Origin: Chloroflexota bacterium
GTDB lineage: Bacteria > Chloroflexota > Anaerolineae > B4-G1 > SLSP01
NCBI GenBank assembly: GCA_019873725.1
Contig: JAIOAS010000001.1
Span: 40,257-104,256 of the forward strand
Direction: 5' to 3'
DNA: 64,000 nucleotides
The notes under the pieces: model-generated
Seen by the model: only the letters and a program-made list of their open reading frames with translations
Database searches by the model: none
Told to the model about the DNA's origin: nothing
Shown here: positions 1 to 64,000 of the stretch, piece after piece
How positions within the stretch are numbered: position 1 is the first letter of the stretch
Layout: each line of letters starts with the position of its first letter
Translations under genes and position numbers: made by a program

Positions 1-91
1 GCAGACGTGGTTGTTTGCGCCGCCGGTCACAGGGAATCACAGAAAGGCCCGCGCGGGTGTAAGCCAACGCGGAGGACAACAATGGGTTCAT
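1..91 (-). CDS. partial ORF (N-terminus only; gene runs off the window start); N-terminus resembles PrimPol-type proteins
   Basis: Minus-strand ATG at 91..89 preceded by GGAGG. Translation MNPLLSSALAYTRAGLSVIPCDRRRKQPRL resembles the conserved N-terminal 'AYAxxGWxVxP' motif of bifunctional primase/polymerase proteins. Only ~30 aa are visible. Confidence 0.3.
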   Translation of the reverse strand, partial: MNPLLSSALAYTRAGLSVIPCDRRRKQPRL

Positions 92-99
92 ACGAGTTA

Positions 100-140
100 C
101 CTCCTTGAGTTGCGAGTTATGAGTTGCGAGTTACTGGTTA
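100..140. repeat. heptanucleotide tandem repeat (GAGTTNN units)
   Basis: gagttgc gagttat gagttgc gagttac, directly read. The same repeat family recurs at 22322-22360 and 23318-23350. Confidence 0.8.
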
Positions 141-168
141 CAGACAAGGGCTGTCTGTTGCTAGAGCA

Positions 169-702
169 TCAGGGAGACAAGGGGTGCAGCGTGAGTTCCG
201 GGGACGGCACGCGGTAGAAGCCGGGATTGCGCCGGATCACTGCGTCGGCCAGCGGTGTTACCAACGGACGCAGCACGATTTGCACTGTCGTCAGATCGGC
301 GTTGCCCCGGTCGAGCGCCGTATCCACGAATACTGCACCCAGCACTGCCTCGAAGACGTCGCTGAGCACCGAGGTGCGTTGGCGCAGGCCGCGAATGTCG
401 GCGCGTTGACTCAAATGCACGGCTTCAGGCAATTCCAGTTGCCGGGCGAAGCGCGCCAGGCTTTCAGCACGCACCAACTCGGCGCGCAGGATGCTCATCT
501 GCCCCGGCCCGAAGTGCGGGAAGTCGCGGTAGAGCCAGTAGGTGACCGCCAGTTCCAACACCGCATCGCCCAGGTGTTCCAGGCGCTCGTAGTTCGGCGC
601 GCCGGCCGAACTGTGGGTCAAGGCCAGGCGCAGCAGATCAGGGTTGACGAAATGGTAGCCCAACCGTTGTTGGAGTTCGTGGGTGAGCGTGGGATTCACG
701 GT
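169..702 (-). CDS. RNase III catalytic-domain protein (Mini-III-like; no obvious dsRBD)
   Basis: Contains LGYHFVNPDLLRLALTHSS...ERLEHLGDAVLELAVTYWLY, the RNase III signature (ERLEFLGDA-type). Probable GTG start at 702 with an upstream GGAGGTG. The first 85 aa of the track ORF overlap the upstream gene and look non-coding. The C-terminus lacks a recognisable dsRNA-binding domain. Confidence 0.6.
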   Translation of the reverse strand, partial: TVNPTLTHELQQRLGYHFVNPDLLRLALTHSSAGAPNYERLEHLGDAVLELAVTYWLYRDFPHFGPGQMSILRAELVRAESLARFARQLELPEAVHLSQRADIRGLRQRTSVLSDVFEAVLGAVFVDTALDRGNADLTTVQIVLRPLVTPLADAVIRRNPGFYRVPSPELTLHPLSP

Positions 703-1133
703 ACACCTCCGGCGTCGAACCAGGGTTCTTCTTCCAGCCAACGGTGGAGCACGTCCATCTCCGGCGCGTCCAGGGTGGCTTTCACAGTCTCCCACAGAAC
801 TGCACCGGACGCGAAATCGGCTAACGCCCAGGTCGCCAAAGTTTCCCACGGGGCGAAGCGTCCTTGCATCCACAGGCTGACCGTGGATGCAGTGTTGGGA
901 AACATCAGGCGATAGGGCGTCAGATCGTCGGTGAACGAAAAATACATCCACACCGCGCTTGGCGGCGTGAGGGTCATTGCGCCCCGTAAGTGTGTCACTG
1001 TGGGATCATCGCGCAACGCGCTACCGGTTTCTTGGATCAGCCGGGCGCGGCATTGCTGTTGTTCCGGGGTGAAGACCACGGGGTGTGCGGGTGCTGCCAG
1101 TACGGGCAGCTTCAGGACAGGGGCAAAGGTCAT
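696..1133 (-). CDS. hypothetical protein (145 aa)
   Basis: ORF immediately upstream of the RNase III-like gene, overlapping its start (translational coupling). No recognisable motif. Confidence 0.4.
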   Translation of the reverse strand: MTFAPVLKLPVLAAPAHPVVFTPEQQQCRARLIQETGSALRDDPTVTHLRGAMTLTPPSAVWMYFSFTDDLTPYRLMFPNTASTVSLWMQGRFAPWETLATWALADFASGAVLWETVKATLDAPEMDVLHRWLEEEPWFDAGGVP

Positions 1134-1265
1134 TGTGTACCTCCTCGTAGGTGACGAGGAAGCCGGCGTCTCCTGTCACGGAGGCGCGACGGCCTCCTCG
1201 ACAGGAATGGAGAAAAGCGCCTGGGAGCCAGTCCACAGGCGCTTTCACGGATGTAGGGCAGAAAC

Positions 1266-1766
1266 CTACTCCTCAGACAACGTAGGCGCGACGCGCTGCA
1301 TGGTCTTGAACCAGACCACCTGTTTCAGTCCACCGGCTACCACCAGGGCGACCACGGCCAGCAAGAGCAGGCCGGGGTGCGCACCGTGACGGGCGGCGAA
1401 GGGAAACAGGCGCGGCGCTTGGGCATACAGCCACAGTAGTCCGGGCACAATCAAGGCCAACAGGAGCAACCACCGCCACCGACCTTGCCGTCCGCGCGGC
1501 TTGCGCCGGGGTGCGGACCGAGGGTGGCGCGGCGTTGGCTGCTGTTGGGACCGCCAGGGGCGGTTCTCCGCTGACGGCAACGCAGGTTCAGCTTGCACGG
1601 CCTGCCGTTGCGGTCGCCAATGCAGGTTCTCCGCTTCACGGGGTTCCTGCCGTGGACACTCCTGGACCTGACGCCCCGGACCGTGCTGCGCAGGGTGACG
1701 GCGATGGACACGGCGTTGCTGTGCAACGCCGTGTATCTGCGTAACGCTGTATAACTGCGTCTCCAT
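1266..1766 (-). CDS. hypothetical small membrane protein (basic, disordered N-terminus plus 2 TM helices)
   Basis: Hydrophobic stretches WRWLLLLALIVPGLLWLY and LLLLAVVALVVAGGL. Starts 3 nt after the stop of the upstream gene (1770), so it is operon-embedded. Low-complexity, high-GC N-terminus lowers confidence. Confidence 0.3.
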   Translation of the reverse strand: METQLYSVTQIHGVAQQRRVHRRHPAQHGPGRQVQECPRQEPREAENLHWRPQRQAVQAEPALPSAENRPWRSQQQPTPRHPRSAPRRKPRGRQGRWRWLLLLALIVPGLLWLYAQAPRLFPFAARHGAHPGLLLLAVVALVVAGGLKQVVWFKTMQRVAPTLSEE

Positions 1767-1769
1767 CGC

Positions 1770-2681
1770 TTACCCCTGGCGCTTCAGTTCGGCCAGCAAG
1801 TCTTGCGCGGCGTCGGCGGTGATACCGTCCAGCGCACTGGCGATGTCAGCTTGGGCAAAGCCCTTGCCGCGCATCAACGCGGTCAGCAGCCGCTTGGTGC
1901 TCTCCGTGGCCGGAGTCGCGTCCACCTTGGCTGCCCGTACCGGCGCAGCAGGCGCATTGCTCTCCTCCTCGACCGGTACGTCGCCGTCAGCCAGTTCACC
2001 GTCGCCGTTAGGACCGGGGTTATGCTCCCAGGCCGCCGCCCACTGCTTGTACGTCTCCCACTCAGCCTCAATCAGGTCGGCCAGTTCGTCCCCCACGTAG
2101 TCCACGTCCGGGTCGAACTCGTCGGAGCGCACAATGGGGGTGGCGCGGCTCTTCTGCCTGGTGCCGCGCATCTCCGGTTCGGCAGCGTGCAGCAACACAG
2201 CGAAGAACACGCTCGGCGCTTTGCCTTGCGTCGCCTTGCGCACCGCCTGCCGGTGTTCGCGCAATGCCTGCGCCAGGTCTTTCGATGCCATTCCCTTGAC
2301 GGTCAGCATCACCGGACCGGCGTAGCCGTTTTCGGTCTCGACGTAGCCCAGGGCTTGCAGTTTCCCGCGCGCCCCCTCTACGAAGCCGCCGAGCCGGTTG
2401 CCGTCCTTGACCCAGGCAAAGCGTGTCGCCAATGGCACAAAGCGCAGCCAGTCGGTGAAGAACACAGGTTCGCTTTCACCGGTACTGAAGATGAGCGTGT
2501 GGTCGACCGCGCCGTTGGGCGTGGCCTTGAGCAGTTCGGCCTGCTCCGCGCTCATCGCAAAGCCCCCGGTCGCTTCACGGGGGTCCAACGTGCTCCCGTC
2601 ATTCACGTACTGGATGAACGGGTATTCGCACACCATTTCCTCTTGCAGAATCTGCGAGTCGTTACGATCTTGCCAGGCCAT
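1770..2681 (-). CDS. hypothetical protein (303 aa), acidic C-terminal half
   Basis: Long ORF with coherent composition. No motif recognised. Confidence 0.5.
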   Translation of the reverse strand: MAWQDRNDSQILQEEMVCEYPFIQYVNDGSTLDPREATGGFAMSAEQAELLKATPNGAVDHTLIFSTGESEPVFFTDWLRFVPLATRFAWVKDGNRLGGFVEGARGKLQALGYVETENGYAGPVMLTVKGMASKDLAQALREHRQAVRKATQGKAPSVFFAVLLHAAEPEMRGTRQKSRATPIVRSDEFDPDVDYVGDELADLIEAEWETYKQWAAAWEHNPGPNGDGELADGDVPVEEESNAPAAPVRAAKVDATPATESTKRLLTALMRGKGFAQADIASALDGITADAAQDLLAELKRQG

Positions 2682-2983
2682 TGCATACCTCCGATTAGAT
2701 TTGTGATTTGCTGATTTGAGATTGGTTGATTACCAGTGGATCACAACGGAGCGGCGCAGTATTCCTCCACAGGGGAGAACGATGCGCCTCCCGTGTGAAG
2801 GACAACAACGAAACACATTGGGTCAGCCGGACGCCCCATCGCCCGGCTGCACCGTGTTGGCGAAGCTGGCGTTGGGGTAGCGCGTGGGTGAACAAGGGTA
2901 TCAATCAGTGCGTCTCCCGCGCACCGACTGTCGATGGGCCGGGGCACAGGAGAGGCCAAAGCAAAGATGGGCAGGGTAAGGCG

Positions 2984-3050
2984 TAAAACGTAAAACGTAA
3001 GGGAAAAAAGGCACCGCCTTTCTTACATTTTACGTCTTTACGTTTTCCTA
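2984..3050. repeat. palindromic intergenic element ('AAAACGTAAAACGTAAG ... CTTACATTTTACGTCTTTACGTTTT')
   Basis: Inverted repeat read directly. Related copies occur at 20026-20095 and 51636-51700 (a partial one at 42045-42065), always intergenic between co-directional genes. Confidence 0.75.
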
Positions 3051-3498
3051 TTGCGTATTGGCAGCCGCAGGAAACGCACCGGGGTTGTCTTCCGGGCGCT
3101 GCCCACGGCTCTGCCTTTCGCAGTCAAATATAGGTATTGAGGTTGTTAAGGTTCTGCCCATTGCGCCCCAACCTGTACAGATCAGAGCCGGATGTGAGGC
3201 CGGAGCCTCGGCATCATCATTGGGTTCAGGCAATGACGATGCCGCGACCACGGACTCGGGGTGGCATTGGAACGCAAAAAGCCCCACGCGGGTAAGCATC
3301 TAACGTGGACAGGGCCGTTCGACGAACGGGAGTCTGTCAAGCGTGAAAAACGTCAGATGCCCCGGTGGGGCTTTCAGGGTATGTCAGGATCCGGCGATGG
3401 GGCCGGAAATGGTACAACAAGGACAGCGTACCCGCAATAGACGCGGGCAGGTCAAGATGGGCAGGTTATGGAACTGGTAAGGAACGATTCTTACTCTT

Positions 3499-3528
3499 AT
3501 TATACCATATCGGAGGGGGTGAAATCAA
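3499..3528 (-). promoter_or_regulatory. sigma-70-like promoter on the minus strand (TTGATT-18nt-TATAAT)
   Basis: Reverse complement of 3499-3528 reads TTGATT tcaccccctccgatatgg TATAAT. Nearly identical promoter boxes occur at 38701-38730 and 52351-52380. Confidence 0.45.
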
Positions 3529-3591
3529 GGGTAGGAAACTGGAAACCCTATGGGCAAGAAAGGTTTACAACAATGGTTGTGCTCTAGCCTC

Positions 3592-4734
3592 TTAAAGAAT
3601 ACTAACCGCCTTGGCTATTTGGCTAATTGCCTCCCGTATATCGCTTTCCGTTGTCATTCGACCTAATGAAATGCGGATAGATGCACTGGCCTGTTCGCGC
3701 GTCAAGCCTATCGCTTGCAAGACATGCGAGGGTTCCATTGCGCCAGTATGACAAGCCGCGCCGGTGCTCATCATCAAACCTGGCAAACGGAGCAGCAATG
3801 CATCAGCTTCGACACCCTCGAAAGTGATATTGGTGGTGTTTGGCAAGCGGGGCGCGTGTTGAGCATTGATTCGCAGTTTGGGGATGGCTTCCAGCAAGCC
3901 ACGTTCCAATTCGGCTTGATACTCCCTCAGACGAGCACTTTCTTGAGGTAGTTCTGCGGCGACAATTTCGCAGGCTGCACCTAAGCCCACGATAGCTGGC
4001 ACATTCGAGGTTCCGGCACGCAGACCGGACTCCTGTCCGCCGCCCTCCAACATTGGGCGGATAGGAATAGAACGTGCTCCGTCACGTATGTACAATACGC
4101 CGATTCCTTTGGGACCGTACAACTTATGTGCGCTGCATGAGAGCAAATCGACACCCCACTCCCGCACATCACAGGGGATTTTGCCTATGGCTTGTGCCGC
4201 GTCCGTGTGAACCAGTGCGCCGTGATGGTGCGCGAGTTCCGCAATTCTGGCGATAGGCTGAAGTGTGCCGATCTCGTTATTAGCAGCTTGAATCGAGACC
4301 AGGAAAGTATCTTCACCTACAGCCTGTTCTAGCTCATCGAGCGATACTAGCCCATTGTAATCTACTGGAAGGATAATTTCCTCAAAGCCTTGTTCAACGA
4401 GCCGCTTGCAGGGGGCAAGTACAGCTTTGTGTTCGATGGCACAGGTGATGATCTTGTGGCGGGCAGTTGGAGCGTACTCGGCTGTTCCTAAAATCGCAAG
4501 GTGATTGCTTTCGGTAGCGCCGGAGGTGAAAACAATCTCAGCAGGGAGAGCCCCAATCAGCGCGGCGACCTGCTCGCGAGCGTTGTCCATTGCTCGCGCC
4601 GCTTTACGTCCCAAAACGTGCAGACCGTTAGCGGGGTTGCCGTAGACTTCACTGAAGTAGGGCAGCATCGCCTGTATAACACGAGGGTCACACGGGGTGG
4701 TAGCGTTATAATCCAGATATATGGGACTGCTCAT
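3592..4734 (-). CDS. class-V aminotransferase / cysteine desulfurase (IscS/NifS/DndA/SspA-like)
   Basis: N-terminal YLDYNATTP and SCSAHKLYGPKGIGVLYIR (PLP-lysine region) are typical of NifS/IscS. It is the last gene of the co-directional defence cluster. Confidence 0.8.
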   Translation of the reverse strand: MSSPIYLDYNATTPCDPRVIQAMLPYFSEVYGNPANGLHVLGRKAARAMDNAREQVAALIGALPAEIVFTSGATESNHLAILGTAEYAPTARHKIITCAIEHKAVLAPCKRLVEQGFEEIILPVDYNGLVSLDELEQAVGEDTFLVSIQAANNEIGTLQPIARIAELAHHHGALVHTDAAQAIGKIPCDVREWGVDLLSCSAHKLYGPKGIGVLYIRDGARSIPIRPMLEGGGQESGLRAGTSNVPAIVGLGAACEIVAAELPQESARLREYQAELERGLLEAIPKLRINAQHAPRLPNTTNITFEGVEADALLLRLPGLMMSTGAACHTGAMEPSHVLQAIGLTREQASASIRISLGRMTTESDIREAISQIAKAVSIL

Positions 4735-4765
4735 AGTTTATCCGGTGGACGAAGATGACGTCGGC

Positions 4766-6193
4766 CTACGACAACTCATACTGAATATCTTCATCATATT
4801 GCCGATACTCCGCATCCAACATATACAATTGATCCCAAACCAGTTGGCGCAGTTCTACTGCCGGGCGCACACAATAGATTTCAAAATCTTCCAGACTGAC
4901 CGCTCCGTGTGGAAATTGCAACTTCATTAGTCCGCTGGCAATCAGATGTACGGCGTCTTCGTTGCGTTTATAGCGTTTTCGCCCCGTTAGAGTGACAGTG
5001 CGGCTGACGTATTGATTGGCACTGACATCTTCACGCAACGCCAGCAAAGCATCACCGAAAAAATCGGATTTTAATCCTATGCCCTGTGCGAAGGATTCAC
5101 CGCTTAGTTTGCGTACCTTCCAACCAGGCAGGATGCCACGAAGACGGTCGAGAAAAGCTGTCTCTTGCAGGAATTCGGGAAGTTCTTTGACCAACGGTGA
5201 AAGGATAGGACGTTGTTCATTATCGAGCTGGATATTTGCCAGCATAACGAGGCTGCACGCACTGGCTGTCTCATACATACCGCCGCGCGTCAAGCGTCCA
5301 TTAGCTAAAAAGCCTTTGAGTCCGCCGACGATTTCCTGCGGTTTCTCGAACTTGAGTGTTTGGACTTCATCTAACACTACCACAGCAAAACGCGCTAGCA
5401 AGCCCCATTGTCCGCTGGCATTGTTGACGAACAACACCGCCGGAGAGACATTTCCACCACTCATCAATCGTACACGTGGATTGATGTTTTCGTACAAGTA
5501 ACTCTTGCCCGTGCCTTTGGGAGCGAGTTCCAGTAGGTGCAGATTCTTTTCCACAAGCGGAAGCAAACGGCAGAGCAAATAAGTCTTCTCATTCTCGGTA
5601 AATGCCCAGGGACTGTAACCCATTGAAGTTAACAGCAGGGCACGCCACTCATCGAGTGTAAAGGCCGCTCGTTTTTCTTTGAATATCTCCAGGTTCACTG
5701 AAGCCTGCATCGGCTTGAAAGAGGTTATAGCAATACCTTCCTGAGTATCCACTAACTCCACTACACCCCACATACCTTGTTTGAGTAGATCAGGGTATGC
5801 TTCCACAATACCGTCGCCAATCTGAACCTCGGATAACCCTAGAAGCTTGAGTTGCGCAACACGCTCCTTAACGCGCCGGGTGAGAACAACTTCAACCTCC
5901 ACCGGCGTAAGCACCTTGACCACTTCACCATTGAGCAGGCGATTTTTGATGATTCTGGCCTCGTCAGGCAAGGGCAGAAAACGATCGGCCCAGGTCTGGA
6001 TTTTGGTCAATTCTTCCGGGGTAACCGCACCTTCCCCTGGAGCAAGGCTATCCAGGATCCATTCGGCTACGTAGGCCGGCACACTGCGCCGGTTCAACTG
6101 GCTAGAGGGTAGACGTCGCTTGTCTATCGCCAAGCGACCAAAGACCTGGCTCGCCTTCTGGTTCAATGCTTCGGGGGTGAGGACATCACTCAT
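4766..6193 (-). CDS. brxL: P-loop ATPase, BrxL-like (BREX Lon-like ATPase family, short form)
   Basis: Walker A LAPKGTGKSYLYENI and Walker B VVVLDEVQTL. Positioned directly downstream of PglZ, as in BREX cassettes. 4-nt overlap with the pglZ stop. At 475 aa it is shorter than canonical BrxL (~680 aa), so the Lon protease part may be absent. Confidence 0.5.
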   Translation of the reverse strand: MSDVLTPEALNQKASQVFGRLAIDKRRLPSSQLNRRSVPAYVAEWILDSLAPGEGAVTPEELTKIQTWADRFLPLPDEARIIKNRLLNGEVVKVLTPVEVEVVLTRRVKERVAQLKLLGLSEVQIGDGIVEAYPDLLKQGMWGVVELVDTQEGIAITSFKPMQASVNLEIFKEKRAAFTLDEWRALLLTSMGYSPWAFTENEKTYLLCRLLPLVEKNLHLLELAPKGTGKSYLYENINPRVRLMSGGNVSPAVLFVNNASGQWGLLARFAVVVLDEVQTLKFEKPQEIVGGLKGFLANGRLTRGGMYETASACSLVMLANIQLDNEQRPILSPLVKELPEFLQETAFLDRLRGILPGWKVRKLSGESFAQGIGLKSDFFGDALLALREDVSANQYVSRTVTLTGRKRYKRNEDAVHLIASGLMKLQFPHGAVSLEDFEIYCVRPAVELRQLVWDQLYMLDAEYRQYDEDIQYELS

Positions 6194-8352
6194 AAGTCTA
6201 GCTCCTTGAGCAGGTCATCAGGCTGCTCGTAAAGTGTCTCAACCTGAAGGTGAGGAACGACTTCGCTCGAGAAAGTAGTGCCGTTGGGTTGGCGGAACAA
6301 CAAGGTGGCCTTTAGATTCTTTTTATCAGACTCGGTCGGCCAGGGTGTTAGGGAGAGGTTAAAGCGAGTCTCATCAAGCGGTGGAATCTGCCAGTTGCCG
6401 CCGACTTGCACACCATGAGAGAAAGAAACGCCTAAACACTCCAGTATTATCTGGCTGGTGTTGATAATCACAACAGTGATTGTTCCAACGTGCTTGGCCT
6501 CGCCCTTGCCACTGATCACAATATTCAGCGCGGGTGTTTTAGCATCGCGCACGAAGACAAACCACGGAACAATAACCTCTTCAGGAAATAATCCGCCGTG
6601 CGGGTAGGGATCATAGCCCGCTTTGTCGTTCTCAAAACTCTCTTCCCCCCAGGCAACCAGCATATCATGCGCCATTTCAAAGCGTTCACCGTGAACGGCT
6701 ATTGTACCAGCGGTTTCGTCTATCGAAAAACCATGCTCGTCAAACTCCAGGTCGAGTTTGCCCCAGGCGACTCGTCCATGGGCTTGCATTCCTTTAGGAG
6801 TTGGTAAGCAGCGTGGTGATTTGGGATTGAGCAGCCGTCCGTGGTCGCTGGTGATGATGATGTGTAGAATGACTGAGTTGGGAAGACTCTGGACAACTTC
6901 AGATATTGCCTGAAGGATGCTCTCCAACTTCGCATGCACTTCCCGTTCCCGCTTGTCTTCACTCTCAAAGTGATAAGCTTTGTCAGGCTGTTCAACACGC
7001 CAGAAAACAACTTCACCAGACCGGATGTCTTTCAGGCCGCGTTTAGGGGAGGTATGATCAGGCAGAATGTATCCCAAAGGAGGATACTGCGGTGATAGCC
7101 GCGGCGGTACGCCTTTGAGCAGGGCATCTTTGGCAAACTCGGTGACGGTGGGCATGGGCGCAAAGCAGTACGATTTTTGCTCAAGCTGCAAACGTTCTAT
7201 TTTGGCCCCCATGGTGTGGATGAAGTCTTCGGCGTCCCAGGCAGGCAGCCCATCCAGGACAACACACAAGGTGAGGGCTTGCGGCGCAGCATCATGCAGA
7301 CGAGCGGAAATTTGGAACGAGAGGTTGCCCGGTTCAAGCAACCAGCGTGGGTAACAGGAGAGATACCACCGGACGAAATCTTGAGCACGTTGGACAATAC
7401 ATGTTCGCGCCTGCTCATCGCCAAAACGCGCTTGCCAGCGACGATAGGGGAGATATTCGGCCTCGAACCAGGCTAACACTGCTGTGGGGTCCTGCGGTAG
7501 AGCAGAGGGTTCTGGCGGCGGTAAGCGTTCTTCGAGTGTCGCGAGCGTTTGCGTGTTGAGATACGGCTGAAGATCGCGTAGAATACCACGGGTAAGAAGA
7601 GGAGTGTTTTGCTCGTAGAACTGAACAGCCAGTTGCGCCAATTCCTGACGTAAGGCAACTGACATCGGGAAAGCAAACATTTGAGCAAAATATACGCCCT
7701 TGCTCTCAATCAACCTTTTCATCCAGGCAGATTTGATTTCTGTCAGCAATGGTTCAGGAACCGGTAGCGGAAATTCATCCAGACTGTCAAGTTTTTCATC
7801 CGCTGCGCCTAGCCATCGCCAGAGTATGGATTTAGCGCCTTCAGAGGTAAACACACGATATAGTCCAGCTTCAGAAGCATTTACCGACCGTCGCTCCAGC
7901 TCAGTGGCGAGATAGTGCAGAATGACAGTTTCGGCATCATCAGGCCGATGCGTGAACAGCCATAGCAGCCAACGCGCAGCATGTTCGCGCGAGGGCGCAC
8001 CTTGCCAAAGCGCATAATCGTCAGGATAACAACAGTTCAGGACAAACGTAGCAGTCATTTGTTCGGGTGAGGCTATGGCCATGCCCATTTTTAGCGCCAA
8101 CTTGTCCGCCTGCTGCTGCAATAAGGCCGGAAAGGTGCGCTGTAAAACGACACGGAGTGATTCTCGATAACAATAAGGTCGTCCGCGCAGGCTATAAAAA
8201 GCCTCTGCCCAGGCACTCAGGCGCTCGCCTCGAATCAGGAGTGGTGTATCATCGGTAGCATAACGTAAGAAATCTACTTCACTGGCGATGACCTGATAGC
8301 CAGGCGGTGCGGGTAGGTCGCCCTGACGGTCGAGTATAACTTCGGTATGCAT
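6190..8352 (-). CDS. pglZ: PglZ-domain protein (alkaline-phosphatase superfamily, BREX)
   Basis: VVLDGLPAWDAEDF and IIITSDHGRLL (the TxDHG motif characteristic of PglZ). Size ~720 aa. The start overlaps the brxC stop (ATGA). Confidence 0.7.
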   Translation of the reverse strand: MHTEVILDRQGDLPAPPGYQVIASEVDFLRYATDDTPLLIRGERLSAWAEAFYSLRGRPYCYRESLRVVLQRTFPALLQQQADKLALKMGMAIASPEQMTATFVLNCCYPDDYALWQGAPSREHAARWLLWLFTHRPDDAETVILHYLATELERRSVNASEAGLYRVFTSEGAKSILWRWLGAADEKLDSLDEFPLPVPEPLLTEIKSAWMKRLIESKGVYFAQMFAFPMSVALRQELAQLAVQFYEQNTPLLTRGILRDLQPYLNTQTLATLEERLPPPEPSALPQDPTAVLAWFEAEYLPYRRWQARFGDEQARTCIVQRAQDFVRWYLSCYPRWLLEPGNLSFQISARLHDAAPQALTLCVVLDGLPAWDAEDFIHTMGAKIERLQLEQKSYCFAPMPTVTEFAKDALLKGVPPRLSPQYPPLGYILPDHTSPKRGLKDIRSGEVVFWRVEQPDKAYHFESEDKREREVHAKLESILQAISEVVQSLPNSVILHIIITSDHGRLLNPKSPRCLPTPKGMQAHGRVAWGKLDLEFDEHGFSIDETAGTIAVHGERFEMAHDMLVAWGEESFENDKAGYDPYPHGGLFPEEVIVPWFVFVRDAKTPALNIVISGKGEAKHVGTITVVIINTSQIILECLGVSFSHGVQVGGNWQIPPLDETRFNLSLTPWPTESDKKNLKATLLFRQPNGTTFSSEVVPHLQVETLYEQPDDLLKELDL

Positions 8353-11300
8353 TATTCCCCCATCAGTTCGTGCAGACGTCTCAAGCACTGGCGGCGGGCT
8401 TCGATATCCTTGATTCGAATAAATCGGTCTTCGATTTGCGCAACAAGGTCTTCTTCCAGTCGCTTTTGCAAGGTTTGCTTGAGTTGCGCCAGCCGAGTAA
8501 GACTCTCGGAATCCAGAAAGGCAGGAGGTTTCTCCAGTTGCTGAAGCAAAGTGGCAGGATTTTCACCCCCCTTGTGGCGCTGGGCAAAAGTTTGCAACCA
8601 AGTCTTGGCCTCTTGGGTCTTCTGTTGATGTAGCTTCTCAATGTTTGCCTTTCTGGTCTCCAGCAAACGCCGCTGCTCAGTACTAAGCAAAGCTCCGTAA
8701 TGCGTTTCGGCTGTGGTGAGTTGTGCTTTGATAACACTCAGGTCATCTGGCGTGTTGCAGGGAAGCCTGTCAAGCTTTTGAAGTTCCTCGAAAAAGGCTT
8801 CGAGTTGGGTGATTCTTTGCTCAGTTTCACACAAGAGTTGATAGAGAGGTGTTCCTTGCACTGAGTCCAAATTGCGCAGTACCAGGTCGCGCTGGTCTCG
8901 CAATTTGTTTATACTGTCGGCATGCTCTATAGATTCAGGCAAAACAGCCGCAATTTGCTCGTATTGGTGTATACGGTTTTCGATTTGTGCGGATTTTTCA
9001 TCGCGTAATTTGGATGTTTTCGGGGAAAGATTAGTTAGTTGCAATAGTCTTTCACGGTAAGCATATAAGGTTGACAGTCCGTGAGAAGGTGCCATACGCT
9101 GCAACTCAGCAACAATCGCTTTTTCGCTTTCCTGTTGTTTTAGTTCCTCATAAACTTGTTTCAGTTTGTCCAGAGCTTCTTCTACGCGCTTTGCTGACAT
9201 GGGATACTCAGTCAAAGCTTTGCGGGCACGTTGGAGTTCCCGCTCGTGCGGTTTATAGTCGCTCAAATCCTTTAGACTTTCATATCGAGTGCAAAATGAT
9301 TCTAACGCGGTCTGCATGGCATCTTCCCATCGGGTTTGCAAAATGCATAGACCCGGTTCGGAAGGCATGACTTGCCGGGGAACAGGAAACTCTTTCAACG
9401 ATTCACGCAACTTGAGCAAGTCGTCAAAACTTGCGGATTGCAAAGCTCGCAACCATGCGCCAGCCCTTTGGTCATATTCTTGCGCCTGTTGCAACGCTTC
9501 CTCAAGGCGCGGACGCAATTGTTCGATCTCTTCTCGCTTGGCTTCGGGTAAACGTGGAGTGGCGAGCGCCTCTTCAAGTTTGACCAGAGCCTCATTCGCC
9601 TCAGCAATCGAGAAGGATTTGCCCTGTCGTATTTGCTCCAATACAGTGTTGGCTTGGTTAAATGCTTCGTCGGGTTTGGAGCGGCCGATAGCAAGCGGCG
9701 ATAGAATACAGATACGGTTAAGGAAGTCCTGCGGGTTTCTCGATTCGTCAAAGAGGCTCTTGAGCTGGCTTAGTGAAACGATCTTACCGCTCAACGACAA
9801 GCGAATTTCGTGCTGGTGGAAACCAATCCATGCGGATAGTAACAGAGTAAGCGTATTGTAATCGTGCCCATAGGGCGGATTGAGCAAGGTAAGCAAGACC
9901 GTTTGAACATGAACATCGTTACAGCCTGCAGGGAAGGTTTCTTCAAGTAAGTTCCAGGCTTCTTGTAGGGCCCGCGAGGTCGGGAGCTGAATAGTATAGT
10001 CTTGGGTTGTCAGCAAGCCCCATTTCTGCATCAAATAGAAGTTAGCCACCTGATATTGCATGTCTTTGTTTGCCAGATTGTGAATACTACTCCCTGCTGT
10101 ATCGCTGAACAACCAACGCGCGATATTTTGTACAGCCGTGCGCAACTGATTGACACCCTTGCCGCCTACAGGTCTGTCAGAAAAATCCACCCGATACACA
10201 TACGCCTGTTTATAGCACTCAGCAATAACCGCCTTAAGTGATAGATTCCTGAGCGTCTGGACCGAGGCGCGATACGCAACGGGTAAAACATAATCTTTCA
10301 AATTTCGCTGGATTTCTGCAAAGTTTCCTGTATCGCCGATCCACTCGTCTACAGCTCGCTTGAAGTTCGCCTCCGCCAATGCGCTTTCTTGTTGATACAT
10401 GACCGTCCCGATTTTTTCCCGTTCCGAACGTCCTAGAGTTTCAAGCGCTTTCATCCGTTGAGCCGTAGCCACCAGGCCAGGCGTAGGATGTTTGGGTAAA
10501 ACGATAATTACTGGCAAAGGATGAGCCAAAGTCCCTAATGCCGAGTCCAACACAGACGGAGCAGTTTGCTGTAATTGTATTTTCTCTTCCTCACTCTGCG
10601 CGATGAGCCAGATGACTACCCCGCGAGAACCCTCTTCAATGCCACTCACTCCTGCACGATAAGGTTGGAGTAGTTTTCTTAGTTCGTCTGTCGTGAATAG
10701 GTCAGCAGTGAATGCCGCTTGGCGTGGCGCCCAATCCCCAATGTTTCCATAATTCAAAGAGATCTCTAGGGCGGGTACTGCCGCGCTTATTTTGCTCATT
10801 AGCGCATGATCGACTGGCGTTTCATCTACTGCCTTTTGGATGATTTTTTCCGTTTCGGGCGAGCGAACTCCAGGAGGAAGGAGAGATGAAATCTTGTTAT
10901 AGGGATCGTACTGAATCACTCTGGCTTCGCTCAGTTCGCGTAAAAGAACCTTGATTCTTTCAACACTTAACCCACACAAATGGCTAAGTAAATCAAGTTG
11001 CGCATCTTTCCGCAGTTTCAGTCTGTCTAGTTCTGCCACAGCTTGCTGCAATAAGAGGGCTTTCAGAACGGCGCGATGTTCACCAGTGAGAGGGATAGGG
11101 GAACTCTCAAGTGCAGTGCGATAGGCTGTATACCAACTCTTGGAAATTTGCTCTCCGAAGAAATCTACCAGTGTAATTGCAAAGACGAAATTAGGACTAC
11201 CATCCAGCAATTGGGCTGGCTGTTGACGCTGGTCTTGCCACATCCGGCGCACAAATTCCAGGGCGGTACGCGGGCTTTCGCCCGCACCTGACTCAAAGTT

Positions 11301-12557
11301 GTGAAACGACAAAATGGCCGTTGTCAATGGATGCAGAGGAAAGCAACCTTTGACCACTTTTTGCGCTGCAGCCTCGACATTCCATTTTAATGCTTCGTCG
11401 TATCTTTTGGAAAAGTAGCTATATAGAGCTTCTCGGCCTCGCGCCAACGCTGGTTTTACAGCACGCTGTTCAAGCCAAGCCGCCCAGGCAACATCGTCTT
11501 GTTTCAGGTAAGCGTCAAGGACACTTTCCATAAGCGAAAACAGCCGAGCGCGTTTGTCCTTGGGCAAACGTTCTAGTTCTTTTTTAACGCTGTCGCGGCG
11601 TTGTCCGAGGGCATAAGTCTCGGCTACGGTATCGACATCATGTTGAGAAAAAGCTAGAAATGCACTTTTCCCAGGGCGCTTGCTGATACCGTTGAGCAAT
11701 TCTTGTAATTTACCTGCCACACGCGAGGCGGCGTACTTTTGCAGGAACAAACTAAATTCATCGAACAGAATCAGTAGACCACCGAAATGATAAGGCACAC
11801 ATACTTTGTCTACCGCCCACAACACCAATTCTTCCAGGTTGACCTCACCACCGAAATCAGGGTAGACGCCCGTGACCTGTTTGAATACCTCGCGGACTAA
11901 CGCATAGGCGCCCTGCTTGCGCAAGTCGCTCGTCAAATGGGCGAGATCAGTGTTTTGGACAGCCAGAAAACTTTCAGCCTTTTGGCGCGCTTCGCCGCTG
12001 AGGTTCTTCAGCCATGCGGCTGCATGAGCATACCAGAAGGGCATTTCCAAACTACGTGTGGCGTTGTGCTCTTGCAGCGCATGTTCTAGGGCACGCACAA
12101 AACCTTCCTGAAGATCGTCGCAGCGGTCACCTTGCAAGCGCACCACTAGAAATTCGCCCTTACTCTTCTTGAAATCGCGGTAGCCGGCCAACTGCGACTG
12201 GTTATTGAGCGCCTGTCCTAGCCGATCCAGCACAATCTTCACCTCTGGTGAATCTGCTGGGCGAGCGAAGAAGTTTGCCAACGCCAATGCTAGGTGGCTT
12301 TTGCCGCGCCCATAATTGGCGGTCAACACAATACGATAATCACCGCGTTCGACGGTGAAAGCTGTCTTTAGCGTATCCAATACGTCTTTGGCGGCGTAGT
12401 CGCGCTGGGCAGCGCCAATGGTCACCGGCGCATGAACGGTGAAAATGTACTTTTGGAGTAATTCGCGATTGAGCTTGGGGTCTTCATAGTCGCTTAGTTG
12501 CACGTCTGAGCGAAATTCACCCTGCATGTCCATGCTAACCAATTCTTCTATACGCAT
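8352..12557 (-). CDS. brxC: BrxC/PglY-like large P-loop ATPase (DUF499-type), 1401 aa
   Basis: N-terminal Walker A VLTANYGRGKSHLALALANFF (GxGKSH, as in BrxC). Very large protein with a coiled-coil-rich C-terminal half. Position upstream of pglZ. Confidence 0.65.
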   Translation of the reverse strand: MRIEELVSMDMQGEFRSDVQLSDYEDPKLNRELLQKYIFTVHAPVTIGAAQRDYAAKDVLDTLKTAFTVERGDYRIVLTANYGRGKSHLALALANFFARPADSPEVKIVLDRLGQALNNQSQLAGYRDFKKSKGEFLVVRLQGDRCDDLQEGFVRALEHALQEHNATRSLEMPFWYAHAAAWLKNLSGEARQKAESFLAVQNTDLAHLTSDLRKQGAYALVREVFKQVTGVYPDFGGEVNLEELVLWAVDKVCVPYHFGGLLILFDEFSLFLQKYAASRVAGKLQELLNGISKRPGKSAFLAFSQHDVDTVAETYALGQRRDSVKKELERLPKDKRARLFSLMESVLDAYLKQDDVAWAAWLEQRAVKPALARGREALYSYFSKRYDEALKWNVEAAAQKVVKGCFPLHPLTTAILSFHNFESGAGESPRTALEFVRRMWQDQRQQPAQLLDGSPNFVFAITLVDFFGEQISKSWYTAYRTALESSPIPLTGEHRAVLKALLLQQAVAELDRLKLRKDAQLDLLSHLCGLSVERIKVLLRELSEARVIQYDPYNKISSLLPPGVRSPETEKIIQKAVDETPVDHALMSKISAAVPALEISLNYGNIGDWAPRQAAFTADLFTTDELRKLLQPYRAGVSGIEEGSRGVVIWLIAQSEEEKIQLQQTAPSVLDSALGTLAHPLPVIIVLPKHPTPGLVATAQRMKALETLGRSEREKIGTVMYQQESALAEANFKRAVDEWIGDTGNFAEIQRNLKDYVLPVAYRASVQTLRNLSLKAVIAECYKQAYVYRVDFSDRPVGGKGVNQLRTAVQNIARWLFSDTAGSSIHNLANKDMQYQVANFYLMQKWGLLTTQDYTIQLPTSRALQEAWNLLEETFPAGCNDVHVQTVLLTLLNPPYGHDYNTLTLLLSAWIGFHQHEIRLSLSGKIVSLSQLKSLFDESRNPQDFLNRICILSPLAIGRSKPDEAFNQANTVLEQIRQGKSFSIAEANEALVKLEEALATPRLPEAKREEIEQLRPRLEEALQQAQEYDQRAGAWLRALQSASFDDLLKLRESLKEFPVPRQVMPSEPGLCILQTRWEDAMQTALESFCTRYESLKDLSDYKPHERELQRARKALTEYPMSAKRVEEALDKLKQVYEELKQQESEKAIVAELQRMAPSHGLSTLYAYRERLLQLTNLSPKTSKLRDEKSAQIENRIHQYEQIAAVLPESIEHADSINKLRDQRDLVLRNLDSVQGTPLYQLLCETEQRITQLEAFFEELQKLDRLPCNTPDDLSVIKAQLTTAETHYGALLSTEQRRLLETRKANIEKLHQQKTQEAKTWLQTFAQRHKGGENPATLLQQLEKPPAFLDSESLTRLAQLKQTLQKRLEEDLVAQIEDRFIRIKDIEARRQCLRRLHELMGE

Positions 12558-12577
12558 TATTCCCTCCCGAAGAATAC

Positions 12578-13042
12578 TTATTTCAGAACACCTTCGGCTA
12601 TCTGGGCCGTATAGCGGCGTTGCATATCAAAGGTAAATAGTTCGGATGTCTCTGCCGGCACGGCCAGTATCAATTTGATGCGCGGGTAAGGCAAGCCTTC
12701 CAACGCCTCGCGCCAGAAACATTCACGTTCGTTCATTTCCAATCCCAGCAAGAGCAAGTCCAAAGTATGCACCAATAAGCAATCTTGCGTTTGAGTTGAA
12801 TGGGCGAGTGTGCGCAGCAAATCCATAAGATGCCGATGTCCATCTGGGCGCGTAAGGCCGGAAAAATGCGTTCCTTCCGGCAAACTTTGCAGATAAGCTT
12901 GCCGTGCATCCAATGCTTGTACATTTAGACGCACAGCAATATCACCTTCCTGGCCGAGGTATGCGCGCGGCATCAACCATACCCCTACACCGGTCCGCGC
13001 GCCGGGTTGACGCAGTGCATCCCGCAGAGCTTCGATGTTCAT
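12578..13042 (-). CDS. hypothetical protein (154 aa), BREX-cluster accessory
   Basis: ORF tightly packed between the DUF4007-like gene and brxC. No motif. Confidence 0.45.
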   Translation of the reverse strand: MNIEALRDALRQPGARTGVGVWLMPRAYLGQEGDIAVRLNVQALDARQAYLQSLPEGTHFSGLTRPDGHRHLMDLLRTLAHSTQTQDCLLVHTLDLLLLGLEMNERECFWREALEGLPYPRIKLILAVPAETSELFTFDMQRRYTAQIAEGVLK

Positions 13043-13045
13043 CGC

Positions 13046-13858
13046 TTACCCCACATACATCTTTTGCAGAGCGTATTCCAGACTGGGCTGTAACAAGACC
13101 ACCTGATAGGGGCGGGATATCCGGTAAAGATCGAGCATACCCTCTTGTTTGAGTTGCAGGAGGAGGCGCGTTAGGCCTTCTTCGCCCAGCAAGAATATCG
13201 AGGCGAAATCCCCCTGGCTCAAGTCATCCAGATTGATCGTGAGCCGCTCATCATAGTGGGCGCGCCAATATTCGGACAGCGCGTAGCCCAAAGCCCAAAG
13301 CGGTGGTGCATCTGTTGAGAGCACGCGGTAAGTTTTGGTGTTTATCTCTTCCACCAAGCCCAAACGTCCTAATCCATCGGTTTTGAGATATGTGCCGAGA
13401 AAAACTGTGATGGTACTACGCACCGAATCCGGCGCGGGGTTTTTGCCTGCTTCTTGCTGAAGAAAGGCCGTCAGATCGGCAATCAGATCGGCGGCGGTGA
13501 AGATGTTGCCCGGCACAAAGCGCGTGCGCACCAAATAGTTCCAAAAGGCCGTAGGGCCATGTGGCGCGGCCAGGTGATAATGCAGCAGCCATTGTGTACT
13601 GACTTTTTCCAGGGTGGGATCATGTTGGGCGACAAAGCGTCCGAAGACGGTCAGTGCATTGCTCTTGTCCAACAACCCGGCACGTAAGGCGTAACGCGGC
13701 ATAGCTTCCTGATAGACTGTTCCTAAGTCTGTACTTTTTCCCAAATCTTCTCGTTTAAAGCCAGGTTTATATTTGGCGAGAGAAATGACTTTAGCAATGG
13801 ATGAACGGGACAGAGAAAACGTACGATGAAAGGTCAGGCTCATATATTCTCTCCTCAT
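13046..13858 (-). CDS. DUF4007-like protein, paralog of the 18356..19273 product
   Basis: Aligns with the 305-aa protein: AMPRYALRAGLLD vs AAAIRYWGLALGLLN, and STQWLLHYHLAAPHGPTAFWNYLVRTRF vs GSLWLLHWLLASNQERGLVWYLIFSRYF. Start adjusted to avoid overlap with the PAPS-reductase gene. Confidence 0.5.
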   Translation of the reverse strand: MRREYMSLTFHRTFSLSRSSIAKVISLAKYKPGFKREDLGKSTDLGTVYQEAMPRYALRAGLLDKSNALTVFGRFVAQHDPTLEKVSTQWLLHYHLAAPHGPTAFWNYLVRTRFVPGNIFTAADLIADLTAFLQQEAGKNPAPDSVRSTITVFLGTYLKTDGLGRLGLVEEINTKTYRVLSTDAPPLWALGYALSEYWRAHYDERLTINLDDLSQGDFASIFLLGEEGLTRLLLQLKQEGMLDLYRISRPYQVVLLQPSLEYALQKMYVG

Positions 13859-14682
13859 TATAGATGACAAATAAGACAACTTTCATCTCCTGATTCGTTC
13901 GCTAAGAAAACGTCTGCTAAGGTCAAATTTACTCTTGATTGCTGTTGACGTTCCAGACGGCGGCTGTACTCTTCTCGAATCACTCTTTGACGTTCGGGAG
14001 AACGTAATTCTCTTAAGCTTTCTCGAGAAGACCACGTATATCGTTCGCCAGTTTCAAGGTTTTCTCTCTCGAAACTTTCGGCTCTTTCATATAAATCTTT
14101 ATGGTTCTCTAGTAGCCCCAACCATTCAATTTTTTGTTGAAAGAAGCAAAAATAACAACCCGAACGCGAACGCCATTCGTAGTATTTGGGCAAACCAAGC
14201 CCACTCTCGTCTAAAATTCGAACGACGTCTTCCCGCTTTATATCATCCTCTATAAAAGGGTAACGCGCTATGATATTTGGTTTGGTAGAAACATAACCTT
14301 TTCGATGTTGTTCATCGGCTCGTATACCAATGTAGTTATAACAAATATCATTACTGATTTCTTCTTCAAAAGGCTTAATCTTTAGGTATTCTGTACACCA
14401 ACGGACTTGTGCTGAAGGTAGAAATCCGCCTCTAGCTTTGAGCATATCTTCAAACGATTGTCTTGCTCTAATCTTTTTAATCTCTCTTCCTAAAAATACT
14501 TCCAATTTGTCCAAATATTCGTACGTTTCCGGCAGTTCTTCGCCTGTATCGCAAAAGACATATTCCAGGTTGGGAATACGGCCGCGCAGATAAATAGCCA
14601 GGGCAGTGCTGTCTTTGCCGCCGGAAAGCGAAACGATGTGCCGTTCAGGACGAATCAAATTTACCTCCTTCAGTCCACACAT
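13858..14682 (-). CDS. brxP: PAPS-reductase-family PP-loop ATP pyrophosphatase (BrxP / DndC / SspD-like)
   Basis: PP-loop IVSLSGGKDSTALAIYL. Cys clusters CYFCFF and CLICHL. GC ~40% versus ~65% in flanking DNA. Confidence 0.8.
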   Translation of the reverse strand: MCGLKEVNLIRPERHIVSLSGGKDSTALAIYLRGRIPNLEYVFCDTGEELPETYEYLDKLEVFLGREIKKIRARQSFEDMLKARGGFLPSAQVRWCTEYLKIKPFEEEISNDICYNYIGIRADEQHRKGYVSTKPNIIARYPFIEDDIKREDVVRILDESGLGLPKYYEWRSRSGCYFCFFQQKIEWLGLLENHKDLYERAESFERENLETGERYTWSSRESLRELRSPERQRVIREEYSRRLERQQQSRVNLTLADVFLANESGDESCLICHL

Positions 14683-14936
14683 ACTTCAATCATTTTGCCG
14701 AAAACCTGCGCCAGCCGACAGGCCACATACAAGGAGACGCGCCGTTTGCCAGACTCAATCTGGGAAAGATAGGAACGGTCAATACCTGCTTGTCGCGCGA
14801 CTTCATCTTGGGTCATCTGGACTTTCTCTCGCTCGGTTTTTAACCGTTGCCCAAAATGTTGGTAGAACTCGTCTTGTTTACTACTGTCAACAAACGAATC
14901 CCCCCGCTTTTCTATGCGGGGGGATTCGTTCATCAT
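14670..14936 (-). CDS. XRE-family helix-turn-helix transcriptional regulator
   Basis: MTQDEVARQAGIDRSYLSQIESGKRRVSLYVACRLAQVF is a classic Cro/CI-type HTH. Low GC. Confidence 0.6.
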   Translation of the reverse strand: MMNESPRIEKRGDSFVDSSKQDEFYQHFGQRLKTEREKVQMTQDEVARQAGIDRSYLSQIESGKRRVSLYVACRLAQVFGKMIEVCVD

Positions 14937-15018
14937 TTCACAATGGGTTAATTCTATGAGAGGTGATACCATTGAGGCCTCCTATGTTGATTGGTGTTTG
15001 GGGTATCTAACGCATTGA

Positions 15019-18000
15019 TCATTGTTGCCCGGCCTTTTTCTGTTGTTTTAACAAGAGCTGCAAAGCCAAGTTGATTACTGCCGGATCATAATTATAGCGA
15101 CTGAGAAAATGGGTCAAGTCTTGTGTGAGCATCTCGGCGCGTTCCCGTGTTTCATCAGATGCTGTTGTCATTTGCGTGAGCGTATCATTTGTGTGTTCTT
15201 GCCACAAAACACCGATATATTGCGCTTGCGCAGAGAAACGTTCAACATCGGCGTCCGTCCACATACGCGCCGGACGGTTGGCAATCACAGCTAAAACACT
15301 TTCCAATGCAGCGCGTGAATCCGCAGCTTCGGCGGCGCGCTTGAGTAGGGGCAGCAAAATGGGGTGTGAAACTCTCGAAACGAGTTGAGTGGCAAGTTGA
15401 CGGAACGATTCCCAACTCGCTTCGCCATCGGGCAAACCGCAAGCCGTCAGCCAGGCATCACGCGCCCAAATTAACAAGTTGGGTGTAGCATTGACCAACG
15501 CATCCAGCGCCGTATTCAGCCGCTCGAAAAAGACCTCGAAGCGATCCTGATCAAATTCCCTTTCCTCGAACGCAGGCAATCCCAACGCTTCCGGCACTTC
15601 CACAAACAGGAACCTTTCGGGAGAGCGTGATGTTTCCACCGCATGGCGCAACTTGAGAGCGATTTCAGGCAGACGGTGGGTGCGCTGGGCATATTCAGGC
15701 AAGGCTTTCATACGGCTAATCACCGTCCGTGCAACCGGCATCACGTAGGGTGACACACCCAGACCACGCGCCATACGTGCCAATACGGCAGCCCGCAATC
15801 CCGTCACGCGGCAGCCTGCCAGTGAGAACATCTCCGGGCGCCGCAGCAGTACTTCCCAATCCGCTACACTCGGCTCGACAAGCAAAGTCCCTTCTTTGTA
15901 GAGCGTCATTTCGTTCTCATAAACCTTGTAGAAAACGGCTAGCATAACCGGTATAACGCCCTGTGTCATGCCAAACGGTGGGGCACTCAGGCGGCCATAG
16001 AGATCGGTCACGGGCTGGGGGTCTGGCAAGCCAGTAAAGACGAAATCATAAATGGCTTGCCATGCGGCAGTCAGATGCAGGCTATTTTCGGCGGGCGGGG
16101 CAATGCGCCAGTTTTCTCCATCCAGGCGGTGCATATCGCCTTTGTGCAGCAAGGCTTCGTACATACTTCGCTCTGGCGGGAACCCCTGGATACCCAAAAT
16201 GGGTTGTTCAGCGCGGGTAAGAATGCCCTCGATGAGCGTGCGGCGCGCTGCTGCCCCCTGCGAGGTCAGCTCGCGGCGGTTGAGCAATTCGTTCCACACC
16301 CGAGGCGAGTGGGGGTAGAGCGCATCGCAAATTTCCGAAAGCAATCCCGAAAGACCGCGTTGCACGTGCTCGGAGACTTTGGCTCCCTGATAGAACCACT
16401 GACAGCCTGCCAGAGCAGAAATCCGATGCGGATTGATAGCTTCATCCAGTTCCAAACGAATCATGCGCTCAATAGAAGCCAACCGCGCCCGCCATTCACG
16501 TCGGGCCACCGGATCGTCACGCAGTTCAGGCGTGTTTTCGCGCACCCAATGTAAACCGCGCAACTCCTGGGCCAGTTCCTTCAGGCGGATTGCACGACCC
16601 GCTACACCGACGACAATCTCTGAGCGGCTGCTGAATGCCTCTGATTGTGCCCATCGCGTGAACTGGTCTATTTCGGTCAATGTACCAGGCAGACATAAAA
16701 GCACCAATCCGCTGGCCTCAGGAGAAGAAATGAGCGAAACCTTGTCCAGATTAAAGGAATCGACATAACGCACATCGAAAAAGCGCTGGGTGCCGGTCTG
16801 ATAGCTATGCCGGCGGGGAAAAAGAGGTCTTGGCGGCAGATACCCTTGCAGCACCTCGGCAATGCTGAAGGTCATCCCCAGCATACCGCGGGCAGTATGT
16901 AAACGTTCCTCAATGTCCACATCACTGCCTTGCCAGACAGCGTAAGTGTCGTTGAAGCGACGATAAACAATAAGCGAGCGACGGCGTAACGCATCTAGTC
17001 CAGCACGTAGGGCAGATTCGTTCCAATCGGGAGCGTAAAACGCGCTCAGGATCATCGCCTCAGTCGCCTGTAGAGGGCCAATTTCCCCTAACCAGTTGAG
17101 CAAGCTAATCGTTTTCAGCAGATCGGTTTCGATTGGGCTAAGATTGGGTGTGTTCTCCAACCGTTCCAATGCTTCGGTCAACGGACGAGCGTGGCCTGAA
17201 GCGTAAATCCGTCCCTGATAATTAGCTGCCAGATAGTCGAACAAATCGGGGAGGCGTAGGAACTCTCCACTTGTGTGGCCGGCGAGAAATTCCTGAAAGC
17301 CAAACGGTTCCTGCGAAGCCAAATAGGCAAAAATCGAACGCTCGTTTTGTGCTAGGCGACGAAAGAAATACGGTAAGGCAACAAACGCACTTGGGTGAAG
17401 GGGATATGCCCGGCAAGCGAGAGTGGTGAATTCGGAGAGGGGTATCGTTGCCGGACGCCAGCCAGCTTCTTCCACGGCTTGTATTGTTTCAGCAAAGGCC
17501 AGTGTCAATGCTGGTGGATCGGGCGTATCGTTCAAGGCACGCGCCAGTAAACGCATTTGCTGAACTGGCGGTTCCAGGAAGGGAATATCCTCAAAACGGC
17601 CTTGCACCTTAGCCCATTCGCGCTGTGTGGTGCTGTCCAGCAAGGCGGCATATTGCTCAAAGGCCTGGTGCAAAATGCCCGCGAAGACCAGCGGCCGCTC
17701 ACCGCTGCGGGCAGCAAACTCGGCTAACTCCTGCAAAAGATAGACATCGCTCTCGTATGGATGGGCGGCGGCGTGCTCCAGAGCTTTGCCCAACTCATCA
17801 AACAGGATTAATGCCCCGCGCGCGCCGGAAGGCGTTTGACTCACTGTTTCCAAGAAGGCTTCCACCCAGCGAAGAAAGACACGGCTATCGGCATGGCGGG
17901 CTTCCTCAAGGCTTTCCCGCAATGCAGGCGCAAACACTCCGGTTTTCAACGTCTGCTCAAATCCACGCGCCAGGCACTCCTGAAGCGGCGCCCGTGCCCC

Positions 18001-18363
18001 CGTCACCGCTACCGTGACGAAACCATCGTTTCCTCCTATCTGCTCTTGCAATCGCTCGGTCAGCAAGGGATCGGACTGCTCCAACATCTTCCAGGCAATC
18101 GTATGTCCCGTTTGTCGCGCATCCAGCAAATGAGCGAGGAACAACCCAAAGAACGATTTGCCCGAACCATACGGTCCGGTCAATATCCAGGCTCTGGCAT
18201 TGCCCGCCAGTCCATCCACAACGCGCCCCAACGCGGCCAACGCCTGTGCTGTCAGAGTGTATCCAACCAGCAGATCGCCGTTAGGTAGATCGCTTTCCAG
18301 CCGCACGGCGCGTAAATTGTTTTGACGAAGGTGAATCACCTCACGTAGCAGCGTCTCAGTCAT
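15019..18363 (-). CDS. second BrxC-like / DUF499-type large P-loop ATPase (SspC-like?), ~1115 aa
   Basis: Walker A ILTGPYGSGKSFFGLFLAHLL. N-terminal region is alignable with the 1401-aa BrxC-like protein. The start is set at MTETLLREV. Confidence 0.55.
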   Translation of the reverse strand: MTETLLREVIHLRQNNLRAVRLESDLPNGDLLVGYTLTAQALAALGRVVDGLAGNARAWILTGPYGSGKSFFGLFLAHLLDARQTGHTIAWKMLEQSDPLLTERLQEQIGGNDGFVTVAVTGARAPLQECLARGFEQTLKTGVFAPALRESLEEARHADSRVFLRWVEAFLETVSQTPSGARGALILFDELGKALEHAAAHPYESDVYLLQELAEFAARSGERPLVFAGILHQAFEQYAALLDSTTQREWAKVQGRFEDIPFLEPPVQQMRLLARALNDTPDPPALTLAFAETIQAVEEAGWRPATIPLSEFTTLACRAYPLHPSAFVALPYFFRRLAQNERSIFAYLASQEPFGFQEFLAGHTSGEFLRLPDLFDYLAANYQGRIYASGHARPLTEALERLENTPNLSPIETDLLKTISLLNWLGEIGPLQATEAMILSAFYAPDWNESALRAGLDALRRRSLIVYRRFNDTYAVWQGSDVDIEERLHTARGMLGMTFSIAEVLQGYLPPRPLFPRRHSYQTGTQRFFDVRYVDSFNLDKVSLISSPEASGLVLLCLPGTLTEIDQFTRWAQSEAFSSRSEIVVGVAGRAIRLKELAQELRGLHWVRENTPELRDDPVARREWRARLASIERMIRLELDEAINPHRISALAGCQWFYQGAKVSEHVQRGLSGLLSEICDALYPHSPRVWNELLNRRELTSQGAAARRTLIEGILTRAEQPILGIQGFPPERSMYEALLHKGDMHRLDGENWRIAPPAENSLHLTAAWQAIYDFVFTGLPDPQPVTDLYGRLSAPPFGMTQGVIPVMLAVFYKVYENEMTLYKEGTLLVEPSVADWEVLLRRPEMFSLAGCRVTGLRAAVLARMARGLGVSPYVMPVARTVISRMKALPEYAQRTHRLPEIALKLRHAVETSRSPERFLFVEVPEALGLPAFEEREFDQDRFEVFFERLNTALDALVNATPNLLIWARDAWLTACGLPDGEASWESFRQLATQLVSRVSHPILLPLLKRAAEAADSRAALESVLAVIANRPARMWTDADVERFSAQAQYIGVLWQEHTNDTLTQMTTASDETRERAEMLTQDLTHFLSRYNYDPAVINLALQLLLKQQKKAGQQ

Positions 18364-19273
18364 AATACCCCCGCAACAACTCATATCCCTGTTCAGGCAA
18401 GATGGTATGCAGGTATATCTGGCGCAATCCGGCGGTCTCTTGCAAGCGCAGCGCACCGTTCGTGAGAGATTCTAATTGCTCTAAATAGGTCATGACACTG
18501 TTTTCATCCAGTTTGAAAATCTGCCCTGGACTGCCTGGTTGATAAACACATTCGTCTACAGTTGCCGTGCGTCGCTGAGCAGCTATTGTGTTCAGGAACC
18601 CAAACAAGGCATAGCCGAACACAGCCGCAGGCAGTGAAGATTTAGCGCCAATGTCAAAACGATAAACCCCATCGCCGGGCGAAAGGCGTAGTAAGTTCAG
18701 ATCCACCAGTGGGCAATCTAGACTTTCCTCGAAGTTTCCCCCCTTACGACCTTGTGACGGGACGTAAGTACGTAGAAAGACATCCACTTCGCGCGTAACC
18801 ATGCCTTCGGTTGTCTCAATTCCCATTTGCGTCAATTGTTTCCTGATGAATTCTGTGATTTGCTGCTTGCGAAACTCAACATCGAAATAGCGTGAAAAGA
18901 TAAGATACCATACTAATCCTCGCTCTTGATTACTGGCTAACAGCCAGTGCAATAACCAAAGCGAGCCAATATCCTCCAGATAGGGGTCCCAGCCGCCATC
19001 GGCCAGCAGGCTGCGCCCCAGTTTAGAAGGTTCGATAGCGCGGGTCTGACTGCCCGCGCCGGGAATATAGTTCAGCAATCCTAACGCCAATCCCCAGTAC
19101 CGAATAGCAGCAGCCATATTCTTCCCGACACCCAATTCCACAAAGGCATCTTCGCGGCTGAAAACTAATGGATCACGCAGAGCGGCATCCAACCCTTTCT
19201 TTAGCCAGCCCTGCCGAAAAACGAATTTTTCATGTCCGCCAAAAGGTGGGCGGGATGAGTGTGTTACGGACAT
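18356..19273 (-). CDS. DUF4007-like protein (possible SspB-like), first gene of the defence operon
   Basis: 305 aa with FVFRQGWLKKGLDAAL near the N-terminus. Paralogous to 13046..13858. Assignment to the DUF4007/SspB family is from memory of that family and needs an HMM check. Confidence 0.45.
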   Translation of the reverse strand: MSVTHSSRPPFGGHEKFVFRQGWLKKGLDAALRDPLVFSREDAFVELGVGKNMAAAIRYWGLALGLLNYIPGAGSQTRAIEPSKLGRSLLADGGWDPYLEDIGSLWLLHWLLASNQERGLVWYLIFSRYFDVEFRKQQITEFIRKQLTQMGIETTEGMVTREVDVFLRTYVPSQGRKGGNFEESLDCPLVDLNLLRLSPGDGVYRFDIGAKSSLPAAVFGYALFGFLNTIAAQRRTATVDECVYQPGSPGQIFKLDENSVMTYLEQLESLTNGALRLQETAGLRQIYLHTILPEQGYELLRGYYD

Positions 19274-19511
19274 TCCTGTTAACTCCCTCGTTAAGTACTT
19301 ATTCTAGAGAACGCCCCCGACGTCTGACGCGCGGGGGCGGGTATGGTATGCTTATGCCCACTACGGCGCGTCATCGCCGATAGTGCCTTTGGGTTGTGGC
19401 TCAAAGGAAGCCCGAGCTGTTCAGAGCTGCGGGTCTATTTTTTTTTGTTTTGGAGGTAAGTATAGGCAGGATGGAGAAAGGGTCAAGTATCGAAACTTGC
19501 GATTCATCAAA

Positions 19512-19545
19512 CTGGCATCCTGAATCCACGATTCAGGATGCCAGT
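19512..19545 (-). terminator. perfect 15-bp stem-loop downstream of the OB-fold gene (possible terminator)
   Basis: ctggcatcctgaatc-cac-gattcaggatgccag. On the minus strand it is followed by UUUGAUG (a weak U-tract). Confidence 0.4.
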
Positions 19546-19568
19546 AGGCCTTGCATAGCATAACAGAG

Positions 19569-19958
19569 TTACTGCCTCTCCTCCTCCCTCCTCCCGACAA
19601 ACCGCCACTGCGTCGCCACGACCTCGACCCTGGCCTGCTGCACAAAGCCCTGCGCGTTCGCCGCCAGTTCATTGCGCTCCGCATCGTCCAAGCCCTCAGC
19701 GCGGCGCACCAGGTGCACCAGGTTCTCCCGCGTGTCGCGCTGCTGCAAGAACCCGGCGACTTCCACCTGGTCGCCCTGCTGCCACGATGGCGCACGCCCC
19801 ACGGCCTGCGGGAAACAGACATCGATGGCGTCGAAGTTCTTGCCATCGGGATTCGGTAACATCCCCGGCTGGCGTGGGATCAACACCCGATACACCGTCG
19901 TCTGATCCGGCGACACCCGCCGCCGAACCACCGTACCTGATAAAGATATGTTGTTCAT
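19569..19958 (-). CDS. OB-fold ssDNA-binding-like protein (PriB/SSB-like)
   Basis: MNNISLSGTVVRRRVSPDQTTVYRVLIPRQ...GDQVEVAGFLQQRD resembles the PriB/SSB OB-fold pattern (N..LSGTV....SP.G.....L). GAGGAG lies 8 nt upstream of the internal ATG. The N-terminal 20 aa of the track ORF are probably not translated. Confidence 0.4.
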   Translation of the reverse strand: MNNISLSGTVVRRRVSPDQTTVYRVLIPRQPGMLPNPDGKNFDAIDVCFPQAVGRAPSWQQGDQVEVAGFLQQRDTRENLVHLVRRAEGLDDAERNELAANAQGFVQQARVEVVATQWRFVGRREEERQ

Positions 19959-20025
19959 ATAGTTATTCTCCTCGTTGATGACAATGATGGTTGTGTATAT
20001 GTTCACTGTCTGGCTCATAATAACG

Positions 20026-20095
20026 TAAAGCGTAAAACGTAAAACGTAAGCGCGCTTCGATGCCCTCTTTACGTTTTACGTCTTTACGCCTTACC
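20026..20095. repeat. palindromic intergenic element (ACGTAAAACG family)
   Basis: acgtaaagcgtaaaacgtaaaacgtaagcgcgcttcgatgccctctttacgttttacgtctttacgcc. Related to 2984-3050 and 51636-51700. Confidence 0.75.
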
Positions 20096-20097
20096 TC

Positions 20098-21585
20098 TCA
20101 TGGCTCCAACACCGCCTGCACCTCGATGACGGGAATCGCCAGGCCGGGCGTGAAGCTGCCACACTGCACGCCGTTGGCGTCGGCCCCGGCGGTCTGGGCA
20201 GCAGCCCAGGTGACCATCTGCGTGAAACCGAGTTTGCGCAAATCGTAAACACACCACGCGCCTTGTTGTTCGCCAGCACAGCCGAACAGCGGCCCGGTCT
20301 GGGTACGCCAACGCCATTCCACGCATTGCTCCAACTGATACCAGTCGGCTTCCCCGGCGTGCTCTCCGTCACTGCACCCACGCGCGGAGATGCCCAACGG
20401 CGGCTCGGCGCGGTAGAAGCAGTCGCCCCACTCGCGGCGCGTGCATTGCAGCTCGTCGTATTTCCACGTCCACTGCGGATACCACCAGGTCTGCACCCCG
20501 CCCTGGTACGCCGGCATATCCCAGGCCAGCACCCGTTCGTCACAGGTACAGTCGCGGTCCTGACACGCCGGATTCCAGCGCGGGCCGTTGGCAGTGAGGC
20601 CATACGACGAGGTCTGGAAGGTGTGTTCCAGGTAGTTGCCTTTGATGGCACTGCCCCCACCATTCCAGGCGCGGTCGCCTACAGAGATGAGCGATGCATA
20701 CGGCGGCGTGAATCCGTAGACCCCCGCCGCCCCTTGCGTCCAGCGTTGCCAGGCCGCGCCGAGTTGCAGGTTGACGCGCGTCCCTTCAACGGGCTGACCC
20801 ACCGGTGACGGACACGCCGGGACATCGCCGGTACTGCTGTAGGCCGCACCGTAGTCTACGGCACAGGGAAATGCCTTGCCCGCAGAAAAGGATTCCACGC
20901 GATTGGGCGCGCCGGTGTACCAGAGTTTGGTCGGCAAGCCCACCAGCGAACGCGGCCACGGGTTACGCAGCACTTGCGCGGGTGGAATCTGGACTTGCAC
21001 GTCGATGTTCCATTGCCAGTCATCACAGGTCTGGTCGATGCCGCCAGGGTAGACATCGGGCACATCCTGGCACGGCCAGTCGCTGCCTTCGCCTGGTTCT
21101 GGCGAGGGACGCGGCGTGGGCGTCACCAGGTCACATTCCCCCTCGGCGGCGCAGCGGGCTTGCACCACGTAGCATTGTCCACCCGGCATACACCACCACA
21201 GGACTACCGTCCAGTCGTGGGGGCAGCCGGGGATCAGCGCATCGCAGCTCATCCGGTAGAACCCGCCACCGGGCAAGCCTGCCGGGGGCGTTGCGGTGGG
21301 TGGCGGTGGTGCAGGTGTGCCGCTCCCACCGCCGCCACCGCCTTCGCCAGGCGTCGGCGCAGGGGGAACCGGCGTTGCACTTCCGCCGCCTCCACCACCA
21401 CCCGAACCGCCGCTGGCGCACTTGAAGCAACCGCTGGTAGGAGCGCCGCAGCAAGCATTCTCCGGCGGCGTACAGCACGCGCCTGCCGGTGTGACGAACA
21501 TCGCCAGCGCCCACAGCACCAGTCCGGTGACCAGCAGCAAGAGGCCGATGCGTAAAACGGTTTTACGTTTGTCATTCGTGTGCAT
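20098..21585 (-). CDS. cysteine-rich secreted/membrane-anchored protein (496 aa)
   Basis: N-terminal TM/signal segment VLRIGLLLLVTGLVLWALAMFV. Gly/Pro-rich linker. More than 25 Cys, probably extracellular disulfides. No enzyme motif. Confidence 0.5.
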   Translation of the reverse strand: MHTNDKRKTVLRIGLLLLVTGLVLWALAMFVTPAGACCTPPENACCGAPTSGCFKCASGGSGGGGGGGSATPVPPAPTPGEGGGGGGSGTPAPPPPTATPPAGLPGGGFYRMSCDALIPGCPHDWTVVLWWCMPGGQCYVVQARCAAEGECDLVTPTPRPSPEPGEGSDWPCQDVPDVYPGGIDQTCDDWQWNIDVQVQIPPAQVLRNPWPRSLVGLPTKLWYTGAPNRVESFSAGKAFPCAVDYGAAYSSTGDVPACPSPVGQPVEGTRVNLQLGAAWQRWTQGAAGVYGFTPPYASLISVGDRAWNGGGSAIKGNYLEHTFQTSSYGLTANGPRWNPACQDRDCTCDERVLAWDMPAYQGGVQTWWYPQWTWKYDELQCTRREWGDCFYRAEPPLGISARGCSDGEHAGEADWYQLEQCVEWRWRTQTGPLFGCAGEQQGAWCVYDLRKLGFTQMVTWAAAQTAGADANGVQCGSFTPGLAIPVIEVQAVLEP

Positions 21586-21596
21586 ATCCACCTCCT

Positions 21597-22307
21597 CTAC
21601 CACGTGTCCGGCGGGGCGGGCAAGGCCAGGGCTTCCCAGCCGGTGAGTCGCCAGACGCCGTCCGTACCCTGGACAAACGTGGCCGTCACCAGGTTGTCGC
21701 GGGCGTCGATCTGGTCATCGCCGAGCTGTGCCAAACACGGCACACTGCCTGTGGACTCGCACATCGCCGGCTCAAAGATGAGCACGGACTGGATGCCAAG
21801 CACGGCCTGGGTCACCGAACAATGCGTCGTATCGTCACAACGAATGGGGTTCTCCGGCCCCAACCCCGTGTGGACGAAGACGAACGGCGTGTCCAGCAAC
21901 GGCCAGGCATAGTCGGCGGCCACGTACTCCCACGCCTGGGCACTGCTGGCCTCGCGGTCGTATGCGAGCAGCGTCGCTTCATCGGCGGCTTCCACGCGGG
22001 TACGCTGTAACAGCACGGCGAACGCTGCGCGCAACGCCTGTTCCTCGGCAGCAGGCGGGGTGAGATACACTGCCCCACTCGTTGTGTCACGCTGTTCCTG
22101 CCACCCGGCTGGCCGTGGCGTCGCCGTGGGCGACGCTGTGGACGTCACCGTGGGAATCGGCGTTGCTTCCAGATCAATGCGCGGCGCGGTGAGCCAGCGA
22201 TAGACCTGGACCCCACCGGCCAGCACGATACCGCCGAAGATGATTCCGACGGCCAGTAAGATGTAGCCGGTACGTTTGAGTTTGATTTGTTGTCGTTGTC
22301 GTTTCAT
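21597..22307 (-). CDS. membrane-anchored hypothetical protein (236 aa)
   Basis: N-terminal TM segment GYILLAVGIIFGGIVLAGGV, a Thr/Pro linker, and a Cys-containing domain. Confidence 0.5.
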   Translation of the reverse strand: MKRQRQQIKLKRTGYILLAVGIIFGGIVLAGGVQVYRWLTAPRIDLEATPIPTVTSTASPTATPRPAGWQEQRDTTSGAVYLTPPAAEEQALRAAFAVLLQRTRVEAADEATLLAYDREASSAQAWEYVAADYAWPLLDTPFVFVHTGLGPENPIRCDDTTHCSVTQAVLGIQSVLIFEPAMCESTGSVPCLAQLGDDQIDARDNLVTATFVQGTDGVWRLTGWEALALPAPPDTW

Positions 22308-22321
22308 AGAGACTCCTCCTT

Positions 22322-22447
22322 GAGAGTTATGAGTTGCGAGTTAAGAGTTGTGAGTTAAGAATGGAAAATCAGCGAATGAGCGAATGAAAGAATGGGCGAA
22401 TTACAACCCACGCTGATTCTCCATTCGCTGATTCTTTTCTCGCTGAT
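22322..22447. repeat. compound heptamer tandem repeats (GAGTTNN and GCGAATG/GAATCAG units) forming a long imperfect palindrome
   Basis: gagttatgagttgcgagttaagagttgtgagtt ... aatcagcgaatgagcgaatgaaagaatgggcgaat ... attctccattcgctgattcttttctcgctgattc. Confidence 0.75.
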
Positions 22448-22930
22448 TCACTCGTACTCCGCCGTTGCCCCCCACGCAGGTCGAGCGCGGCCACGCACCC
22501 TGACGTGCACCGTGGAACCGCCAATGAGGACGACGGGGTGTAAGTCCGCTTGACAGATGAGTTCCACGCGGTTGGCCCATACCTGGGGGACACCGCAGGT
22601 CACCTGCCCACGGGTGTTGGTTGTGGCGATGTTGCGTGCCACGGTCGCGGCGTTGGCTGTCAATGCCACGCGCCCGGTGCGTAGATACAGCGCCACGTCG
22701 AGTTCCTGAGCCGCTGCGTGCGCCGCTGCATCGGCGGCCATTTGCGCCAACCGATAGGTGCGGTACATCAGACCGCCCTCGATGAGCAGCGCCGCCATCA
22801 GCAAGAGCAAAGGAAGCAGCACCAGTACCCACACCAGCACTTGTCCCTGCTCGTCAGGGCCTCGCCAGCGCCCCTTACTCCCTACTCCATACTTCCTACT
22901 CCCTGTCCTCACTGCCATTTCGACTTCCAC
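22448..22930 (-). CDS. TadE/TadG-like pseudopilin
   Basis: N-terminal QVLVWVLVLLPLLLLMAALLIEGG is the TadE-type hydrophobic N-terminal motif. Confidence 0.55.
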   Translation of the reverse strand: MEVEMAVRTGSRKYGVGSKGRWRGPDEQGQVLVWVLVLLPLLLLMAALLIEGGLMYRTYRLAQMAADAAAHAAAQELDVALYLRTGRVALTANAATVARNIATTNTRGQVTCGVPQVWANRVELICQADLHPVVLIGGSTVHVRVRGRARPAWGATAEYE

Positions 22931-23355
22931 CTTTCGATGCGGAACGTCGCACCCTGCCAGAGCGTCACGCGGTCACCGCCGAAGAGCAGCGGGGCCAGCG
23001 GGATGTCATTGACGGGTACGGCGACGCCGGCATAGTTGGTCACCGTCCCGCCACGTTGCCAGCCAGCAGCGTCGAGTTGCCACGCCATTGGCGCAGCGTC
23101 GATCCCGTTAGCGGTCAAGTTCATTGCCGTGGCGCGGTACGCCTGGTACGCAGCCTGGTAAGGATTCAGGCTTTCGACGGCGTAACGCCCACCGCTGAAG
23201 GCAGCCTGGTCAACGGCCAGGGCCACAAAGAGCACGCGCCCAAAGCCGATGACGGCGGCCAGGATCAGGAGCAGCAGCGGCAAGGCAATCAGCATTTCGA
23301 TGAGGGCTTGGCCTTGTTCGTTGCGAGTTGCGAGTTGCGAGTTATGAGTTTGCAT
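22909..23355 (-). CDS. TadE-like pseudopilin
   Basis: NEQGQALIEMLIALPLLLLILAAVIG (the TadE N-terminal 'GQA..E..l..P' motif). Start placed at MQTHNSQ. Confidence 0.6.
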   Translation of the reverse strand: MQTHNSQLATRNEQGQALIEMLIALPLLLLILAAVIGFGRVLFVALAVDQAAFSGGRYAVESLNPYQAAYQAYRATAMNLTANGIDAAPMAWQLDAAGWQRGGTVTNYAGVAVPVNDIPLAPLLFGGDRVTLWQGATFRIERWKSKWQ

Positions 23356-23357
23356 TT

Positions 23358-24677
23358 CTACCTCCCATTGGTAAATGGCATTTTGGTAAGGGTGATCACC
23401 GTGTCCCGCGCGGTTGCCCCTGGTGCGACATAGGTCTCGACCAGGCCGAGGCGGTAGGCGGTGTAGAAGTCGCCGAAGGGTACGCGGACGACTTCCCACA
23501 GTAACGGGCCGGGTGTGACGTCCAAGACGCGGCTATCGTCTGGCAACAAGGCCACTTCCGGGCAGACCACGCACACCGGCTCGTTGCCCAACGTCCACAG
23601 GCTCACCGTCTCGCCCGTATCGTTGACCAAGGTGACGGTGGCTACAACAGGCGTCGGCGTCGCCAGATGTGCCTGCACCAGCCGCGCGCCGACCAGGGTG
23701 CTCGCCGCGATCAGCAAAAGGACACTCAACGCCACACCCAGCCACCAGCGCCGGATGGCCCGTCGTTTGATCTGCGGGGTGACAGGCCGTTGCACAACCA
23801 GCACCCACGTCGCCTGGCGCGGGACGGCCGGGAGCGTGCCCTGCAACCGCTGCGCGGCCAGGTAATGCCACACGGCGGAGACCTCGGCTTGCGTTTCCGG
23901 GTTGTCCAGCCGGTAGACCTGGCCCGGCAACTTGCGCGGGGCCACGGTGAAGCAGTAGCTCACTCCGTGCTCATCCAGCGCGGTAAAAGCCAGGGCATCA
24001 GCGTTGATGTACGGCAAGGTGTCCCCGGCGATGCGCACCGGCCGGTTCAGTGCGTCGGTAGCGATCTGACCGAGTAAGTGCTGCCAGGCGTCGGTTTCCT
24101 GCAGTTGCGCGGCGACATCGCGGCGGTGGGCAGCGACGCGCGCCGCCGTGTCCTCGGCGATCATCCGCCGCTTCATCGCCAGGTCTTGCCGGGTATAGCC
24201 TACGAAACGCACGATGAGCCACAGGATGAGTAACCCAATGCCGCCGGCCACCGGCCACACCCAGCCCGGCAAAGTCGGCCATTGGGCGGGTGTGGCAATG
24301 TCCACAGTCGGAGTCGCACCAGGTAGCACAGTGGGCAGCGCCGTGGACGTCGCCGATTGCGTCACGGTAGGACGTGGCAGAGTCGCTGTTGGTGTACCTG
24401 GTGTTTCCGTGGGCACTGCCAGCGTTGCCACCACCGTAGCCGTCGCCGTAGGCCACACTGCCGTCGCCGTAGGTAGCAGCGCCTCCGGCGTTGCAGTTGG
24501 CAGCGGCTCTGGCGTAGGCGTCGGTGGCTCCGGCGCTTTGGTCGGTGCAGCAGCCGGTTCCTCGACTGGCGCTGCCGCGACCGGCGCGGGTGTGGGCGGC
24601 GGTGTAGGCTTCTGCGCCGCGACCGGCGCGGCCCACACCACCATCCCCAGCACGAGAAGCGTGAGCAATCGACGCAT
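23358..24677 (-). CDS. Pro/Thr-rich membrane protein (hypothetical, tad-locus associated)
   Basis: Signal-like N-terminus. A long P/T/A-rich segment. Central TM helix WPVAGGIGLLILWLIVRFVGY. C-terminal domain of unknown function. Confidence 0.45.
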   Translation of the reverse strand: MRRLLTLLVLGMVVWAAPVAAQKPTPPPTPAPVAAAPVEEPAAAPTKAPEPPTPTPEPLPTATPEALLPTATAVWPTATATVVATLAVPTETPGTPTATLPRPTVTQSATSTALPTVLPGATPTVDIATPAQWPTLPGWVWPVAGGIGLLILWLIVRFVGYTRQDLAMKRRMIAEDTAARVAAHRRDVAAQLQETDAWQHLLGQIATDALNRPVRIAGDTLPYINADALAFTALDEHGVSYCFTVAPRKLPGQVYRLDNPETQAEVSAVWHYLAAQRLQGTLPAVPRQATWVLVVQRPVTPQIKRRAIRRWWLGVALSVLLLIAASTLVGARLVQAHLATPTPVVATVTLVNDTGETVSLWTLGNEPVCVVCPEVALLPDDSRVLDVTPGPLLWEVVRVPFGDFYTAYRLGLVETYVAPGATARDTVITLTKMPFTNGR

Positions 24678-26047
24678 CACGCCGCGCCCCTCCGCTTGCG
24701 CCATATAGCGCCAGCGCCCAACACGGCCAACACCAGGCCGGCTGCGCTGAGGCGTCCCGCGCTTCCTGTTTCCGGCAAAAGCACGATCTGCGTCTGCACC
24801 GGGGTTGCCTCCGGCGTTGCCAAACCGGTCGGCGTTGAGACAACCGGCGGTTTGACCGGCGTGGGTGGCGGCGTGGGTTTCTCGGCGACGTGCGCGGCTA
24901 GACCCGGTACGCGCCGTGAGGCACGGGCGTCGGTGTCAGGCAGCGCCGTTGGCGTTGGCAAAGGTACGGGTTTTTCGGTGGACGGCGGCGCGCTCTGCGG
25001 TAACGTCGCCGATCCGCGCGTCACCCGGAACGTATACTCCGTGCCCAGCCCGTACACGCGCCAGTCATAACTGCGTACCAGCGCGCTGTAGATGCCGTCC
25101 GCCGGTGCTGTCCAGACGATGCGCGAAGCGATGTCGTGCGGGTAGTTGATGTCATCGTTCTCCGCCAGTGGCATTCCACAGTCGGTCGCGGCGAACAGAG
25201 CCAGCAGTGTATCGCCCTGCGGCCCCAGGTTGCCCGTTTCCAGCACGTAGGTCTGCCCGGCGACGGCAGTGAAGGCGAACCAGTCGTTGTCGTTCTCCCC
25301 GGCGAAGTTATCGCGGTAGAAGGTGTCCAGCGCAATGCTCAAGCCTGGACACGTGCCCGGCGCATCCCCGACCTGCACCACGGGTGGCGCAGGGGGGTAG
25401 CCGCGCATCAGTAACGGCAGGAAGATGCGGGTAGGCCGGTAGACATGTACCGTCGCTGAGTCACTGACCGGCCCATAGCTGTCACTGTGCGCAAGGGCAG
25501 TGTTGGTCAAAGCTCGCCCTTCCGTCCCTGCATCCACCGTGGCGCGATAGGTCAGTACGGCGATTTCCTCGTAGCTCAGCGCCGCCAGGTGCAACGTGAG
25601 CGCGTTGTTGCCTACCGTGACACTTCCTTTGTCCGCCGTTACGCTCTCTGGCAGCAAGGCCAAGCCCGCCGGCAGCGTGTCGCTGAGGACGATGTTGGTC
25701 TGCGGGCGCAGCCCGTTGTTGGTCACGGCGACGATGAAGGTCAGTATCTCGCCTGCCTCGGTGCGCGCTGGGGTGATGTCCCGGTATGTCTTTTCGAGCA
25801 CCAACACCTCAGCAGCGTTGATGCCGGACCAGATACCGCCGGTCAACGTGGCGGTCGCGCCCCGCGAGGTAGCGACGCTGGTTTGGCCCAGCGTGCCGTG
25901 CAGGGTGTAGCGCCCGTTGGTCAGCGTGCCGCCGGCGACGGCGTTGGCCGTGTCCGCCGTGACACGCTGCGGGCCGGGGGTTTGCGCCGCCACGGGGGCA
26001 GCGAGCAAGCAACTCAGAAGGAGCAGGAGTAACAGTGTACGTCGCAT
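24677..26047 (-). CDS. LPXTG-anchored surface protein with DUF11-like and pre-peptidase C-terminal (PPC)-like domains
   Basis: Signal peptide MRRTLLLLLLLSCLLAAPVAAQ. ILTFIVAVTNNG is a DUF11/CARDB-like motif. DWFAFTAVAGQTYVLETGNLG is a PPC-domain-like motif. C-terminal LPETG plus a hydrophobic segment plus RKRRGAA is a sortase sorting signal. Confidence 0.65.
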   Translation of the reverse strand: MRRTLLLLLLLSCLLAAPVAAQTPGPQRVTADTANAVAGGTLTNGRYTLHGTLGQTSVATSRGATATLTGGIWSGINAAEVLVLEKTYRDITPARTEAGEILTFIVAVTNNGLRPQTNIVLSDTLPAGLALLPESVTADKGSVTVGNNALTLHLAALSYEEIAVLTYRATVDAGTEGRALTNTALAHSDSYGPVSDSATVHVYRPTRIFLPLLMRGYPPAPPVVQVGDAPGTCPGLSIALDTFYRDNFAGENDNDWFAFTAVAGQTYVLETGNLGPQGDTLLALFAATDCGMPLAENDDINYPHDIASRIVWTAPADGIYSALVRSYDWRVYGLGTEYTFRVTRGSATLPQSAPPSTEKPVPLPTPTALPDTDARASRRVPGLAAHVAEKPTPPPTPVKPPVVSTPTGLATPEATPVQTQIVLLPETGSAGRLSAAGLVLAVLGAGAIWRKRRGAA

Positions 26048-26059
26048 CGTTAGCCTCCC

Positions 26060-28255
26060 TTACGGACACGTTGTCGCCCCGAACGCTGCGCCACGGCTCA
26101 CCGCCACACAGGTGATGGCGTTGAAGATGCCCCCTGCGCCGACGAACTCCGTGTACTTGACGAGCGCGCGCTCCGGCTGCCCGGCCTGTGTGTTGACCAG
26201 CACGTGCGTGGGCGCTTCCAGGCGACTGTGGTAGACTTCGATCCAGCCGTCACTGAAGATCGCTTCGCTCGCCGCGATCTTAGCGGCATTGACGGTCAGG
26301 CGGCTATCGAGGTTTTCCACCTTGATGCCCATCGCGTTCGTCCCGCTGGCCGTATATGTGCCGCCGTAGAGCATCGTTTCGGCGGGAAACGGCGGATACG
26401 CAGACTGCGCCTTGACCATCAGGGCAGCGTTGATGACCGTCCCCCCGCTGGCCGTGGCGGTAACATTTTCCAGCGTGGCGCGTCCGGCGATGAATACTGT
26501 ATAACTGCTATGGGCCGTCCCACTGGTGGCCAGCGTGAGATTGTTCAACCAGACGTTGCTTTTACCGATGGGGACGAGGATGCTCACGCGGGTTTGTCCA
26601 CCGCTGCCAACGTTGGTCACCGTCAGGTCGCGCACGCTGGTGTTGCTGTCCAGGATCAGCGTGGCTTTGTCCACCGGACTGCCGTTGTCGTCGGTGATGG
26701 AGCCTTGCAGCACGGTCACATCGCGGCCTGCGCCTTGTAGATGCACGTAGGGCTTGAGCGTCACCGTCTCGGCGTAGACGCCGGGCGCGAGCCAGATCAG
26801 GTATGGGTTCGTGGCGCTGGCATCGGTGATACTGGCGACGGCGGCTTGCACGCTGGTGAAGTCCCCACCGCTGGCGGCGACGACCAGGGTGCGAGCGTAA
26901 CCCGGTGCAACGGGACTACCACAGCCCCACGTCGCGCCGTTCCATTGCGGCAGTTGTCCGGCAGTGCAGGTTTGCGGGAGTTGATAGGGGGCGGCTACGT
27001 TGAACTGTGTGCCGCTCAAGGCCAGTCCTGTTCCGGCGGTGTAAGTTGTGTTGTCGTCGGCCTCGCAGCTGACAGTGCCATCGGCATTGATGGCGCGGAT
27101 GCTACTCCCTACCGCGCACGTGCTGCTGACGCGGCGCTGCAGGTACGTGGTGTCGGCAGCGAGACTGATGCTACCCGTTGTTCCGCCACCGGTCAATCCG
27201 GTTCCGGCGGTGACGGCGGTAATGTCGCCGCCGCTGTCGTTATCCGCCGCGCATACCCAGGCCGTCCCATTCCAGGCGACGATCTGCCCGGCAATGCAGG
27301 CCTGCGGGAGACGATACTGGGCTGCCAGGTTGAGTTGTGTATCGGAGAGGGTCAGTCCGGTCCCAGCAGTGTAGGTGGTGTCGTTGTCCACGCCGTCAGC
27401 AAACCCTGCGGGTACACCGGTCAACCCTGACCACGGGGCGCCGGTGACGCTGAACGTTGTCCCGTCCAGGCTTAGCCCGAAACCGGCGCTGTAGGTTGTG
27501 TCGTTATCCACGCCGTCAGCGAAGTCGTCCGGGATATGGGTGAAGTTGCGCCAGTCCAGGTAGTAGTCTGCGCCCTGTCCGTTGAGGGTCTCCGCGTCAC
27601 CCGCAGTAAGGGCGTGGGTGACGGTGACGGTTAGCGTGTGTGTCGTGCTCAGCACGTCGATGACGCCGGTGGCGGTGAGATACCCGGCAGCTTGCACGGC
27701 GGATAGCGCATCGGCGTCGGTGTAGAGGGTGTCGTTGTCGATACCGTCGGCAAAACCGTCGGGAACGTGGGTGAGATTGCGCCAGTCGTGGTAGACCTCC
27801 GGCGCAGCCCCGCCCAACAGCGCCGTATCGTCGGCGGTTACAGCATGTTCAGCCTGGGACGCGCCCAGGGCATACGCCACGGCCCCCAACGGCTGGCGTG
27901 GGGTGAGCGTCTCGCCACCCACGGCGATCTCCAGGTAGGTGTCGCCGGTGAAGTGTGCCGCATCGAGGGGTATCTCTGTACCCAAGCGCAGCGCAAAGTA
28001 ACCGTCACGGACGGTCACGGTATGCGTTTCCGGCCCCCAGAGTTGTTGCCCGGCGCTTTCCGCGTCCCACAGGCTGAAGGCCATTGGGTATGCGCCGTCG
28101 GCCACCGGCAGGCCAGTAGCGTCCAGCAAGTGCCCCTGGTAGGTCAAGAGGCGGGAAGTCCCGGTCGGTGCAGGCGGTGCAGCTATAGCGCGCACGACGT
28201 TGGAAATGATGAGAATGCCCAATAGGGCCAGGGTCAGGATTCGTTTTGCTCGCAT
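26060..28255 (-). CDS. large secreted repeat protein (beta-helix/fibre-like), hypothetical
   Basis: Signal peptide MRAKRILTLALLGILIISNVVRAIA. Repeated motif DGFADGIDNDTLYT / DDFADGVDNDTTYSAG / AGFADGVDNDTTYTAGTGLTL / NTTYTAGTGLALSG. Confidence 0.5.
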   Translation of the reverse strand: MRAKRILTLALLGILIISNVVRAIAAPPAPTGTSRLLTYQGHLLDATGLPVADGAYPMAFSLWDAESAGQQLWGPETHTVTVRDGYFALRLGTEIPLDAAHFTGDTYLEIAVGGETLTPRQPLGAVAYALGASQAEHAVTADDTALLGGAAPEVYHDWRNLTHVPDGFADGIDNDTLYTDADALSAVQAAGYLTATGVIDVLSTTHTLTVTVTHALTAGDAETLNGQGADYYLDWRNFTHIPDDFADGVDNDTTYSAGFGLSLDGTTFSVTGAPWSGLTGVPAGFADGVDNDTTYTAGTGLTLSDTQLNLAAQYRLPQACIAGQIVAWNGTAWVCAADNDSGGDITAVTAGTGLTGGGTTGSISLAADTTYLQRRVSSTCAVGSSIRAINADGTVSCEADDNTTYTAGTGLALSGTQFNVAAPYQLPQTCTAGQLPQWNGATWGCGSPVAPGYARTLVVAASGGDFTSVQAAVASITDASATNPYLIWLAPGVYAETVTLKPYVHLQGAGRDVTVLQGSITDDNGSPVDKATLILDSNTSVRDLTVTNVGSGGQTRVSILVPIGKSNVWLNNLTLATSGTAHSSYTVFIAGRATLENVTATASGGTVINAALMVKAQSAYPPFPAETMLYGGTYTASGTNAMGIKVENLDSRLTVNAAKIAASEAIFSDGWIEVYHSRLEAPTHVLVNTQAGQPERALVKYTEFVGAGGIFNAITCVAVSRGAAFGATTCP

Positions 28256-28293
28256 TGTGTGTTGTCCTTTCCTTAGAGATGGATGTGTCACCG

Positions 28294-28716
28294 TTATTCA
28301 AATGCGCCCGGCGCGGGTGGACCGGGGTAGAATTGTTCCCAACGGGTGAACGCCCCGGCGGTGACTTCCGGCGCGGCTAAATCCCACAAGAGCAGGGCCG
28401 GAGCCTGGTAACGGGCGGTGGCCTGGATGCCGCGTTGTAACGTGAGGGAACTGATACTGGTATGTTCCCTGAAGTCCACGTTCGACCCCTGGATGAAGCG
28501 TGCGGCCCACGCCTGGCCGGCGTCCACGGCATTGGCCTTGCCCGCCCTCGTGGTGGCGTCCTGGGCGTAGGCGACGTTGTTGAGGCGTACCCAGTAGGCC
28601 CAGCCGACGCCAATGATCGCCCCGGTCAGGAACAGAAAGACCGGCAAGACCAGCAGCATCTCGATGAGGGCCTGGCCTTGTTCTTTTCGGGATTGTGGTA
28701 CCTGGTTTGTGGTCAT
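28294..28716 (-). CDS. TadE-like pseudopilin
   Basis: KEQGQALIEMLLVLPVFLFLTGAIIGVGW (the TadE N-terminal motif). Confidence 0.6.
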   Translation of the reverse strand: MTTNQVPQSRKEQGQALIEMLLVLPVFLFLTGAIIGVGWAYWVRLNNVAYAQDATTRAGKANAVDAGQAWAARFIQGSNVDFREHTSISSLTLQRGIQATARYQAPALLLWDLAAPEVTAGAFTRWEQFYPGPPAPGAFE

Positions 28717-28791
28717 CGATGTGATTCCTTTCAGGCCGGGGAAGGCGTGCATCCCGCCTTGCGAGATGCGTTACCCTCCCCGGCACACACC

Positions 28792-29076
28792 TTACGGCGC
28801 GGTGATGGTCAAGGCGTTGACGCTGGTGGTCGCCTGGCCGTACTTGCCACGGATGGCGCGGTACAGCGCCAACACCGCGGCGGCGACGACGAAGACGCCG
28901 GCGATGCCGATGATGTACTCCAGCAAGCCCTGCCCTTCCTCGCGGGCCAATGCTTGCTTCACCCGGCCACGCTGCAAGGCGCTGAGCCGCCGCACGACGG
29001 GATGCGCCGCGAGGCGTTGGCTAACCCGCAGGTAGGCCAGGATCACAGTATTTTGTGTGCGTTGCACGATGTTCAT
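28792..29076 (-). CDS. flp: Flp/Fap-family pilin
   Basis: EEGQGLLEYIIGIAGVFVVAAAVLALY matches the Flp motif (G-x4-EY plus a hydrophobic helix). Start placed at MNIVQRTQ. Confidence 0.6.
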   Translation of the reverse strand: MNIVQRTQNTVILAYLRVSQRLAAHPVVRRLSALQRGRVKQALAREEGQGLLEYIIGIAGVFVVAAAVLALYRAIRGKYGQATTSVNALTITAP

Positions 29077-29247
29077 AGGCTTATCTTTCCTCCTTGTGAC
29101 TGAAACTGTTTTGGCTGAACTATGAATAGCTTCGGTTAGTGGGGACACAGTGGGACTCACTGCGCCCCCCGGTAAGGTGCGGGACTGTTATGGTTACTTG
29201 TCGTCATTCAATAGGCATCACCTCCTTTCGTGCCGGGGACAACCAAC

Positions 29248-30156
29248 TCACAGAAAGCCGCCCGTCCCCAGGCTGGCAAAGGCGCGCAATGCGCCGGGCG
29301 TGGCCAACACCAACAGCGTGGCGAGGATAGCGAAGAAGGCCGGGACGATCATCAAGACCGTGTTGCGATAGCCTCGTGCCGTGATGCGCTGGGTCAACTC
29401 CGCCCGTAGCTCCGCGGCCAACGACCGCAATGCCTCGCTCACCCCGCCACCCAAGCGCGCTGCTGTGCGCAGCAGCGTCACGAACGGGATCAGCGGCGGC
29501 AGGTTGCCGTTGTTTTCCAGCAAGGCTTCCACCCCCGCCGCCAGATCGCCGCTGACGTTGTAGTGCGCGGCGACGTAGCGCAGTTCGGCCACGAACACCC
29601 CACCGGGGCGCTCCGCCAACTGCTGCACCGCCTGGGCCAGGGGATACCCCGCTGCCAGGAAGTTCGCCAGCCGATCCAACGCCGAGGCCATATCGGCGAG
29701 CATTTGGTCGTCGCGGCGCGCGACCTTGCCCTTCAAGTCCATATCGGGCAAGAAGAAGCCGAGTACCCCGGTCGCCGCAGCGACGGCAAAGCTCGTCGCG
29801 GGACTGAAACCGCCCAACGAAGCCAGAAGGAGTCCCGCGCCCAAGCCTAGCACCGCCAACAGGGTGGCGCTGGCGACCTTGCAGGCGTAGAAGGTGCGTC
29901 CATCGGGATACGGCGCCCCAACGTGTTGCCAGAACCCCGCCTGCTTGAGTTGGGTTTCGACATCGGCAGCATTGCGGTTACGCAACAACGTCTCCGCCCA
30001 CGTCCCGAACAAGCGATCCACCAGGGGCCGCCGCGCCTGCACCTGTTCCAGGCCCAGGCGCACCCGCAAGGTACGCGGAGCGCGGCGTTGGCCGGCATTG
30101 AGCGCCAGGAACGTGCCCAGACCACCCAGGAAGGCAAACCATAGACTGTAGTTCAT
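29248..30156 (-). CDS. tadC: TadC-like (T2SS F-domain inner-membrane platform protein)
   Basis: ~300-aa polytopic protein with a GspF-like organisation, adjacent to tadB. 4-nt overlap with tadB. Confidence 0.65.
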   Translation of the reverse strand: MNYSLWFAFLGGLGTFLALNAGQRRAPRTLRVRLGLEQVQARRPLVDRLFGTWAETLLRNRNAADVETQLKQAGFWQHVGAPYPDGRTFYACKVASATLLAVLGLGAGLLLASLGGFSPATSFAVAAATGVLGFFLPDMDLKGKVARRDDQMLADMASALDRLANFLAAGYPLAQAVQQLAERPGGVFVAELRYVAAHYNVSGDLAAGVEALLENNGNLPPLIPFVTLLRTAARLGGGVSEALRSLAAELRAELTQRITARGYRNTVLMIVPAFFAILATLLVLATPGALRAFASLGTGGFL

Positions 30157-31037
30157 CGAGTCACCCCTTGGGCTTCCAGGTCGAGTCCGGCCTTGGCGAT
30201 CTTCTGCGAGAGCAGGTAGGCCACCCCGGAGAAGACAATCGCCACCGCCAGCACGATCTGCCCGTCAAGGGTGGCGTAGAAGCCGCCTTCGTAGTCGCGC
30301 AAGGCCAGTTTGAGCAAGGCCAGAAACACGAACGGCGCAATGGCCACAATCGTGCCTTCCAGTTTGGGCTGTGTCTGCCGGGCGCGGACTTCGTTCTGGA
30401 TCTGGATCACCCCGCGCAGCAGGCTTTGCAGTCCTTCGAGCACGGTCTTGAGCTTGCCACCCTGTTGTTCACGCACCGCCAGCGCCTCGGCCAGCATATC
30501 GAAGTAGGGATTGTGACGGCGTTCGGCCACCTGGTAGATGGCGTCGCTCAGCGTCGCGCGAGTCTGCAAGGATGTGACGACTTGCACGAAGTCGCCGCGC
30601 ACCGGCTCACGCATATACGGCGTGGCCTCCTGCAAGGCGGCGGTCAGGTTGGGATTGGCGCTGTAAGCCCGCAGCAGCGTCTCGATGGCCTGGCTGAGGG
30701 CGTTGACGTACTCGCGCTTGAAGCGTTCTTGCCTGGCTGCCCACACCTGCCAGTAGATGACGGGGCCGAGGCAGATGACGACCCCGGCCAGAATCGTCGG
30801 CCCCAGGATGACCAACGCGCCCCCGGCCAATGCTGCGCCGATCCCCAGGCCGGTGAGCAGGAACTCGCGGGCCGACAAGGGGATGTCGGCGGCTTGCAAG
30901 CGCGTGTTGAGTTGCGCCAGCAGTCCGCGTTGGTCGGCGGGCACGACGCGCACGTAAGCCCGTGTGGTCGCCCCGATCCAGGCCAGGAGCACCCCGGCGG
31001 CGGCCAGGGCGGCGAAAAGTAAGGTCGGTGTATTCAC
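30153..31037 (-). CDS. tadB: TadB-like (T2SS F-domain platform protein)
   Basis: ~294-aa polytopic protein upstream of tadC, in a canonical tad arrangement. Confidence 0.65.
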   Translation of the reverse strand: MNTPTLLFAALAAAGVLLAWIGATTRAYVRVVPADQRGLLAQLNTRLQAADIPLSAREFLLTGLGIGAALAGGALVILGPTILAGVVICLGPVIYWQVWAARQERFKREYVNALSQAIETLLRAYSANPNLTAALQEATPYMREPVRGDFVQVVTSLQTRATLSDAIYQVAERRHNPYFDMLAEALAVREQQGGKLKTVLEGLQSLLRGVIQIQNEVRARQTQPKLEGTIVAIAPFVFLALLKLALRDYEGGFYATLDGQIVLAVAIVFSGVAYLLSQKIAKAGLDLEAQGVTR

Positions 31038-31081
31038 TAGACAAGTCCTCCTTTAAGTTACTCGTTGCTTGTTGCTGGAAG

Positions 31082-31690
31082 CTAGAAGCTCGTTGCTGAC
31101 AGCCCGAAGCTGACCGCTGAAGGCTGATAGCTGACGGCTATGTAAAGCATTGTGCCCACCGCCAACCACGGGATGGCAGGGAAGGTGCGGCGGTTGCCGA
31201 TGCGGCGTTCGCCACTGCGCGGGTGTTGCCAGAGCAAGGTCACGACACCGCCCACAAGCAAGGCTGCACCCAAAGCGGCCACGAGGCGTACATCGGGATA
31301 CAGCGCCGTCAGCACGGCCAGCACCTTGCCATCCGCCGCGCCCCAGAGACCTACGTCGGTGAGTACCAGGGCTGCGATCCAACTGCCCACCAGGACTTGC
31401 GCCTGCTCCCCGGAGAGTCCGGCGCAGAACGCGGCGGCCCCGGCAGGGAAGACGGCTGCCGGCGTGTCGGACAGCAGGAACATCAACAGCGCAGAGCCTA
31501 CGGCGACGCCACCCGGTACAACCGCGCCATCCGGTGGGATGACCAGGGTGCGCAGCAATCCCAACACTGCCAGCGGCAAGGCCGTCGCCCAGGCCGGGAC
31601 ATTGTGCGTCCGCAAATCACCGTAGCTCAGCCCGGCCAGCCAGAGGCCGAGCAGGGCGGGCACGAGTGTGACAGCGGTTGTACCTTGACT
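31082..31690 (-). CDS. A24-family prepilin peptidase (CpaA/TadV-like)
   Basis: GDLRTHNVPAW and AADGKVLAVL carry the two catalytic Asp contexts of CpaA-type peptidases. Polytopic. The track ORF is over-extended at its N-terminus, so the start is uncertain. Confidence 0.5.
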   Translation of the reverse strand, partial: SQGTTAVTLVPALLGLWLAGLSYGDLRTHNVPAWATALPLAVLGLLRTLVIPPDGAVVPGGVAVGSALLMFLLSDTPAAVFPAGAAAFCAGLSGEQAQVLVGSWIAALVLTDVGLWGAADGKVLAVLTALYPDVRLVAALGAALLVGGVVTLLWQHPRSGERRIGNRRTFPAIPWLAVGTMLYIAVSYQPSAVSFGLSATSF

Positions 31691-31826
31691 CACTACACAG
31701 CTCCCAGCGGCGCGCACATCGCGGCACACGCCACGAATACTACGAGGCAGACCAGGATCAGCCCCACGACCAGCACCATACTGACCTCGGCTTCGGCTTG
31801 TGTTCCCCATAGAAAACGCATCGTCC

Positions 31827-33164
31827 TCACCCCCGTTTGCAGTAGCGGTGCAGGTTGACCTGCTGCCCGGTGCGCAGGTAGATGCTCTCTTCCAACGTCT
31901 GCGGATACAGACCCGTCCACTGCAAGCCGTTGCCGGTGTCCTGCCACAGCACGTTGATCGCCGGGATGTCGCCTTCCATCTGACGCGACGGCAACAATTC
32001 AGCCACCTCGCGCACAATGCGGCGACGTTGCCCGTTGACCGTGACGCGCTCGATATAGAGCACCAGGTCGAAGGCGTCCACCAGATAGCGGGTGATGACG
32101 CCGGGGGCCATCGCGGAATCGGCCAGTTGCCACATCTGCACCACACGGTTGGCGATCTCGTGAACGCCGTTGGAGTGCAGGGTCAGCAGTTGCCCGTCGT
32201 GGCCGGTGTTGGCGGCCATCAGCACAGAGCGAATCTCCGCCCCGCGCGCCTCACCGGTGACGATGCGGTCCGGGCGCATCCGCAAGGCATTGATCACCAG
32301 GTCGTCCAACGTGATCGGGCGCTGCCCTTCCCCGGTTTCTTCCGTGGTGACCATCGCAATCCAGTTGTCGAGACCTAATTGCAACTCCGGCGTGTCCTCC
32401 ACGGTGATCACCCGTTCTTCCGGTGGCAGTACTGAGCACAACGCATTGAGCGTATTGGTCTTGCCCGATCCCGTTCCACCGGCGACAATGAGGTTGAGAC
32501 GGCCCAAAACACAGTCACGCAAGAAGCCCGCGCTGTCGGCGGTGAGCGTTCCCAGCCGTACCAGGTCATCCAGCGTGCGGGCGACCAGGCGATGGCGGCG
32601 GATGGTCACCGCGACAGGCACGTTGTCTACCAGCGGTTCCATCACCGCGTTGAGGCGGCTGCCGTCGCTCATCTTGGCGTTGACCCGTGGATTGGAGCGG
32701 TCGAAGCGCCGCCCGTGCCGCGCCGCCACACGGTCCACCAGCTTCTGCACCTCGCGGGCGCTCTCGAAGCGCACGCTGGCGCGGTACATCCCGCGTTCGG
32801 CATCGTCTACCCAGATCACGTCCGGGCCGTTGATCATAATCTCTTCCACGGTGGGCATATTGAGATACGGGGTAATGACGCCGTAGCCGAAGATGTCGTA
32901 CTGCAAGCGCACCACCAGGTCTTCCAAAGACTCGGCAAAGGGCCGTCCGTGTTGCAGCGCAGCGTTCGCGTGTTCCTCGACCAGGGCGCGCAGCAGCATT
33001 TCGGCCTCGCGTTCGACAGCGGCGGTGGGCGCGCGCAAGGCTTCCAGGCTGAACTGCCCGGTCAGGCGGTCACGGGCGGCGGCGAGTAAGCCGGTGTAGG
33101 GATCGGGGTACTCCGCAGTCGCGTGCGCGGCGACCCGTTGGGCAAAGGTCGATGGCGCTGCCAT
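31827..33164 (-). CDS. cpaF: CpaF/TadA secretion ATPase
   Basis: Walker A VIAGGTGSGKTNTLNAL and a typical CpaF length and context. Start at MAAPSTFAQRV, overlapping the upstream stop (ATGA). Confidence 0.85.
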   Translation of the reverse strand: MAAPSTFAQRVAAHATAEYPDPYTGLLAAARDRLTGQFSLEALRAPTAAVEREAEMLLRALVEEHANAALQHGRPFAESLEDLVVRLQYDIFGYGVITPYLNMPTVEEIMINGPDVIWVDDAERGMYRASVRFESAREVQKLVDRVAARHGRRFDRSNPRVNAKMSDGSRLNAVMEPLVDNVPVAVTIRRHRLVARTLDDLVRLGTLTADSAGFLRDCVLGRLNLIVAGGTGSGKTNTLNALCSVLPPEERVITVEDTPELQLGLDNWIAMVTTEETGEGQRPITLDDLVINALRMRPDRIVTGEARGAEIRSVLMAANTGHDGQLLTLHSNGVHEIANRVVQMWQLADSAMAPGVITRYLVDAFDLVLYIERVTVNGQRRRIVREVAELLPSRQMEGDIPAINVLWQDTGNGLQWTGLYPQTLEESIYLRTGQQVNLHRYCKRG

Positions 33165-33961
33165 CAGGCCACCTCCGGTGCCGCAGCCTGGGCTTCCCGT
33201 GTGGGGCCGAATGTCCATTCCAGCGTCCGTCCGGTGATGGCCAAGACCGCGAGCGTTGTTTCCCAATCGATCAGCGCTTCGTGTTGGCCGGGGTACAGTA
33301 TCCCGGTCCAGCGCGCCTGCTTGTGGGCGACGTCGTGGTAGACGACGTAGCCGGCGTACAGCGGCGCGCGGCGCACGATGTCGCGCACATTGGCCTCGCT
33401 CCAGTGTCCGCCATTGGGACTGCCGATGCCGCGCCGGTTCAGGTCGGCGGCGATTTCGCGTGGTGACACCCCCTCGATGAACTGCGCGAAGATGTCGGTC
33501 ACGACAGCGGCTTGCTGTTCGTCGCGTACCAGGCTGGGCCCGGTCAGGGCCTGACCATCGGTGGTCTTGACCGTGATAGCCGAGCCGAAAACGTAGCCGT
33601 AGGGCGCTGTGCTACCGTTATGCAGGCCGTACTGTGCCCATAACTGTTTGTTGCTGCCCCTTGCCTGTTCTCGTCCGGCCTCGGCCACGGCTTGGGCTTG
33701 CGCAGCAGGGACAACGGGGCTGTCGGGGACGTAAACGCCACCTTCCCACGCCACGCCCAATTCCTGTTCCAACTCCTCCTGCGTCCGCAGCGCCACACGC
33801 CAGGTAACGTTGGCCTTGCCCATTTGCTCGCGGATATGCCTGGGGGTATACCCCTTGCGTTTCAGCGCCAGTGCCCGGCGCAACATCCCGGTGCGGCGCT
33901 CCGACTCCCCAATGCGCCGCGCGTGCTCTCCCTCACGTTCCAAAAAGATACTTTCCTTCAT
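33164..33961 (-). CDS. serine-recombinase 'Recombinase'-domain protein lacking the catalytic resolvase domain (remnant or domesticated)
   Basis: PYGYVFGS...VVTDIFAQFIEGVSPREIAADLNRRGIGSPNGGHWSEANVRDIVRRAPLYAGYVVY matches the Recombinase (PF07508-type) domain. The N-terminal 120 aa have no S-x-x-Q catalytic motif. Translationally coupled to cpaF. Confidence 0.5.
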   Translation of the reverse strand: MKESIFLEREGEHARRIGESERRTGMLRRALALKRKGYTPRHIREQMGKANVTWRVALRTQEELEQELGVAWEGGVYVPDSPVVPAAQAQAVAEAGREQARGSNKQLWAQYGLHNGSTAPYGYVFGSAITVKTTDGQALTGPSLVRDEQQAAVVTDIFAQFIEGVSPREIAADLNRRGIGSPNGGHWSEANVRDIVRRAPLYAGYVVYHDVAHKQARWTGILYPGQHEALIDWETTLAVLAITGRTLEWTFGPTREAQAAAPEVA

Positions 33962-33974
33962 TGTTCCTCTCTCC

Positions 33975-34125
33975 TTTGCTTGTTACTGGTTGCTGGATAC
34001 TGGATGCTGGATTTAGCAGTGAGCTTCCAGTTTCGAGCATCAAGCTTCCAGCCTCTTGCTTCCTGCATCTTGCCTCTTGCATCCTGCTTCCTGCCTCCTG
34101 CCTCCTGCATCCTGCCTCTTGCCTC
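33975..34125. repeat. heptamer-periodic tandem repeat (CTTGCNT/CCTGCNT units)
   Basis: cttgcttcctgcatcttgcctcttgcatcctgcttcctgcctcctgcctcctgcatcctgcctcttgcc. Confidence 0.8.
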
Positions 34126-35491
34126 ATCTGCCGACGAACACGCTCTGTACCTGTTGCCACAGCCCCGGCTCTTTGCGGCGTTCGGGCTGCTTGAACGCGG
34201 TCGTCTCCCCTTCGATCCGCCCGCCACGGCTAACCCAGGTGTTAGCTAACGGCGGATAAAAGCGTACCGCCATCGACACAATCGCGTCCGAGGTGGGATT
34301 GGGCTTTTCCAGCACGAAGGGCGTCTGGTGGTTGTTGCTGTAGGTGAACTGTGGGTCGTAGGGCACTTGGGCGAACTTCTTCATCCCAATGGTGCTGATC
34401 ACGTCCTTCAGCTTGAGGCCCGCCTCGGTACTCCACTGGTTGATGACCAACTCGAACTTGCCGATGTCCTCCCCAAAGGTCTGCTTCAGGCGCGGCACAG
34501 TCTGACCCGTGGAGTGCATATCGGCCACATCGGGCCGCACCACGGTGAGCACCAGGTCGGCGGCATCCAGTGCGGCAAAATGCACGTCGTTGTTGATGTC
34601 TGGCCCCAGGTCGATGATCACGAAGTCATACAGCTTACGCGCGGTGTCGATGATGGCGCGGGTCAGTACCTGTGTGCGCTGCGGGTCTTCGCGGAACTCC
34701 GCCCGGCCTGCGACCTCCATTGAGGCGATACCGCTCAGGCAGCGCAGCTTCGAGGCCAGCCTGGTGTGCCACAGTTGCACTTTCGTCTGGAGCATCTGCG
34801 GTGGGCAACTGGCGTTCCTGGTGCGCAGATAGTCCAGTAGCACAGCATTGATCAGACCATAGATGTTGTTCGCCGTGGACAGACCCAGGCGGGGGGCGAC
34901 TGCACCGCGGGTCATATCCAGGTCCATCAACAGCGTGTCGCGCCGGGCGAGGACACCTAAGGCGGCCGCGAGATTGATCGCCAGGCTGGTCTTGCCTACC
35001 CCGCCGCCCGTGCCCCACAGGGCGATGACCATGCGTCGCCACCCGGCCTCGGCCAGGGTGTAGAGCGTGGGCGTATCCAGGGCGACGTAGCTGCTGTTGG
35101 CGCGTTCGGCCCTGGCCTGGGTGACGGCCTCGGGGATCAGTTCCAGCAAGCGCCGCAACTGCGCGTCATCGAGGGGCAGCGAGATGTGGCCTTTCATCCC
35201 CAGGGCCAGCAGTTCGTCGGTGCGCGATTCCAGCGGGGGCAGCAGCCCAATACAAGCAATGGGGCGTTCCTCGTAGTGCAGCAGTTCACTGACCAGTTCT
35301 GAGCGGAAGCCGGGCAAAGCAGGCGAGAGCAGGACGACGTCAGCTTCCATTTCGGTGGCGTCGTTGAATACGCCCGATGCTGTGGTCGGCCCGGCGACGA
35401 TCTGCATTTCCGGTATCTCGGACAGTGCCCGTTCCAGCCGTTGGGCGTCGTCCCACACTTTGGTGCCAATGACGATTTTGATGGGTTCCAT
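34124..35491 (-). CDS. cpaE: CpaE/TadZ-like (receiver-like N-domain plus MinD/ParA ATPase)
   Basis: Deviant Walker A ALWGTGGGVGKTSLAINLA. N-terminal receiver-like domain. Start placed at MEPIKIVIG. Confidence 0.7.
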   Translation of the reverse strand: MEPIKIVIGTKVWDDAQRLERALSEIPEMQIVAGPTTASGVFNDATEMEADVVLLSPALPGFRSELVSELLHYEERPIACIGLLPPLESRTDELLALGMKGHISLPLDDAQLRRLLELIPEAVTQARAERANSSYVALDTPTLYTLAEAGWRRMVIALWGTGGGVGKTSLAINLAAALGVLARRDTLLMDLDMTRGAVAPRLGLSTANNIYGLINAVLLDYLRTRNASCPPQMLQTKVQLWHTRLASKLRCLSGIASMEVAGRAEFREDPQRTQVLTRAIIDTARKLYDFVIIDLGPDINNDVHFAALDAADLVLTVVRPDVADMHSTGQTVPRLKQTFGEDIGKFELVINQWSTEAGLKLKDVISTIGMKKFAQVPYDPQFTYSNNHQTPFVLEKPNPTSDAIVSMAVRFYPPLANTWVSRGGRIEGETTAFKQPERRKEPGLWQQVQSVFVGR

Positions 35492-35504
35492 ATTCTCCTC
35501 CTGG

Positions 35505-35705
35505 TAGACGGTAGACAGAGCGCCAGAGGACTGGCGACGACGGTAGACGGGGTGGGGATAAGGGAGAGGGGCGAAAGGGTGAAAACCCGCCCTATACCCG
35601 ACTGTTCGTCTCTCCCACTCACCCATTCACCCACTCTCGCTATCTCCCTATTACCGTGTCTCCGTTTCCCCCTGTCTACCGTCTACCGTATTCCGTCTAC
35701 CGTTC
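35505..35705. repeat. heptamer repeats (GACGGTA / CTACCGT units)
   Basis: gacggtagacagagcg...gacgacggtagacgggg at 35505-35550, and ctaccgtctaccgtattccgtctaccgtt at 35678-35705. Confidence 0.7.
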
Positions 35706-36604
35706 CAAAACACCGCATTGAAATCTTCCCACGCAAAGCCCCGCGTCTCCGGCAAGGCTTGTCCGGCATCCACGGTCGCGCGCCATAAGGCGGGGCGTAC
35801 CGCGAGGGACATCTTGCCGTTGAACACCGCCCAATCCAGGCTCTCGGCGGTGGTTTCGGGGACGAGCACGTCTACGCTCACCACCGGCCCGGCGATAAAC
35901 GGTGCGGGTTGCTGCCCGTCGGTGGTCACTGCCCCATACTGCGGGTTGGCGATCTGTTCGTGGTTGACGCGCACCACGATGGCTCCTGCTACCACCCGCT
36001 TGGTCACCGGCAGTTGCAGCGTGACCGTCACGGGCTGCGTCAACGCCTCATAGTCGGGTAGCGGTTCTGGTGTAGGCGGGGCTGGCGTGACCCCGACGGG
36101 CAAGGGCGGCACGGTGCTGGTCGCCAACTCGGTGGCGCGCACGGTGCCTAACGTGGTGTACAAGTCCACCAGGTCGCCCACCGCGATGTACGGTGTACTC
36201 TCGGCGTCGACCGGGATGGACTTGATGACCAACTGGGGATCGGTGAGGGCCAACGCCAGACGGCGCACCTTCTCGGCGTTCTCACCGGTGGCGATGCGTC
36301 CCCGGTTGAGGACGTCGCCCGCGCGGACCGTCTCAACGAAGACCCCGTCGGCCAGCATCGCCTGCAAGGTTTCCGGCGTCAACACCACTTGCAAGAGCGA
36401 CGCGCTAAACGACTGCTTGTCCAGGGCGATGTAGCCGTTGGTATAGGCGTCTTGCAATGACGTGTACGCTGGAATATCCTGCACCGCGATGGCGACCTCG
36501 TAGGTGGGCGGCGTGGTGAGCTGCGCGAACAGCAACACCCCCACGAACGCGCCCCCGACGAGCAGCAGGCCAACCCAGAATTGAATGGATTTCAGAATAC
36601 GCAT
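35651..36604 (-). CDS. cpaB: CpaB/RcpC-like Flp pilus assembly protein
   Basis: N-terminal TM, then a SAF-like region (YEVAIAVQDIPAYTSL), then an RcpC-like C-terminus. Confidence 0.65.
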   Translation of the reverse strand: MRILKSIQFWVGLLLVGGAFVGVLLFAQLTTPPTYEVAIAVQDIPAYTSLQDAYTNGYIALDKQSFSASLLQVVLTPETLQAMLADGVFVETVRAGDVLNRGRIATGENAEKVRRLALALTDPQLVIKSIPVDAESTPYIAVGDLVDLYTTLGTVRATELATSTVPPLPVGVTPAPPTPEPLPDYEALTQPVTVTLQLPVTKRVVAGAIVVRVNHEQIANPQYGAVTTDGQQPAPFIAGPVVSVDVLVPETTAESLDWAVFNGKMSLAVRPALWRATVDAGQALPETRGFAWEDFNAVFWNGRRNTVDGRQGETETR

Positions 36605-36658
36605 TTCGTTTGTCTCCTTGATGTAAGTGATTTGCTATTAGCTGTCAGCCGTCAGCGA

Positions 36659-37213
36659 TCAGCTTTTCTGACTGCTGGCTGAACGCTGAAAGCTGATCGC
36701 TGAGAGCTTTTTCTTGACGCCCAATGTCTCTTCCCCAATAACCTGCGCTGCCGCCTTCAGGTCGCCGACGACCGCGTGAGCCTGCGGCCATTGCTGCTTA
36801 AGACGGCGCTCGTGCCATTGGGCGACTGGGGTGTCGGCGCTGACAATGAGGATCAGGCCGGCGATGTCTACCAGGGCGGATGGTGGGGTCGTGCCACCGT
36901 CGGCAATGACGTGGCCCAATGCCGCCGCGTCCCACACGAAGGCCATCACCGGCGCTTGCCATACGGTGCAGGCGGCGCTCCACAGCAACGGTTGATGGGA
37001 TTCGACGGCTTGCTCAACAGCGCATCCTCGTTGAGCAGCCGTCCAATGCACGATCCTGCTCAGATCGAGCACCGGCGCGCCTGGCCCGGCCATTTGTAGG
37101 GCCAGTGTACCGTCGGCGGCGTCCAGGGGGACGGCGTTGGCCTGTCGGCACAGGTATTGCGCCAGCGTGGTTGCTCCTAGCCCGCCCTTTGCGCCCACGA
37201 CGAGGATTAGCAT
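36659..37213 (-). CDS. CpaE/MinD-like protein with degenerate Walker A (likely non-catalytic)
   Basis: MLILVVGAKGGLGATTLA: the P-loop Lys is replaced (GGLGAT instead of GGVGKT). Confidence 0.45.
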   Translation of the reverse strand: MLILVVGAKGGLGATTLAQYLCRQANAVPLDAADGTLALQMAGPGAPVLDLSRIVHWTAAQRGCAVEQAVESHQPLLWSAACTVWQAPVMAFVWDAAALGHVIADGGTTPPSALVDIAGLILIVSADTPVAQWHERRLKQQWPQAHAVVGDLKAAAQVIGEETLGVKKKLSAISFQRSASSQKS

Positions 37214-37938
37214 TGGGTGGCCTCCTGCGTGTGCGACGCAAGGTCAATGCCCAACAGTTTGGCGATAGCGGCTTCGGACAACGGTTTGTCCACCGTGATC
37301 CAGCGCGCGGGGAAGGCCCGCCGCTCGCGTCCACCGTCTACCAGGATGGCGTCGTAGCTGATCCGCGCGTCGTCCAGGGCCAGGTCGGGGTACACGGTGA
37401 TCGTGCCGGTGGTCGCCGGATGGTCGGACGGGGTAAGGTCCAGCAATAGATAGGGATCGCCGCGTTGTGCTGCGTCGAAGAGTGCCACGTTTCTGCTCTG
37501 TGCGGCCAGGAGTTTGGCGGCGGTGACCACGGCGGTCGTTGTGCCAACGCCACCGCGTGTGCCGTAGAAGCCGAGGCGCAGTTGGCGGCGCAGTGGCGCG
37601 AAGGGTAACCGTGGGGCAGGCGCGGTGGTGTTAGCGAGGGGCGCGGCCTGCTGCGTTGCCGGTTGCTTTGCCGCCTGCGCTTTCAGGTACGCGGTCAGGA
37701 CCTCGGCGGCTTTGTTCACTTCCGGCACAGGCAACACCGGAATGCCGGGTGTTTCAACGTTGGGAATCTCCGTCCCTTCCAGGGTGACGATCAGTGTGGC
37801 GCTGGTGAGGCGCACCATTTGACTGACCTGGTGCGGGGCGCAGATACCGACGACCAGTACATCGGGTACAGGAGTGACGGCATAGCTCAGGGCTTCGGCC
37901 TGGTCTTCTTGCGGAGCGACGCAGAGAATGGAATGCAT
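37207..37938 (-). CDS. CpaE/MinD-like protein with degenerate Walker A
   Basis: LGFYGTRGGVGTTTAVVTAAKLLA: GKT replaced by GTT. Confidence 0.45.
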   Translation of the reverse strand: MHSILCVAPQEDQAEALSYAVTPVPDVLVVGICAPHQVSQMVRLTSATLIVTLEGTEIPNVETPGIPVLPVPEVNKAAEVLTAYLKAQAAKQPATQQAAPLANTTAPAPRLPFAPLRRQLRLGFYGTRGGVGTTTAVVTAAKLLAAQSRNVALFDAAQRGDPYLLLDLTPSDHPATTGTITVYPDLALDDARISYDAILVDGGRERRAFPARWITVDKPLSEAAIAKLLGIDLASHTQEATQC

Positions 37939-38520
37939 TTAGTCCTCCAGGGTGAAAGGATTGGATGTGATGGGCTGGCTGCCGGGTATCCGCGCGATCA
38001 GGCGTAAGGGTGCGGCGTAGTCAGGGCCGACGTCGAAGACCAGATAGCCTGTGGCCTGTGCGTTGGGCGGCAAAGTGTGATCGGAGAGTGGTGTGCTGTC
38101 CGTGATGCTCAGTGGCCCTTCGACTACGCTCAGGGCAAGTTCTGCGGCTTGGGCGCGGGGGTAGCTATGCCCGGCGTTGTCGTCCAGGGTGAACTCGGCT
38201 TGGGCCAGGTCAAGGCGCACTATGCCCGTGTTCTGCACCTCGGCCAAGACGACGATGAACACGCCGTTCGGCTTGGCGGACAGGTTGAGGCTTAGCGGTT
38301 GCGTCAAGGTCACGGCACTGCTGGCCGTAGGCGGGGCGAGGCGCGTGGCGGTGTATGCCCGTGTAACGTGCAGTTGACCTGCTTTGGGCGTGGCCGTGGC
38401 GACCACCAGTGGGCGCACCGGTAGTGGTTCGATGGGCAATGGCAAGAGCGAAAAGATGTTGCAGCCCAGCAGCAACCCCATCCCGACACTGATCCCTATG
38501 ATTTTGACGATGTTACGCAT
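37939..38520 (-). CDS. lipoprotein, DUF4352-like beta-sandwich
   Basis: MRNIVKIIGISVGMGLLLGC has a lipobox Cys. GYLVFDVGPDYAAPLRL is a DUF4352-like motif. AGGAAA precedes the ATG. Confidence 0.5.
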   Translation of the reverse strand: MRNIVKIIGISVGMGLLLGCNIFSLLPLPIEPLPVRPLVVATATPKAGQLHVTRAYTATRLAPPTASSAVTLTQPLSLNLSAKPNGVFIVVLAEVQNTGIVRLDLAQAEFTLDDNAGHSYPRAQAAELALSVVEGPLSITDSTPLSDHTLPPNAQATGYLVFDVGPDYAAPLRLIARIPGSQPITSNPFTLED

Positions 38521-38539
38521 TTTCCTAACCCCTTTTGAC

Positions 38540-38693
38540 GCAAACAAAAAGGGGAGGACCTGGAACCGAAGTTCCAAGTCCTCCCCTTTTGTTTCCAGGC
38601 CAGTTTCCCTGGCCCGGACGCCGCAGGCTTGAAGGCTTCCTGCGGATCGGAGCGTTTAGCCCCAGACCTTTTCGCGATGGTTGTGCATCACTA
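38540..38693 (-). ncRNA. candidate structured leader RNA / small RNA, copy 1 (promoter to terminator, ~150 nt)
   Basis: Flanked by the promoter at 38701-38730 and the terminator at 38546-38590. The internal sequence CGCGAAAAGUCUGGGGCU..CUCC..CCGCAGGAAGCCUUCAAGCCUGCGGCG is conserved with copy 2 at 52178-52343. Stems CCGCAGG/CCUGCGG are preserved while the loops differ. Confidence 0.5.
38546..38590 (-). terminator. rho-independent terminator / attenuator hairpin (AAAAGGGGAGGAC...GUCCUCCCCUUUUU)
   Basis: 13-bp GC-rich stem, followed on the minus strand by UUUUUGUUUG. An identical stem occurs at 52187-52229. Confidence 0.7.
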
Positions 38694-38700
38694 TATCTCT

Positions 38701-38730
38701 ATTATATCATGCCGGACATGGTGAAATCAA
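38701..38730 (-). promoter_or_regulatory. sigma-70-like promoter (TTGATT-18-TATAAT) on the minus strand
   Basis: Reverse complement reads TTGATT tcaccatgtccggcatga TATAAT. Confidence 0.55.
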
Positions 38731-38772
38731 GTAAGTTTTATGTGCAGAATTCACGGGTTGCGCATATCAAGT

Positions 38773-39108
38773 TTATTGGAATAGCTTTTCCACCAGTTCT
38801 GCTGCTTTGGTGATTGCGACGACTAAGCCACTCGCCGCCGCTACACCTTCGATGGCGGTCCTGGCAGTGGTCAGGTAATCCCCGATTTTCTTCTTGTCCG
38901 GCGCCGGTTTTTCCGCTTCAAGGACGGCCTTATCCAGGTTGTAGCGGGCTTCCACGGCCGGTTCGCCGGTCACGGCTTGTGCCTCGACGGCCTGCTGCAA
39001 TCCACCCTGGAGCTTCCTGAGTTCGCCCAACAGCCCGGCGACGTCGTCCACGGCTCCAAAATTGTATTGGTACGTAACCGTTTGCCCGCGTTGATCGAAA
39101 ATCGTCAT
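38773..39108 (-). CDS. small protein with an N-terminal Q/N/G-rich motif (BASS-like) and a helical C-terminus
   Basis: MTIFDQRGQTVTYQYNFGAVDDVAG shares the (I/V)(Y/F)DQRxQxV..QxN motif with the N-termini of both NACHT-FGE proteins and the C-terminus of the 47045..47527 product. Confidence 0.45.
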   Translation of the reverse strand: MTIFDQRGQTVTYQYNFGAVDDVAGLLGELRKLQGGLQQAVEAQAVTGEPAVEARYNLDKAVLEAEKPAPDKKKIGDYLTTARTAIEGVAAASGLVVAITKAAELVEKLFQ

Positions 39109-39167
39109 TGTTTCCTCCTTTCAGTATCCTGGCTGCGCTTTCCATAGCGCGCTTCTGTCAAACCGTC

Positions 39168-39317
39168 AAAAAATCGAAAAACGCGACGCGCTTCGCGCGG
39201 ATGGGACCTTCGGCCTGCGGCGGTCAGGCGTTGGGCAAACATCCGCGCTCTTCCAGGTTATCCCAAAGGTCCAAAGGCCAAAGGGCCAAATTACAAAGCG
39301 GGCGCTGCGCGCGATGG
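39168..39317 (-). other. conserved ~150-nt 3' element downstream of VR1, ending in a GC hairpin plus U-tract (terminator)
   Basis: Near-identical to 44044-44193 downstream of VR2. Minus-strand end reads CGCGCGAAGCGCGUCGCGUUUUUCGAUUUUUU. Confidence 0.6.
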
Positions 39318-42041
39318 GGAGACGACCACCCGAAAACCGATGAGCCTGAACCAGTTGAGCGGGTAGTACCTGAAGCGAAAGGCGCAGCGGGCGTAGATTC
39401 GATCGTCGAAGAACGCGCCACCCCGCAACACACGGGCGAGCCCATCTCCCGCTTCCAAGTCCTCCCGCTTATCACCTACTCGGTATGGATACTTGAAATC
39501 TGCCTTCTTCCGATCCTCACCCCACAAACTTCGCGTCCACTCCCACACGTTGCCCACCATATCCAGACACCCATACGGGCTACTCCCTTCCGGGTACATT
39601 CCCACGGGCGAAGTGGTTCCCAACCCGCTTTCCTCTGCGTTACATTTCCCTGCGTCCCACTCGTCGCCCCAGGGATAGATACGTCCGTCTGTACCCCGCG
39701 CCGCTTTTTCCCACTCGGCCTCGCTCGGCAAGCGTACTTCTTCGTTCCGACTGATTTTCCCTTCCTTCCGCCACACGCCGGTTAGCCATTGGCAATAAGC
39801 CCGCGCGTCGTACCAGGTCACATATACGACCGGATGATTGGCAACACCCTGCAAGCAATCCGGGTCAGTCGGCCGGTATCCGCTCGCTTCTACAAAGCGC
39901 CGGAACTGCGCCACCGTCACCGGGTACTTGCCGATTTTGAAGGTTGGCAAATTGACTTCGTGTTGTGGTTTCTCGCTATCTTCTGCCATCTTGTCCGCGT
40001 TTGTGCTGCCCATCTTGAACTTCCCTGCCGGGATCTCGATCAATTCATCGAAGTCCCGGTCGTCGCCCAAGACCGCCAGGGCGTTGCCTGCCAGCAGTCG
40101 CACAGTGGCCGGGGCCGTGGAGAAGTCCGGCGCTCGCCACAGGCTTGCCAGCCGCGCCCGGGCTTGTTCTACCAACACCGGCTCCGGGTCGGGCAAATCG
40201 CCCAGACCGCTCGCCGCCAGTTCTGCCGCTGCCAGGCGTGTTCCCATATTGCCTTCCAAATTGCACAACGCCCCGATGAAGGCCGCGCGCTGCTCGTAGG
40301 AAACCGGTGAATCCAGGCTGCCCACCGTCAACAATAAGGCTTCACGCCACCACTCTGCGGTAACAACGCGCGTCAGGAAGTCCGGCGTCCAGTGTTGCGC
40401 CAGGAATTGCGCCGTCAGGTACTCTTGAAACGTCAGGTGGGTAAACTGATAGCGCCCGCCGCGCTCCTCGAACAATCCACCGCGATGTCCCGCTGCTGCC
40501 AAAAAGGGTTCCAACAATGCCGTTTCACCGCGCTGCTCGAAGACAGGAGTCAGGATGCGTCGCACTCCGTTGTCGTCCAGGCTGGCGCCGGCTTGCCCAC
40601 CCTGGTGCATCTGGAACGCCAGATACGACAGCCACTCGCGTTGCTTGCTGGGTGGGCCGCCCGCGCTCACGACGCCCTGACGCGCTCCCGCGTCATCTTC
40701 GCGCCCGGTATACTCGCTGTTCAGGATCACGTCCACGCAGGCGTCGTACAGCTTGGCCCGCTCGCGCGGCAGTTCGCGGCGGCTGTATTTGACGCTCACC
40801 ACCATTGTCACTAACAGCGGGGTGTCAATCAAAGCGGGTTGCCCGCGCTGCCGGCGCTCGGTATTCAAGCGGTTGATCACGCCGGTCAAGTCTGCGCAGG
40901 CGACTTCTCTGTCATGTGGCTGTGCGTAAATCTGCTCGCACCACGCCCCCACCAGCGCGGCAATCTGCTCCTCGGTCAGAGCTTGCACGTCGCAGCGCAC
41001 AAAGTCGCTGCCAAACGGCGCGTCCCGGTAGCCGGCCTCGCGCGCCGTCACCAGACAGCGGTTGCCGGGATACTGGACGGTGAGTAGATGTTCCACTCCG
41101 TCGCGTACCACCCGCCGTTCCGTTACCTGCATTACCTCATCCAGGCCATCCAGCAGGATGAGACAGCCCTTGCCGCCGCGCAGCAGACGCTCGAAGAAGT
41201 CCTCCGCCGCGTCGAAGTTCTTGTAGCGCGCTTTCAGAAACCAGAGCAGGAACTCGCCCAACGTTCCGGCTTCCGGTGTGTGATAGCGATTGACCTGTCG
41301 GCACTGCTCGCGGTAGACTTGCCAAAAGCGCAGCGGGGCCAGCAATGGAACCGGCAAGGCCGCGTCAGGCTGCGGCGGTTTGAGGCGTACATCCAGCGGT
41401 TGCCCTAGCAGCGCCCCGGCCAGCGTCGAGGCGACAAATGCCAGATACGTCGTTTTGCCCGATCCGGCTTTTCCGATGATGGCGATACGGTCGCCCAGCG
41501 TGAGTAGATCGGCCATATCCAATAGCGGCGGTTCAGCGGCTTTGGCCTCGGTGGGCAGTTCTTGCCGTCCGCGCCGTCTGGCAATCTCGCCACCCGGTTC
41601 CACCGCCGGGCGATGTTGCACGCGCAGTGAGGTGTAGATGGTGGTGAGGGGCTTATCCAGCGCGCCGGTTTGTTGGAGATTCTGCAGGCCATGCAGGCGC
41701 GTGCGCGCATATTCCCGGCGTACCCAACCCAGGTAGTCGGCCAACACTTTCGCGAACTCGTCTTCGGTAAGTTTCGGTTTGCCCGGTGCGGTCTGGTAGA
41801 CCTTGAAAAGTTGCACCAGGTTGTGACTGCCGACGACGTTGGCGTCGCCGTTGATGTCTACAGCATCTCCGGCGATATTGGTTTGGGTTGTCACCGTCTG
41901 GTCGCGCTGGTCGTAGATGGTCTTTGCCTCTTGCTCCAGGCCCTTCAATGCCGCCTGGTATAGATCATCCGGCAGCACCCCTGCCGCGTGCAAGTTTTCC
42001 AACTTCTGGCGTTTTGTTTCTAAGTCGGTAGCCGTCATCAA
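39291..42041 (-). CDS. NACHT-family STAND NTPase fused to a C-terminal FGE-sulfatase (C-type-lectin fold) domain; DGR target 1
   Basis: P-loop DRIAIIGKAGSGKTTYLAFV. C-terminus has FGE-sulfatase motifs ([62 protein letters not shown]). VR1 lies in its last ~40 codons. N-terminal Q/N-rich motif TIYDQRDQTVTTQTNIAG. Confidence 0.8.
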   Translation of the reverse strand: MMTATDLETKRQKLENLHAAGVLPDDLYQAALKGLEQEAKTIYDQRDQTVTTQTNIAGDAVDINGDANVVGSHNLVQLFKVYQTAPGKPKLTEDEFAKVLADYLGWVRREYARTRLHGLQNLQQTGALDKPLTTIYTSLRVQHRPAVEPGGEIARRRGRQELPTEAKAAEPPLLDMADLLTLGDRIAIIGKAGSGKTTYLAFVASTLAGALLGQPLDVRLKPPQPDAALPVPLLAPLRFWQVYREQCRQVNRYHTPEAGTLGEFLLWFLKARYKNFDAAEDFFERLLRGGKGCLILLDGLDEVMQVTERRVVRDGVEHLLTVQYPGNRCLVTAREAGYRDAPFGSDFVRCDVQALTEEQIAALVGAWCEQIYAQPHDREVACADLTGVINRLNTERRQRGQPALIDTPLLVTMVVSVKYSRRELPRERAKLYDACVDVILNSEYTGREDDAGARQGVVSAGGPPSKQREWLSYLAFQMHQGGQAGASLDDNGVRRILTPVFEQRGETALLEPFLAAAGHRGGLFEERGGRYQFTHLTFQEYLTAQFLAQHWTPDFLTRVVTAEWWREALLLTVGSLDSPVSYEQRAAFIGALCNLEGNMGTRLAAAELAASGLGDLPDPEPVLVEQARARLASLWRAPDFSTAPATVRLLAGNALAVLGDDRDFDELIEIPAGKFKMGSTNADKMAEDSEKPQHEVNLPTFKIGKYPVTVAQFRRFVEASGYRPTDPDCLQGVANHPVVYVTWYDARAYCQWLTGVWRKEGKISRNEEVRLPSEAEWEKAARGTDGRIYPWGDEWDAGKCNAEESGLGTTSPVGMYPEGSSPYGCLDMVGNVWEWTRSLWGEDRKKADFKYPYRVGDKREDLEAGDGLARVLRGGAFFDDRIYARCAFRFRYYPLNWFRLIGFRVVVSPSRAAPAL
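39318..39438 (-). other. DGR variable region VR1 (3' end of the NACHT-FGE gene 39291..42041)
   Basis: 121 nt aligned to TR (42301-42421). Every mismatch falls at a position where the coding-strand TR has A (plus-strand T). Example: TR gttcctgttcctgttgttcggg vs VR1 gagcctgaaccagttgagcggg. Confidence 0.85.
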
Positions 42042-42245
42042 GCCTCCTTACGTATTACGTTTTACCCGCCGGGTGGCCCGGCTCAGGGAGCGTGTCTTCG
42101 ACACGTGGCCCAGGAGCCGGGCCGGTTCTATCTTCGCCCGGCCGCCCTCACCCTTTCTCCCTTCTCCCTTTGGGAGAGGGGCCGGGGGTGAGGGCGGACG
42201 CGGCCAGGGACGCGGCGCGCCATTATGCCTCGGCCGGAGAGAGTG

Positions 42246-42265
42246 CGTCTGCGAGGACGCAGACG
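42246..42265 (-). other. stem-loop immediately 3' of the TR on the RNA strand (cgtctgcg-agga-cgcagacg)
   Basis: 8-bp perfect stem read directly. A second long inverted repeat (gccctcaccc...gggtgagggc) lies at ~42130-42185. Confidence 0.45.
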
Positions 42266-42300
42266 TGACCCCACCCGGCATTTCCGGCGGAGCATAACGT

Positions 42301-42421
42301 GGAGACGACCACCCGAAAACCGATGTTCCTGTTCCTGTTGTTCGGGTTGTTCCTGTTGCGATAGGCGCAGCGGGCGTTGTTTCGATTGTTGTTGAACGCG
42401 CCACCCCGCAACACACGGGCG
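42301..42421 (-). other. DGR template repeat (TR)
   Basis: Encodes the Asn-rich peptide [37 protein letters not shown] (AAC codons at the variable positions). Homologous to VR1 and VR2 with A-specific differences. Lies 38 nt downstream of avd. Confidence 0.85.
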
Positions 42422-42458
42422 TCTTTCCGCCGATCCCCGCACGTATGGGGCTATCCAT

Positions 42459-42818
42459 TCAGGACGGCCCCGGTGTGCCTTCCGGTTTCTTGATCCAACC
42501 GCCGAGCATCTTCCCGATCTCCTGTACCATCAGCGAGACGTGGCGATACTGGTCTTCGTCCAGCCATTTCCAGCAGTTCGCCAGCCGCAGGTAGAGACGC
42601 ACTTTGTCCAGGTCGGCGTCGGCTTGCCGCAGCAGCAGCACCCGCGCGTGCCCACGCACCCGGTTGGCCTCGATGATGCGCTCCTGGAAATCCAGCAGCG
42701 CATCCTGCAAGCGCCTGGTCACGACGAAACGGTGGCTGCGCGGGAAGTTGAGCGTGTGCGGGATGAGCCACGTGATCAGGTCATACGTTTTCGGGAAAAT
42801 CGGCGCTGCATCGGACAT
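42459..42818 (-). CDS. avd: DGR accessory variability determinant (Avd)
   Basis: 119-aa basic helical protein (FPRSHRFVVTRRLQDALLDFQERIIEANRVRG...KVRLYLRLANCW) between the RT and the TR. Size and composition are typical of Avd. Confidence 0.7.
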   Translation of the reverse strand: MSDAAPIFPKTYDLITWLIPHTLNFPRSHRFVVTRRLQDALLDFQERIIEANRVRGHARVLLLRQADADLDKVRLYLRLANCWKWLDEDQYRHVSLMVQEIGKMLGGWIKKPEGTPGPS

Positions 42819-42874
42819 ATAAGCTTCTCACACCTTGTAGGGCGATTTGCCAAATCGCCCCACACTCAACTCGC

Positions 42875-42920
42875 TGATCGCTGATAGCTGACGGCTGATA
42901 GCTGACGGCTGACAGCTTGA
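42875..42920. repeat. heptamer tandem repeat (GCTGANN units)
   Basis: gctgatcgctgatagctgacggctgatagctgacggctgacagc. Related arrays occur at 31078-31140 and 36640-36715. Confidence 0.75.
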
Positions 42921-43976
42921 TTAAAAGACGGCCTGCCGCGCCACGGCTTTGCGCAGGCCCCAGGTATCGCCGTAGCGCGTGTGGTTGATCCACCCCAGCA
43001 ATGAGGCGACGACGGCCTCTTGTGTCACCTCATTGTCGTTGTACTCGGCGAGCAGCGACCGCCAGCGCCGCCAGTAGGCCACGACTTTGCGGCTTTTGAC
43101 CCGCCGATGCGTAGGATACACCACAAAGCCCAAAAAGGGAATTCCTTCCGTCACTGGTTGCGGCTGCGCGCCGGAGTGGATGGTGAGCCGCAGCAGCGCC
43201 AGCCGTTCCACGATGGCGTCGCGCCAGGCCCACAGCGTCGCTTTGTCGGTGGCGAACAGGAGCAGGTCGTCCACGTAACGCACGTAGCCGCCGCTTTGCT
43301 TGCCGCACTGCAATTCCCGTTTGACGAAGTGATCGAACGGATTGAGCAGGCAGTTGGCCCAGAACTGGCTGGTGAGGTTGCCGATGGGCAAGCCCCTGGG
43401 ACGAAAGACAGAAAAGAGGTCGTCGCCGGGAAAGTAGACCATCGCGTATTCTTCGCTCAGGACGCCTACGCCGCTGGCGAGGATGCGGTCCACCAGCCAG
43501 AGCACGCCGTCGTCAGGGACTTTCTGCGCCAGAATGTCGCGCAAGATGGCGTGGTCAATGGAGGGGAAGAACTGCTTGAGATCGCATTGCAGCACGTAGG
43601 GGAAGCGTTGGGCGAACTGCTGCGCGCGGTCGAGGGCGCGGTGCGTGCCTTTGCCCACGCGGTTGGCGTAGGAATCGGCGATGAAGCTGCGCTCGAAAAT
43701 CGGTTCGATGACATTACACAGAGCGTGATGGACGACGCGATCCCGAAACGGCGCGGCGGAGATGAGGCGGCGCTTGGGTTCGTGGATGTAGAACGAGTGG
43801 TACGCGCCCGGTTGGTAGGTGCGGTCGCGCAATTCCTGTTCCAGTTCCAGCAGGTTATCCGCCAGGCGAATCTCGAACGCGGCGGCGGGCGACTTGCCGC
43901 GTTTGCCGCGCGCGGCCTTGCGGTGCGCCTCGCGCAGGTTCTGCCAGCTACAGACTTGGTCGTACAGGTCGGTCAT
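42921..43976 (-). CDS. diversity-generating retroelement reverse transcriptase
   Basis: RT motifs including [11 protein letters not shown] (YxDD) and the DGR-specific [13 protein letters not shown] ([I/L]GxxxSQ) signature. 351 aa. Confidence 0.9.
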
Positions 43977-43977
43977 A

Positions 43978-44045
43978 GGGAATCAGCGAATGGGCGAATC
44001 AGTGAATCAGCGAATGAGCAAATGGGCGAATCAGCAAATGAGCAA
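43978..44045. repeat. heptamer tandem repeat (GAATCAG / GCGAATG units)
   Basis: gaatcagcgaatgggcgaatcagtgaatcagcgaatgagcaaatgggcgaatcagcaaatgagc. Confidence 0.8.
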
Positions 44046-44193
44046 AAAATCGAAAAACGCGACGCGCTTCGCGCGGATGGGACCTTCGGCCTGCCACGGC
44101 CTGGCGTTAGGCCAGCCTCCGTGCTCTTCCAGATCATCCCAAAGGTCCAAAGGCCAAAGGGCCAAATTACAAAGCGGGCGCTTCGCGCGGTGG
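44044..44193 (-). other. conserved 3' element downstream of VR2 (copy of 39168-39317) with terminator hairpin
   Basis: aaaaaatcgaaaaacgcgacgcgcttcgcgcggatgggaccttcggcctgc...atcccaaaggtccaaaggccaaagggccaaattacaaagcgggcgc is shared with copy 1. Confidence 0.6.
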
Positions 44194-52845: not shown

Positions 52846-54369
52846 CTATTGGGCGAATAGTTGACCATAGGTATCGTCTGAACTGCGCAAATAAACTATC
52901 GGCATAAACCAGGCCGGCGGTTTGTCGCGGAAAATCGCACGTCGTCCACTATTCACGGCATCGGGCAAACGTTTGGATTCGGCTAGCATACTGTAGACGC
53001 GCTCGAAAAACTTCACCATTGCCTTGACCGGCGGCGATCCCTGCATTCCCAACACCGCAGGGATACCGGCCTGAATCAATCCCGGCGCTACACCATTAAA
53101 CACACTGGTCCCCTGTGTGACTGCCGAACCACACGCAGACAAGACGACGAGGCGCGTGTCGGCATTATGGAACAGTGGCGTGAGATCATCCACGCTCACC
53201 GGGTCACTGTGTTTGGCGTCATCTTCAAAGTGCAAATACCCTTTGGGTGGATTGTCGCTCATATCCCCTTGACAGGCTACACATCGGGTCGTATTGGGAT
53301 AGTGCGCTTTATCACACACCGGGCACCGGCGTGCAAATGTACCATGCCCATCAAAATGCACGATATGAAACACCTGGTGGTTGAGCGTGCTTTCCAAAGC
53401 GTCCCACGTGGGCGGATTCAAGTATTCCCAGTCCAGTTTTCCCGCTTGTCGCAGTGGCTCCAATGCTTTGGTGATAGCCTGAACTTCATCAGCGTCCGGC
53501 AATCGGTCTTCATTGTCGGGGCGTGACATCACGAAAAGCACTTTCAACGGCGGTGCAACTTTGAATGGCGTGGGTTTCTCGCCAAACGTGATATAGCGTG
53601 TCAGTTCCAGTCCATTTTTTGTGAGGAGTGGGTGGGTACTACCGTCGTGTAACACTTCCCAGGGGAATTGCGCCAGAAGCGTGTCTTCGGGATCGAAACA
53701 CAACTGGCAGGCTACGGGAGGTTTATCCCGCGCTCGGGATAATTCGGTCTGCATTGGCCCGGCGAAAAGTGCGCGATACAGCTTCTGTCCGACGATTTTG
53801 TGGAACTCCGCGTGGAGACGGTTATCGTGAAGCAATCCCATGTTTTCCAATGCCTGGACATATTCCGCCTTGAAACGCTCCGGCACAAAAGCGCCCACAT
53901 CCAACGCCTTGAGAACGGCCTTCAGTTCGTCAAACGAGAAGGGTAAGTCCACTTCGGCTTTTGGTTCACCGCCGCCGGGAACTTTGAGGCCACGGATTTC
54001 CATCTTCGATGCCTCACAGTGCAGAAGTTGCACGCGAAGCACAGAGAAAGGCTGTTCGTCCGGCGCTGCATTTCCTTCTATCTTCTCGGACATCTGCTGC
54101 AGCAGGCGTTTGAGGTTCTCCATCTCATCCTGCAATTGCTGTATATGAGGATCTTGTGACACAACGCCTGGTTCGACAAATGGCGCTAACTCTTGTCGGA
54201 TTTCCTGAATTTGCTTATCAAGATGCGCGCCTTCTCTGCGGAGACGAAGACGATCAACATCCGACAACGTGCGGCTCAATTGATTGTTCACCGCTTCGTA
54301 CTCCTCAATCAGATTGTTCAAGCGAGTTTGTAAGGCTCTACGTTTGTAGTCAGGCAAGGTGTTGGGCAT
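52846..54369 (-). CDS. CHAT-domain caspase-like protease with N-terminal coiled-coil effector-associated domain
   Basis: Catalytic dyad contexts HIVHFDGHGTF and RLVVLSACGSAVTQ. N-terminal LPDYKRRALQTRLNNLIEEYEAVNNQLSRTLSDVDRLRLRR is shared with three other proteins in the operon. Confidence 0.75.
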   Translation of the reverse strand: MPNTLPDYKRRALQTRLNNLIEEYEAVNNQLSRTLSDVDRLRLRREGAHLDKQIQEIRQELAPFVEPGVVSQDPHIQQLQDEMENLKRLLQQMSEKIEGNAAPDEQPFSVLRVQLLHCEASKMEIRGLKVPGGGEPKAEVDLPFSFDELKAVLKALDVGAFVPERFKAEYVQALENMGLLHDNRLHAEFHKIVGQKLYRALFAGPMQTELSRARDKPPVACQLCFDPEDTLLAQFPWEVLHDGSTHPLLTKNGLELTRYITFGEKPTPFKVAPPLKVLFVMSRPDNEDRLPDADEVQAITKALEPLRQAGKLDWEYLNPPTWDALESTLNHQVFHIVHFDGHGTFARRCPVCDKAHYPNTTRCVACQGDMSDNPPKGYLHFEDDAKHSDPVSVDDLTPLFHNADTRLVVLSACGSAVTQGTSVFNGVAPGLIQAGIPAVLGMQGSPPVKAMVKFFERVYSMLAESKRLPDAVNSGRRAIFRDKPPAWFMPIVYLRSSDDTYGQLFAQ

Positions 54370-54432
54370 TTGTTACTCTCCATAACGATGTGGCTGCGAT
54401 TTCCAAATCGCGTGGTCTGGAATCTCCCACCG

Positions 54433-54978
54433 TTATTTGTACGCCGCCAACTGCGTCGCCAAATCCAGCAAATCCCTGTGCAATTGCGTGGCTTCGTCGT
54501 AGTTCTCGGCCAGCACTTGCAAAAAGATAACCAGCGCATTTTGCCCATCCGCGCGATACTGATCAGCCAGTTGGCTGATGACCATATCCACCTGGGATTT
54601 GGGCATATTCGTCATCGCCACGCTGTAGCGCCACGGCGTCAGCATCTCGTGGGCGAGCACGGCCTGCAACGCCTGGTTGTTGGCGAACTCCGCACACTGC
54701 AAGAGCGTGTTCTTGAGCGGCGACGATAGCTCCGCGGGGATGCCGGACGTGCGCTTGCGCGGCTGTGGCGCAGGAGCGGGTTGGGGCACGCGGCCTTGCA
54801 GTTGGGCGTCAATCTCGGCGATTTCGGCTTCACGAGCCTGCGCCTGGCGTTTGAGCTTGAGTTCGTCTGCCGCGCTCAAGGTGTGGCTCAGTTGGGCCAT
54901 AATGGCATCGTATTCTTCGATGAGTTGCGCCCGGCGAGATTCGAGGGCGCGGCGTTTGTAGTCGGGTAAGGTAGACAT
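54433..54978 (-). CDS. adaptor protein: N-terminal coiled-coil EAD plus C-terminal Bell/EAD-like helical domain
   Basis: N-terminus LPDYKRRALESRRAQLIEEYDAIMAQLSHTLSAADELKLKRQ. C-terminus ELSSPLKNTLLQCAEFANNQALQAVL...GQNALVIFLQVLAENY aligns with the STAND N-terminus and the 160-aa protein. Confidence 0.5.
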   Translation of the reverse strand: MSTLPDYKRRALESRRAQLIEEYDAIMAQLSHTLSAADELKLKRQAQAREAEIAEIDAQLQGRVPQPAPAPQPRKRTSGIPAELSSPLKNTLLQCAEFANNQALQAVLAHEMLTPWRYSVAMTNMPKSQVDMVISQLADQYRADGQNALVIFLQVLAENYDEATQLHRDLLDLATQLAAYK

Positions 54979-55049
54979 ATGTTCATCTCCTGGACTGAAA
55001 TTGATCTAAACCGTATAACAAAACAGTTTCCAAAGATTGTAGGGGTGAA

Positions 55050-58000
55050 TCACATTTTTGTACATACGTCTGTAAGATGTTGAGCATCTTGTTCGACATT
55101 AGGATAACCGATGGCACGCTTAATTTCAATCGACACACGCATCAACTCGCATGCTTCAGCATAATGACCTAGTTTTTCATAGGCTAATCCCAAATTCCAG
55201 CAAACGTTCCCTTCCCCACGACGATCGCCGATTTCACGAACGATCTGTAGTGTTTGCTCGTAGTATCCTATTGCACGCTGTATATCACCTAAAGAATAAT
55301 GGACATTACCAATGTTCATTAGGACTGTTCCATCTCCTCGGCGATCCCCAATCTCGCGATATATCCCTAACGCCTGTTCATAAAACTCAATAGCATTGCG
55401 GGTGTCTCCTAAACTTTTATAGGCGTTTCCCAGATTGCCCAGGACAGTTCCTTCTCCACGCCTATCGCCAATCTCACGCGCAATAGCCAACCGCTGCTCA
55501 TAGTATTTGATAGCCTGCTGAATATCTCCCAAGTTAGCTAGAGCTACTCCTAAGTTGCCCAGAGCATTCCCCTCTCCACGCCGGTCACCAGTCTCACGCA
55601 CAATAGATAAAAATTGCTCATAATAACCGATGGCACGGTGCATATCTCCTAAGTCAGCATAAGCATTTCCTAAGTTACTTAAAACTACTCCTTCTCCGCG
55701 CCGGTCACCAATCTCGCGGGTAATCGCCAATGCCTGCTCGTATAACTCGATGGCGCGGTGTGCATCCCCCAGTGCGGCGTAGACCAGCCCCAGGTTGCTC
55801 AATGCGTTCCCTTCCCCACGCTGATCGCCGATCTCGCGGGCGATCACTAAATACTGTTCATAGTATGTACTGGCGCGGCGCGCGTCCCCCAGTGCGGCGT
55901 AGGCCGCCCCCAGGTTGCCTAGGGCGTTGCCCTCCCCGCGCCGGTCGCCAATCTCGCGGGTAATCACCAATGCCTGTTCGTAGAACACAATGGCGCGGCG
56001 CGCGTCCCCCAGTGCGGCATAGGCCAGCCCCAGGTTGCCCAGAGCGTTGCTCTCCCCGCGCCGGTCGCCGATCTCGCGGGTAATCACCAATGCCTGTTCG
56101 TAGAGCTCGATGGCGCGGCGCGCGTCCCCCAGTGCGGCATAGGCCAGCCCCAGGTTGCCCAGAGCGTTGCCCTCCCCGCGTCGGTCGCCAATCTCGCGGG
56201 TAATCGCCAATACCTGCTCATAGAACTCGATGGCGCGGCGCGCGTCCCCCAGTGCGGCGTAGGCCAGCCCCAGGTTGCCCAGGTGGGCGCCTTCCGCATC
56301 GCGGCGGCCTATAGCACGAGCGGCGCGCAGGGCGGCTTCTAGCCAAGCGATGCGCTCGCGGGGATGCAGACGTAGTTCAAGGATGTAGCTGCCAGCGTCA
56401 AGGTAGGCGTTGCATAGGGAGGCTCGTTCCTGCTCAATATCTATTTCAGTCTTCTTCTTTTCTGATTGGAGATAAGAGGAAAAGAACGAACTAGCCCAAG
56501 CAAAGCCGCTGTGAATATTATGAGCTTCACGATCGTAAAGGGTCAGACCTTCCAGTATGTCTTCATGCCCTTGCAGATAGAGTATATTGGCATTGCGCAA
56601 CATTTGTTCATAGTGTGCGGCGTGACGATAAGCAACAGCATTGCGTTCATCGTCCGTAGTTTGCTCTCTGGCCCATAGACGTATCAAATCGTTCAAAAGA
56701 TAGCGGTCATTGGCTGTCATCAACAGACTTCGGCGCGCCAGAGCATCTAAAACGTCTTCAGCAGATTTTTGATCAATCTTCCATACAGCAATTGCAGCGA
56801 GCTTGTCAAATTCACCAGGGAAGATGCTCAATTGCCGCCATAGGGCTTGCAATTCGGGTGCGAGCAGGTCGTAGCTCAAACGCAGGGCGGCTTCGGCTGG
56901 TTCTAAAAGCCGCCGCTCGTGTTGCAAGCGTTCCAGGAAGCGTTCGACGGGAAGCACAGTGTCGTTCAGCGCCTCACCAGCCCATCGCAATGCCAGGGGA
57001 AGGCAGCTACACAAGTCGGCCAATTCCTCAGCGTAGTCACCTACGCGGGGTGCTATTTGTCGTAACAAAGTACAGGCGTCCACATGAGGCAACGCATCTA
57101 AATCTAGCGAGTGCAAGCCGGGCAGGCTAAAGCGATGCCGGGAGGTCACAATCAGGCGGCAAGAGGCAGGGGGTAAGAGCGGGAGAAGTTGGTCCTTGCC
57201 GGCAGCGTTATCGAAGAGGAGGAGGGCTCGTTGACCATTGAGGGTGGCGTGGTAGACGGTCTGCAATTGCGTGAGATCTTCAGGTAAACGGGCGGTGGGG
57301 TAATAGGTACGAAGGATAGCCGTCATCACCTCGACAGGTGAGAGCGGTGCAGTATCTGTCCCACGCAAGTCCAGGTAAAATTGTGCATCGGGATAACGCG
57401 GCGTCAGCATCTCCGCCAGCTTGAGCGCGAGCGCTGTCTTGCCCGCGCCGCCCATCCCATGCAGGCCGGTAATGAGCGCGCTGCCGCTTTCGATGGTCGT
57501 GCGGAGCATCTCCAGTTCTTCCTCCCGACCGACAAAGTCATGAGGGGGCTGTGGTAATTGATGTAGACGGGCATGGCTGTGTTTTATATGCGACAAACGA
57601 TCTTGCCATCTCTCTATTGCGGCGCGAAGTTCCATCTTTTGTTCTGCGTAATCAAATGAGTCTATCTGACCATTTTTTAAATGCTCCTCAAGCGTTCGAA
57701 GTTCTTGTGTAATAGTTGCAATTTTGCTGTTGACTAAAGTTGACTCAATTTGATTAGCCAGTTCAGCAATTTCCTGTCTACTGGTCAGTTCGCTTAATAC
57801 CCGTAGGAATAGACAAAGAGCGTTTTCATCATGATCATTCCAAAGAGCCAACAACTGGGCGATAAGAGAATCAACCCTTGCACCACGATCAGAAACTGAA
57901 GGGATGACTCCACACCATAGAGCAATTCGAACATCAGCAAATATTGCTTGTAGTTCCTGATCACTGTCAAAAACACTAAGATTCATCAACGTTTTGTGCA

Positions 58001-58745
58001 GGGAACTATACAATGAGGGTGATAGTGCAACAATTTCCTGCGTAGGTCGCTGTTCAGAAGGCCTGCCAGCTTGTTCTTCCGATGAAACTCTCTCGGTTGT
58101 GGTAACTCCCGTAGCAGCAATTAAACGAGTAGTGTTAGTGGCATACGCTACTAATTCAGGATACGATTCCAGACCGGTCACCAGTTCTTGAGTAATGCGC
58201 GCCAATCTCGCTGCTTCCGCTGCGTGCGTAGCCGGATTGACATTTGCACTGGTGGATAAAGCTATAACATCTTCAAAAGCGGTTTGTATTTCCCGTACCG
58301 TTGTTTCCCGCTGCTCCTCAATATACACCATCGCCGCCCACTGCTGCGCCTGGAGTTCGTGCGCGTCCAGGTAGGCATCGGTTTTGGAAAGGTACCGAAC
58401 GTAGTGAATCAACAACCGCGCGACGGCCTCCATCCGCTCTGGGCCTAATGCTGCATCTTGCTTCATTTCCTGCAAGAGGTAGGCACGGACGGCGGAATCC
58501 ATCACATATTGTTCGTAGCCCACCTGCTGGCACAGGTCCGAAAGCAGCAGATCGGCTTCTGCCACCCAGGGGACCTGCTGCACGAATTTGGTGCGCAGAT
58601 AGTTCAACAGTTCGGGCGTCAGCACCAGGGGCAAGGCAGCATGGTAGAGCAGCAGACGGTAGGAAGGTTCGTGGCGTTCCACAAAGCGTGCGACCTTCTG
58701 TTGCGCGATCTGCATCTCTTCCGGCTGGAAAAACGACTCAGTCAT
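55050..58745 (-). CDS. STAND NTPase: N-terminal Bell/EAD-like domain, NB-ARC (AP-ATPase), ~10 C-terminal TPR repeats
   Basis: P-loop LITGLHGMGGAGKTALALKLA, and DNAAGKDQLLPLL (Walker B region). Ten tandem ~40-aa repeats GNLGLAYAALGDARRAIEFYEQALAITREIGDRRGE. The N-terminus (aa ~230-320) is homologous to 47045..47527 and 54433..54978. Confidence 0.85.
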   Translation of the reverse strand: MTESFFQPEEMQIAQQKVARFVERHEPSYRLLLYHAALPLVLTPELLNYLRTKFVQQVPWVAEADLLLSDLCQQVGYEQYVMDSAVRAYLLQEMKQDAALGPERMEAVARLLIHYVRYLSKTDAYLDAHELQAQQWAAMVYIEEQRETTVREIQTAFEDVIALSTSANVNPATHAAEAARLARITQELVTGLESYPELVAYATNTTRLIAATGVTTTERVSSEEQAGRPSEQRPTQEIVALSPSLYSSLHKTLMNLSVFDSDQELQAIFADVRIALWCGVIPSVSDRGARVDSLIAQLLALWNDHDENALCLFLRVLSELTSRQEIAELANQIESTLVNSKIATITQELRTLEEHLKNGQIDSFDYAEQKMELRAAIERWQDRLSHIKHSHARLHQLPQPPHDFVGREEELEMLRTTIESGSALITGLHGMGGAGKTALALKLAEMLTPRYPDAQFYLDLRGTDTAPLSPVEVMTAILRTYYPTARLPEDLTQLQTVYHATLNGQRALLLFDNAAGKDQLLPLLPPASCRLIVTSRHRFSLPGLHSLDLDALPHVDACTLLRQIAPRVGDYAEELADLCSCLPLALRWAGEALNDTVLPVERFLERLQHERRLLEPAEAALRLSYDLLAPELQALWRQLSIFPGEFDKLAAIAVWKIDQKSAEDVLDALARRSLLMTANDRYLLNDLIRLWAREQTTDDERNAVAYRHAAHYEQMLRNANILYLQGHEDILEGLTLYDREAHNIHSGFAWASSFFSSYLQSEKKKTEIDIEQERASLCNAYLDAGSYILELRLHPRERIAWLEAALRAARAIGRRDAEGAHLGNLGLAYAALGDARRAIEFYEQVLAITREIGDRRGEGNALGNLGLAYAALGDARRAIELYEQALVITREIGDRRGESNALGNLGLAYAALGDARRAIVFYEQALVITREIGDRRGEGNALGNLGAAYAALGDARRASTYYEQYLVIAREIGDQRGEGNALSNLGLVYAALGDAHRAIELYEQALAITREIGDRRGEGVVLSNLGNAYADLGDMHRAIGYYEQFLSIVRETGDRRGEGNALGNLGVALANLGDIQQAIKYYEQRLAIAREIGDRRGEGTVLGNLGNAYKSLGDTRNAIEFYEQALGIYREIGDRRGDGTVLMNIGNVHYSLGDIQRAIGYYEQTLQIVREIGDRRGEGNVCWNLGLAYEKLGHYAEACELMRVSIEIKRAIGYPNVEQDAQHLTDVCTKM
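55080..56320. repeat. nucleotide-level ~120-bp tandem repeats (coding: TPR array of the STAND gene)
   Basis: Near-identical DNA repeats such as gcgcgtcccccagtgcggcataggccagccccaggttgcccagagcgttg recur about 10 times. Confidence 0.8.
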
Positions 58746-58751
58746 AAAACC

Positions 58752-59840
58752 TCACGAAGCGTATTGCCCCATCACTTGCCCACGGAGCACGTCAATGACG
58801 TTGCTCAAGCCTTCGGGGTCCATTTGGAACATCGGCGCAAAGCGCGCGATCATTTCGGCGGAAGAATTCTCCCACCGTGCCTGGGGCATAGGGTTCAACC
58901 AGGCGACGTGCGCCGCGACCTGCTTGAGCCGGGCCAGGAACACCGCCGTCTCCCGGATGCGCCGGGAGTTGCGGTAGCCGCGCGCCGCGCCGGCGTCGCT
59001 CACGATCAGGATCACCGTATCCACTGTGCAAGCGCCGAGAATCTCGCTCAGTTCAACCGGCTGTGTCAGATGCGGGTCGGCATAGACCCTCTGGGCGATA
59101 AGATTGTGGAAATAGAAGACGTCTGTCCGCATCAAGGCGCTGTCGTGTTGGGCCGTCGTCGCCAGGTCCCGGTTAAAGCGATGAAACGGCATCATCGAGC
59201 CATTCTGGTCAAGAAACATCAGCAAGTGCGCGTGATTACGCTCGCGGCGGCGGTAAACGGGCGCGATAAAGAAGCCCTGCCGGGCAGCCCGTTCCACCGT
59301 CGCTGCAATGTCCAGCACGTCTGCCGGGCCATCAGGCAAGGGGCGGCGGAGATAGCGCCAGGTGTAGGTCATAAAACGCGAGGAGACCGGCCCGTAGCTG
59401 TGGAAGTCCGGCGCTTCATCCATGTGCGCGGGCGTGAACGGCGCTTTCACCGGCAGCACATTCCATCCCGGCGTTGATTCGGACGCGGCGGCGCGGGGTG
59501 GAATCGTCTCCTGGGGCGGTAAAGATTGCTCTAGGCGTGGGGGTGTTTCAAAAGGTCGTGATGACTCCGGAGTTGTTTCAGGCAAGGTGGGGCTATCTTT
59601 GTGCGTCGCCAGATAGGCCAGCACATTTTCCCATTGCACGCCGAGTTCCCGGCTGTCTTCAGCGGATTTGCACCACAGCAATTCCAGCATGGCATGGAGG
59701 TCTGCATCGTCCTCGACGCCCCATCCGCCGGCGACGGCATCCAATGCCGCCAGCAGTTCACTGACGCCCAGGTTCAACCCTGCGCGACGGCGGTAGGCAA
59801 AAAGCGCCAGCACAATCCGACGAGCTTCGGAGATTTCCAT
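58752..59840 (-). CDS. vWA-like protein partner of MoxR
   Basis: Immediately downstream of MoxR with a TGATG overlap. LMFLDQNGSM is a variant MIDAS-like D-x-N-x-S. The fold assignment is tentative. Confidence 0.45.
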   Translation of the reverse strand: MEISEARRIVLALFAYRRRAGLNLGVSELLAALDAVAGGWGVEDDADLHAMLELLWCKSAEDSRELGVQWENVLAYLATHKDSPTLPETTPESSRPFETPPRLEQSLPPQETIPPRAAASESTPGWNVLPVKAPFTPAHMDEAPDFHSYGPVSSRFMTYTWRYLRRPLPDGPADVLDIAATVERAARQGFFIAPVYRRRERNHAHLLMFLDQNGSMMPFHRFNRDLATTAQHDSALMRTDVFYFHNLIAQRVYADPHLTQPVELSEILGACTVDTVILIVSDAGAARGYRNSRRIRETAVFLARLKQVAAHVAWLNPMPQARWENSSAEMIARFAPMFQMDPEGLSNVIDVLRGQVMGQYAS

Positions 59841-60772
59841 CAGGCTCCTGTGTACTTCAACCAATCAGCCCGGAGTTTGAACAACAGGCTCGGATAGGGC
59901 GGAAGGGCTTCGGGTGAAACTGTGGGAGGCTTCTGATCGGGCAGTTCAAACCCGCGTAGCGCCTCCACCCAATCCAAAAATTCGCTGGTGCCGGGTTTCT
60001 TGAACAGCGCAGAATCCTGGCGGACATCTAAAAATTTCGTGGCGGCAGCTTTGATCAGGTCAGCGTTCGGGCCTTTCTTATCTCGATAGTGCGCGTTGAT
60101 GATAGCTTCCAACTGCTGATCCGGGAACTTCAAGAAGAAGTAGATGCAGCGGCGCAGGAAAGGCGCAGGCAGGTTGCCCTTCTCCTTGTTGCTGGTGATG
60201 AACACGATAGGGCGCAGGGCTGGATTGCCGATAGCGATGGTTTCTTCTGTCTCCAGGATTTTGAATTCCCAGGGATCATCGAGTACGGCGAGCAAGTCGT
60301 TGGGGAAGTCGAGGTCGGCCTTGTCGATCTCGTCAATCAACACAACTGCCGGGCGGTCTTCGACGCAGAAGGCTTTCCCCAATGGTCCAAACCGACGATA
60401 ATCCTTGGGATTGGCGGGATCGCGTTTTGTCCCCGTTTCGCCGCCGTGTCGCTTCACCTCGACATCGTGTAGGCGGAGAATGGCATCATAGGAATACAGC
60501 CCCTCCTGCGCTTTGCTGGTGGAGCGTACATCCCAGCGGTAGAAAGGTAGCCGCAGCTCGTAGGCCACGGCGCGCGCCAGGCGCGTCTTGCCGCAGCCGG
60601 CCTCGCCTTCCAGCAACAGGGGCCGGCGCAGGTAGATCGCCAGGTTGACGGCGCGGATCAGCTCCGGCGTAGCGATGTAGGGTTCGGGCGTGTTGGGGAC
60701 ATCTTCGTGCTCATCTTTGGGTTGTTCTTTGAGATTGCAATGGAAAATATACTGTTTTACGGTGGATGAAGG
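59840..60772 (-). CDS. MoxR-family AAA+ ATPase
   Basis: Walker A LLLEGEAGCGKTRLARAVA and Walker B VVLIDEIDKAD. ~310 aa after trimming the over-extended N-terminus. Confidence 0.8.
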   Translation of the reverse strand, partial: PSSTVKQYIFHCNLKEQPKDEHEDVPNTPEPYIATPELIRAVNLAIYLRRPLLLEGEAGCGKTRLARAVAYELRLPFYRWDVRSTSKAQEGLYSYDAILRLHDVEVKRHGGETGTKRDPANPKDYRRFGPLGKAFCVEDRPAVVLIDEIDKADLDFPNDLLAVLDDPWEFKILETEETIAIGNPALRPIVFITSNKEKGNLPAPFLRRCIYFFLKFPDQQLEAIINAHYRDKKGPNADLIKAAATKFLDVRQDSALFKKPGTSEFLDWVEALRGFELPDQKPPTVSPEALPPYPSLLFKLRADWLKYTGA

Positions 60773-60785
60773 CATAAGGTTCCTC

Positions 60786-61820
60786 CTAATGGCTGTCATA
60801 GTATTCCTCAATGGCGTTGAGCAAGGCCTGGTACGCTTGCGAGGGCTTGCCGTTTTCACTGGCAAGGTAAACGCTTTCGGCCATGGCTGCAATCTGCGCC
60901 GGGGCAACCCCAATGGCAGATGCGCCCAATCCCGAATAGCGCAGAATCCAATCATAAATTTCCGCTTGCTTCCAACAGCGCAGCGGCAAGGGCAACATCT
61001 TCGCCGGATCGAAGTCCTCATCGCAACATTGCATCGCCGGATCGAACGCCTCCATTTGAACCGGCGTGAGCGCCACAACGACGCAGATCACAGTGACCAG
61101 CGGATTTTTCTGGATGATGACCGGCAATCGCTGCACCAACGGCGTCCAAAACTCGCGCACAAACCAGGGCAAAAAGACGCCGGGCAACGCCAGGTGATCC
61201 CAGGTGCGAATCTCTAGCAGGACGATACTGCCATATTGCACAGCGCCTTCCAACGTCTGGCTTAACGAGCGCGCATAGTCCTGCAATTGCAGTGGCGAAC
61301 CCTCGGCAACGCCAGGTGGCGCGCAATCCAGATAGCCGCCCAACCGGCGCATAAATGTCCAGGGGTCCAGCCGGTCGCCGGAGGCCAAGCCAATTTCATA
61401 ATGGCGGAAGTCGCCCGTTCGTTCACTCAAGAACTGCTTCATCCGCTGGATGCACCACTGCCCGCCCATCGAATGCGCATTTTGCAGCATCAACAACGCC
61501 GCGCCGCCTTGCTCTGCCTGAATCCGATTCGTGATGTGGGTCAGGGTGTCGAAAACCTCGGTGAAGTCAATTCTCGGAATGAAAGATTCCAGGTGTCTGT
61601 GCCGTTGCTGGGCCATCGCTTCCGCCGCGCCGAGTTTGCAAAGGCTGAGTTCCTCTTCGTATTCCTCGATTTCGTTGTCGAGGTGCGCCTTTTGTTGCTT
61701 CAGGCGCTCCCTATCCCCAGCGTTCAGAGTATATCCTAACTGTCCAACGACAGCGTTATACTCCTCGTAAAGCTGGTCGAGGTGCTGCTTGAGAATTTCA
61801 CAACGACGGTTTGATGACAT
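60786..61820 (-). CDS. vWA-MoxR-associated-protein-like (N-terminal coiled-coil EAD plus unknown C-terminal domain)
   Basis: N-terminus ILKQHLDQLYEEYNAVVGQLGYTLNAGDRERLKQQKAHLDNEIEEYEEEL resembles the LPDYKRRALE coiled-coil module. Located upstream of MoxR. Confidence 0.45.
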   Translation of the reverse strand: MSSNRRCEILKQHLDQLYEEYNAVVGQLGYTLNAGDRERLKQQKAHLDNEIEEYEEELSLCKLGAAEAMAQQRHRHLESFIPRIDFTEVFDTLTHITNRIQAEQGGAALLMLQNAHSMGGQWCIQRMKQFLSERTGDFRHYEIGLASGDRLDPWTFMRRLGGYLDCAPPGVAEGSPLQLQDYARSLSQTLEGAVQYGSIVLLEIRTWDHLALPGVFLPWFVREFWTPLVQRLPVIIQKNPLVTVICVVVALTPVQMEAFDPAMQCCDEDFDPAKMLPLPLRCWKQAEIYDWILRYSGLGASAIGVAPAQIAAMAESVYLASENGKPSQAYQALLNAIEEYYDSH

Positions 61821-61824
61821 TGGG

Positions 61825-62814
61825 CTATAGTTTCCCCGCTCGCCAACGAGCTTCGAGATCCTCAACCTGCTTCCGTTTTTCTTCCAGGTCAAGTTGCAGG
61901 TGTACGGGAATCGCCGAGGCTGCATACGCCCCGGCCTGCGTTTCCAGGAGTGCCAGGGCGCGGCGTGCCATCACCAATGCGGGCGGTTCCGGGGTAGGCG
62001 GGTTTGCTGTGGACAATGGCTTTGACGTGGATGTGCATTCTAATTGCGCATCAATCTCCCCAATCTGGCGTTCCAGATCATCCGCCGTGCGTCGCAAGCG
62101 CAGACGATCCACGTCGGAGAGTGCGCGATCCAGTTGCGCATTGGCAGCCGTAAATTCCTCGATCAGATGCGCCCGGCGGGATTCCAGGGCGCGGCGTTTG
62201 TAGTCGGACAAAGGATAAGCATTCACAGCATTCTCCTCCAGAAGTTCACTTTCGGATGACGGGAGTTGACCGGATTCATACAATGCTAATAACTCCTTGG
62301 CTTCTTCCATCGTAAACCCACAATATTCAGCATACCGAGCTAGAGCACCCGGATATTGGGACTCCAATTCACGCCCACGCTGCAGAAACAATAGGCTCGA
62401 GGGCATCAAAACAGCTCTGGCTTGAACATTGTGTTCCACGGGTACGATTTGGGCTTCGGGATATGCCTCCTGAATCCTGTTCAGCAATTCTTCAAAACGC
62501 GTCACCAGCACGTTTTCAAATTCACAGTGTGCCGTTACTTTGAGGCGAGTTTCTCGGACTGCCACGACGTGAAATACGATGACGTCTAGATTGGGATGTG
62601 CATTGATGATGTTGCCGGTTTCGTCCTCAGTGATCAATCCACCAGTGATGACGACGCGCCCGTGACTGTAGTCTGAATATGCGCCCCGAAGCGTAAGATG
62701 ACCTCGCTTTCCTAACGAGAAAATGTCAGGCTGGGAATAACGGCTTGTGACATCCTCCAACAAGCGTGCAAAGCGCTCAAATTGCGTATCGACGTAGAAT
62801 TCACGCTCGATCAT
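61825..62814 (-). CDS. hypothetical protein with C-terminal coiled-coil EAD
   Basis: C-terminus PLSDYKRRALESRRAHLIEEFTAANAQLDRALSDVDRLRLRRTADDLERQIGEIDAQL. N-terminal ~190 aa are of unknown function. Confidence 0.45.
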   Translation of the reverse strand: MIEREFYVDTQFERFARLLEDVTSRYSQPDIFSLGKRGHLTLRGAYSDYSHGRVVITGGLITEDETGNIINAHPNLDVIVFHVVAVRETRLKVTAHCEFENVLVTRFEELLNRIQEAYPEAQIVPVEHNVQARAVLMPSSLLFLQRGRELESQYPGALARYAEYCGFTMEEAKELLALYESGQLPSSESELLEENAVNAYPLSDYKRRALESRRAHLIEEFTAANAQLDRALSDVDRLRLRRTADDLERQIGEIDAQLECTSTSKPLSTANPPTPEPPALVMARRALALLETQAGAYAASAIPVHLQLDLEEKRKQVEDLEARWRAGKL

Positions 62815-62817
62815 GTC

Positions 62818-64000: not shown

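Follow-up and report, generated by a model that had tools for sequence, protein, structure and literature searches.

STRR-like heptanucleotide repeat arrays at gene junctions in a genome region resembling Anaerolineae (Chloroflexota)

Heptanucleotide repeats are known from cyanobacteria, Beggiatoaceae, Xanthomonas and Chloroflexus, and heptamers near start codons have precedents in Beggiatoaceae and Nostoc. The STRR (short tandemly repeated repetitive) heptanucleotides, first described in 1990, belong to the cyanobacteria Calothrix, Nostoc and Anabaena. In Haemophilus influenzae, 7-bp repeats upstream of the hmw genes tune or switch expression. Imperfect palindromes that give RNA hairpins past stop codons lie between co-transcribed genes, both as REP/BIME of enterobacteria and as RNase III sites of the T7 early genes, while the Rickettsia palindromic elements (RPE) are conserved in-frame inserts of 100–150 bp in protein genes. 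TAACTGA direct repeats occur in marine Beggiatoaceae, some cyanobacteria and Bacteroidetes, in 2–6 copies a few nucleotides upstream of starts, where they are predicted to be unstructured and have been proposed to act in translation via a single-strand-binding protein (MacGregor 2015, PMC4679880). The GGGAATC or (GGGANTN)n repeats of Xanthomonas and GGGGAYT of Nostoc are intergenic (Rehm et al. 2015, PMC4692102), and (GATAGRA)n satellites are found in Chloroflexus aurantiacus (Subirana and Messeguer 2019, PMC6749651).

The window, i.e., the whole 64,000-nucleotide stretch analysed here, resembles Anaerolineae (Chloroflexota) genomes from activated sludge. Its GC content is about 58% on average and 62–67% in array regions; high GC, which the first-pass annotation had set against the cyanobacterial repeats, is no novelty, being already known for intergenic heptamers of Xanthomonas and for (GATAGRA)n of C. 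aurantiacus. We propose that the arrays are probably STRR-like heptanucleotide (occasionally octanucleotide) microsatellites of uncultured Anaerolineae-like Chloroflexota, produced by slippage, confined by selection and playing roles at gene junctions. Six genome loci and 36 metagenome loci show them at the same junctions; being present in over 40 independent assemblies, they are not assembly artefacts. Per 100 kb there are 26 arrays in the close clade and 13 where identity is 78–82%.

Counting as strict arrays those with an identical 5-mer core at least three times at fixed spacing, the window holds 11 arrays at a spacing of 7 nt, against 0.2 in shuffles; the same test gave none at 5, 6 and 10–12, one at 8 and two at 9. 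A lag-autocorrelation scan of the window yielded five lag-7 runs, with none in shuffles, and nothing at lags 4–6 and 9–13. Extended to 42 related loci (644 kb with the window), the strict test returns 150 arrays at spacing 7, and 13, 5 and 11 at spacings 6, 8 and 9, respectively. The unit design is a conserved 5-nt core with two variable bases. Tandem Repeats Finder reported periods of 7, 14 or 21 at all sites cited in the first-pass annotation, whose claim of tandem heptamers is upheld with some corrections. The GAATCAG/GCGAATG heptamer is really an octamer family (GAATCAGC/GAATGAGC; period 8, 16 or 24), the CTACCGT repeat at 35505–35705 is not one array but two, short and inverted, with about 150 nt between them, and the repeats at 33975–34125 belong to two families (plus strand TCCTGCN x11 and TACTGGA x4–5). 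The arrays of the window, in minus-strand sense, are the following (DGR, diversity-generating retroelement):

100–140, minus strand: direct array AACTCNN x5, 28 nt past the stop of RNase III-like gene 169–699, running into the AGGAGG Shine-Dalgarno of the gene starting at 92; predicted unstructured, z = 0.0
2698–2731, minus strand: A/C-rich quasi-heptamer AAATCNN x5, ending 16 nt ahead of the start of gene 1770–2681
2982–3052, minus strand: ACGTAAA/TTTACGT inverted arrays, predicted hairpin within a 910-nt gap; fold −34.8 kcal/mol, z = −3.5
20022–20098, minus strand: ACGTAAA x3–4/TTTACGT x4 palindrome filling the entire 79-nt gap from the stop of 20098–21603 to 3 nt before the ATG of 19569–20018; fold −38.5 kcal/mol, z = −7.2
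22320–22360, minus strand: direct array AACTCNN x6 adjoining the AAGGAGG site of gene 21597–22307; ATTCNNA-type or AACTC-type arrays in relatives at this position
22365–22447, minus strand: octamer palindrome, arm GAATCAGC/GAATGGAG then arm ATTCGCNC/ATTCGCTG, from the stop codon of TadE-like gene 22448–22930; fold z = −3.5 and −4.4 in two analyses; a GGAGATTGAGAG / CTCCATACTCC palindrome in its place in relatives L001 and L019
22876–22904, minus strand: GGGAGTA x4 within the stretch encoding the N-terminal leader of TadE-like protein 22448–22930; same length in close relatives, missing from L005
23318–23350, minus strand: AACTCGC x4 within the stretch encoding the N-terminal leader of TadE-like protein 22909–23355, upstream of the GQALIE motif
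31046–31139, minus strand: TCAGCNN x5 then CCAGCAA/CAAGCAA/CGAGTAA units, read through by the upstream ORF tail and running into the AGGAGG of T2SSF/TadB-like gene 30153–31037; 107 to 198 nt in relatives, with extra GGACTTN arrays; no significant hairpin at junction 31038–31145 (z about 0 to −2)
33976–34012, minus strand: ATCCAGC/AACCAGT x5, ending 14 nt ahead of the start of gene 33164–33961 and partly pairing with upstream CTGGAAGC units
34047–34125, minus strand: purine-rich direct array GCAGGAN/GCAAGAN x11, from the stop codon of ParA/CpaE-like gene 34124–35491
35505–35705, minus strand: nested palindrome with outer arms GGTAGAC x3–4 (35674–35705) and GTCTACC x2–3 (35505–35552) and two inner arms, one of purines (GGGTGA type) and the other its pyrimidine complement; the 3' arm adjoins the AGGAGG of gene 34124–35491; fold −104.3 kcal/mol, z = −5.05
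36640–36708, minus strand: TCAGCNN x4/GCTGANN x3 palindrome between genes 36659–37213 and 35651–36604, z = −3.5, read through by the upstream ORF after a TGA-to-TCA change in this window; TCAGT/ACTGA or GGAGTAA/TTACTCC palindromes in relatives at this site
39263–39298, minus strand: CCTTTGG x4, period 7–8, directly past the stop codon of DGR target gene 39291–42041
42040–42062, minus strand: ACGTAAN x2–3, adjoining the AGGAGG site of the same DGR target gene
42873–42917, minus strand: direct array TCAGCNN x6, 3 nt past the stop of DGR reverse transcriptase gene 42921–43976
43978–44046, minus strand: octamer array ATTCGCTG/ATTTGCTC/ATTCGCCC x8, reaching to 1 nt from the reverse transcriptase gene's ATG, which has no Shine-Dalgarno site ahead of it; predicted unstructured, z = +1.0
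44139–44174, minus strand: CCTTTGG x4, identical to the copy at 39263–39298, directly past the stop codon of DGR target gene 44167–47226
44608–44693, minus strand: heptamer palindrome lying in frame, with a GCAAGAN/GCAGGAN arm followed by the complementary arm (16-bp stem), in DGR target 44167–47226, where it is part of an FGE-sulfatase domain loop that exceeds the paralogue's by about 15 aa; homologues carry AAGTTNC/GCAACNT palindromes in the same loop
51635–51692, minus strand: ACGTAAA/TTTACGT palindrome between genes 51688–52089 and 47653–51603, z = −3.85

There are at least ten unrelated unit families overall; ACGTAAA/TTTACGT, GGGAGTA, CCTTTGG (CCAAAGG on the plus strand), AAATCNN and the palindrome within a coding region (44608–44693) were missing from the first-pass annotation.

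The window arrays either separate co-directional genes of the minus strand or occupy first or last codons. Among 89 unique arrays in the 644 kb, 48 fall between genes and another 30 are no further than 90 nt from a stop, with 3 equally close to a start; boundaries are approximate, having been set by a home-made codon-model gene caller. The other 8 are deeper in an ORF, five of them 95–151 nt from the stop of one read-through ORF tail. The arrays start 0–7 nt past a stop or end 1–16 nt ahead of a start. Placement also bears on the least probable explanation considered here, namely that the arrays are sites for DNA-binding regulators, like the heptad repeats for SARP and ToxR/ToxT, or intrinsic terminators. 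Some accounts report that heptameric direct repeats bind proteins in other bacteria, and the hairpins do come after stop codons. However, so many unrelated families would require as many regulators, and the units adjoin Shine-Dalgarno sites rather than promoters, promoter-like sites not being enriched at the arrays (4 found versus 3.2 expected). The hairpins are without a T-run and none was called terminator-like, while canonical terminators stand elsewhere in the window (38547–38590 and 52188–52229), and the arrays sit inside an operon-like run of co-directional genes.

Two architectures are present: G-poor direct arrays that run up to a Shine-Dalgarno site or ATG, and inverted arrays that form predicted hairpins of 15–30 bp directly after the upstream stop codon. 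The inverted arrays fold with z-scores of −3.5 to −7.2, whereas the direct arrays are predicted to be unstructured, their folding energies being matched by shuffled sequence; a role as RNA-structure elements, suggested in the first-pass annotation, is plausible for the inverted arrays only. The G content of leaders is 0.17 with arrays versus 0.275 without. At two orthologous junctions unrelated heptamer families replace each other and the palindrome persists, a hairpin being kept in 8/10 allele classes (the 35505–35705 junction; z −2.5 to −6.3) and in 6/8. Sense and antisense strands are equally stable (sense more so in 23 of 54 comparisons, p = 0.41) and the stems have no excess of G-U pairs, so that selection at the RNA level is not demonstrated; the palindromes could just as well have arisen at the DNA level or by mutation alone. 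At 20019–20097 and 35492–35650 a very stable stem reaches the start region with its 3' arm, which would be expected to hinder rather than help initiation.

A siphovirus-like contig (L255) carries a (TCAGCNN)4-loop-(GCTGANN)4–7 hairpin at many of its tail-module gene junctions, the 3' arm adjoining the ATG at one of them. The presence of one family at unlinked sites and in phages might point to mobile palindromes of the REP/BIME, MITE or Rickettsia RPE kind, with a transposase or gene conversion copying whole hairpins to junctions, occasionally in frame into genes, and slippage resizing them later. A nearly fixed arm order (52:1 and 21:0), the alternation of different families at a single junction and the in-frame palindrome in a loop that short-loop homologues lack are in line with this. 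We nevertheless regard such mobility as doubtful, since defined ends and target-site duplications were not seen, arm length varies continuously in 7-nt steps, many arrays are single-armed, the TadE-like leader array (23318–23350) appears to grow in place from a proto-repeat, and among the scanned ORFs no transposase gene adjoins any array.

Non-coding indels among relatives peak at 7 nt (106 versus 39 at 8 nt, with 6 nt nearly equal at 96), 14 nt (36 versus 22 at 13 and 23 at 15), 21 nt (33 versus 10 and 1 at flanking sizes) and 28 nt (12 versus 2 and 2), whereas indels in coding interiors peak at multiples of 3; the division into coding and non-coding DNA depends on the home-made gene caller. 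The leader array at 23318–23350 has 0, 3 or 6 units in 16 relatives, in steps of 21 nt only and always in frame. The indel spectrum and the leader steps fit replication slippage filtered by reading frame. Unit numbers vary across relatives, as a copy-number comparison illustrates with 0 to about 11 units at 34047–34125. Such differences, together with repeats at the 5' ends of genes including the DGR and two TadE-like pseudopilin genes, would suit contingency loci at which gain or loss of units switches or tunes Tad-pilus and defence genes, and one report indicates that repeats in 5' untranslated regions can tune expression (PMC12721329). This phase variation is very unlikely: all 16 leader alleles are in frame, which leaves no on/off frameshift switch, arrays also accompany many unrelated genes, at junctions as well as 3' ends, and the differences observed are between lineages some 10% apart rather than within one population.

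It is possible, though we think it less likely, that the arrays are functionless, with lineage-specific 7-nt slippage and template-switch palindrome correction filling spacers and avoiding constrained sequence. The arrays are hypervariable in copy number and family, and some orthologous junctions have none (in L005, L006 and L028), so no array is indispensable; a cleaved leader peptide and a protein loop tolerate them, the lack of sense/antisense asymmetry agrees with neutrality, and in one summary heptamers are reported to outnumber other long repeat units in most prokaryotic genomes. In viral contigs, arbitrarily chosen control cores form arrays equally often. The cores are for this reason not lineage-specific, and the proposed use of the repeats as lineage markers is supported only weakly, by the differences in copy number and family that separate relatives of about 90% identity. 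Neutrality, however, accounts less readily for the recurrence of few cores at unlinked sites (11 window arrays share 5 cores), for the palindromic architecture that outlasts family change, for the arm order, for arrays that end exactly at the Shine-Dalgarno site, and for a phage that keeps hairpins despite the usual pressure on phage genome size.

In the microsatellite reading that we favour, replication slippage generates and resizes arrays in whole units, and selection leaves them room only where nucleotides are unconstrained, from a stop codon to the ribosome-binding site that follows, and in peptide leaders or loops that tolerate 21-nt (7-codon) steps. Arm complementarity may be maintained by stem selection or by template-switch palindrome correction. 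As for function, we infer mRNA processing or stability hairpins between genes, plus unstructured leaders. The hairpins could act in polycistronic mRNA as junction elements, either double-stranded RNA processing sites or barriers to 3'-exonucleases, and might thereby uncouple the stability of neighbouring cistrons by analogy with T7 early-gene RNase III sites or E. coli REP. Direct arrays may hold the ribosome landing zone single-stranded or, alternatively, bind S1 or a cold-shock type single-strand-binding protein, as proposed for the Beggiatoaceae TAACTGA.

STRR1–3, TAACTGA, GGGAATC, GGGGATT and GATAGRA do not occur even twice in tandem within the 644 kb, and by unit sequence none of the repeats here matches a published family. 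The direct arrays resemble TAACTGA in lying just upstream of start codons and in being predicted unstructured, and ACTGANN arrays (relatives L002 and L016, and viral contigs) are a degenerate (ACTGATA)n register of it, but many families replace one and canonical Shine-Dalgarno sites, rare in the Beggiatoaceae genome, are present. CAG-type arrays are here mostly inverted pairs, whereas that genome has 169 direct sets and one inverted (PMC4679880). The Xanthomonas repeats share a high-GC host, conserved and free positions, mostly about 4 units, and intergenic sites common to related species with very variable lengths and sequences and some inverted pairs; the Xanthomonas and Nostoc units, however, are G-rich, quadruplex-capable and of one dominant family, unlike the many families without G-tracts found here. 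The (GATAGRA)n satellites, from the same phylum, are likewise heptamer-derived and scattered across the genome, but form a single family for which neither junction placement nor palindromes are described.

Like REP/BIME and T7 sites, the inverted arrays are predicted post-stop hairpins in gaps, in the phage contig as well, but their arms are 7-nt periodic and resized by slippage, and they are not known to come with a conserved REP head sequence or a RAYT gene. The palindrome at 44608–44693 is translated in frame in a tolerant protein loop as RPE are, homologues included, yet it is about 90 nt long, built of heptamers and seen in one protein family only. The likeness to cyanobacterial STRR drawn in the first-pass annotation stands for the 7-nt tandem units, the several unrelated families per genome, the dispersed intergenic sites (junctions inside operons included) and the copy number that varies between strains; the repeats are not STRR members, however, and the likeness does not extend to the unit sequences, the Chloroflexota-like host of about 60% GC, the 5-nt core with two free positions, the frequent palindromic pairing or the position flush to canonical Shine-Dalgarno sites. 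An uncultured sludge Chloroflexota bacterium adds a new lineage to this known class of STRR-like bacterial repeats.

The heptamer periodicity of the arrays is supported by three analyses that agree with each other. Tandem Repeats Finder (TRF) detected arrays of period 7, 14 or 21 at all places listed by the first-pass annotation of the window and at several others. A lag-autocorrelation scan of the window gave five lag-7 runs, against none in composition-matched shuffles, and nothing at lags 4-6 and 9-13. When a strict array was defined as the same 5-mer core occurring at least three times at fixed spacing, the window contained 11 such arrays at spacing 7 (0.2 expected from shuffles) and 0-2 at each of the spacings 5-6 and 8-12. 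Extending the count to 644 kb (the window plus 42 related loci) yielded 150 strict arrays at spacing 7 compared with 5-13 at spacings 6, 8 and 9. The strict test also shows that describing units such as GAGTTNN and GCTGANN as a 5-nt core with two free positions was accurate. At least ten unit families are present, with the 11 strict arrays built on five cores, and families recur at 2-5 unlinked sites. Some initial descriptions needed correction. The GAATCAG/GCGAATG family, reported as a heptamer, is octameric according to TRF. The CTACCGT repeats at 35505-35705 exist, but as a pair of short inverted arrays around another palindrome rather than a single array, and the repeats at 33975-34125 belong to two families instead of one. 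The arrays had also been placed in a high-GC genome; GC content averages about 58% over the window and is 62-67% in the regions that hold arrays. An assembly artefact, which would have produced the repeats during sequence reconstruction, is ruled out because they recur in over 40 assemblies that different projects made with different assemblers. Overall, the arrays are real, statistically robust and lineage-wide.

Unit sequences are given in the minus-strand (mRNA-sense) orientation unless stated otherwise; a self-trained codon model placed virtually all genes of the window on that strand. Pfam matches define a Tad/Flp pilus operon at about 21.6-36.6 kb (two TadE-like, two T2SSF, prepilin-peptidase-like, CpaF-type ATPase and ParA/CpaE-like proteins) and an adjoining diversity-generating retroelement (DGR) at about 39.3-47.2 kb, the remainder of the window being occupied by defence and conflict-system genes. 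A tabulation of all gaps revealed that an array either starts 0-7 nt past the upstream stop codon or ends 1-16 nt ahead of the downstream start, and that the free spacer between stop and start is mostly filled by arrays together. Most arrays are followed by AGGAGG or AAGGAGG, the exceptions being 20019-20097 and the start of the DGR reverse transcriptase (RT) gene at 43976. The claim that arrays occur only in short intergenic gaps or at gene ends applies to 81 of the 89 unique arrays in the 644 kb (intergenic or at most 90 nt from a gene end), and five of the other eight are found in one ORF tail that reads through arrays. In the window, three arrays are coding:

22876-22904, minus strand, N-terminal leader of a TadE-like protein
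23318-23350, minus strand, N-terminal leader of a TadE-like protein
44608-44693, minus strand, loop of a DGR target protein

The position of repeats at gene ends is in part a consequence of ORFs reading through non-coding arrays. ORF 36659-37213 exceeds its counterparts in four related loci (L003, L007, L008 and L011) by about 21 codons. Relatives mostly stop at a TGA located 5 nt ahead of the hairpin of the 36605 junction, and in the window this codon is TCA, so that the ORF continues through the TCAGC/GCTGA hairpin. This shows how arrays that are open in all sense frames inflate predicted ORF ends.

Two architectures were distinguished. In the first, single direct arrays lie flush with the ribosome-binding site:

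100-140 and 22320-22360, minus strand, five to six copies of AACTCNN ahead of AGGAGG
35505-35520, minus strand, GTCTACC ahead of AGGAGG
33976-34012 and 31046-31075, minus strand, ATCCAGC/AACAAGC direct arrays
42040-42062, minus strand, ACGTAAN direct array
43978-44046, minus strand, octamer array ending 1 nt short of the RT ATG

The two direct arrays that were folded were no more stable than their shuffles (z = 0.0 and +1.0), and the G content of leaders (-45 to -16) was 0.17 with arrays versus 0.275 without. In the second architecture, inverted arrays form hairpins directly past the stop codon:

ACGTAAA/TTTACGT hairpin, at three unlinked sites
GAATCAGC hairpin, an octamer palindrome
TCAGCNN/GCTGANN hairpin
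GGTAGAC/GTCTACC hairpin, a nested structure

Some arrays had been described as extended imperfect palindromes, and this is borne out by the folding of the inverted arrays, with z-scores of -3.5 to -7.2 and a strongest fold of -104 kcal/mol.

The AACTCNN array at 100-140 directly follows a gene (169-699) for a protein of 176 aa consisting of an RNase III domain alone (Mini-III-like). This position is probably coincidental, but the gene shows that the lineage possesses double-stranded-RNA-specific enzymes.

A search with the CpaF-type ATPase retrieved six loci from metagenome-assembled genomes, each bearing the label Anaerolineae, Anaerolineales or Chloroflexia (81-93% aa identity), and 36 metagenome loci, mostly from activated sludge or bioreactors (92-96% aa and about 88-91% nt identity). 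An exact-sequence look-up of one window protein gave no match. The same junctions in these related loci hold period-7 arrays. Array density in the close clade is 26 per 100 kb overall and 2.9 per kb when only non-coding DNA is considered; relatives with 78-82% identity have 13 per 100 kb. Copy number, singled out early on as a point of comparison between strains, differs at orthologous junctions, ranging from 0 to about 11 units for GCAGGAN and from 2 to 6 for GTCTACC. Non-coding indels among relatives peak at 7, 14, 21 and 28 nt; the first of these stands out little from 6 nt (106 vs 96), and those at 14, 21 and 28 nt are clear of both neighbours. Indels in coding interiors peak at multiples of three. 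The AACTCGC array in a TadE-like leader has 0, 3 or 6 units among 16 relatives, changing in 21-nt steps only and always in frame, which is direct evidence of whole-unit slippage filtered by the reading frame. A phase-variable contingency locus, in which unit gain or loss would shift the reading frame or promoter spacing and give coexisting on and off alleles, is improbable, 16 of 16 leader alleles being in frame.

Other junctions replace one repeat family by another. At 36605-36720, relatives carry one or another of three unrelated families (TCAGCNN/GCTGANN, TCAGTNN/ACTGANN or GGAGTAA/TTACTCC), each of them palindromic, with z below -2.7 in 6 of 8 allele classes. Similarly, z lies between -2.5 and -6.3 in 8 of the 10 allele classes at 35492-35715. 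Some further junctions, 31038-31145 among them, carry direct arrays only and gave no significant fold.

Several functions were considered for these elements. A scan for terminator-like structures showed no enrichment (20 found against 14.8 expected) and did not call the heptamer hairpins as intrinsic terminators; the canonical ones at other places in the window, a GC-rich stem-loop followed by a T-run, look different. An all-frame stop array, in which the stop codon of a 7-nt unit would cycle through the three frames, is ruled out by TCAGCNN, TTTACGT and GCAGGAN arrays that are open in all sense frames. A search of the whole window against Rfam at gathering thresholds returned no match. Over 54 array-bearing junctions, sense and antisense stability and G-U counts revealed no asymmetry (p = 0.41), a result that does not demonstrate RNA-level selection and speaks neither for nor against an RNA role. 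A purely mutational origin, in which the arrays arise by mutation alone, is a serious rival explanation. The remaining evidence for a function is positional and architectural: the space from stop codon to Shine-Dalgarno site is exactly occupied, the palindrome outlives replacement of its sequence, and arrays adjacent to that site are poor in G and unstructured. From this we infer that hairpins placed between cistrons may serve in processing or stability, and direct arrays as single-stranded landing or protein-binding leaders.

The DGR in the window (39291-47226, minus strand) is complete and has two targets. Its components, in sense order, are:

44167-47226, minus strand, target 2 (NACHT and FGE-sulfatase domains)
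42921-43976, minus strand, RT
42459-42818, minus strand, bAvd
about 42301-42421, minus strand, template repeat
39291-42041, minus strand, target 1

The variable regions, at about 44194-44314 and 39318-39438, are 85-88% identical to the template overall, with differences at template adenines in those checked by eye. In target 2, a heptamer palindrome (16-bp stem) lies in frame within a loop of the FGE-sulfatase domain, and the corresponding loop in the paralogous target 1 is about 15 aa shorter. Homologues at about 60% identity likewise occur in short-loop and long-loop forms. The DNA of long-loop homologues, one of them from a Thermoflexia genome, carries AAGTTNC/GCAACNT heptamer palindromes (best fold -40 kcal/mol) with mixed strand preference. 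The target 2 hairpin is unlikely to be a cis element of the DGR, as the variable region lies about 300 nt downstream of it. Besides, both targets are followed by a near-identical 3' tail (39109-39290 and 43977-44166) consisting of a CCTTTGG-type array and then a GC hairpin with a T-run, and most target homologues from other organisms (L043-L047) have CTCTGGN-type heptamer arrays shortly past the stop codon.

The proposed use of the arrays as lineage markers was examined in viral contigs. Four copies of GAGTTNN or of GCTGANN occurred in at least 120 viral contigs each, and scrambled control cores in 72 and at least 120. With the controls similarly common, the mere presence of a core is no lineage marker; heptamer arrays in general are widespread in nature, as the literature also indicates. 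A group of viral contigs of about 60% GC stands out by its 16-23 arrays per 9-12 kb, almost all of them TCAGCNN or GCTGANN and many paired as hairpins. In five dense tailed-phage contigs from IMG/VR (L251, L255, L204, L203 and L212), a (TCAGCNN)4-loop-(GCTGANN)4-7 hairpin is present at many gene junctions. L255 encodes a head-tail adaptor, tail terminator, major tail protein and tape measure protein, and at one of its junctions the 3' arm of the hairpin touches the ATG. A tblastx comparison of the dense viral contigs with the window lineage gave no meaningful homology. GAGTTAT and AATTCAT arrays reach a similar density in an AT-rich viral contig (L093, 34% GC).

The order of the two hairpin arms is nearly fixed, TCAGC-to-GCTGA outnumbering the reverse by 52 to 1 and TCAGT-to-ACTGA by 21 to 0, and GAGTT, GGCTA and GTGAT arrays are hardly ever paired. 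Transcription direction cannot explain this order, since it is the same on both strands. We consider it rather unlikely, and propose only tentatively, that the CAG-type palindrome, (TCAGYNN)3-5-loop-(RCTGANN)3-7, is a distinct junction element of near-invariant order (73 to 1) kept by a dedicated factor, such as a double-strand RNase, an RNA chaperone or a mobilising enzyme. Such an element would be common to Chloroflexota chromosomes and tailed phages, marking many gene boundaries in the latter, and heptamer palindromes of its kind could also enter proteins in frame, the DGR target loop being an example. If this were true, the heptamer arrays would be the visible part of a widespread, undescribed system punctuating polycistronic transcripts, beyond slippage noise.

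Other features of the window were also noted. Two promoter-RNA-terminator units (38530-38740 and 52170-52400, minus strand) each consist of a strong promoter with the sequence TTGATTTC..N..TATGGTATAAT, about 110 nt of conserved RNA, and a canonical terminator with the sequence AAAAGGGGAGGAC...GTCCTCCCCTTTTT. The RNA is a candidate small RNA; no Rfam family matched the unit, and a permissive Rfam scan of one side feature gave sub-threshold chance matches only. A third copy of the promoter stands alone at about 3480-3520, upstream of the gene at 1770-2681. A lower-GC island (49-56%) at 3592-19273 resembles a defence island of the BREX/Dnd kind, with genes for BrxL, a PglZ-like protein, two DUF4007 proteins and a PAPS-reductase-domain protein besides large unannotated ORFs. 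No heptamer arrays were found in this island, whose tightly packed genes leave 193 nt non-coding. At 47045-54978, bDLD1 (a death-like domain), EAD9, a CHAT protease and Trypco2 form a conflict-system cluster beside NACHT proteins, an arrangement typical of multicellular or filamentous bacteria. A 120-nt tandem repeat at 55696-56282 (4.9 copies, 85% identity) lies inside a 1231-aa ORF (55050-58745); as 120 is a multiple of 3, it is a protein-level repeat of 40 aa unrelated to the heptamers.

With dozens of relatives about 90% identical that share the same operon, this lineage offers an unusually clean comparative series, showing junction-by-junction repeat turnover, 7-nt periodic indels, 21-nt leader steps and palindromes that survive family replacement. 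Two old questions are therefore open to existing activated-sludge metatranscriptomes and long reads, namely whether mutation has left the repeats as debris or they act as junction elements in polycistronic mRNAs, and what keeps both palindrome arms complementary. In practical terms, several arrays lengthen the gene ends called by ORF finders, which read through them, and short-read assemblies may collapse arrays.

Heptanucleotide arrays have been known in cyanobacteria since 1990. A 2007 report, as cited in PMC4679880, gave heptanucleotides as the most frequent long repeat units in the majority of prokaryotic genomes. STRR heptanucleotide repeats occur in Calothrix, Nostoc and Anabaena (PMC4692102), and TAACTGA repeats just upstream of starts in Beggiatoaceae, cyanobacteria and Bacteroidetes (PMC4679880). 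The GGGAATC-type repeats of high-GC Xanthomonas vary in length at conserved intergenic sites and occasionally form inverted pairs (PMC4692102), and (GATAGRA)n satellites are found in Chloroflexus aurantiacus (PMC6749651). Neither of the last two units occurs in tandem in the 644 kb. Our literature search yielded no study of Anaerolineae heptamer repeats, and the unit sequences gave chance primer matches only in the full-text literature.

The first-pass annotation found the arrays reminiscent of STRR, which is justified as regards tandem heptamers of several families at many dispersed intergenic sites. It does not extend to unit sequence or host: STRR1 CCCCAGT, STRR2 TTGGTCA and STRR3 CAACAGT never occur twice in tandem in the window and the 42 related loci, and STRR hosts are filamentous, heterocystous cyanobacteria, whereas the closest loci to the window are Anaerolineae/Chloroflexota metagenome-assembled genomes and activated-sludge or bioreactor contigs. 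With the TAACTGA system of Beggiatoaceae the arrays share forward direct repeats within a few nucleotides of the start codon, the AACTCNN, GTCTACC, ATCCAGC, ACGTAAN and octamer arrays ending 1-16 nt ahead of starts. However, that system repeats TAACTGA alone and leaves related heptamers unrepeated, while the window repeats many other heptamers; TAACTGA itself is absent from the window and never in tandem in the 644 kb. AGGAGG or AAGGAGG past most window arrays is a further difference, as canonical Shine-Dalgarno sites are rare in the TAACTGA genome. The hairpins resemble REP/BIME elements as intergenic imperfect palindromes near gene 3' ends, here 0-7 nt past stops. Each REP family has a single conserved consensus and a cognate RAYT (IS200/IS605-like) gene in its genome; the scanned ORFs of the 64-kb window contained no gene of this type. 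With long simple-sequence repeats in general (unit 5-11 nt), the arrays share head-to-tail copies far above chance, whole-unit length steps, and either exclusion from coding sequence or frame-preserving steps.

What is added here is the comparative picture of unit-step indels, frame-filtered coding arrays and palindromes kept through family turnover, together with the near-fixed arm order of the CAG-type palindromes, their dense use at phage junctions and an in-frame palindrome in a protein loop. Overall, the arrays work like STRR and TAACTGA repeats; they belong to the class of slippage-driven long simple repeats and stand outside all named sequence families.

Follow-up and report, generated by a model that had tools for sequence, protein, structure and literature searches.

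The island described here probably encodes a two-module, phosphorothioation (PT)-based defence system of BREX type, of the kind named 'sspBCDB-brxCZL', in which PT would mark self DNA and the brx block would exclude DNA that lacks the mark. It occupies positions 3592-19273 of the window (the whole 64,000-nucleotide stretch of a Chloroflexota contig that was analysed), where ten open reading frames lie densely packed and in the same direction on the minus strand (Table 1). Gene boundaries follow the gene calls on the identical public contig (L001) together with a check of start codons, and families were assigned by profile searches of PADLOC, Pfam and NCBIfam. All ten reading frames listed by a first-pass annotation of the sequence were recovered at its coordinates, although one large ATPase, given there as 1115 aa, is 1114 aa by gene call. 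Directly observed are the gene identities, the intact catalytic motifs, the operon-like packing and a strictly conserved cassette whose two modules are separable. Intergenic distances from sspB to sspA are, in gene order, -8, 46, -13, 14, 3, 20, -1, -4 and 31 nt, and because they stay between -13 and 46 nt the ten genes are consistent with a single operon; the sspC start called on L001 overlaps sspB by 8 nt, and the pglZ start codon overlaps the stop of the brxC-like gene by 1 nt. A perfect 16-bp hairpin (19511-19545) follows the ORF that precedes sspB, and beyond it stands a sigma-70-like site (19486-19459, TTGACC-16-TATACT, matching at 10/12 positions); promoter-like sites in the region are no more numerous than in shuffles, and hairpin and promoter are to be read as pattern matches only. 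The island has a GC content of 0.514, lower than the 0.645 of a 10-kb flank, and is a predicted anti-phage locus that was acquired horizontally.

Table 1. Genes of the island, in gene order, and its upstream boundary.
Feature	Position	Strand	Length (aa)	Description
sspB	18356-19273	minus	305	DUF4007; predicted nickase / DNA-binding subunit of the PT writer
sspC	15019-18363	minus	1114	ORF reaches 18456; DUF6079/BrxC-type P-loop ATPase, predicted PT writer
XRE-type HTH gene	14670-14972	minus	100	Variable accessory
sspD	13858-14682	minus	274	PP-loop ATP pyrophosphatase, PAPS-reductase fold; predicted sulfur-inserting enzyme
DUF4007b	13046-13843	minus	265	277 aa from upstream TTG; divergent second DUF4007
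p154	12578-13042	minus	154	Small AAA+-like alpha/beta protein without Walker A
brxC-like ATPase	8352-12557	minus	1401	
pglZ	6190-8352	minus	720	Alkaline-phosphatase superfamily
brxL	4766-6193	minus	475	Short BrxL
sspA/dndA-type gene	3592-4734	minus	380	Cysteine desulfurase
Upstream boundary	19459-19545	minus		16-bp hairpin, then sigma-70-like site, ~185 nt before sspB start

SspB, SspC, SspD and SspA make up, as judged by profile matches, a complete SspABCD phosphorothioation writer set, all four scoring as Ssp proteins in PADLOC at 1e-85 to 1e-299. SspB (PADLOC SspB 1.7e-85; Pfam DUF4007 262 bits) aligns through residues 7-288 with the solved SspB 6JUF/6LB9 (E 3.7e-41). SspC matches its own model at 1.4e-299 and also the BrxC model PDLC02478 (1.4e-250), and its Walker A (GPYGSGKS) and Walker B (LILFDE) motifs are intact. 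The PAPS-reductase-fold protein had been taken for BrxP, but it is of SspD type (4.9e-108, 359 bits, vs 4.1e-11, 39.8 bits, for BrxP) and is not fused to DUF4007. It carries SGGKDS at residues 20-25 and CxxC pairs at 176/179 and 269/272, and shares 45-59% identity, along its entire length, with plasmid genes annotated as members of the PAPS-reductase family, the context of which was inspected in Thermomicrobium roseum and Pseudanabaena galeata only. DndC models match only ~40 residues of SspD near the PP-loop (~1e-6), and no island protein matches DndD or DndE. The desulfurase scores almost equally as DndA (3.8e-153) and SspA (1.3e-152) in PADLOC, matches Pfam Aminotran_5 (3.4e-88) and falls under the NCBIfam equivalog cut-offs for NifS, IscS and DndA; the HK motif at 203-204 holds the PLP lysine, and Cys328 lies within STGAACHTG. 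Since its gene starts 31 nt past brxL and keeps this position in all related loci, it is a component of the system, as had been supposed, and not a housekeeping IscS. The helix-turn-helix protein (Pfam HTH_3 1.2e-13; PADLOC HTH_VI and RM 'control protein' models) is encoded between sspC and sspD and, among relatives, was seen only in L001 and L016.

The second module, comprising DUF4007b, p154, the 1401-aa protein, PglZ and BrxL, would form a BREX-like effector block. PglZ matches PADLOC PDLC02549 over its full length (2.4e-90) and has the motif ITSDHGR; its Pfam score of 24.7 bits is just below the 25-bit cut-off, and D367, T402/T404, D503-H504, H525 and H585 are invariant in five homologues of 35-59% identity. 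BrxL scores 501.7 bits on NCBIfam TIGR02688 (cut-off 329.3; profile match 4.8e-211), with Pfam BrxL_ATPase (3.3e-94) and BrxL_N (3.3e-19), Walker A GTGKS and Walker B VVVLDE; a Lon protease domain was not found with Pfam or NCBIfam. The 1401-aa protein consists of an ORC/Cdc6-type AAA+ N-terminus (Walker A YGRGKSH at residues 82-88, Walker B LLILFDE), middle domains and a long helical C-terminus. It matched nothing in any sequence library searched, the BrxC and SspC models included, and PF19557 is present in some of its homologues. An AF2 model of residues 1-1050 (pLDDT 86.6) returned Acinetobacter BREX BrxC as all of its top seven PDB matches (E 8.7e-9, prob 1.0, TMt 0.56), and by this modelled structure only the protein appears BrxC-like. 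In hhalign comparisons its family aligns with the SspC family (probability 98.6%, E 6e-16), but its closest relative is the BrxC-like ATPase of a methyltransferase-linked cassette described below (99.85%, E 1e-30). The SGGKDS, YGRGKSH and ITSDHGR motifs reported by the first-pass annotation were all present. Of the BrxC-PglZ-BrxL core that it proposed, PglZ and BrxL hold by sequence and the 1401-aa protein by modelled structure, while the PADLOC BrxC model picks out SspC instead. The genes that it divided into core and accessories are real, but because the supposedly accessory 1114-aa ATPase is SspC and the 1401-aa protein is BrxC-like by structure only, they are better divided into a writer (SspB, C, D and A) and an effector (DUF4007b, p154, the 1401-aa protein, PglZ and BrxL).

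The 305-aa and 277-aa proteins had both been called DUF4007-like, and Pfam DUF4007 does match each, DUF4007b at 7.6e-19 (68 bits); DUF4007b is nevertheless only 24% identical to SspB, with an E of 0.047 against solved SspB. From its divergence and from the position of DUF4007 in the methyltransferase-linked cassettes described below, we assign it to the effector module, with a putative BrxA-like role. DUF4007 has been modelled as BrxA-like, with the tripartite HTH architecture of that DNA-binding module, in a survey that also reports BrxB-like modules as universal in BREX (Rakesh and Krishnan, NAR 2026, PMC12839542). A role of DUF4007b in the writer is possible, because its gene directly follows sspD, as in fused BrxP, and the PADLOC BrxP model matches it weakly (2.9e-4) and does not match SspB. 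p154 is a candidate BrxB-like inactive P-loop subunit; it gave no DUF1788 match by sequence, and no fusion to a PglZ N-terminus was found for its family.

The nine-gene order, leaving aside the HTH gene, is kept in all 24 distinct related loci with sufficient flank, and no order-breaking locus was found among the relatives. They are spread over Chloroflexota, Bacteroidota and Cyanobacteriota, the locus of cultured T. roseum among them; identity of the 1401-aa protein falls to 26-34%. The order also holds in four Hymenobacter loci, where tblastn returned no match for the 154-aa gene, and fragments from WOR-3 and Armatimonadota agree with it. Because the identical order recurs in all 24 loci, the arrangement is recurrent far beyond chance, which bears out the earlier view of one conserved unit joining PglZ/BrxL-type BREX and phosphorothioation genes. 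It also makes it highly improbable that an orphan Ssp modification system merely sits beside a BREX remnant that lost its modification enzyme. Defence genes do cluster in islands, Yuan et al. (bioRxiv 2024; Nat Commun 2026, PMC12914056) warn that adjacent systems may act independently, and the histories of the two modules are in part distinct. Against this, sspA stands at the far end, so that the brx genes are enclosed by Ssp genes; no gap exceeds 46 nt, and start and stop codons overlap in several places; the same order spans several phyla; and each recovered locus with a PglZ of this type contains a modification module, either Ssp genes or a methyltransferase.

The separability of the modules is seen in loci where the effector block lacks Ssp genes and lies directly behind an Eco57I/MmeI-type N6-methyltransferase, in Paenibacillus macerans, Sporomusa carbonis, Clostridium estertheticum and a Chloroflexia MAG. 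There the order is Eco57I-type methyltransferase, DUF4007, a P-loop protein of ~150-176 aa, a BrxC-like protein of ~1370 aa, PglZ and short BrxL, so that the five-gene block has the same order as in our island and its DUF4007 gene the position of DUF4007b. These cassettes differ in that modification is by an N6-adenine methyltransferase and not SspABCD, the small protein retains a Walker A-like GxxxSGKT, and PglZ is longer (~785 aa). A limited literature search returned no explicit description of them; a putative look-alike lies on an Abditibacteriota plasmid. The occurrence of the effector block without Ssp genes supports the division into writer and effector. Divergence from the window points the same way: among 14 close loci, which are phylogenetically non-independent and were compared by identity to a single reference, it co-varies within the set SspC, SspD and SspA (rho 0.62-0.67) and within DUF4007b, p154, the 1401-aa protein, PglZ and BrxL (rho 0.43-0.85), but not between the sets (rho -0.64 to 0.21).

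These data also bear on whether the island is instead a type 4 BREX of the canonical four-gene form, with SspD and DUF4007b the halves of a split BrxP, the 1401-aa protein the PT-writing BrxC, and SspB, SspC, SspA and the HTH protein accessories or a second, redundant writer. The two genes adjoin (14 nt) in the order of the halves of fused BrxP, and the PADLOC BrxP model matches both SspD (profile 135-317) and DUF4007b (profile 546-743). We nevertheless consider this reading unlikely. The SspD model gives SspD 359 bits and the BrxP model only 40, and PDLC02478 matches the 1114-aa SspC, whereas the 1401-aa protein matches no BrxC or SspC model. The divergence of DUF4007b follows the brx genes and not SspD, and in many relatives ~450 nt separate sspD from DUF4007b. 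Furthermore, the methyltransferase cassettes, which have no PAPS reductase, combine DUF4007b and an ATPase of the 1401-aa type with PglZ and BrxL, and the role of these two proteins therefore needs no PT chemistry. What the island does share with type 4 BREX is PglZ, short BrxL, a PAPS-reductase-fold enzyme, DUF4007, a DUF6079-type ATPase and a cysteine desulfurase, the last being present in 56% of type 4 taxa (PMC12839542); as in type 4 BREX, no methyltransferase family of PADLOC, Pfam or NCBIfam matches any of the ten genes. It differs in that fused BrxP is absent and the SspD-type PAPS reductase stands alone (no related locus has an SspD-DUF4007 fusion), in having two DUF4007 proteins and two large ATPases rather than one each, both ATPases being BrxC/PglY-type paralogues (SspC by PDLC02478, the 1401-aa protein by structure match), and in having a stand-alone 154-aa AAA+-like gene in place of the iSTAND (inactive STAND module) that 64% of type 4 taxa are reported to carry as an N-terminal fusion to PglZ (PMC12839542).

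Much of what the first-pass annotation put forward as hypothesis is already known, because both PT synthesis by type 4 BREX and this type of island have been published. Yuan et al. demonstrated experimentally, in Bacteroides salyersiae, that type 4 BREX makes PT, with BrxP, BrxC and the desulfurase sufficing and brxZ and brxL dispensable for PT (PMC12914056); in our island, however, the PAPS reductase is of SspD type and not the BrxP of the proposed route. Nor is the Ssp-BREX hybrid previously undescribed: the 'sspBCDB-brxCZL type' was named in the same article for islands in 40 strains, including Cyanobacteria and Deinococcota. Yuan et al. only list those islands, which have the same order of sspB, sspC, sspD, second DUF4007, brxC, pglZ and brxL; in the accessible part of that article the 154-aa gene goes without mention and the label does not name the terminal desulfurase, which is present in our island, as is an extra XRE HTH gene between sspC and sspD. 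Judging by the taxonomy of the homologues, our island also appears to come from a Chloroflexota-like host. Our island is thus a clean new example of an already named type and not a new system.

Under the two-module reading that we favour, SspA would draw sulfur off cysteine and carry it as a Cys328 persulfide, and SspD, SspB and SspC would install it in the backbone of DNA at short motifs, the mark expected of an SspABCD writer being single-stranded PT of CpsCA type. That the island makes PT is expected by analogy with its homologues, because PT synthesis has been demonstrated both for Ssp systems and for the BrxP and BrxC of type 4 BREX. PT on host DNA would then serve as the self mark for an effector that is a BREX block without a modification enzyme of its own. 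The DUF4007b and BrxC-like pair, paralogous to SspB and SspC, may scan DNA and assemble at sites without the mark; p154, a putative degenerate P-loop protein placed like BrxB, may couple this assembly to PglZ; and PglZ, as a metal-dependent phosphodiesterase/nuclease, would together with the DNA-binding AAA+ ring of BrxL block replication of unmarked phage. The XRE HTH protein would be a local, optional regulator. Both the reading of PT as self mark by the brx block and the identity of the reading subunit are inference only. The effector might conversely be activated or positioned by host PT, as with SspE, or PT might serve mainly non-defence (redox or epigenetic) functions with the brx block acting independently. 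The restriction partner of SspABCD-SspE is termed phosphorothioation-sensing (Xiong et al., 2020, by its title as cited in PMC12839542), and PT systems act on no more than part of their consensus sites, 0.2-17% in B. salyersiae, which is awkward for a simple model in which any unmodified site means foreign DNA. However, searches of PADLOC, Pfam and NCBIfam found no SspE-like DUF262 or HNH domain in the island and, in the effector proteins, no PT-binding domain of the sort known from PT-dependent McrA-type enzymes, whose sulfur-binding domain is an example; the lack of a PT-binding domain also counts against the reading that we favour. The partner of the homologous effector block is an N6-methyltransferase, and in classical BREX it is likewise methylation that protects self. 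We therefore regard a reversed or unrelated role of the mark as rather unlikely.

With SspABCD-SspE and SspABCD-SspFGH the island shares all four writer proteins, as strong matches with intact motifs. PADLOC found no match to SspE, SspF, SspG or SspH among the ten proteins, and the restriction partner is here the five-gene BREX-like block between sspD and sspA. From type 1 BREX (brxA-brxB-brxC-pglX-pglZ-brxL) the island differs in the absence of PglX, in having DUF4007 rather than DUF1819 at the BrxA position, in p154 not being DUF1788 by sequence and in a BrxL without the Lon-protease-like C-terminal domain. Shared with type 1 are the order of DNA-binding protein, small and putatively degenerate P-loop protein, BrxC-like ATPase, PglZ and BrxL, the match of the 1401-aa model to solved type 1 BrxC, and the conserved PglZ residues.

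An ORF scan of the window bears out the ten-gene co-directional island of the first-pass annotation: ten ORFs lie on the minus strand at 3592-19273, and with likely start codons taken from gene calls on L001 (a public contig identical to the window) the successive gene junctions are -8, 46, -13, 14, 3, 20, -1, -4 and 31 nt. Protein families were assigned by PADLOC, Pfam and NCBIfam (see the table). We refer to SspB, SspC, SspD and SspA as the writer module, and to the second DUF4007 protein (DUF4007b), a 154-aa protein (p154), a 1401-aa BrxC-like ATPase (p1401), PglZ and a short BrxL as the effector module. The PP-loop SGGKDS of SspD is intact, as are Walker A and B in SspC, p1401 and BrxL; the PLP lysine and Cys328 are present in the desulfurase (SspA), and D367, T402/T404, D503-H504, H525 and H585 of PglZ are invariant. 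We discount a Dnd system, as DndC models cover the PP-loop region alone. The desulfurase had been taken for a component of the system, and this stands, since its operon position and linkage speak against a housekeeping IscS.

Features of the island, its surroundings and related loci (window positions unless a locus is named; starts per L001 gene calls)
Feature	Position	Strand	Matches and remarks
SspB, 305 aa			SspB 1.7e-85; DUF4007 262 bits; solved SspB 6JUF 3.7e-41
SspC, 1114 aa	start 18363	-	SspC 1.4e-299; likewise PADLOC BrxC model PDLC02478, 1.4e-250
HTH gene, 100 aa			XRE HTH
SspD, 274 aa			SspD 4.9e-108; BrxP merely 4.1e-11; DndC about 1e-6
DUF4007b, 265 aa	start 13843	-	DUF4007 7.6e-19; identity to SspB 24%; solved SspB E 0.047
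PglZ, 720 aa	start 8352	-	PglZ PDLC02549, 2.4e-90
BrxL, 475 aa			BrxL; TIGR02688 501.7 bits, above the cut-off of 329.3
SspA desulfurase, 380 aa			DndA/SspA about 1e-152
Sigma-70-like site	19486-19459	-	just upstream of island; pattern match
Perfect 16-bp hairpin	19511-19545		just upstream of island; pattern match
Palindromic elements	2982-3055, 20024-20095		same orientation; bracket low-GC island
Further partial palindromic copies	about 42047-42066, 51666-51692		elsewhere in window
Long sspD/DUF4007b gap	L002 8250-8706		equivalent position in L010, L022, L027, L028, L040, L043, L044
Sister cassette loci	L046 308-12824; L047 7121-17920; L048 5430-17893; L049 5268-17944		possibly also L053 1733-14383

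The linkage between BREX and phosphorothioate (PT) modification is no longer new. PT synthesis by type 4 BREX has been published on the basis of genetics and mass spectrometry (PMC12914056): in Bacteroides salyersiae, BrxP (an SspD-SspB fusion), BrxC (an SspC homologue) and a desulfurase suffice for PT, which requires neither brxZ nor brxL. Compared with canonical type 4 BREX, as the definition is restated in PMC12914056 and PMC12839542, the window locus lacks the fused BrxP but has the remaining defining features, and it shows all sequence-testable features of SspABCD. By gene content it fits the published 'sspBCDB-brxCZL type' island label (Yuan et al., PMC12914056) and is of a kind already described bioinformatically; the anti-phage activity of variant type 4 systems is said there to await investigation. 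The first-pass annotation, which proposed a type 4 BREX core with phosphorothioation accessories, either as a PT-marking variant or as an undescribed hybrid, was right to place BREX and PT in one unit, but its assignment of core and accessory was inverted and its novelty has been overtaken by the literature (PMC12914056). According to Rakesh and Krishnan, 56% of type 4 taxa have a cysteine desulfurase and in 64% PglZ carries a fused inactive STAND module; DUF4007 was modelled by them as BrxA-like (PMC12839542). In the BREX and PT literature searched, we found no explicit description of a methyltransferase-linked variant, a stand-alone 154-aa gene or a two-module co-variation, an absence that does not amount to proof of novelty. 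Whereas in canonical type 4 systems writer and effector share fused or common proteins, the window island type assigns them to distinct proteins, paralogous to one another, and each function should therefore be cleanly deletable. The main value of the island type lies in its being naturally unfused and present in cultured hosts, which suits it to the dissection of mark reading by BREX effectors.

Two of the effector proteins, p1401 and p154, have no match in PADLOC, Pfam or NCBIfam. The former was placed only via structure prediction with Foldseek and profile-profile comparison. The homologues that make up its family are full-length (about 1400 aa) and come mostly from Chloroflexota MAGs, and PF19557 (DUF6079/BrxC-PglY_N) is present in a few; searched against PDB sequences, the family profile returned no match save a chance one to plectin on the helical tail. 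For an AlphaFold2 model of residues 1-1050 (pLDDT 86.6), the best seven PDB matches in Foldseek are all BrxC chains of Acinetobacter type 1 BREX (E 8.7e-9, probability 1.0, TM-score 0.56 on the target), and the C-terminal 400 residues form helices, which agrees with published descriptions of a coiled-coil tail in BrxC. The family is also homologous to the operon's own SspC family (hhalign, 98.6%, E 6e-16, 812 columns). The p154 model is confident (pLDDT 90.6) and shows an AAA+-type alpha/beta domain, with no Walker A in a motif check; Pfam scans of 35 family members and a search of the family profile against PDB sequences gave no matches. By fold class and position we tentatively regard p154 as a putative BrxB-like protein, the Foldseek matches to AAA+ proteins being weak and sub-threshold. 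A study of type 1 BREX describes PglZ as a BrxB-binding, metal-dependent nuclease (PMC12205998). One idea was that p154 corresponds to the inactive STAND module fused to type 4 PglZ. Its profile retrieved 187 cluster representatives from 1.84 billion, nearly all of them stand-alone proteins of about 150-165 aa, and because none is fused to PglZ this idea is unsupported at the sensitivity of a profile search. The sole double-length family member, P0420 (297 aa), has its p154-like region at residues 150-281, which could reflect fusion to an upstream partner, for example a truncated DUF4007. For annotation purposes, p1401, 'hypothetical' in RefSeq, becomes BrxC-like and p154, tentatively, BrxB-like.

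Related loci were gathered by look-up of p1401 homologues and by a PglZ-alignment scan of species-representative genomes, and all ten window proteins were run by tblastn against every one of them. The order (SspB)-SspC-SspD-DUF4007b-p154-p1401-PglZ-BrxL-SspA holds in every adequately flanked locus (24 distinct loci); other related loci end at contig edges, and nothing in them contradicts it. Four Hymenobacter loci retain the order, with p154 missed by tblastn, and in the one inspected (L042) a 170-aa ORF with the same LD.LL...ER..FW motif as p154 occupies the gap. The cassette occurs in Anaerolineae, Caldilineales, Thermoflexales, Thermomicrobia and Hymenobacter, with partial loci in WOR-3 and Chthonomonadales, and is carried by cultured organisms including Thermomicrobium roseum DSM 5159, Anaerolinea thermolimosa, Levilinea saccharolytica and Hymenobacter spp. 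On the T. roseum megaplasmid (NC_011961.1, cassette at 90215-105778), where RefSeq labels the large and small proteins 'hypothetical', the cassette directly adjoins a type III-B CRISPR-Cas (Cmr) system and a CARF protein (L050, 17970-25635); in this cultured strain it stands in a defence-island context. A Pseudanabaena galeata plasmid, like the megaplasmid an annotated complete record, also carries the cassette, interrupted at 2593-5045 (L052): a MazF-type toxin pair precedes sspD, sspD and the second DUF4007 gene are separated by a Uma2-family endonuclease gene, and the BrxC-like protein has 1803 aa.

The evidence that writer and effector are distinct units comes in part from an effector block found apart from Ssp genes. 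No Ssp gene at all accompanies the most distant PglZ match, in Paenibacillus macerans; here an Eco57I-type N6-methyltransferase stands directly ahead of DUF4007, and then come a 176-aa protein, an SspC/BrxC-like ATPase of 1383 aa, PglZ and BrxL. A search with this ATPase uncovered a large family (with PF19557 in some members), and the methyltransferase plus five-gene layout was present in all three contexts inspected, those of Sporomusa carbonis, Clostridium estertheticum and a Chloroflexia MAG. An Abditibacteriota plasmid (L053) has matching gene sizes, with all genes annotated as hypothetical and the likeness being one of size alone. This recurrent six-gene cassette, found in Firmicutes and Chloroflexia and composed of an Eco57I/MmeI-type N6-methyltransferase, DUF4007, a P-loop protein of about 150-176 aa, a BrxC-like ATPase of about 1370 aa, PglZ (about 785 aa) and a short BrxL, is sister to the PT cassette and methylation-based. 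In hhalign comparisons the p1401 family is nearer to the sister-cassette ATPases (99.85%, E 1e-30, 893 columns) than to SspC. The small proteins of the sister cassette retain a Walker A-like GxxxSGKT and match a broadened p154 profile with 65% probability (E 5.9e-5). Identity to the window co-varies within the set SspC, SspD and SspA (Spearman 0.62-0.67) and within the set DUF4007b, p154, p1401, PglZ and BrxL (0.43-0.85), as against -0.64 to 0.21 between the writer and effector sets, a comparison of supportive weight only as it draws on a small sample of 14 close loci that are not phylogenetically independent. Because of this co-variation, SspA is seen to travel with SspC and SspD, although it lies at the other end of the operon from these writer genes, and DUF4007b is seen to travel with p154, p1401, PglZ and BrxL. 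Taken together, the Ssp-less effector block, the kinship of p1401 with the sister ATPases and the split divergence support the view that writer and effector are separable. In many relatives the gap between sspD and the second DUF4007 gene is about 450-500 nt, sometimes with a tiny ORF; in the window it is 14 nt. The long gap coincides exactly with the proposed writer/effector boundary and is a possible site for an internal promoter or a regulatory element.

Homology to tested systems predicts phosphorothioate synthesis by the Ssp proteins. The effector block would then take PT as the self mark and block replication of unmarked DNA, a role we infer because of the analogy with methylation-based BREX and the methyltransferase-linked sister cassette. 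No PT-binding domain was detected in the effector proteins with PADLOC, Pfam or NCBIfam, and it is a matter of speculation that the DUF4007/ATPase pair, being paralogous to SspB/SspC, hints at shared site recognition. We consider it possible, if somewhat doubtful, that DUF4007, the small P-loop protein, the BrxC-like ATPase of about 1400 aa, PglZ and short BrxL form a self-contained BREX effector that is independent of modification type and interchangeable between SspABCD and an N6-adenine methyltransferase. Were this so, one effector would tell self from foreign by two chemically unrelated marks, which would argue for indirect reading, for instance through DUF4007/BrxC paralogues that share the site specificity of the writer; a dedicated PT-binding or m6A-binding pocket would be less indicated. 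As a corollary, canonical type 4 BREX with its four genes would have arisen from the nine-gene layout by streamlining, through fusion of sspD and DUF4007b into BrxP and loss of one of the two DUF4007/ATPase pairs. When plasmids were searched with SspD, every match was full-length and to a stand-alone PAPS-reductase-family gene, and no canonical fused BrxP came up. The sister cassette, with a methyltransferase in place of the PT writer, offers a natural comparison of one effector with two marks.

The island has a GC content of 0.514, against 0.645 in a 10-kb flank. Within it, sspD (0.413) and the HTH gene (0.479) fall below the other eight genes (0.50-0.55), leaving segment 13858-14972 clearly lower, and across the related loci tblastn found the HTH gene only in the window/L001 and in L016. 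The low GC and the restricted distribution of the HTH gene suggest that this segment was recently replaced or inserted. Two palindromic elements of about 65-70 bp, built of ACGTAAA/TTTACGT heptamers (CGTAAAGACGTAAAACGTAA ... CTTACGTTTTACGTTTTACGC), bracket the island, and a 20-mer of the element has 6 matches against 0 expected. They might be taken for att sites, a reading we reject as related copies at about 42.05 kb and 51.67 kb show that they are not island-specific; dispersed palindromic elements are the better reading, with REP-like elements, terminators or an insertion hot spot as candidates.

A 149-aa ORF without a Pfam match (19569-20018) is situated in the stretch that separates the upstream repeat from the island; its likely product, starting at MNNISL..., has about 130 aa, and the ORF is followed by the 16-bp hairpin. 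Downstream of the desulfurase, some 590 bp (3000-3591) have no convincing ORF and no Rfam match, and tRNA and Rfam scans of the window gave no matches. A TTGATT-18-TATAAT site with a TG extension (3528-3499, minus strand) is among the better promoter-like sites of the region, where such sites are no more numerous than in shuffled sequence. In keeping with a Chloroflexota-like host, the flanking ORFs at 20098-26047 are Pro/Thr/Ala-rich and secreted-looking, with no Pfam matches where tested, and an RNase III-domain ORF of 260 aa lies on the minus strand at 169-951 in the high-GC flank.

Follow-up and report, generated by a model that had tools for sequence, protein, structure and literature searches.

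A predicted phosphorothioation-based, BREX-like operon with two paralogous DUF4007–ATPase pairs in a Chloroflexota bacterium

Results and discussion

A composite operon

The stretch of 64,000 nucleotides analysed here (the window) contains an operon with two pairs formed by a DUF4007 protein and an ORC/Cdc6-type AAA+ ATPase. As judged from sequence comparisons, the two pairs are ancient paralogs, one of them residing in an Ssp module and the other in a BREX-type core. We propose, with a probability of about 0.58, that they are parts of a single composite, phosphorothioation (PT)-based BREX-like defence operon assembled from two co-adapted modules.

The operon comprises ten minus-strand genes between positions 3592 and 19273, within a low-GC island, in the order sspB-sspC-(XRE)-sspD-DUF4007b-p154-brxC2-pglZ-brxL-sspA (Table 1). 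The genes are tightly packed, with neighbours overlapping or separated by gaps of 46 nt at most, and there is a single sspD and a single sspA in the whole operon. A first-pass annotation had noticed the two pairs within 8352–19273, where both indeed lie, with their open reading frames on the minus strand as it had placed them, but it left out the XRE, sspD and p154 genes situated between the pairs and, likewise, pglZ, brxL and sspA, which extend the operon to 3592. Its protein lengths agree with ours for three of the four proteins (305, 277 and 1401 aa, the second counted from a TTG); the first ATPase, noted as 1115 aa, has 1114 aa in the gene call.

Table 1. Genes of the operon in transcriptional order, with window coordinates
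Gene	Position	Strand	Product and proposed role
sspB	18356..19273	-	305 aa DUF4007 protein (first DUF4007); putative DNA-recognition/nicking subunit of the Ssp module
sspC	15019..18363	-	1114 aa ORC/Cdc6-type AAA+ ATPase (first ATPase); its first 8 nt lie within the end of sspB
XRE-family HTH	14670..14972	-	100 aa, small; overlaps the sspD start by 13 nt; putative accessory regulator
sspD	13858..14682	-	274 aa PAPS-reductase-fold ATP pyrophosphatase; the only predicted sulfur-inserting enzyme of the operon
DUF4007b	13046..13843	-	Second DUF4007 protein, 265 aa from ATG
p154	12578..13042	-	154 aa inactive AAA+/STAND-like domain without Walker A
brxC2	8352..12557	-	1401 aa SspC/BrxC-type AAA+ ATPase (second ATPase)
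pglZ	6190..8352	-	720 aa, alkaline-phosphatase superfamily; candidate BREX effector; start overlaps the brxC2 stop
brxL	4766..6193	-	475 aa short-form BrxL: BrxL_N and AAA+ ATPase, no Lon protease domain
sspA	3592..4734	-	380 aa class-V aminotransferase-fold cysteine desulfurase; putative sulfur donor; last gene of the operon

Two of the starts require comment. The longest sspC ORF (15019–18456) gives 1145 aa from a GTG, and the 1114-aa version, from the ATG at 18363, is the gene call on an identical Logan contig (L001). The DUF4007b ORF (13046–13879) gives 277 aa from the TTG, and 265 aa from an ATG at 13843 that is preceded by an RBS. The XRE protein matches Pfam HTH_3, HTH_19 and HTH_31 (precomputed for the identical contig) and its gene has an RBS; among related loci, it was found just here and in L023. 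With regard to the island borders, the window yielded no tRNA, and the flanking ORFs encode neither integrase nor transposase domains; promoter and terminator scans did not rise above shuffled expectation. The window holds further conflict systems besides the operon.

The Ssp module

Judging from profile matches, the first pair is the canonical SspB/SspC of the SspABCD phosphorothioation machinery, which introduces single-strand PT at 5'-CpsCA-3' on host DNA. SspB matches Pfam DUF4007 (E 7e-78), the PADLOC SspB model over its full length (E 2e-85) and crystallised SspB (PDB 6juf/6lb9; E 3.7e-41). SspC matches the PADLOC SspC model over its full length (E 1e-299), and also the PADLOC BrxC model PDLC02478 (E 1e-250), with no match among PDB sequences; neither the Walker A lysine (GSGKS) nor the Walker B DE varies among 29 orthologs. 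SspD is covered by the PADLOC SspD model over 14–273 of its 274 residues (E 5e-108), and matches Pfam PAPS_reduct above its gathering score (E 1.6e-13). SspA, in turn, is retrieved by PADLOC DndA (E 4e-153), PADLOC SspA (E 1e-152) and Pfam Aminotran_5 (E 3e-88).

The BREX-type core

The second half ends in well-recognised BREX components. PglZ matches PADLOC PDLC02549 over its full length (E 2.4e-90), although its Pfam PglZ score is borderline (24.7 bits, just below the gathering score of 25), and BrxL matches Pfam BrxL_ATPase (E 3e-94) and BrxL_N (E 3e-19), PADLOC BrxL (E 5e-211) and TIGR02688 (E 1.5e-150; 501.7 bits against a cut-off of 329).

The remaining members are less typical. DUF4007b matches Pfam DUF4007 (E 8e-19) and has the triple winged-helix fold of SspB and BrxA, and p154 occupies the place of BrxB in the BREX type 1 gene order. 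DUF4007 has been described as a tripartite HTH of BrxA type, and BrxB, the partner of PglZ, as an inactive STAND domain (PMC12839542). Together, the SspB/BrxA fold of DUF4007b and the BrxB-like, Walker-less AAA+ domain of p154 imply that the second half follows the BREX type 1 order brxA-B-C-(pglX)-Z-L, in which the Ssp module replaces PglX. We propose DUF4007b as the BrxA-equivalent DNA/PT reader of the core. Pfam DUF1819 (BrxA) is not matched by DUF4007b, nor DUF1788 (BrxB) by p154, so that both equivalences derive from fold and position; for p154, the likeness to BrxB is at the level of a generic AAA+ fold, with other AAA+ proteins scoring equally well or better.

BrxC2, encoded directly upstream of pglZ, has invariant Walker A (GxGKS) and Walker B (FDEFS) motifs in 33 orthologs, an insert at ca. 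165–240 and a helical tail at ca. 980–1401 that is rich in E, L, Q and R. None of the PADLOC, Pfam and NCBIfam models recognises the window protein. When 16 orthologs were scanned with Pfam and PADLOC, only a few sporadic, weak matches to SspC, BrxC or DUF6079 appeared (E 3e-6 to 0.01), and the BrxC2 profile gave only insignificant coiled-coil matches against PDB sequences. There are, nevertheless, at least 391 database relatives at 90% clustering, counted among the 8000 candidates sharing most words with the query. In annotations, members of the BrxC2, DUF4007b and p154 families appear under hypothetical or DUF labels and, since the BrxC models of the three collections miss BrxC2, systems of this kind are probably under-called.

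The first-pass annotation read the locus as BREX, which is too simple for the first pair: it is assigned to SspB/SspC, the sspD gene lying between the two pairs and sspA closing the operon.

Relationship between the two pairs

The paralogy of the two small proteins, suggested by the first-pass annotation, is borne out: both belong to Pfam DUF4007 and share the motifs that it had pointed out (AIRYWGLALGLL and WLLHWLLASNQERGLVWYLIFSRYF in SspB; MPRYALRAGLLD and WLLHYHLAAPHGPTAFWNYLVRTRF in DUF4007b). They align over their full length in pairwise BLASTP with 24% identity (E 6e-9), and their ortholog profiles align over 249 columns (hhalign; probability 99.5%, E 4.4e-23). The invariant polar residues of the two paralogs form separate sets, and only 15 near-invariant positions are common to both.

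The P-loop motif indicated for the two ATPases is likewise present (GSGKSFFGLFLAHL in SspC and GRGKSHLALALANF in BrxC2). Pairwise BLASTP recovers only this region (E 0.004), whereas the ortholog profiles align over 807 columns, from residues 2–979 of BrxC2 and 5–867 of SspC (probability 99.4%, E 3.7e-21), including Walker A, Walker B and the (F/Y)PLHP and PP(Y/F)G motifs. The SspC ortholog profile was decisive for this match; set against an individual SspC sequence, the BrxC2 profile gave a weak result (7% probability). With ATPase homology over ca. 800 columns and a full-length match between the small proteins, the similarity is therefore not confined to P-loop or low-complexity regions.

Conservation and exchange of the modules

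Among the 40 loci found with BrxC2, 22 contain all nine genes (XRE excluded) in the same order, and contig ends truncate most of the remaining loci. Their hosts belong to the Chloroflexota, Thermomicrobiota, Armatimonadota, Bacteroidota, Cyanobacteriota and other groups, with Thermomicrobium roseum DSM 5159 and Pseudanabaena galeata CCNP1313 as cultured carriers; the nine-gene order is also found in T. roseum and in Pseudanabaena plasmids. SspC is not missing from any of the ca. 30 loci with enough upstream sequence, and SspB-SspC is located upstream in all loci but two variants (L035 and L041). The sspA gene is always at the far end, past brxL, and the BREX core is thus nested inside the Ssp genes.

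Pairwise distances among loci fall into two correlated blocks, one formed by SspB, SspC and SspA (rho 0.76–0.86) and the other by DUF4007b, BrxC2, PglZ and BrxL (rho 0.74–0.91). SspA therefore co-varies with SspB and SspC and not with its physical neighbours, and SspD correlates weakly with either block when all loci are considered (rho 0.35–0.53). In three loci (L003, L004 and L009) the Ssp genes, including sspD and the distal sspA, group with the 'far' set, while the genes from DUF4007b through brxL group with those of the window. This pattern indicates cassette exchange with a boundary between sspD and DUF4007b, although the signal comes mostly from the single clade of these three loci, without which the block structure is weaker.

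A sulfur-binding domain in orthologous loci

In ten loci, a domain of ca. 150 aa is encoded between sspD and DUF4007b, as a separate ORF in nine and fused in L032. The same domain is fused to the N-terminus of DUF4007b in 16 of the best 150 representatives. Its profile matches the PT sulfur-binding domain (SBD) SBDHga (PDB 8H0L) with E 5.9e-39, and the sulfur-cavity residues H-K...P-x-x-H are invariant. In the window, 14 nt separate the sspD stop from the DUF4007b ATG at 13843, and an HMM of the SBD extension found no match among the six-frame ORFs. As the window DUF4007b lacks an SBD, PT reading by this copy is extrapolated from its orthologs.

Writer and reader modules

Each module would be centred on one DUF4007 DNA-recognition protein and one ORC/Cdc6-type AAA+ ATPase. 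In the first, the writer, SspB, SspC and SspD would use SspA as sulfur donor to place PT on host DNA, standing in for the PglX methyltransferase of BREX type 1. In the second, the reader/effector, DUF4007b (BrxA-like), p154 (BrxB-like), BrxC2, PglZ and the short BrxL would survey DNA for the presence or absence of PT and turn PglZ/BrxL on phage DNA that lacks the mark. There is precedent for such modularity, because one SspBCD module pairs with interchangeable restriction modules, such as SspE or SspFGH (PMC8092258). A further proposal, to which we give even odds, assigns self-marking and the reading of self and non-self to two distinct, paralogous DUF4007–AAA+ machines: SspB/SspC would write PT, and DUF4007b/BrxC2 would read it, helped in many lineages by a fused SBD, and license PglZ/BrxL.

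If correct, this operon would represent a naturally occurring form of BREX whose modification and exclusion functions can be separated genetically, and would give the BrxA-like subunit a concrete role as reader of an epigenetic mark. In BREX type 1, modification and defence alike depend on the methyltransferase PglX; with a complete Ssp writer apart from the BrxA/B/C/Z/L core, it could become possible to mutate either function without the other, and the PT-binding domain present on the BrxA-like subunit in many lineages would offer a biochemical handle on the reader step.

Alternatively, the downstream genes might amount to BREX type 4 in full, its BrxP divided into sspD and DUF4007b and followed by BrxC2, PglZ, BrxL and the cysteine desulfurase, and this system would both write and read PT; SspB/SspC would then be an added second writer, sharing SspD and SspA and providing a second target motif or a higher modification density. 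BrxP, a fusion of a PAPS reductase followed by DUF4007, suffices with a single BrxC for PT synthesis in Bacteroides, as described for BREX type 4 by Yuan et al. (PMC12914056). The sspD-DUF4007b adjacency mimics this domain order, so DUF4007b/BrxC2 could write too, and the catalytic motifs are intact in both ATPases. Likewise, the PADLOC BrxP model slightly favours DUF4007b over SspB (E 3e-4 versus 9e-3), and SspD distances over all loci correlate best with DUF4007b (rho 0.53). However, SspD matches the SspD model over its full length but BrxP with just E 4e-11, and travels with SspB, SspC and SspA, not with DUF4007b, in the three exchanged loci. A self-sufficient downstream part also predicts some loci devoid of SspB/SspC, contrary to the constant presence of SspC and the upstream SspB-SspC of all but two loci, and a PT-binding SBD between sspD and DUF4007b suits a reader better than a writer. 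Finally, PAPS-reductase–DUF4007b fusions are absent from the best 150 representatives, all of DUF4007b type, of an exhaustive profile search; a word-indexed search gave orthologs only. A candidate SspD–DUF4007b fusion, P0494 (591 aa), was rejected on its lack of a PAPS_reduct match. We thus consider the split-BrxP arrangement unlikely.

It is very improbable that an orphan SspABCD and a BREX-like system are merely adjacent in a defence island and functionally uncoupled. Defence systems do cluster, the window contains other conflict systems, partial module exchange implies that the halves are separable, and Yuan et al., who call these loci 'gene islands', warn that neighbouring systems can act independently (PMC12914056). 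Mere adjacency is, nonetheless, at odds with the tight packing of the genes, the order conserved in 22 complete loci from several phyla, the nesting of the BREX core within the Ssp genes and the SBD fusions that link the BREX half to PT; moreover, no modification enzyme is encoded in the BREX half, and effectors of the SspE or SspFGH type are missing from the Ssp half.

The first-pass annotation had offered either two fused systems or a partner-specific duplication into pairs, which comes close to the evidence, and the pairs are true paralogs. Its internal duplication, taken literally as a recent tandem duplication of the pair in a BREX operon with rapid subsequent divergence, is scarcely credible despite the homology over the full core lengths, given the identity of only ca. 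19–27% between in-locus paralogs, the much greater proximity of SspB (E 3.7e-41 to 6JUF versus 6e-9 to DUF4007b) and SspC (E 1e-299 in PADLOC) to Ssp proteins of distant taxa, the separation of both lineages in every phylum sampled and the size of the DUF4007b clade, with at least 149 representatives of its own (50% clustering, E < 1e-30).

Comparison with known systems

The SBD connects this operon type with PT-dependent restriction enzymes (ScoMcrA, SprMcrA, Hga), as orthologous loci encode a domain that matches SBDHga and keeps the sulfur cavity. In those enzymes, however, HNH or PD-(D/E)XK nucleases directed at PT-DNA carry the SBD as a fusion, whereas in the present loci it adjoins a DUF4007 protein, or is joined to one, within an operon predicted to make PT, and the window copy has none.

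With BREX type 1 (BrxA-BrxB-BrxC-PglX-PglZ-BrxL), the downstream half shares the order of functional types. The operon differs in having no PglX, its predicted modification being phosphorothioation by a separate Ssp module, and in a BrxL without Lon protease domain.

SspABCD-SspE and SspABCD-SspFGH resemble the operon in the full-length matches of SspA–D and in combining a PT-writing module with an exchangeable, separate effector (PMC8092258). In place of SspE (DUF262/nuclease) or SspFGH, though, the partner here is a BREX core of five genes, two of which encode paralogs of SspB and SspC.

BREX type 4 is also a PT-based BREX with a PAPS reductase, DUF4007, an SspC-like AAA+ ATPase, PglZ, BrxL and, often, a cysteine desulfurase (PMC12839542; PMC12914056). 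It has, however, one DUF4007, usually fused as BrxP, and one BrxC, with the inactive STAND domain usually on the PglZ N-terminus, while the operon has two DUF4007 proteins and two ATPases, an unfused SspD, a separate BrxB-like gene and a BrxC2 outside existing BrxC models. The BrxP fusion is indeed absent, with SspD and DUF4007b encoded by separate genes and matched only partially by the PADLOC BrxP model (E 4e-11 and 3e-4, respectively).

The closest counterparts are the 'sspBCDB-brxCZL type' islands named by Yuan et al. (2026; Nat Commun 17:1717, PMC12914056) in 40 strains, including Cyanobacteria and Deinococcota, so the arrangement is not, as the first-pass annotation supposed, undescribed for BREX loci. 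They share with the operon both the genes and their succession: sspB, sspC, sspD, a second sspB-like DUF4007, brxC, brxZ (pglZ) and brxL. The accessible sections of that paper list the type without PT or phage data and without analysis of the paralogy, the BrxB-like p154, the terminal sspA, the module co-evolution or the SBD link. The operon is therefore a further case of a type that is already listed but, as far as those sections go, uncharacterised; what it contributes is another host lineage, for which the closest relatives likewise point to the Chloroflexota, and an additional XRE gene.

Operon organization and gene calls

The region 8352-19273 lies within a low-GC island (ca. 3.5-20 kb of the window; GC content ca. 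0.50 vs ca. 0.64 in the flanks and in the genome), which points to horizontal acquisition, and carries all its relevant ORFs on the minus strand; a search of the island borders revealed neither tRNA nor integrase nor transposase. Ten genes from sspB to sspA, joined by overlaps or gaps of no more than 46 nt, form one operon, in which sspD and sspA each occur once (Table). The first-pass annotation had described two pairs, each of a DUF4007-like protein and an ATPase; the four proteins are present and contain the motifs it quoted, with two lengths corrected. The first ATPase, SspC, has 1114 aa as called on an identical Logan contig (longest ORF, 1145 aa), and the second DUF4007 protein (DUF4007b) has 265 aa from an ATG at 13843 that is preceded by an RBS (277 aa from a TTG). 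The ORF for an XRE-type HTH protein, between sspC and sspD and overlapping the start of the latter by 13 nt, occurs among related loci only in the window and in locus L023; its product may regulate the downstream genes as a controller-type protein.

The window also contains a second conflict-system island (52846-63948, minus strand; GC ca. 0.53), as well as genes for two large NACHT STAND NTPases, each with an FGE-sulfatase (formylglycine-generating-enzyme-like) domain at the C-terminus; beside these lies a 1316-aa ORF with no Pfam match.

Table. Coordinates of features in the window and, for entries with an L prefix, in related loci found through the second ATPase (BrxC2)
Feature	Position	Strand	Details
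SspB	18356-19273	-	305 aa; PADLOC E 2e-85; PDB SspB 6JUF E 3.7e-41
SspC	15019-18363	-	1114 aa; PADLOC E 1e-299
XRE-type HTH	14670-14972	-	100 aa; Pfam HTH matches (precomputed)
SspD	13858-14682	-	PADLOC E 5e-108
DUF4007b	13046-13843	-	265 aa; Pfam DUF4007 E 8e-19
p154	12578-13042	-	154 aa; no match in library scans
BrxC2	8352-12557	-	1401 aa; no match in library scans
PglZ	6190-8352	-	PADLOC E 2e-90
Short BrxL	4766-6193	-	TIGR02688 E 1.5e-150
SspA/DndA-type cysteine desulfurase	3592-4734	-	PADLOC SspA E 1e-152
NACHT STAND NTPase	39291-42041	-	
NACHT STAND NTPase	44167-47226	-	
1316-aa ORF	47653-51603		
EAD9-CHAT protease	52846-54369	-	
NB-ARC/AAA_16-TPR STAND	55050-58745	-	
VWA	58752-59864	-	
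MoxR-like AAA	59840-61078	-	
EAD9-iSTAND	60786-61925	-	
Further EAD9 protein	61825-62814	-	
376-aa ORF	62818-63948	-	No matches
Domain of ca. 150 aa	L003:8225-8710		Separate ORF
Domain of ca. 150 aa	L007:8204-8683		Separate ORF
Domain of ca. 150 aa	L014:8164-8667		Separate ORF
Domain of ca. 150 aa	L018:2517-3092		Separate ORF
Domain of ca. 150 aa	L019:8158-8688		Separate ORF
Domain of ca. 150 aa	L024:7207-7737		Separate ORF
Domain of ca. 150 aa	L028:8158-8661		Separate ORF
Domain of ca. 150 aa	L030:8170-8679		Separate ORF
Domain of ca. 150 aa	L039:8167-8676		Separate ORF
Domain of ca. 150 aa	L032:7971-9275		Fused to DUF4007b N-terminus

The two DUF4007-ATPase pairs are old paralogs

Both small proteins match Pfam DUF4007 (E 7e-78 for SspB) and align with each other over their full length in BLASTP (24% identity, E 6e-9). 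Using ortholog profiles built from 40 related loci, hhalign paired DUF4007b with SspB (probability 99.5%, E 4.4e-23, 249 columns) and BrxC2 with SspC (99.4%, E 3.7e-21, 807 columns; BrxC2 2-979, SspC 5-867), the latter alignment taking in the Walker A, Walker B, (F/Y)PLHP and PP(Y/F)G motifs; pairwise BLASTP of the two ATPases aligned the P-loop region alone (E 0.004). The length of the profile alignments therefore indicates that the similarity is not confined to P-loop or low-complexity sequence, and the paralogy first proposed is upheld. A recent tandem duplication of the pair is unlikely, because SspB and SspC resemble Ssp proteins from other phyla far more closely than they do DUF4007b and BrxC2; the two pairs are thus old paralogs. 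The sets of invariant polar residues differ between the two DUF4007 paralogs, with just 15 near-invariant positions common to both, and the Walker A lysine and Walker B DE are invariant in both ATPases. BrxC2 additionally has an insert at ca. 165-240 and a tail of ca. 420 aa in which E, L, Q and R are abundant.

Distribution and variants of the operon

Scanning genomes with BrxC2 motifs as seeds yielded 40 loci, of which 22 contain nine genes in one order and strand, sspB-sspC-sspD-DUF4007b-p154-brxC2-pglZ-brxL-sspA; contig ends cut short almost all of the rest. SspB and SspC are encoded upstream in all loci except variants L035 and L041, and SspC was never absent among the loci of this set with enough upstream sequence. 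The hosts are mostly Anaerolineae, and also Thermomicrobiaceae, Chthonomonadaceae, Hymenobacter, Deinococcota, Omnitrophota and Caldisericales. Annotated copies of this operon exist on the megaplasmid of the cultured thermophile Thermomicrobium roseum DSM 5159 and on a plasmid of Pseudanabaena galeata, with BrxC2 and p154 (the 154-aa protein encoded before it) labelled 'hypothetical protein' in both. The BrxC2 family has at least 391 relatives at 90% clustering, and that of DUF4007b at least 149 representatives at 50% clustering with E below 1e-30.

The complete nine-gene operon of T. roseum (NC_011961.1, 90215-105778) spans locus tags TRD_RS09730-09770 and adjoins a type III-B CRISPR-Cas (cmr) locus; in RefSeq, its second DUF4007 is called short (222 aa), leaving a 344-nt gap after sspD. 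The cyanobacterial variant (pPg_05, NZ_CP112879.1 30496-51246) has a MazF toxin-antitoxin pair inserted after sspC, a Uma2-family (PD-(D/E)XK) endonuclease gene between sspD and the second DUF4007, a BrxC2 of 1803 aa and, upstream, a 'DNA phosphorothioation-associated putative methyltransferase'. The length of BrxC2 ranges by lineage from ca. 1400 to ca. 1880 aa (L020, L021, L026, L027; representatives P0087, 1877 aa, and P0110, 1749 aa), apparently through its C-terminal helical tail. SspC (L007, L032) and BrxC2 (L017, L041) are occasionally split into several ORFs, from frameshifts, assembly errors or decay.

A sulfur-binding domain beside DUF4007b

Among the best 150 DUF4007b representatives, 16 have 403-464 aa with a conserved N-terminal extension (P0357, P0363, P0373, P0380 and others). 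The extension recurs as a domain of ca. 150 aa between sspD and DUF4007b at ten loci, as a separate ORF in nine of them and fused in L032. The profile of the extension matches PDB 8H0L, the phosphorothioate (PT) sulfur-binding domain (SBD) SBDHga (E 5.9e-39), whose cavity residues are H25, K26, L75, P76 and H79 (PMC10602919); the invariant P-H-K and P-x-x-H of the extension alignment correspond to H25, K26, P76 and H79. An SBD was sought in the window and is absent from its copy. Our literature search retrieved no paper joining DUF4007 with an SBD.

Two co-varying modules and their possible roles

Pairwise-distance matrices from 21 complete loci, a descriptive measure, define two blocks: SspB/SspC/SspA (rho 0.76-0.86) and DUF4007b/BrxC2/PglZ/BrxL (rho 0.74-0.91). 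In L003, L004 and L009, SspB, SspC, SspD and the distal SspA group with a distant set, and DUF4007b through BrxL with that of the window. This pattern comes largely from one clade and most probably reflects a swap of the central cassette, whose boundary would lie between sspD and DUF4007b.

We propose, with a probability of about 0.58, that the operon combines a PT writer, SspABCD, with a core of the phage-exclusion system BREX. SspA, SspB, SspC and SspD would put PT on host DNA, and DUF4007b, p154, BrxC2, PglZ and BrxL would read PT status and exclude unmarked DNA; one copy of the duplicated DUF4007-ATPase pair would thus be the writer and the other the reader/effector. In the SspFGH system, toxicity is reported to be relieved by co-expression of SspBCD. 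There is precedent for the proposed combination in SspBCD, which has interchangeable partners, SspE and SspFGH (PMC8092258). The main rival reading, that sspD and DUF4007b are a split BrxP (the PAPS reductase-DUF4007 fusion of BREX type 4) and that BrxC2 also writes PT, draws on the writing of PT by BrxP and BrxC in Bacteroides (PMC12914056), and we regard it as rather improbable. That two systems are adjacent by chance is unlikely.

Comparison with known BREX systems

The first-pass annotation knew of no such arrangement in BREX loci, but Yuan et al. 2026 (PMC12914056) had already recorded this architecture as 'sspBCDB-brxCZL' gene islands; the window therefore adds one more member. As judged from sequence, what appears to go beyond the literature searched is the putative BrxB-like p154 gene, the likely match to BREX type 1 gene order, the way in which the distal sspA varies together with sspB and sspC, the probable cassette exchange and the predicted SBD association of the second DUF4007. 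With DUF4007b as a BrxA-like and p154, whose family has no Walker A motif and no Pfam match, as a putative BrxB-like protein, the downstream half runs BrxA-like, BrxB-like, BrxC-type, PglZ, BrxL, which is the order of BREX type 1 without its methyltransferase PglX. Independently, Rakesh and Krishnan (PMC12839542) considered DUF4007 BrxA-like, and BrxB an inactive STAND domain partnering PglZ. Yuan et al. also described BrxP as an SspD-SspB fusion and BrxC as a homolog of SspC.

Follow-up and report, generated by a model that had tools for sequence, protein, structure and literature searches.

Segments of atypical composition serve as markers of horizontal transfer under the concept of amelioration, and a defence island in a Chloroflexota genome raises the question of whether a sharp GC trough within it records such a transfer. 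The initial annotation of this DNA (the window, a stretch of 64 kb) placed a trough at 13858-14972, over a PAPS-reductase gene and an HTH gene, and read it as a recent acquisition from a low-GC donor. The trough exists: a windowed GC count gave 43.05% for 13858-14972, the lowest level at that length in the 64 kb, with only 0.38% of 1115-nt windows as low and every one of these overlapping the spot (minimum 42.3% at 13591-14705). The trough proper extends over 13591-15200 (no strand), at ~42-45% GC, with 200-nt windows below 0.48 at about 13600-14599 and again at 14800-15199, and a 200-nt minimum of 35.5% at 14300-14499; it is not uniform, rising to 47.5-53% at 14.5-14.9 kb. From ~13.6 to 15.2 kb it takes in sspD, ~100 nt at the 5' end of the DUF4007 gene downstream, the intergenic spacer and the sspC 3' end, of which the last ~180 nt contribute. 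The surroundings are less GC-rich than had been proposed. Flanks of ~65%, and 65-68% at 15-18 kb, had been given, whereas the immediate flanks measured 50-56%, 15-18 kb measured 50-61% (200-nt windows) and sspC 55.4% overall, the trough lying inside a ~17-kb island of 52.5% GC. The tad region was rightly described as GC-rich, at 63.0% for 20-52 kb (host and tad region) rather than 65-68%, and the intermediate GC assigned to brxC, pglZ and brxL was borne out for brxL, pglZ and the 1401-aa protein gene (50-52%). The island is compositionally mosaic, as suggested, in layers of 63% (host), 52.5% (island) and 42-43% (trough).

The island is Ssp/BREX-type-4-like and carries 10 genes at ~3-20 kb, all on the minus strand. 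In coordinate order these begin with the cysteine desulfurase gene sspA/dndA (3592-4734; Pfam Aminotran_5 3.4e-88; PADLOC DndA and SspA ~1e-153), brxL for a Lon-like AAA+ protein (4766-6193; Pfam BrxL_ATPase 3.3e-94; PADLOC BrxL 4.8e-211), pglZ or brxZ (6190-8388; PADLOC PglZ 2.4e-90), the gene for a 1401-aa protein (8352-12557), a gene for a 154-aa protein of unassigned function (12578-13042) and a second DUF4007/SspB-like gene (13046-13879, likely start ATG 13843; Pfam DUF4007 7.6e-19; PADLOC SspB 1.9e-16 plus the C-terminal part of BrxP), whose 5' end is the part inside the trough by the composition profile. Beyond sspD and the HTH gene lie sspC for a BrxC-like P-loop ATPase (15019-18456; PADLOC SspC 1.4e-299, BrxC 1.4e-250) and sspB (DUF4007; 18356-19273; Pfam DUF4007 6.9e-78; PADLOC SspB 1.7e-85). 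The 154-aa gene is syntenic in all relatives examined, and Pfam, NCBIfam and PADLOC searches with its product returned no match. The same family searches and the PDB gave no match to the 1401-aa protein, which is probably a very divergent BrxC/SspC-like P-loop ATPase, as suggested by a weak, colinear alignment with SspC in which the Walker A and B regions take part (E = 0.004, single comparison). At its edges the island has a palindromic CGTAAAA-heptamer hairpin element on the left (2974-3049, no strand; fold energy -30.7 kcal/mol, z = -4.9) and a CGTAAAA-heptamer hairpin element on the right (20025-20094, no strand; -30.6 kcal/mol, z = -6.1), with a 21-nt exact repeat in common. A tRNA scan for an integration site found none.

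The gene lowest in GC (13858-14682, minus strand; 41.3% GC, GC3 ~0.34) had been named BrxP. BrxP of BREX type 4 is a fusion of SspD and SspB (PAPS reductase and DUF4007) of about 780 aa (PMC12914056; PMC12839542). A fused BrxP was rejected here: the PADLOC BrxP match is weak and partial (positions 135-317; 4e-11), while the match to SspD (PDLC02782, 4.9e-108) pairs residues 14-273 with model positions 1-276 of 277 and is thus full length. The gene encodes a stand-alone PAPS-reductase-like PP-loop enzyme (Pfam PAPS_reduct, PF01507, 1.6e-13) of 274 aa, with a TAA stop at 13858-13860, a likely true start at TTG 14658 with AGGAGG upstream, and SLSGGKDS and Cys motifs that are invariant across 41 homologues; the DUF4007 domain is on a separate ORF. 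As in BrxP, a DUF4007 gene directly follows sspD, and PglZ and BrxL are present as in brxPCZL; together, sspD and the second DUF4007 gene correspond to a split BrxP. Unlike BREX type 4, the cluster also has a full sspBCD, which gives it two DUF4007 proteins and two BrxC/SspC-like ATPases.

The SspABCD prototype is that of Vibrio cyclitrophicus FF75 (PMC12914056). The window resembles such systems in its stand-alone PP-loop protein of ~270 aa, in the adjoining sspB and sspC and in the sspA/dndA desulfurase of the cluster, all in one operon direction. It differs from them in having neither SspE nor SspFGH and in carrying the second DUF4007, 154-aa, 1401-aa P-loop-like, PglZ and BrxL genes, so that the BREX type 4 gene set (PglZ, BrxL and a BrxC-type ATPase) stands beside a phosphorothioate-writing enzyme. 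The island belongs with the clusters, described recently, in which sspBCD occurs together with BREX-type-4 genes; Yuan et al. found sspBCD beside brxCZL in about 40 genomes (PMC12914056; PMC12839542). SspD is a predicted PP-loop ATP-pyrophosphatase that, together with SspA as sulfur donor, SspB and SspC, would put phosphorothioate into DNA, and the DUF4007, 154-aa, 1401-aa, PglZ and BrxL genes would form a BREX-like effector side. Overall, the system is unremarkable apart from a compositional oddity of modest interest: unlike the prototype, sspD here is 10 GC points below its operon partners, and this is a clade-wide trait.

Had an sspD-HTH block recently been acquired from a low-GC donor into an older cluster, GC and GC3 would fall sharply over a short stretch and the codons would fit the host poorly, as in other transfer-marker segments. 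Such a drop is present: sspD deviates in composition more than any other gene of the window (41.3% versus 50-55% GC), exchanges of the sspD core are known in the family, and the sspC|sspD junction is prone to inserts. The deviation is, however, not specific to this lineage. The same trough occurs at the same place in 14/14 syntenic relatives (eight genome loci and six further contigs of Anaerolineae type, with identical gene order) whatever their GC: sspD has 40.2-45.6% GC while the flanks range over 40-65%, following their hosts. Because the dip is present in every related cluster examined, it is not evidence of recent import. Nor is the history of the gene discordant with its flanks. The window groups with two related loci, L014 and L015, for sspB, sspC and sspD alike; its sspD is 83-88% identical to theirs, in step with sspB and sspC (81-86%). 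Against L014, dS is 1.19 for sspD, 0.95 for sspB and 1.03 for sspC, and dS of sspD to the nearest relatives (1.2-1.5) is neither lower nor discontinuous across the junctions. At third codon positions sspD is 0.55-0.72 identical to its L014 counterpart, no less than the flanks are, and it ranks among the segments closest to L014. Identity over 4-fold sites amounts to 0.364 in sspD and 0.31-0.38 in the flanks. Since sspD diverged from its nearest relatives together with its flanks, no recent import is visible in the window, and a recent import is contradicted here and very improbable.

The remaining parts of that proposal fare similarly. A homologue search for hosts placed the nearest sspD genes on Anaerolineae-type contigs of 45-60% GC, not in a low-GC donor. 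Of the two genes said to lie in the trough, sspD has 41.3% GC, and the HTH gene, at 47.9% GC and GC3 0.505, is like the rest of the island. It is found only in the window, L015, L007 and L096-L101, always between sspC and sspD, a distribution that differs from that of sspD. Inserts concentrate at the sspC|sspD junction, and the HTH gene, claimed as part of the acquired segment, appears from these occurrences to be an optional insert separate from sspD.

The deviation in sspD, unlike that of transfer-marker segments, is inherited across many hosts, persists at saturated synonymous divergence and dates no transfer. In aligned GC profiles the inside of sspD has a mean of 0.38-0.44 with sd 0.02-0.03, while outside it sd is 0.05-0.08. 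Across the family, sspD GC is below that of its flanks in 71/77 loci, and regression of sspD GC on flank GC gives a slope of 0.27 in the clade of at least 70% identity (n = 12) and of 0.81 in more distant relatives. The deficit is -6.1 points in loci of hybrid architecture versus -3.4 in plain sspBCD loci (p = 0.011). A literature search on sspD and GC content returned nothing relevant.

Both the protein and its codons contribute to the deficit. SspD is highly conserved and rich in Phe, Tyr, Met, Ile, Asn and Lys, whose codons are AT-rich, and in the window 41% of the sspD deficit comes from the protein sequence and 59% from A/T-ending codons; the protein share across relatives is usually 41-54%. 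Given the protein sequence and local codon usage, sspD would be expected to have a mean GC of ~0.475, and 0.428 is observed. BrxL has protein conservation equal to that of SspD, yet its GC tracks the flanks. The family-wide deficit is in GC1 and GC2; within the clade, 12/12 loci have a deficit of -15 points in GC3 as well. The GC3 and codon-adaptation analysis that had been proposed agreed for the window: sspD GC3 is 0.341 versus 0.532 in the rest of the island (z = -6.25), and its codon fit to the host (0.43) is the lowest in the island, where other genes have 0.50-0.56 and host genes 0.67 +/- 0.05.

A gene-specific selective preference for A/U-ending codons would yield the same pattern. Selection of this kind could limit or slow translation of SspD, the writer of phosphorothioate, compared with its partner proteins, or could leave its stretch of the polycistronic mRNA unstructured or unstable, with cassette exchange in relatives being incidental. 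The GC3 deficit is gene-wide at 2-fold and 4-fold sites in all 12 clade members, the synonymous sites have diverged as much as those of the flanks, so that low GC3 looks like an equilibrium, and the poor codon fit of sspD points in the same direction. In Bacteroides salyersiae, further, a brxP deletion was unobtainable, which its authors read as possibly deleterious (PMC12914056). However, in the low-GC relatives L003 and L004 the codon usage of sspD equals that of the flanks, so that 'rare' does not describe its codons in those loci. Neither start codons nor Shine-Dalgarno sites show consistent weakness, and a weak-start route to low sspD expression was rejected, most relatives starting with ATG. 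A sliding synonymous-constraint scan of sspD found no hot spot; the same-codon fraction is slightly higher but uniform, which codon bias would predict. In more distant SspD genes GC is as high as 56-70% and GC3 up to 0.96, so that the enzyme does not need A/T-rich coding. Taken together, we regard gene-specific selection as an unlikely explanation.

The A/T-rich stretch might instead be a functional DNA or RNA element: it could supply internal promoters to the effector genes, nucleate a silencing protein or contain an embedded RNA. TATAAT-like boxes occur just 5' of sspD in relatives that have no HTH gene, and one promoter-like match lies at the sspD/DUF4007 junction (13886-13857). A promoter and terminator consensus scan, however, showed no enrichment (2 promoter-like sites found versus 3.1 expected), the Rfam scan of the whole 64-kb window gave no match, and sspD has neither a window of suppressed synonymous change nor a conserved antisense or alternative-frame ORF (lengths 43 to 129 codons). 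Low GC is also evenly spread over ~800 nt of coding sequence, and we consider an element of this kind highly implausible.

Swapping of the segment, which had also been suggested, is seen elsewhere in the family, although not as a recent event in the window. Two loci, L096 and L097, whose source samples are SRR29849498 and ERZ773283, are 100% identical over sspB-sspC-HTH and the first ~150 nt of sspD, fall to 42-85% identity in the sspD core, where an extra 159-aa gene is present, and resume 98-100% identity ~150 nt into the DUF4007 gene. The 159-aa protein of L097 had no Pfam match. The donor type of the swap has been identified. L097 is a low-coverage metagenome contig, but an assembly chimera is unlikely, requiring two switches back to the same background. 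Since these loci differ by a swapped sspD core with breakpoints that coincide with the trough edges, the sspD segment appears to be exchanged as a cassette within the family. Excess patchy divergence from sspD to the DUF4007 5' region is also found between L005 and L006 (pS 0.42 vs 0.15 and 0.17) and between L096 and L098 (0.29 vs 0.13 and 0.11), and L016 and L096/L098 show reassortment of modules at the sspC|sspD junction. A further comparison, in which NG86 pS of sspD exceeded both flanks in 75/91 pairs, was set aside, because saturation affects most of the pairs, 2-fold codons are abundant in sspD and there is no 4-fold excess.

On balance, we lean towards reading the trough as an inherited compositional signature of the sspD core, common to the whole Ssp/BREX-type-4-like clade and not the scar of a recent import, with A/T-ending codons kept by exchange. 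A segment from about codon 50 of sspD to about codon 50 of the next gene would swap by homologous recombination among related clusters; if exchange outpaces drift towards local GC, the A/T-ending codon usage would persist and the composition of the segment would mirror a gene pool of lower GC that the clusters share. That recurrent exchange lies behind the low GC3 is suggested by a small set of loci, three close pairs and a single clean recombinant. A recently shared pool left no direct sign, mean synonymous similarity of sspD among loci being not above that of the flanks. Low-GC hosts would need to make up most of such a pool. In their main groupings sspD, sspB and sspC are in agreement, which counts against exchange.

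A sharp GC trough in a defence island can accordingly be an inherited gene-family trait instead of a transfer-dating mark, a warning to those who call horizontal transfer from composition, and the recombination cassette mapped around sspD is a lead for workers on Ssp and BREX. In a stronger form, which we find doubtful, the sspD core would be a separately circulating cassette with a host-independent set-point of ~42% GC, which Anaerolineae-type Ssp/BREX-4 clusters would trade at two fixed breakpoints, one in the conserved PP-loop region of sspD and the other at the 5' end of the gene that follows. The enzyme that writes phosphorothioate, possibly with specificity or partner contacts, would then be reshuffled independently of the sspBC and BREX-like effector units, and in some lineages expression at the junction would be gated by an HTH cassette whose ORF contains the terminator and the operator.

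The HTH gene (14670-14972, minus strand) encodes an XRE/Cro-C1-type regulator of 100 aa (Pfam HTH_3, PF01381, 1.2e-13 over residues 44-92; PADLOC HTH_VI 4e-12 and R-M 'Control_protein' 3e-11). The 5' part of its ORF holds a GC-rich hairpin with a C6/G6 core followed by a U-run (14889-14934, minus strand; fold energy -34.6 kcal/mol, z = -9.1), a candidate intrinsic terminator or attenuator. A 12-bp consensus stem and U-run are present in 7/7 distinct HTH loci, with compensatory changes in 5/12 pairs and a covariation score reached by 0/500 shuffles, and the hairpin, as a candidate, has the structure of an intrinsic (Rho-independent) terminator. The palindrome TTGTTGAC-N4-GTAAACAA (14874-14893, no strand), a candidate operator for the HTH protein, is unique in the window (0 expected by chance), occurs with invariant sequence once per HTH-bearing locus and is present in 0/92 other loci. 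It lies inside the HTH ORF, and downstream of it there is no in-frame start codon before residue 54. The HTH protein, with the candidate terminator-like hairpin and operator, probably controls whether transcripts of the sspBC unit continue into sspD and the effector genes, and the conserved hairpin and palindrome, as candidate elements, may control expression of the modification and effector genes. Like R-M C proteins and XRE regulators, it is a small HTH_3 protein directly upstream of and co-directional with its candidate target genes, and the 'Control_protein' match and the conserved palindrome beside the gene are further likenesses to C proteins. Unlike in R-M C proteins, the palindrome and the terminator-like hairpin are inside the annotated ORF, ~45-100 nt after the ATG, and not upstream.

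The trough lies within a layered sequence. The 20–52 kb region, tad-like pilus genes included, has a GC content of 63.0%, the island at ~3.0–20.0 kb 52.5%, and the interval 13858–14972 within it 43.05%, so that the initial description of a compositionally mosaic island holds. The dip is real: windows of 1115 nt that are equally low make up 0.38% of all those in the 64 kb, every one of them overlaps this spot, and the lowest (13591–14705) has 42.3% GC; in 200-nt windows, GC goes down to 35.5% at 14300–14499. The depth of the trough was, however, exaggerated, since the immediate flanks are at 50–56% GC rather than ~65%. The 15–18 kb segment, put at 65–68%, has 50–61% GC in 200-nt windows, and sspC as a whole 55.4%. 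The trough is also uneven. It had been assigned to both a PAPS-reductase gene and an HTH gene; the former, here sspD, is at 41.3% GC with a GC3 of 0.345, whereas the HTH gene (47.9% GC, GC3 0.505) resembles the remaining island. Codon analysis likewise sets sspD apart: its GC3 deficit against the other island genes has a z of −6.25, and its codon fit to host genes (0.43) is the island's worst, compared with 0.50–0.56 for other island genes and 0.67 ± 0.05 for host genes.

The island is encoded entirely on the minus strand. Its order is sspB (18356–19273), sspC (15019–18456) and a 100-aa XRE-type HTH protein (14670–14972), followed by a stand-alone sspD (13858–14682), a second DUF4007/SspB-like gene downstream of it (13046–13879), a 154-aa gene, a 1401-aa gene (8352–12557) and, at the end of the cluster, pglZ, brxL and an sspA/dndA cysteine desulfurase, the named genes being assigned by Pfam and PADLOC. 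Read as its longest ORF, sspD would begin at ATG 14682, overlapping the HTH gene; the probable actual start is TTG 14658, directly after the HTH stop codon, as indicated by homologues and by an AGGAGG box lying 5 nt ahead of it. The gene had been read as BrxP, but the model of the fused BrxP fits only partially (4e-11) and the PADLOC SspD model over the full length (4.9e-108). BrxP of BREX type 4 is viewed as SspD fused to SspB, and BrxC as a homologue of SspC; sspBCD adjoining brxCZL is reported from about 40 genomes (PMC12914056; PMC12839542). In the window, SspD stands alone and the DUF4007 gene is separate. Because full sspBCD with BREX-type-4 genes has already been described, the window's hybrid PT/BREX system is of a known kind; sspD, the gene marked by the trough, likewise encodes a known enzyme.

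The 154-aa protein has no match in Pfam, NCBIfam or PADLOC, and the 1401-aa protein none in these or among PDB sequences. The latter resembles SspC only weakly, in a colinear match that takes in the Walker A and B regions; it is kept in all relatives at 49–69% identity, and it and pglZ evolve faster than the other genes of the cluster. In one close relative (L015, 11083–13246), pglZ is broken into ORFs of 576 and 120 aa, which may reflect a frameshift or a pseudogene. Immediately upstream of the Ssp/BREX cluster in the closest relative, L014, is a CBASS-type operon (2378–5524) with a SAVED/PNP effector, a DncV-like cyclase and an E2-like protein, which marks a defence-island context.

The dip recurs across relatives. 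An SspD protein scan of species-representative genomes gave eight Anaerolineae-type loci (L001–L008) with the window's gene order from sspB to sspA, to which exact-protein look-ups added L014 and L015 (sspD 87% and 85% identical to the window's) and later L096–L099. In all of these, sspD has 40.2–45.6% GC, against 40–65% in the neighbouring genes. Aligning the loci on sspD gives a mean GC of 0.38–0.44 from +150 to +900 nt (sd 0.02–0.03, against 0.05–0.08 beyond), and the low stretch stops ~100 nt inside the next gene in all of them. After a metagenome scan, sspD GC was below its flanks in 71 of 77 loci. In the window's clade (sspD at least 70% identical; n = 12), sspD GC has an sd of 1.5 points and a slope on flank GC of 0.27, compared with a slope of 0.81 in more distant relatives, where sspD can reach 70% GC. 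The deficit is larger in loci with BREX-like partners than in plain sspBCD loci (−6.1 vs −3.4 points, p = 0.011).

A recent acquisition from a low-GC donor, as initially proposed, does not fit these data. The dip is present in all syntenic relatives, and divergence of sspD is in step with the flanks: dS to L014 is 1.19 for sspD, 0.95 for sspB and 1.03 for sspC, third-position identity to L014 across sspD (0.55–0.72) equals or exceeds that of the flanks, and sspB, sspC and sspD each group the window with L014 and L015. Identity at 4-fold degenerate sites among loci is 0.364 in sspD and 0.31–0.38 in its neighbours (chance, ~0.26). Further, the nearest homologues are on contigs of 45–60% GC, not in low-GC organisms. 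The trough is thus a trait inherited within sspD's clade and does not mark a recent arrival in this genome.

The deficit has two components. Family-wide, it falls on the first and second codon positions (−5.5 and −3.7 points; below zero in ~90% of loci), which reflects amino-acid composition, and GC3 roughly tracks the flanks. The Phe/Tyr/Met/Ile/Asn/Lys fraction of SspD is 0.24–0.28 in all loci, while that of neighbouring proteins shifts with host GC from 0.16 to 0.24. Recomputing sspD GC from the protein sequence and its own island's codon usage attributes 41% of the deficit to the protein in the window and 41–54% in most relatives. The window's clade has an additional GC3 deficit of 15 points (12 of 12 loci, slope 0.40). 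BrxL is an equally conserved protein, yet its GC is as the flanks predict.

Exchange of the sspD core, from about codon 50 of sspD to about codon 50 of the DUF4007 gene, is seen in two loci from different samples. L096 and L097 are 100% identical from sspB through sspC and the HTH gene to ~150 nt into sspD, drop to 42–85% past that point, where L097 has an extra 159-aa gene, and regain 98–100% identity ~150 nt into the DUF4007 gene. The breakpoints of the differing tract (L096 4700–5550, L097 6250–7520) match the edges of the GC trough, and its donor type is the sspD group of L030/L023/L101, which bears the 159-aa gene. In both other close pairs at hand, pS of the core exceeds that of both flanks (L005/L006, 0.42 vs 0.15 and 0.17; L096/L098, 0.29 vs 0.13 and 0.11); the excess is scattered unevenly inside sspD in the former and forms a patch from the sspD 3′ half to the DUF4007 gene 5′ end in the latter. 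In addition, L016 and L096/L098 join a distant sspB-sspC unit to a window-like sspD-DUF4007-154-aa unit, indicating that modules reassort at the sspC–sspD junction. A swapped segment, also suggested initially, therefore corresponds to a process occurring in the family, though not to a dated event here or to one that included the HTH gene. We favour a reading in which the sspD core may be traded faster than it drifts to local GC, so that its composition would mirror a shared pool atop the fixed protein-composition effect. If the gene itself favoured A/U-ending codons, however, the outcome would look identical. Nothing points to an element embedded in the trough: the window scan gave no Rfam match, sspD held no conserved antisense ORF or synonymous-constraint hot spot, and a consensus scan found no enrichment of promoter-like sites.

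The sspC–sspD junction is itself variable: the HTH gene occupies it in the window, in L015, in L007 and in L096–L101, and in eight other loci it is empty. In each of the seven distinct HTH copies, a GC-rich hairpin (C6/G6 core) with a U-run behind it lies ~45 nt past the ATG and inside the ORF (window 14889–14934, minus strand), and after it comes an invariant palindrome, TTGTTGAC-N4-GTAAACAA (14874–14893); both recur in L015 (4500–4550), L007 (4680–4729), L096, L098, L100 and L101. Compensatory changes affect 5 of 12 hairpin pairs, 97.6% of cells are paired, and the covariation score was reached by none of 500 shuffles. The palindrome occurs once in the window and is missing from the 92 loci without the HTH gene. 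Between the palindrome and residue 54 of the HTH ORF there is no in-frame start codon, which puts both features within the coding region. Judged from sequence, the hairpin is a candidate terminator or attenuator and the palindrome a candidate operator, which together would control whether transcription continues from sspBC into sspD and the effector genes. Relatives without the HTH gene have TATAAT-like boxes in the sspC–sspD gap. In L008, this gap (9338–10001) contains no HTH gene and a PIN-domain/AbrB-like, toxin-antitoxin-like pair, assigned by eye from translations.

Palindromic hairpin elements made up of CGTAAAA heptamers occur on both sides of the island (2974–3049 and 20025–20094) and have a 21-nt exact repeat in common; a third copy is at 51637–51681 and a partial one near 42051. 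The 16-mer has nine matches against zero expected. These elements could be terminators, belong to a repeat family of the host or mark an integration hot spot. An independently assembled Logan contig from SRR16606022 (L013) corresponds to window ~3347–19628, exactly the island, and is broken at both edges, which suggests that the sequence bordering the island differs within that sample. GC is also lowered (46–60%) in a second region, at 52000–64000, which starts directly after the third hairpin copy.
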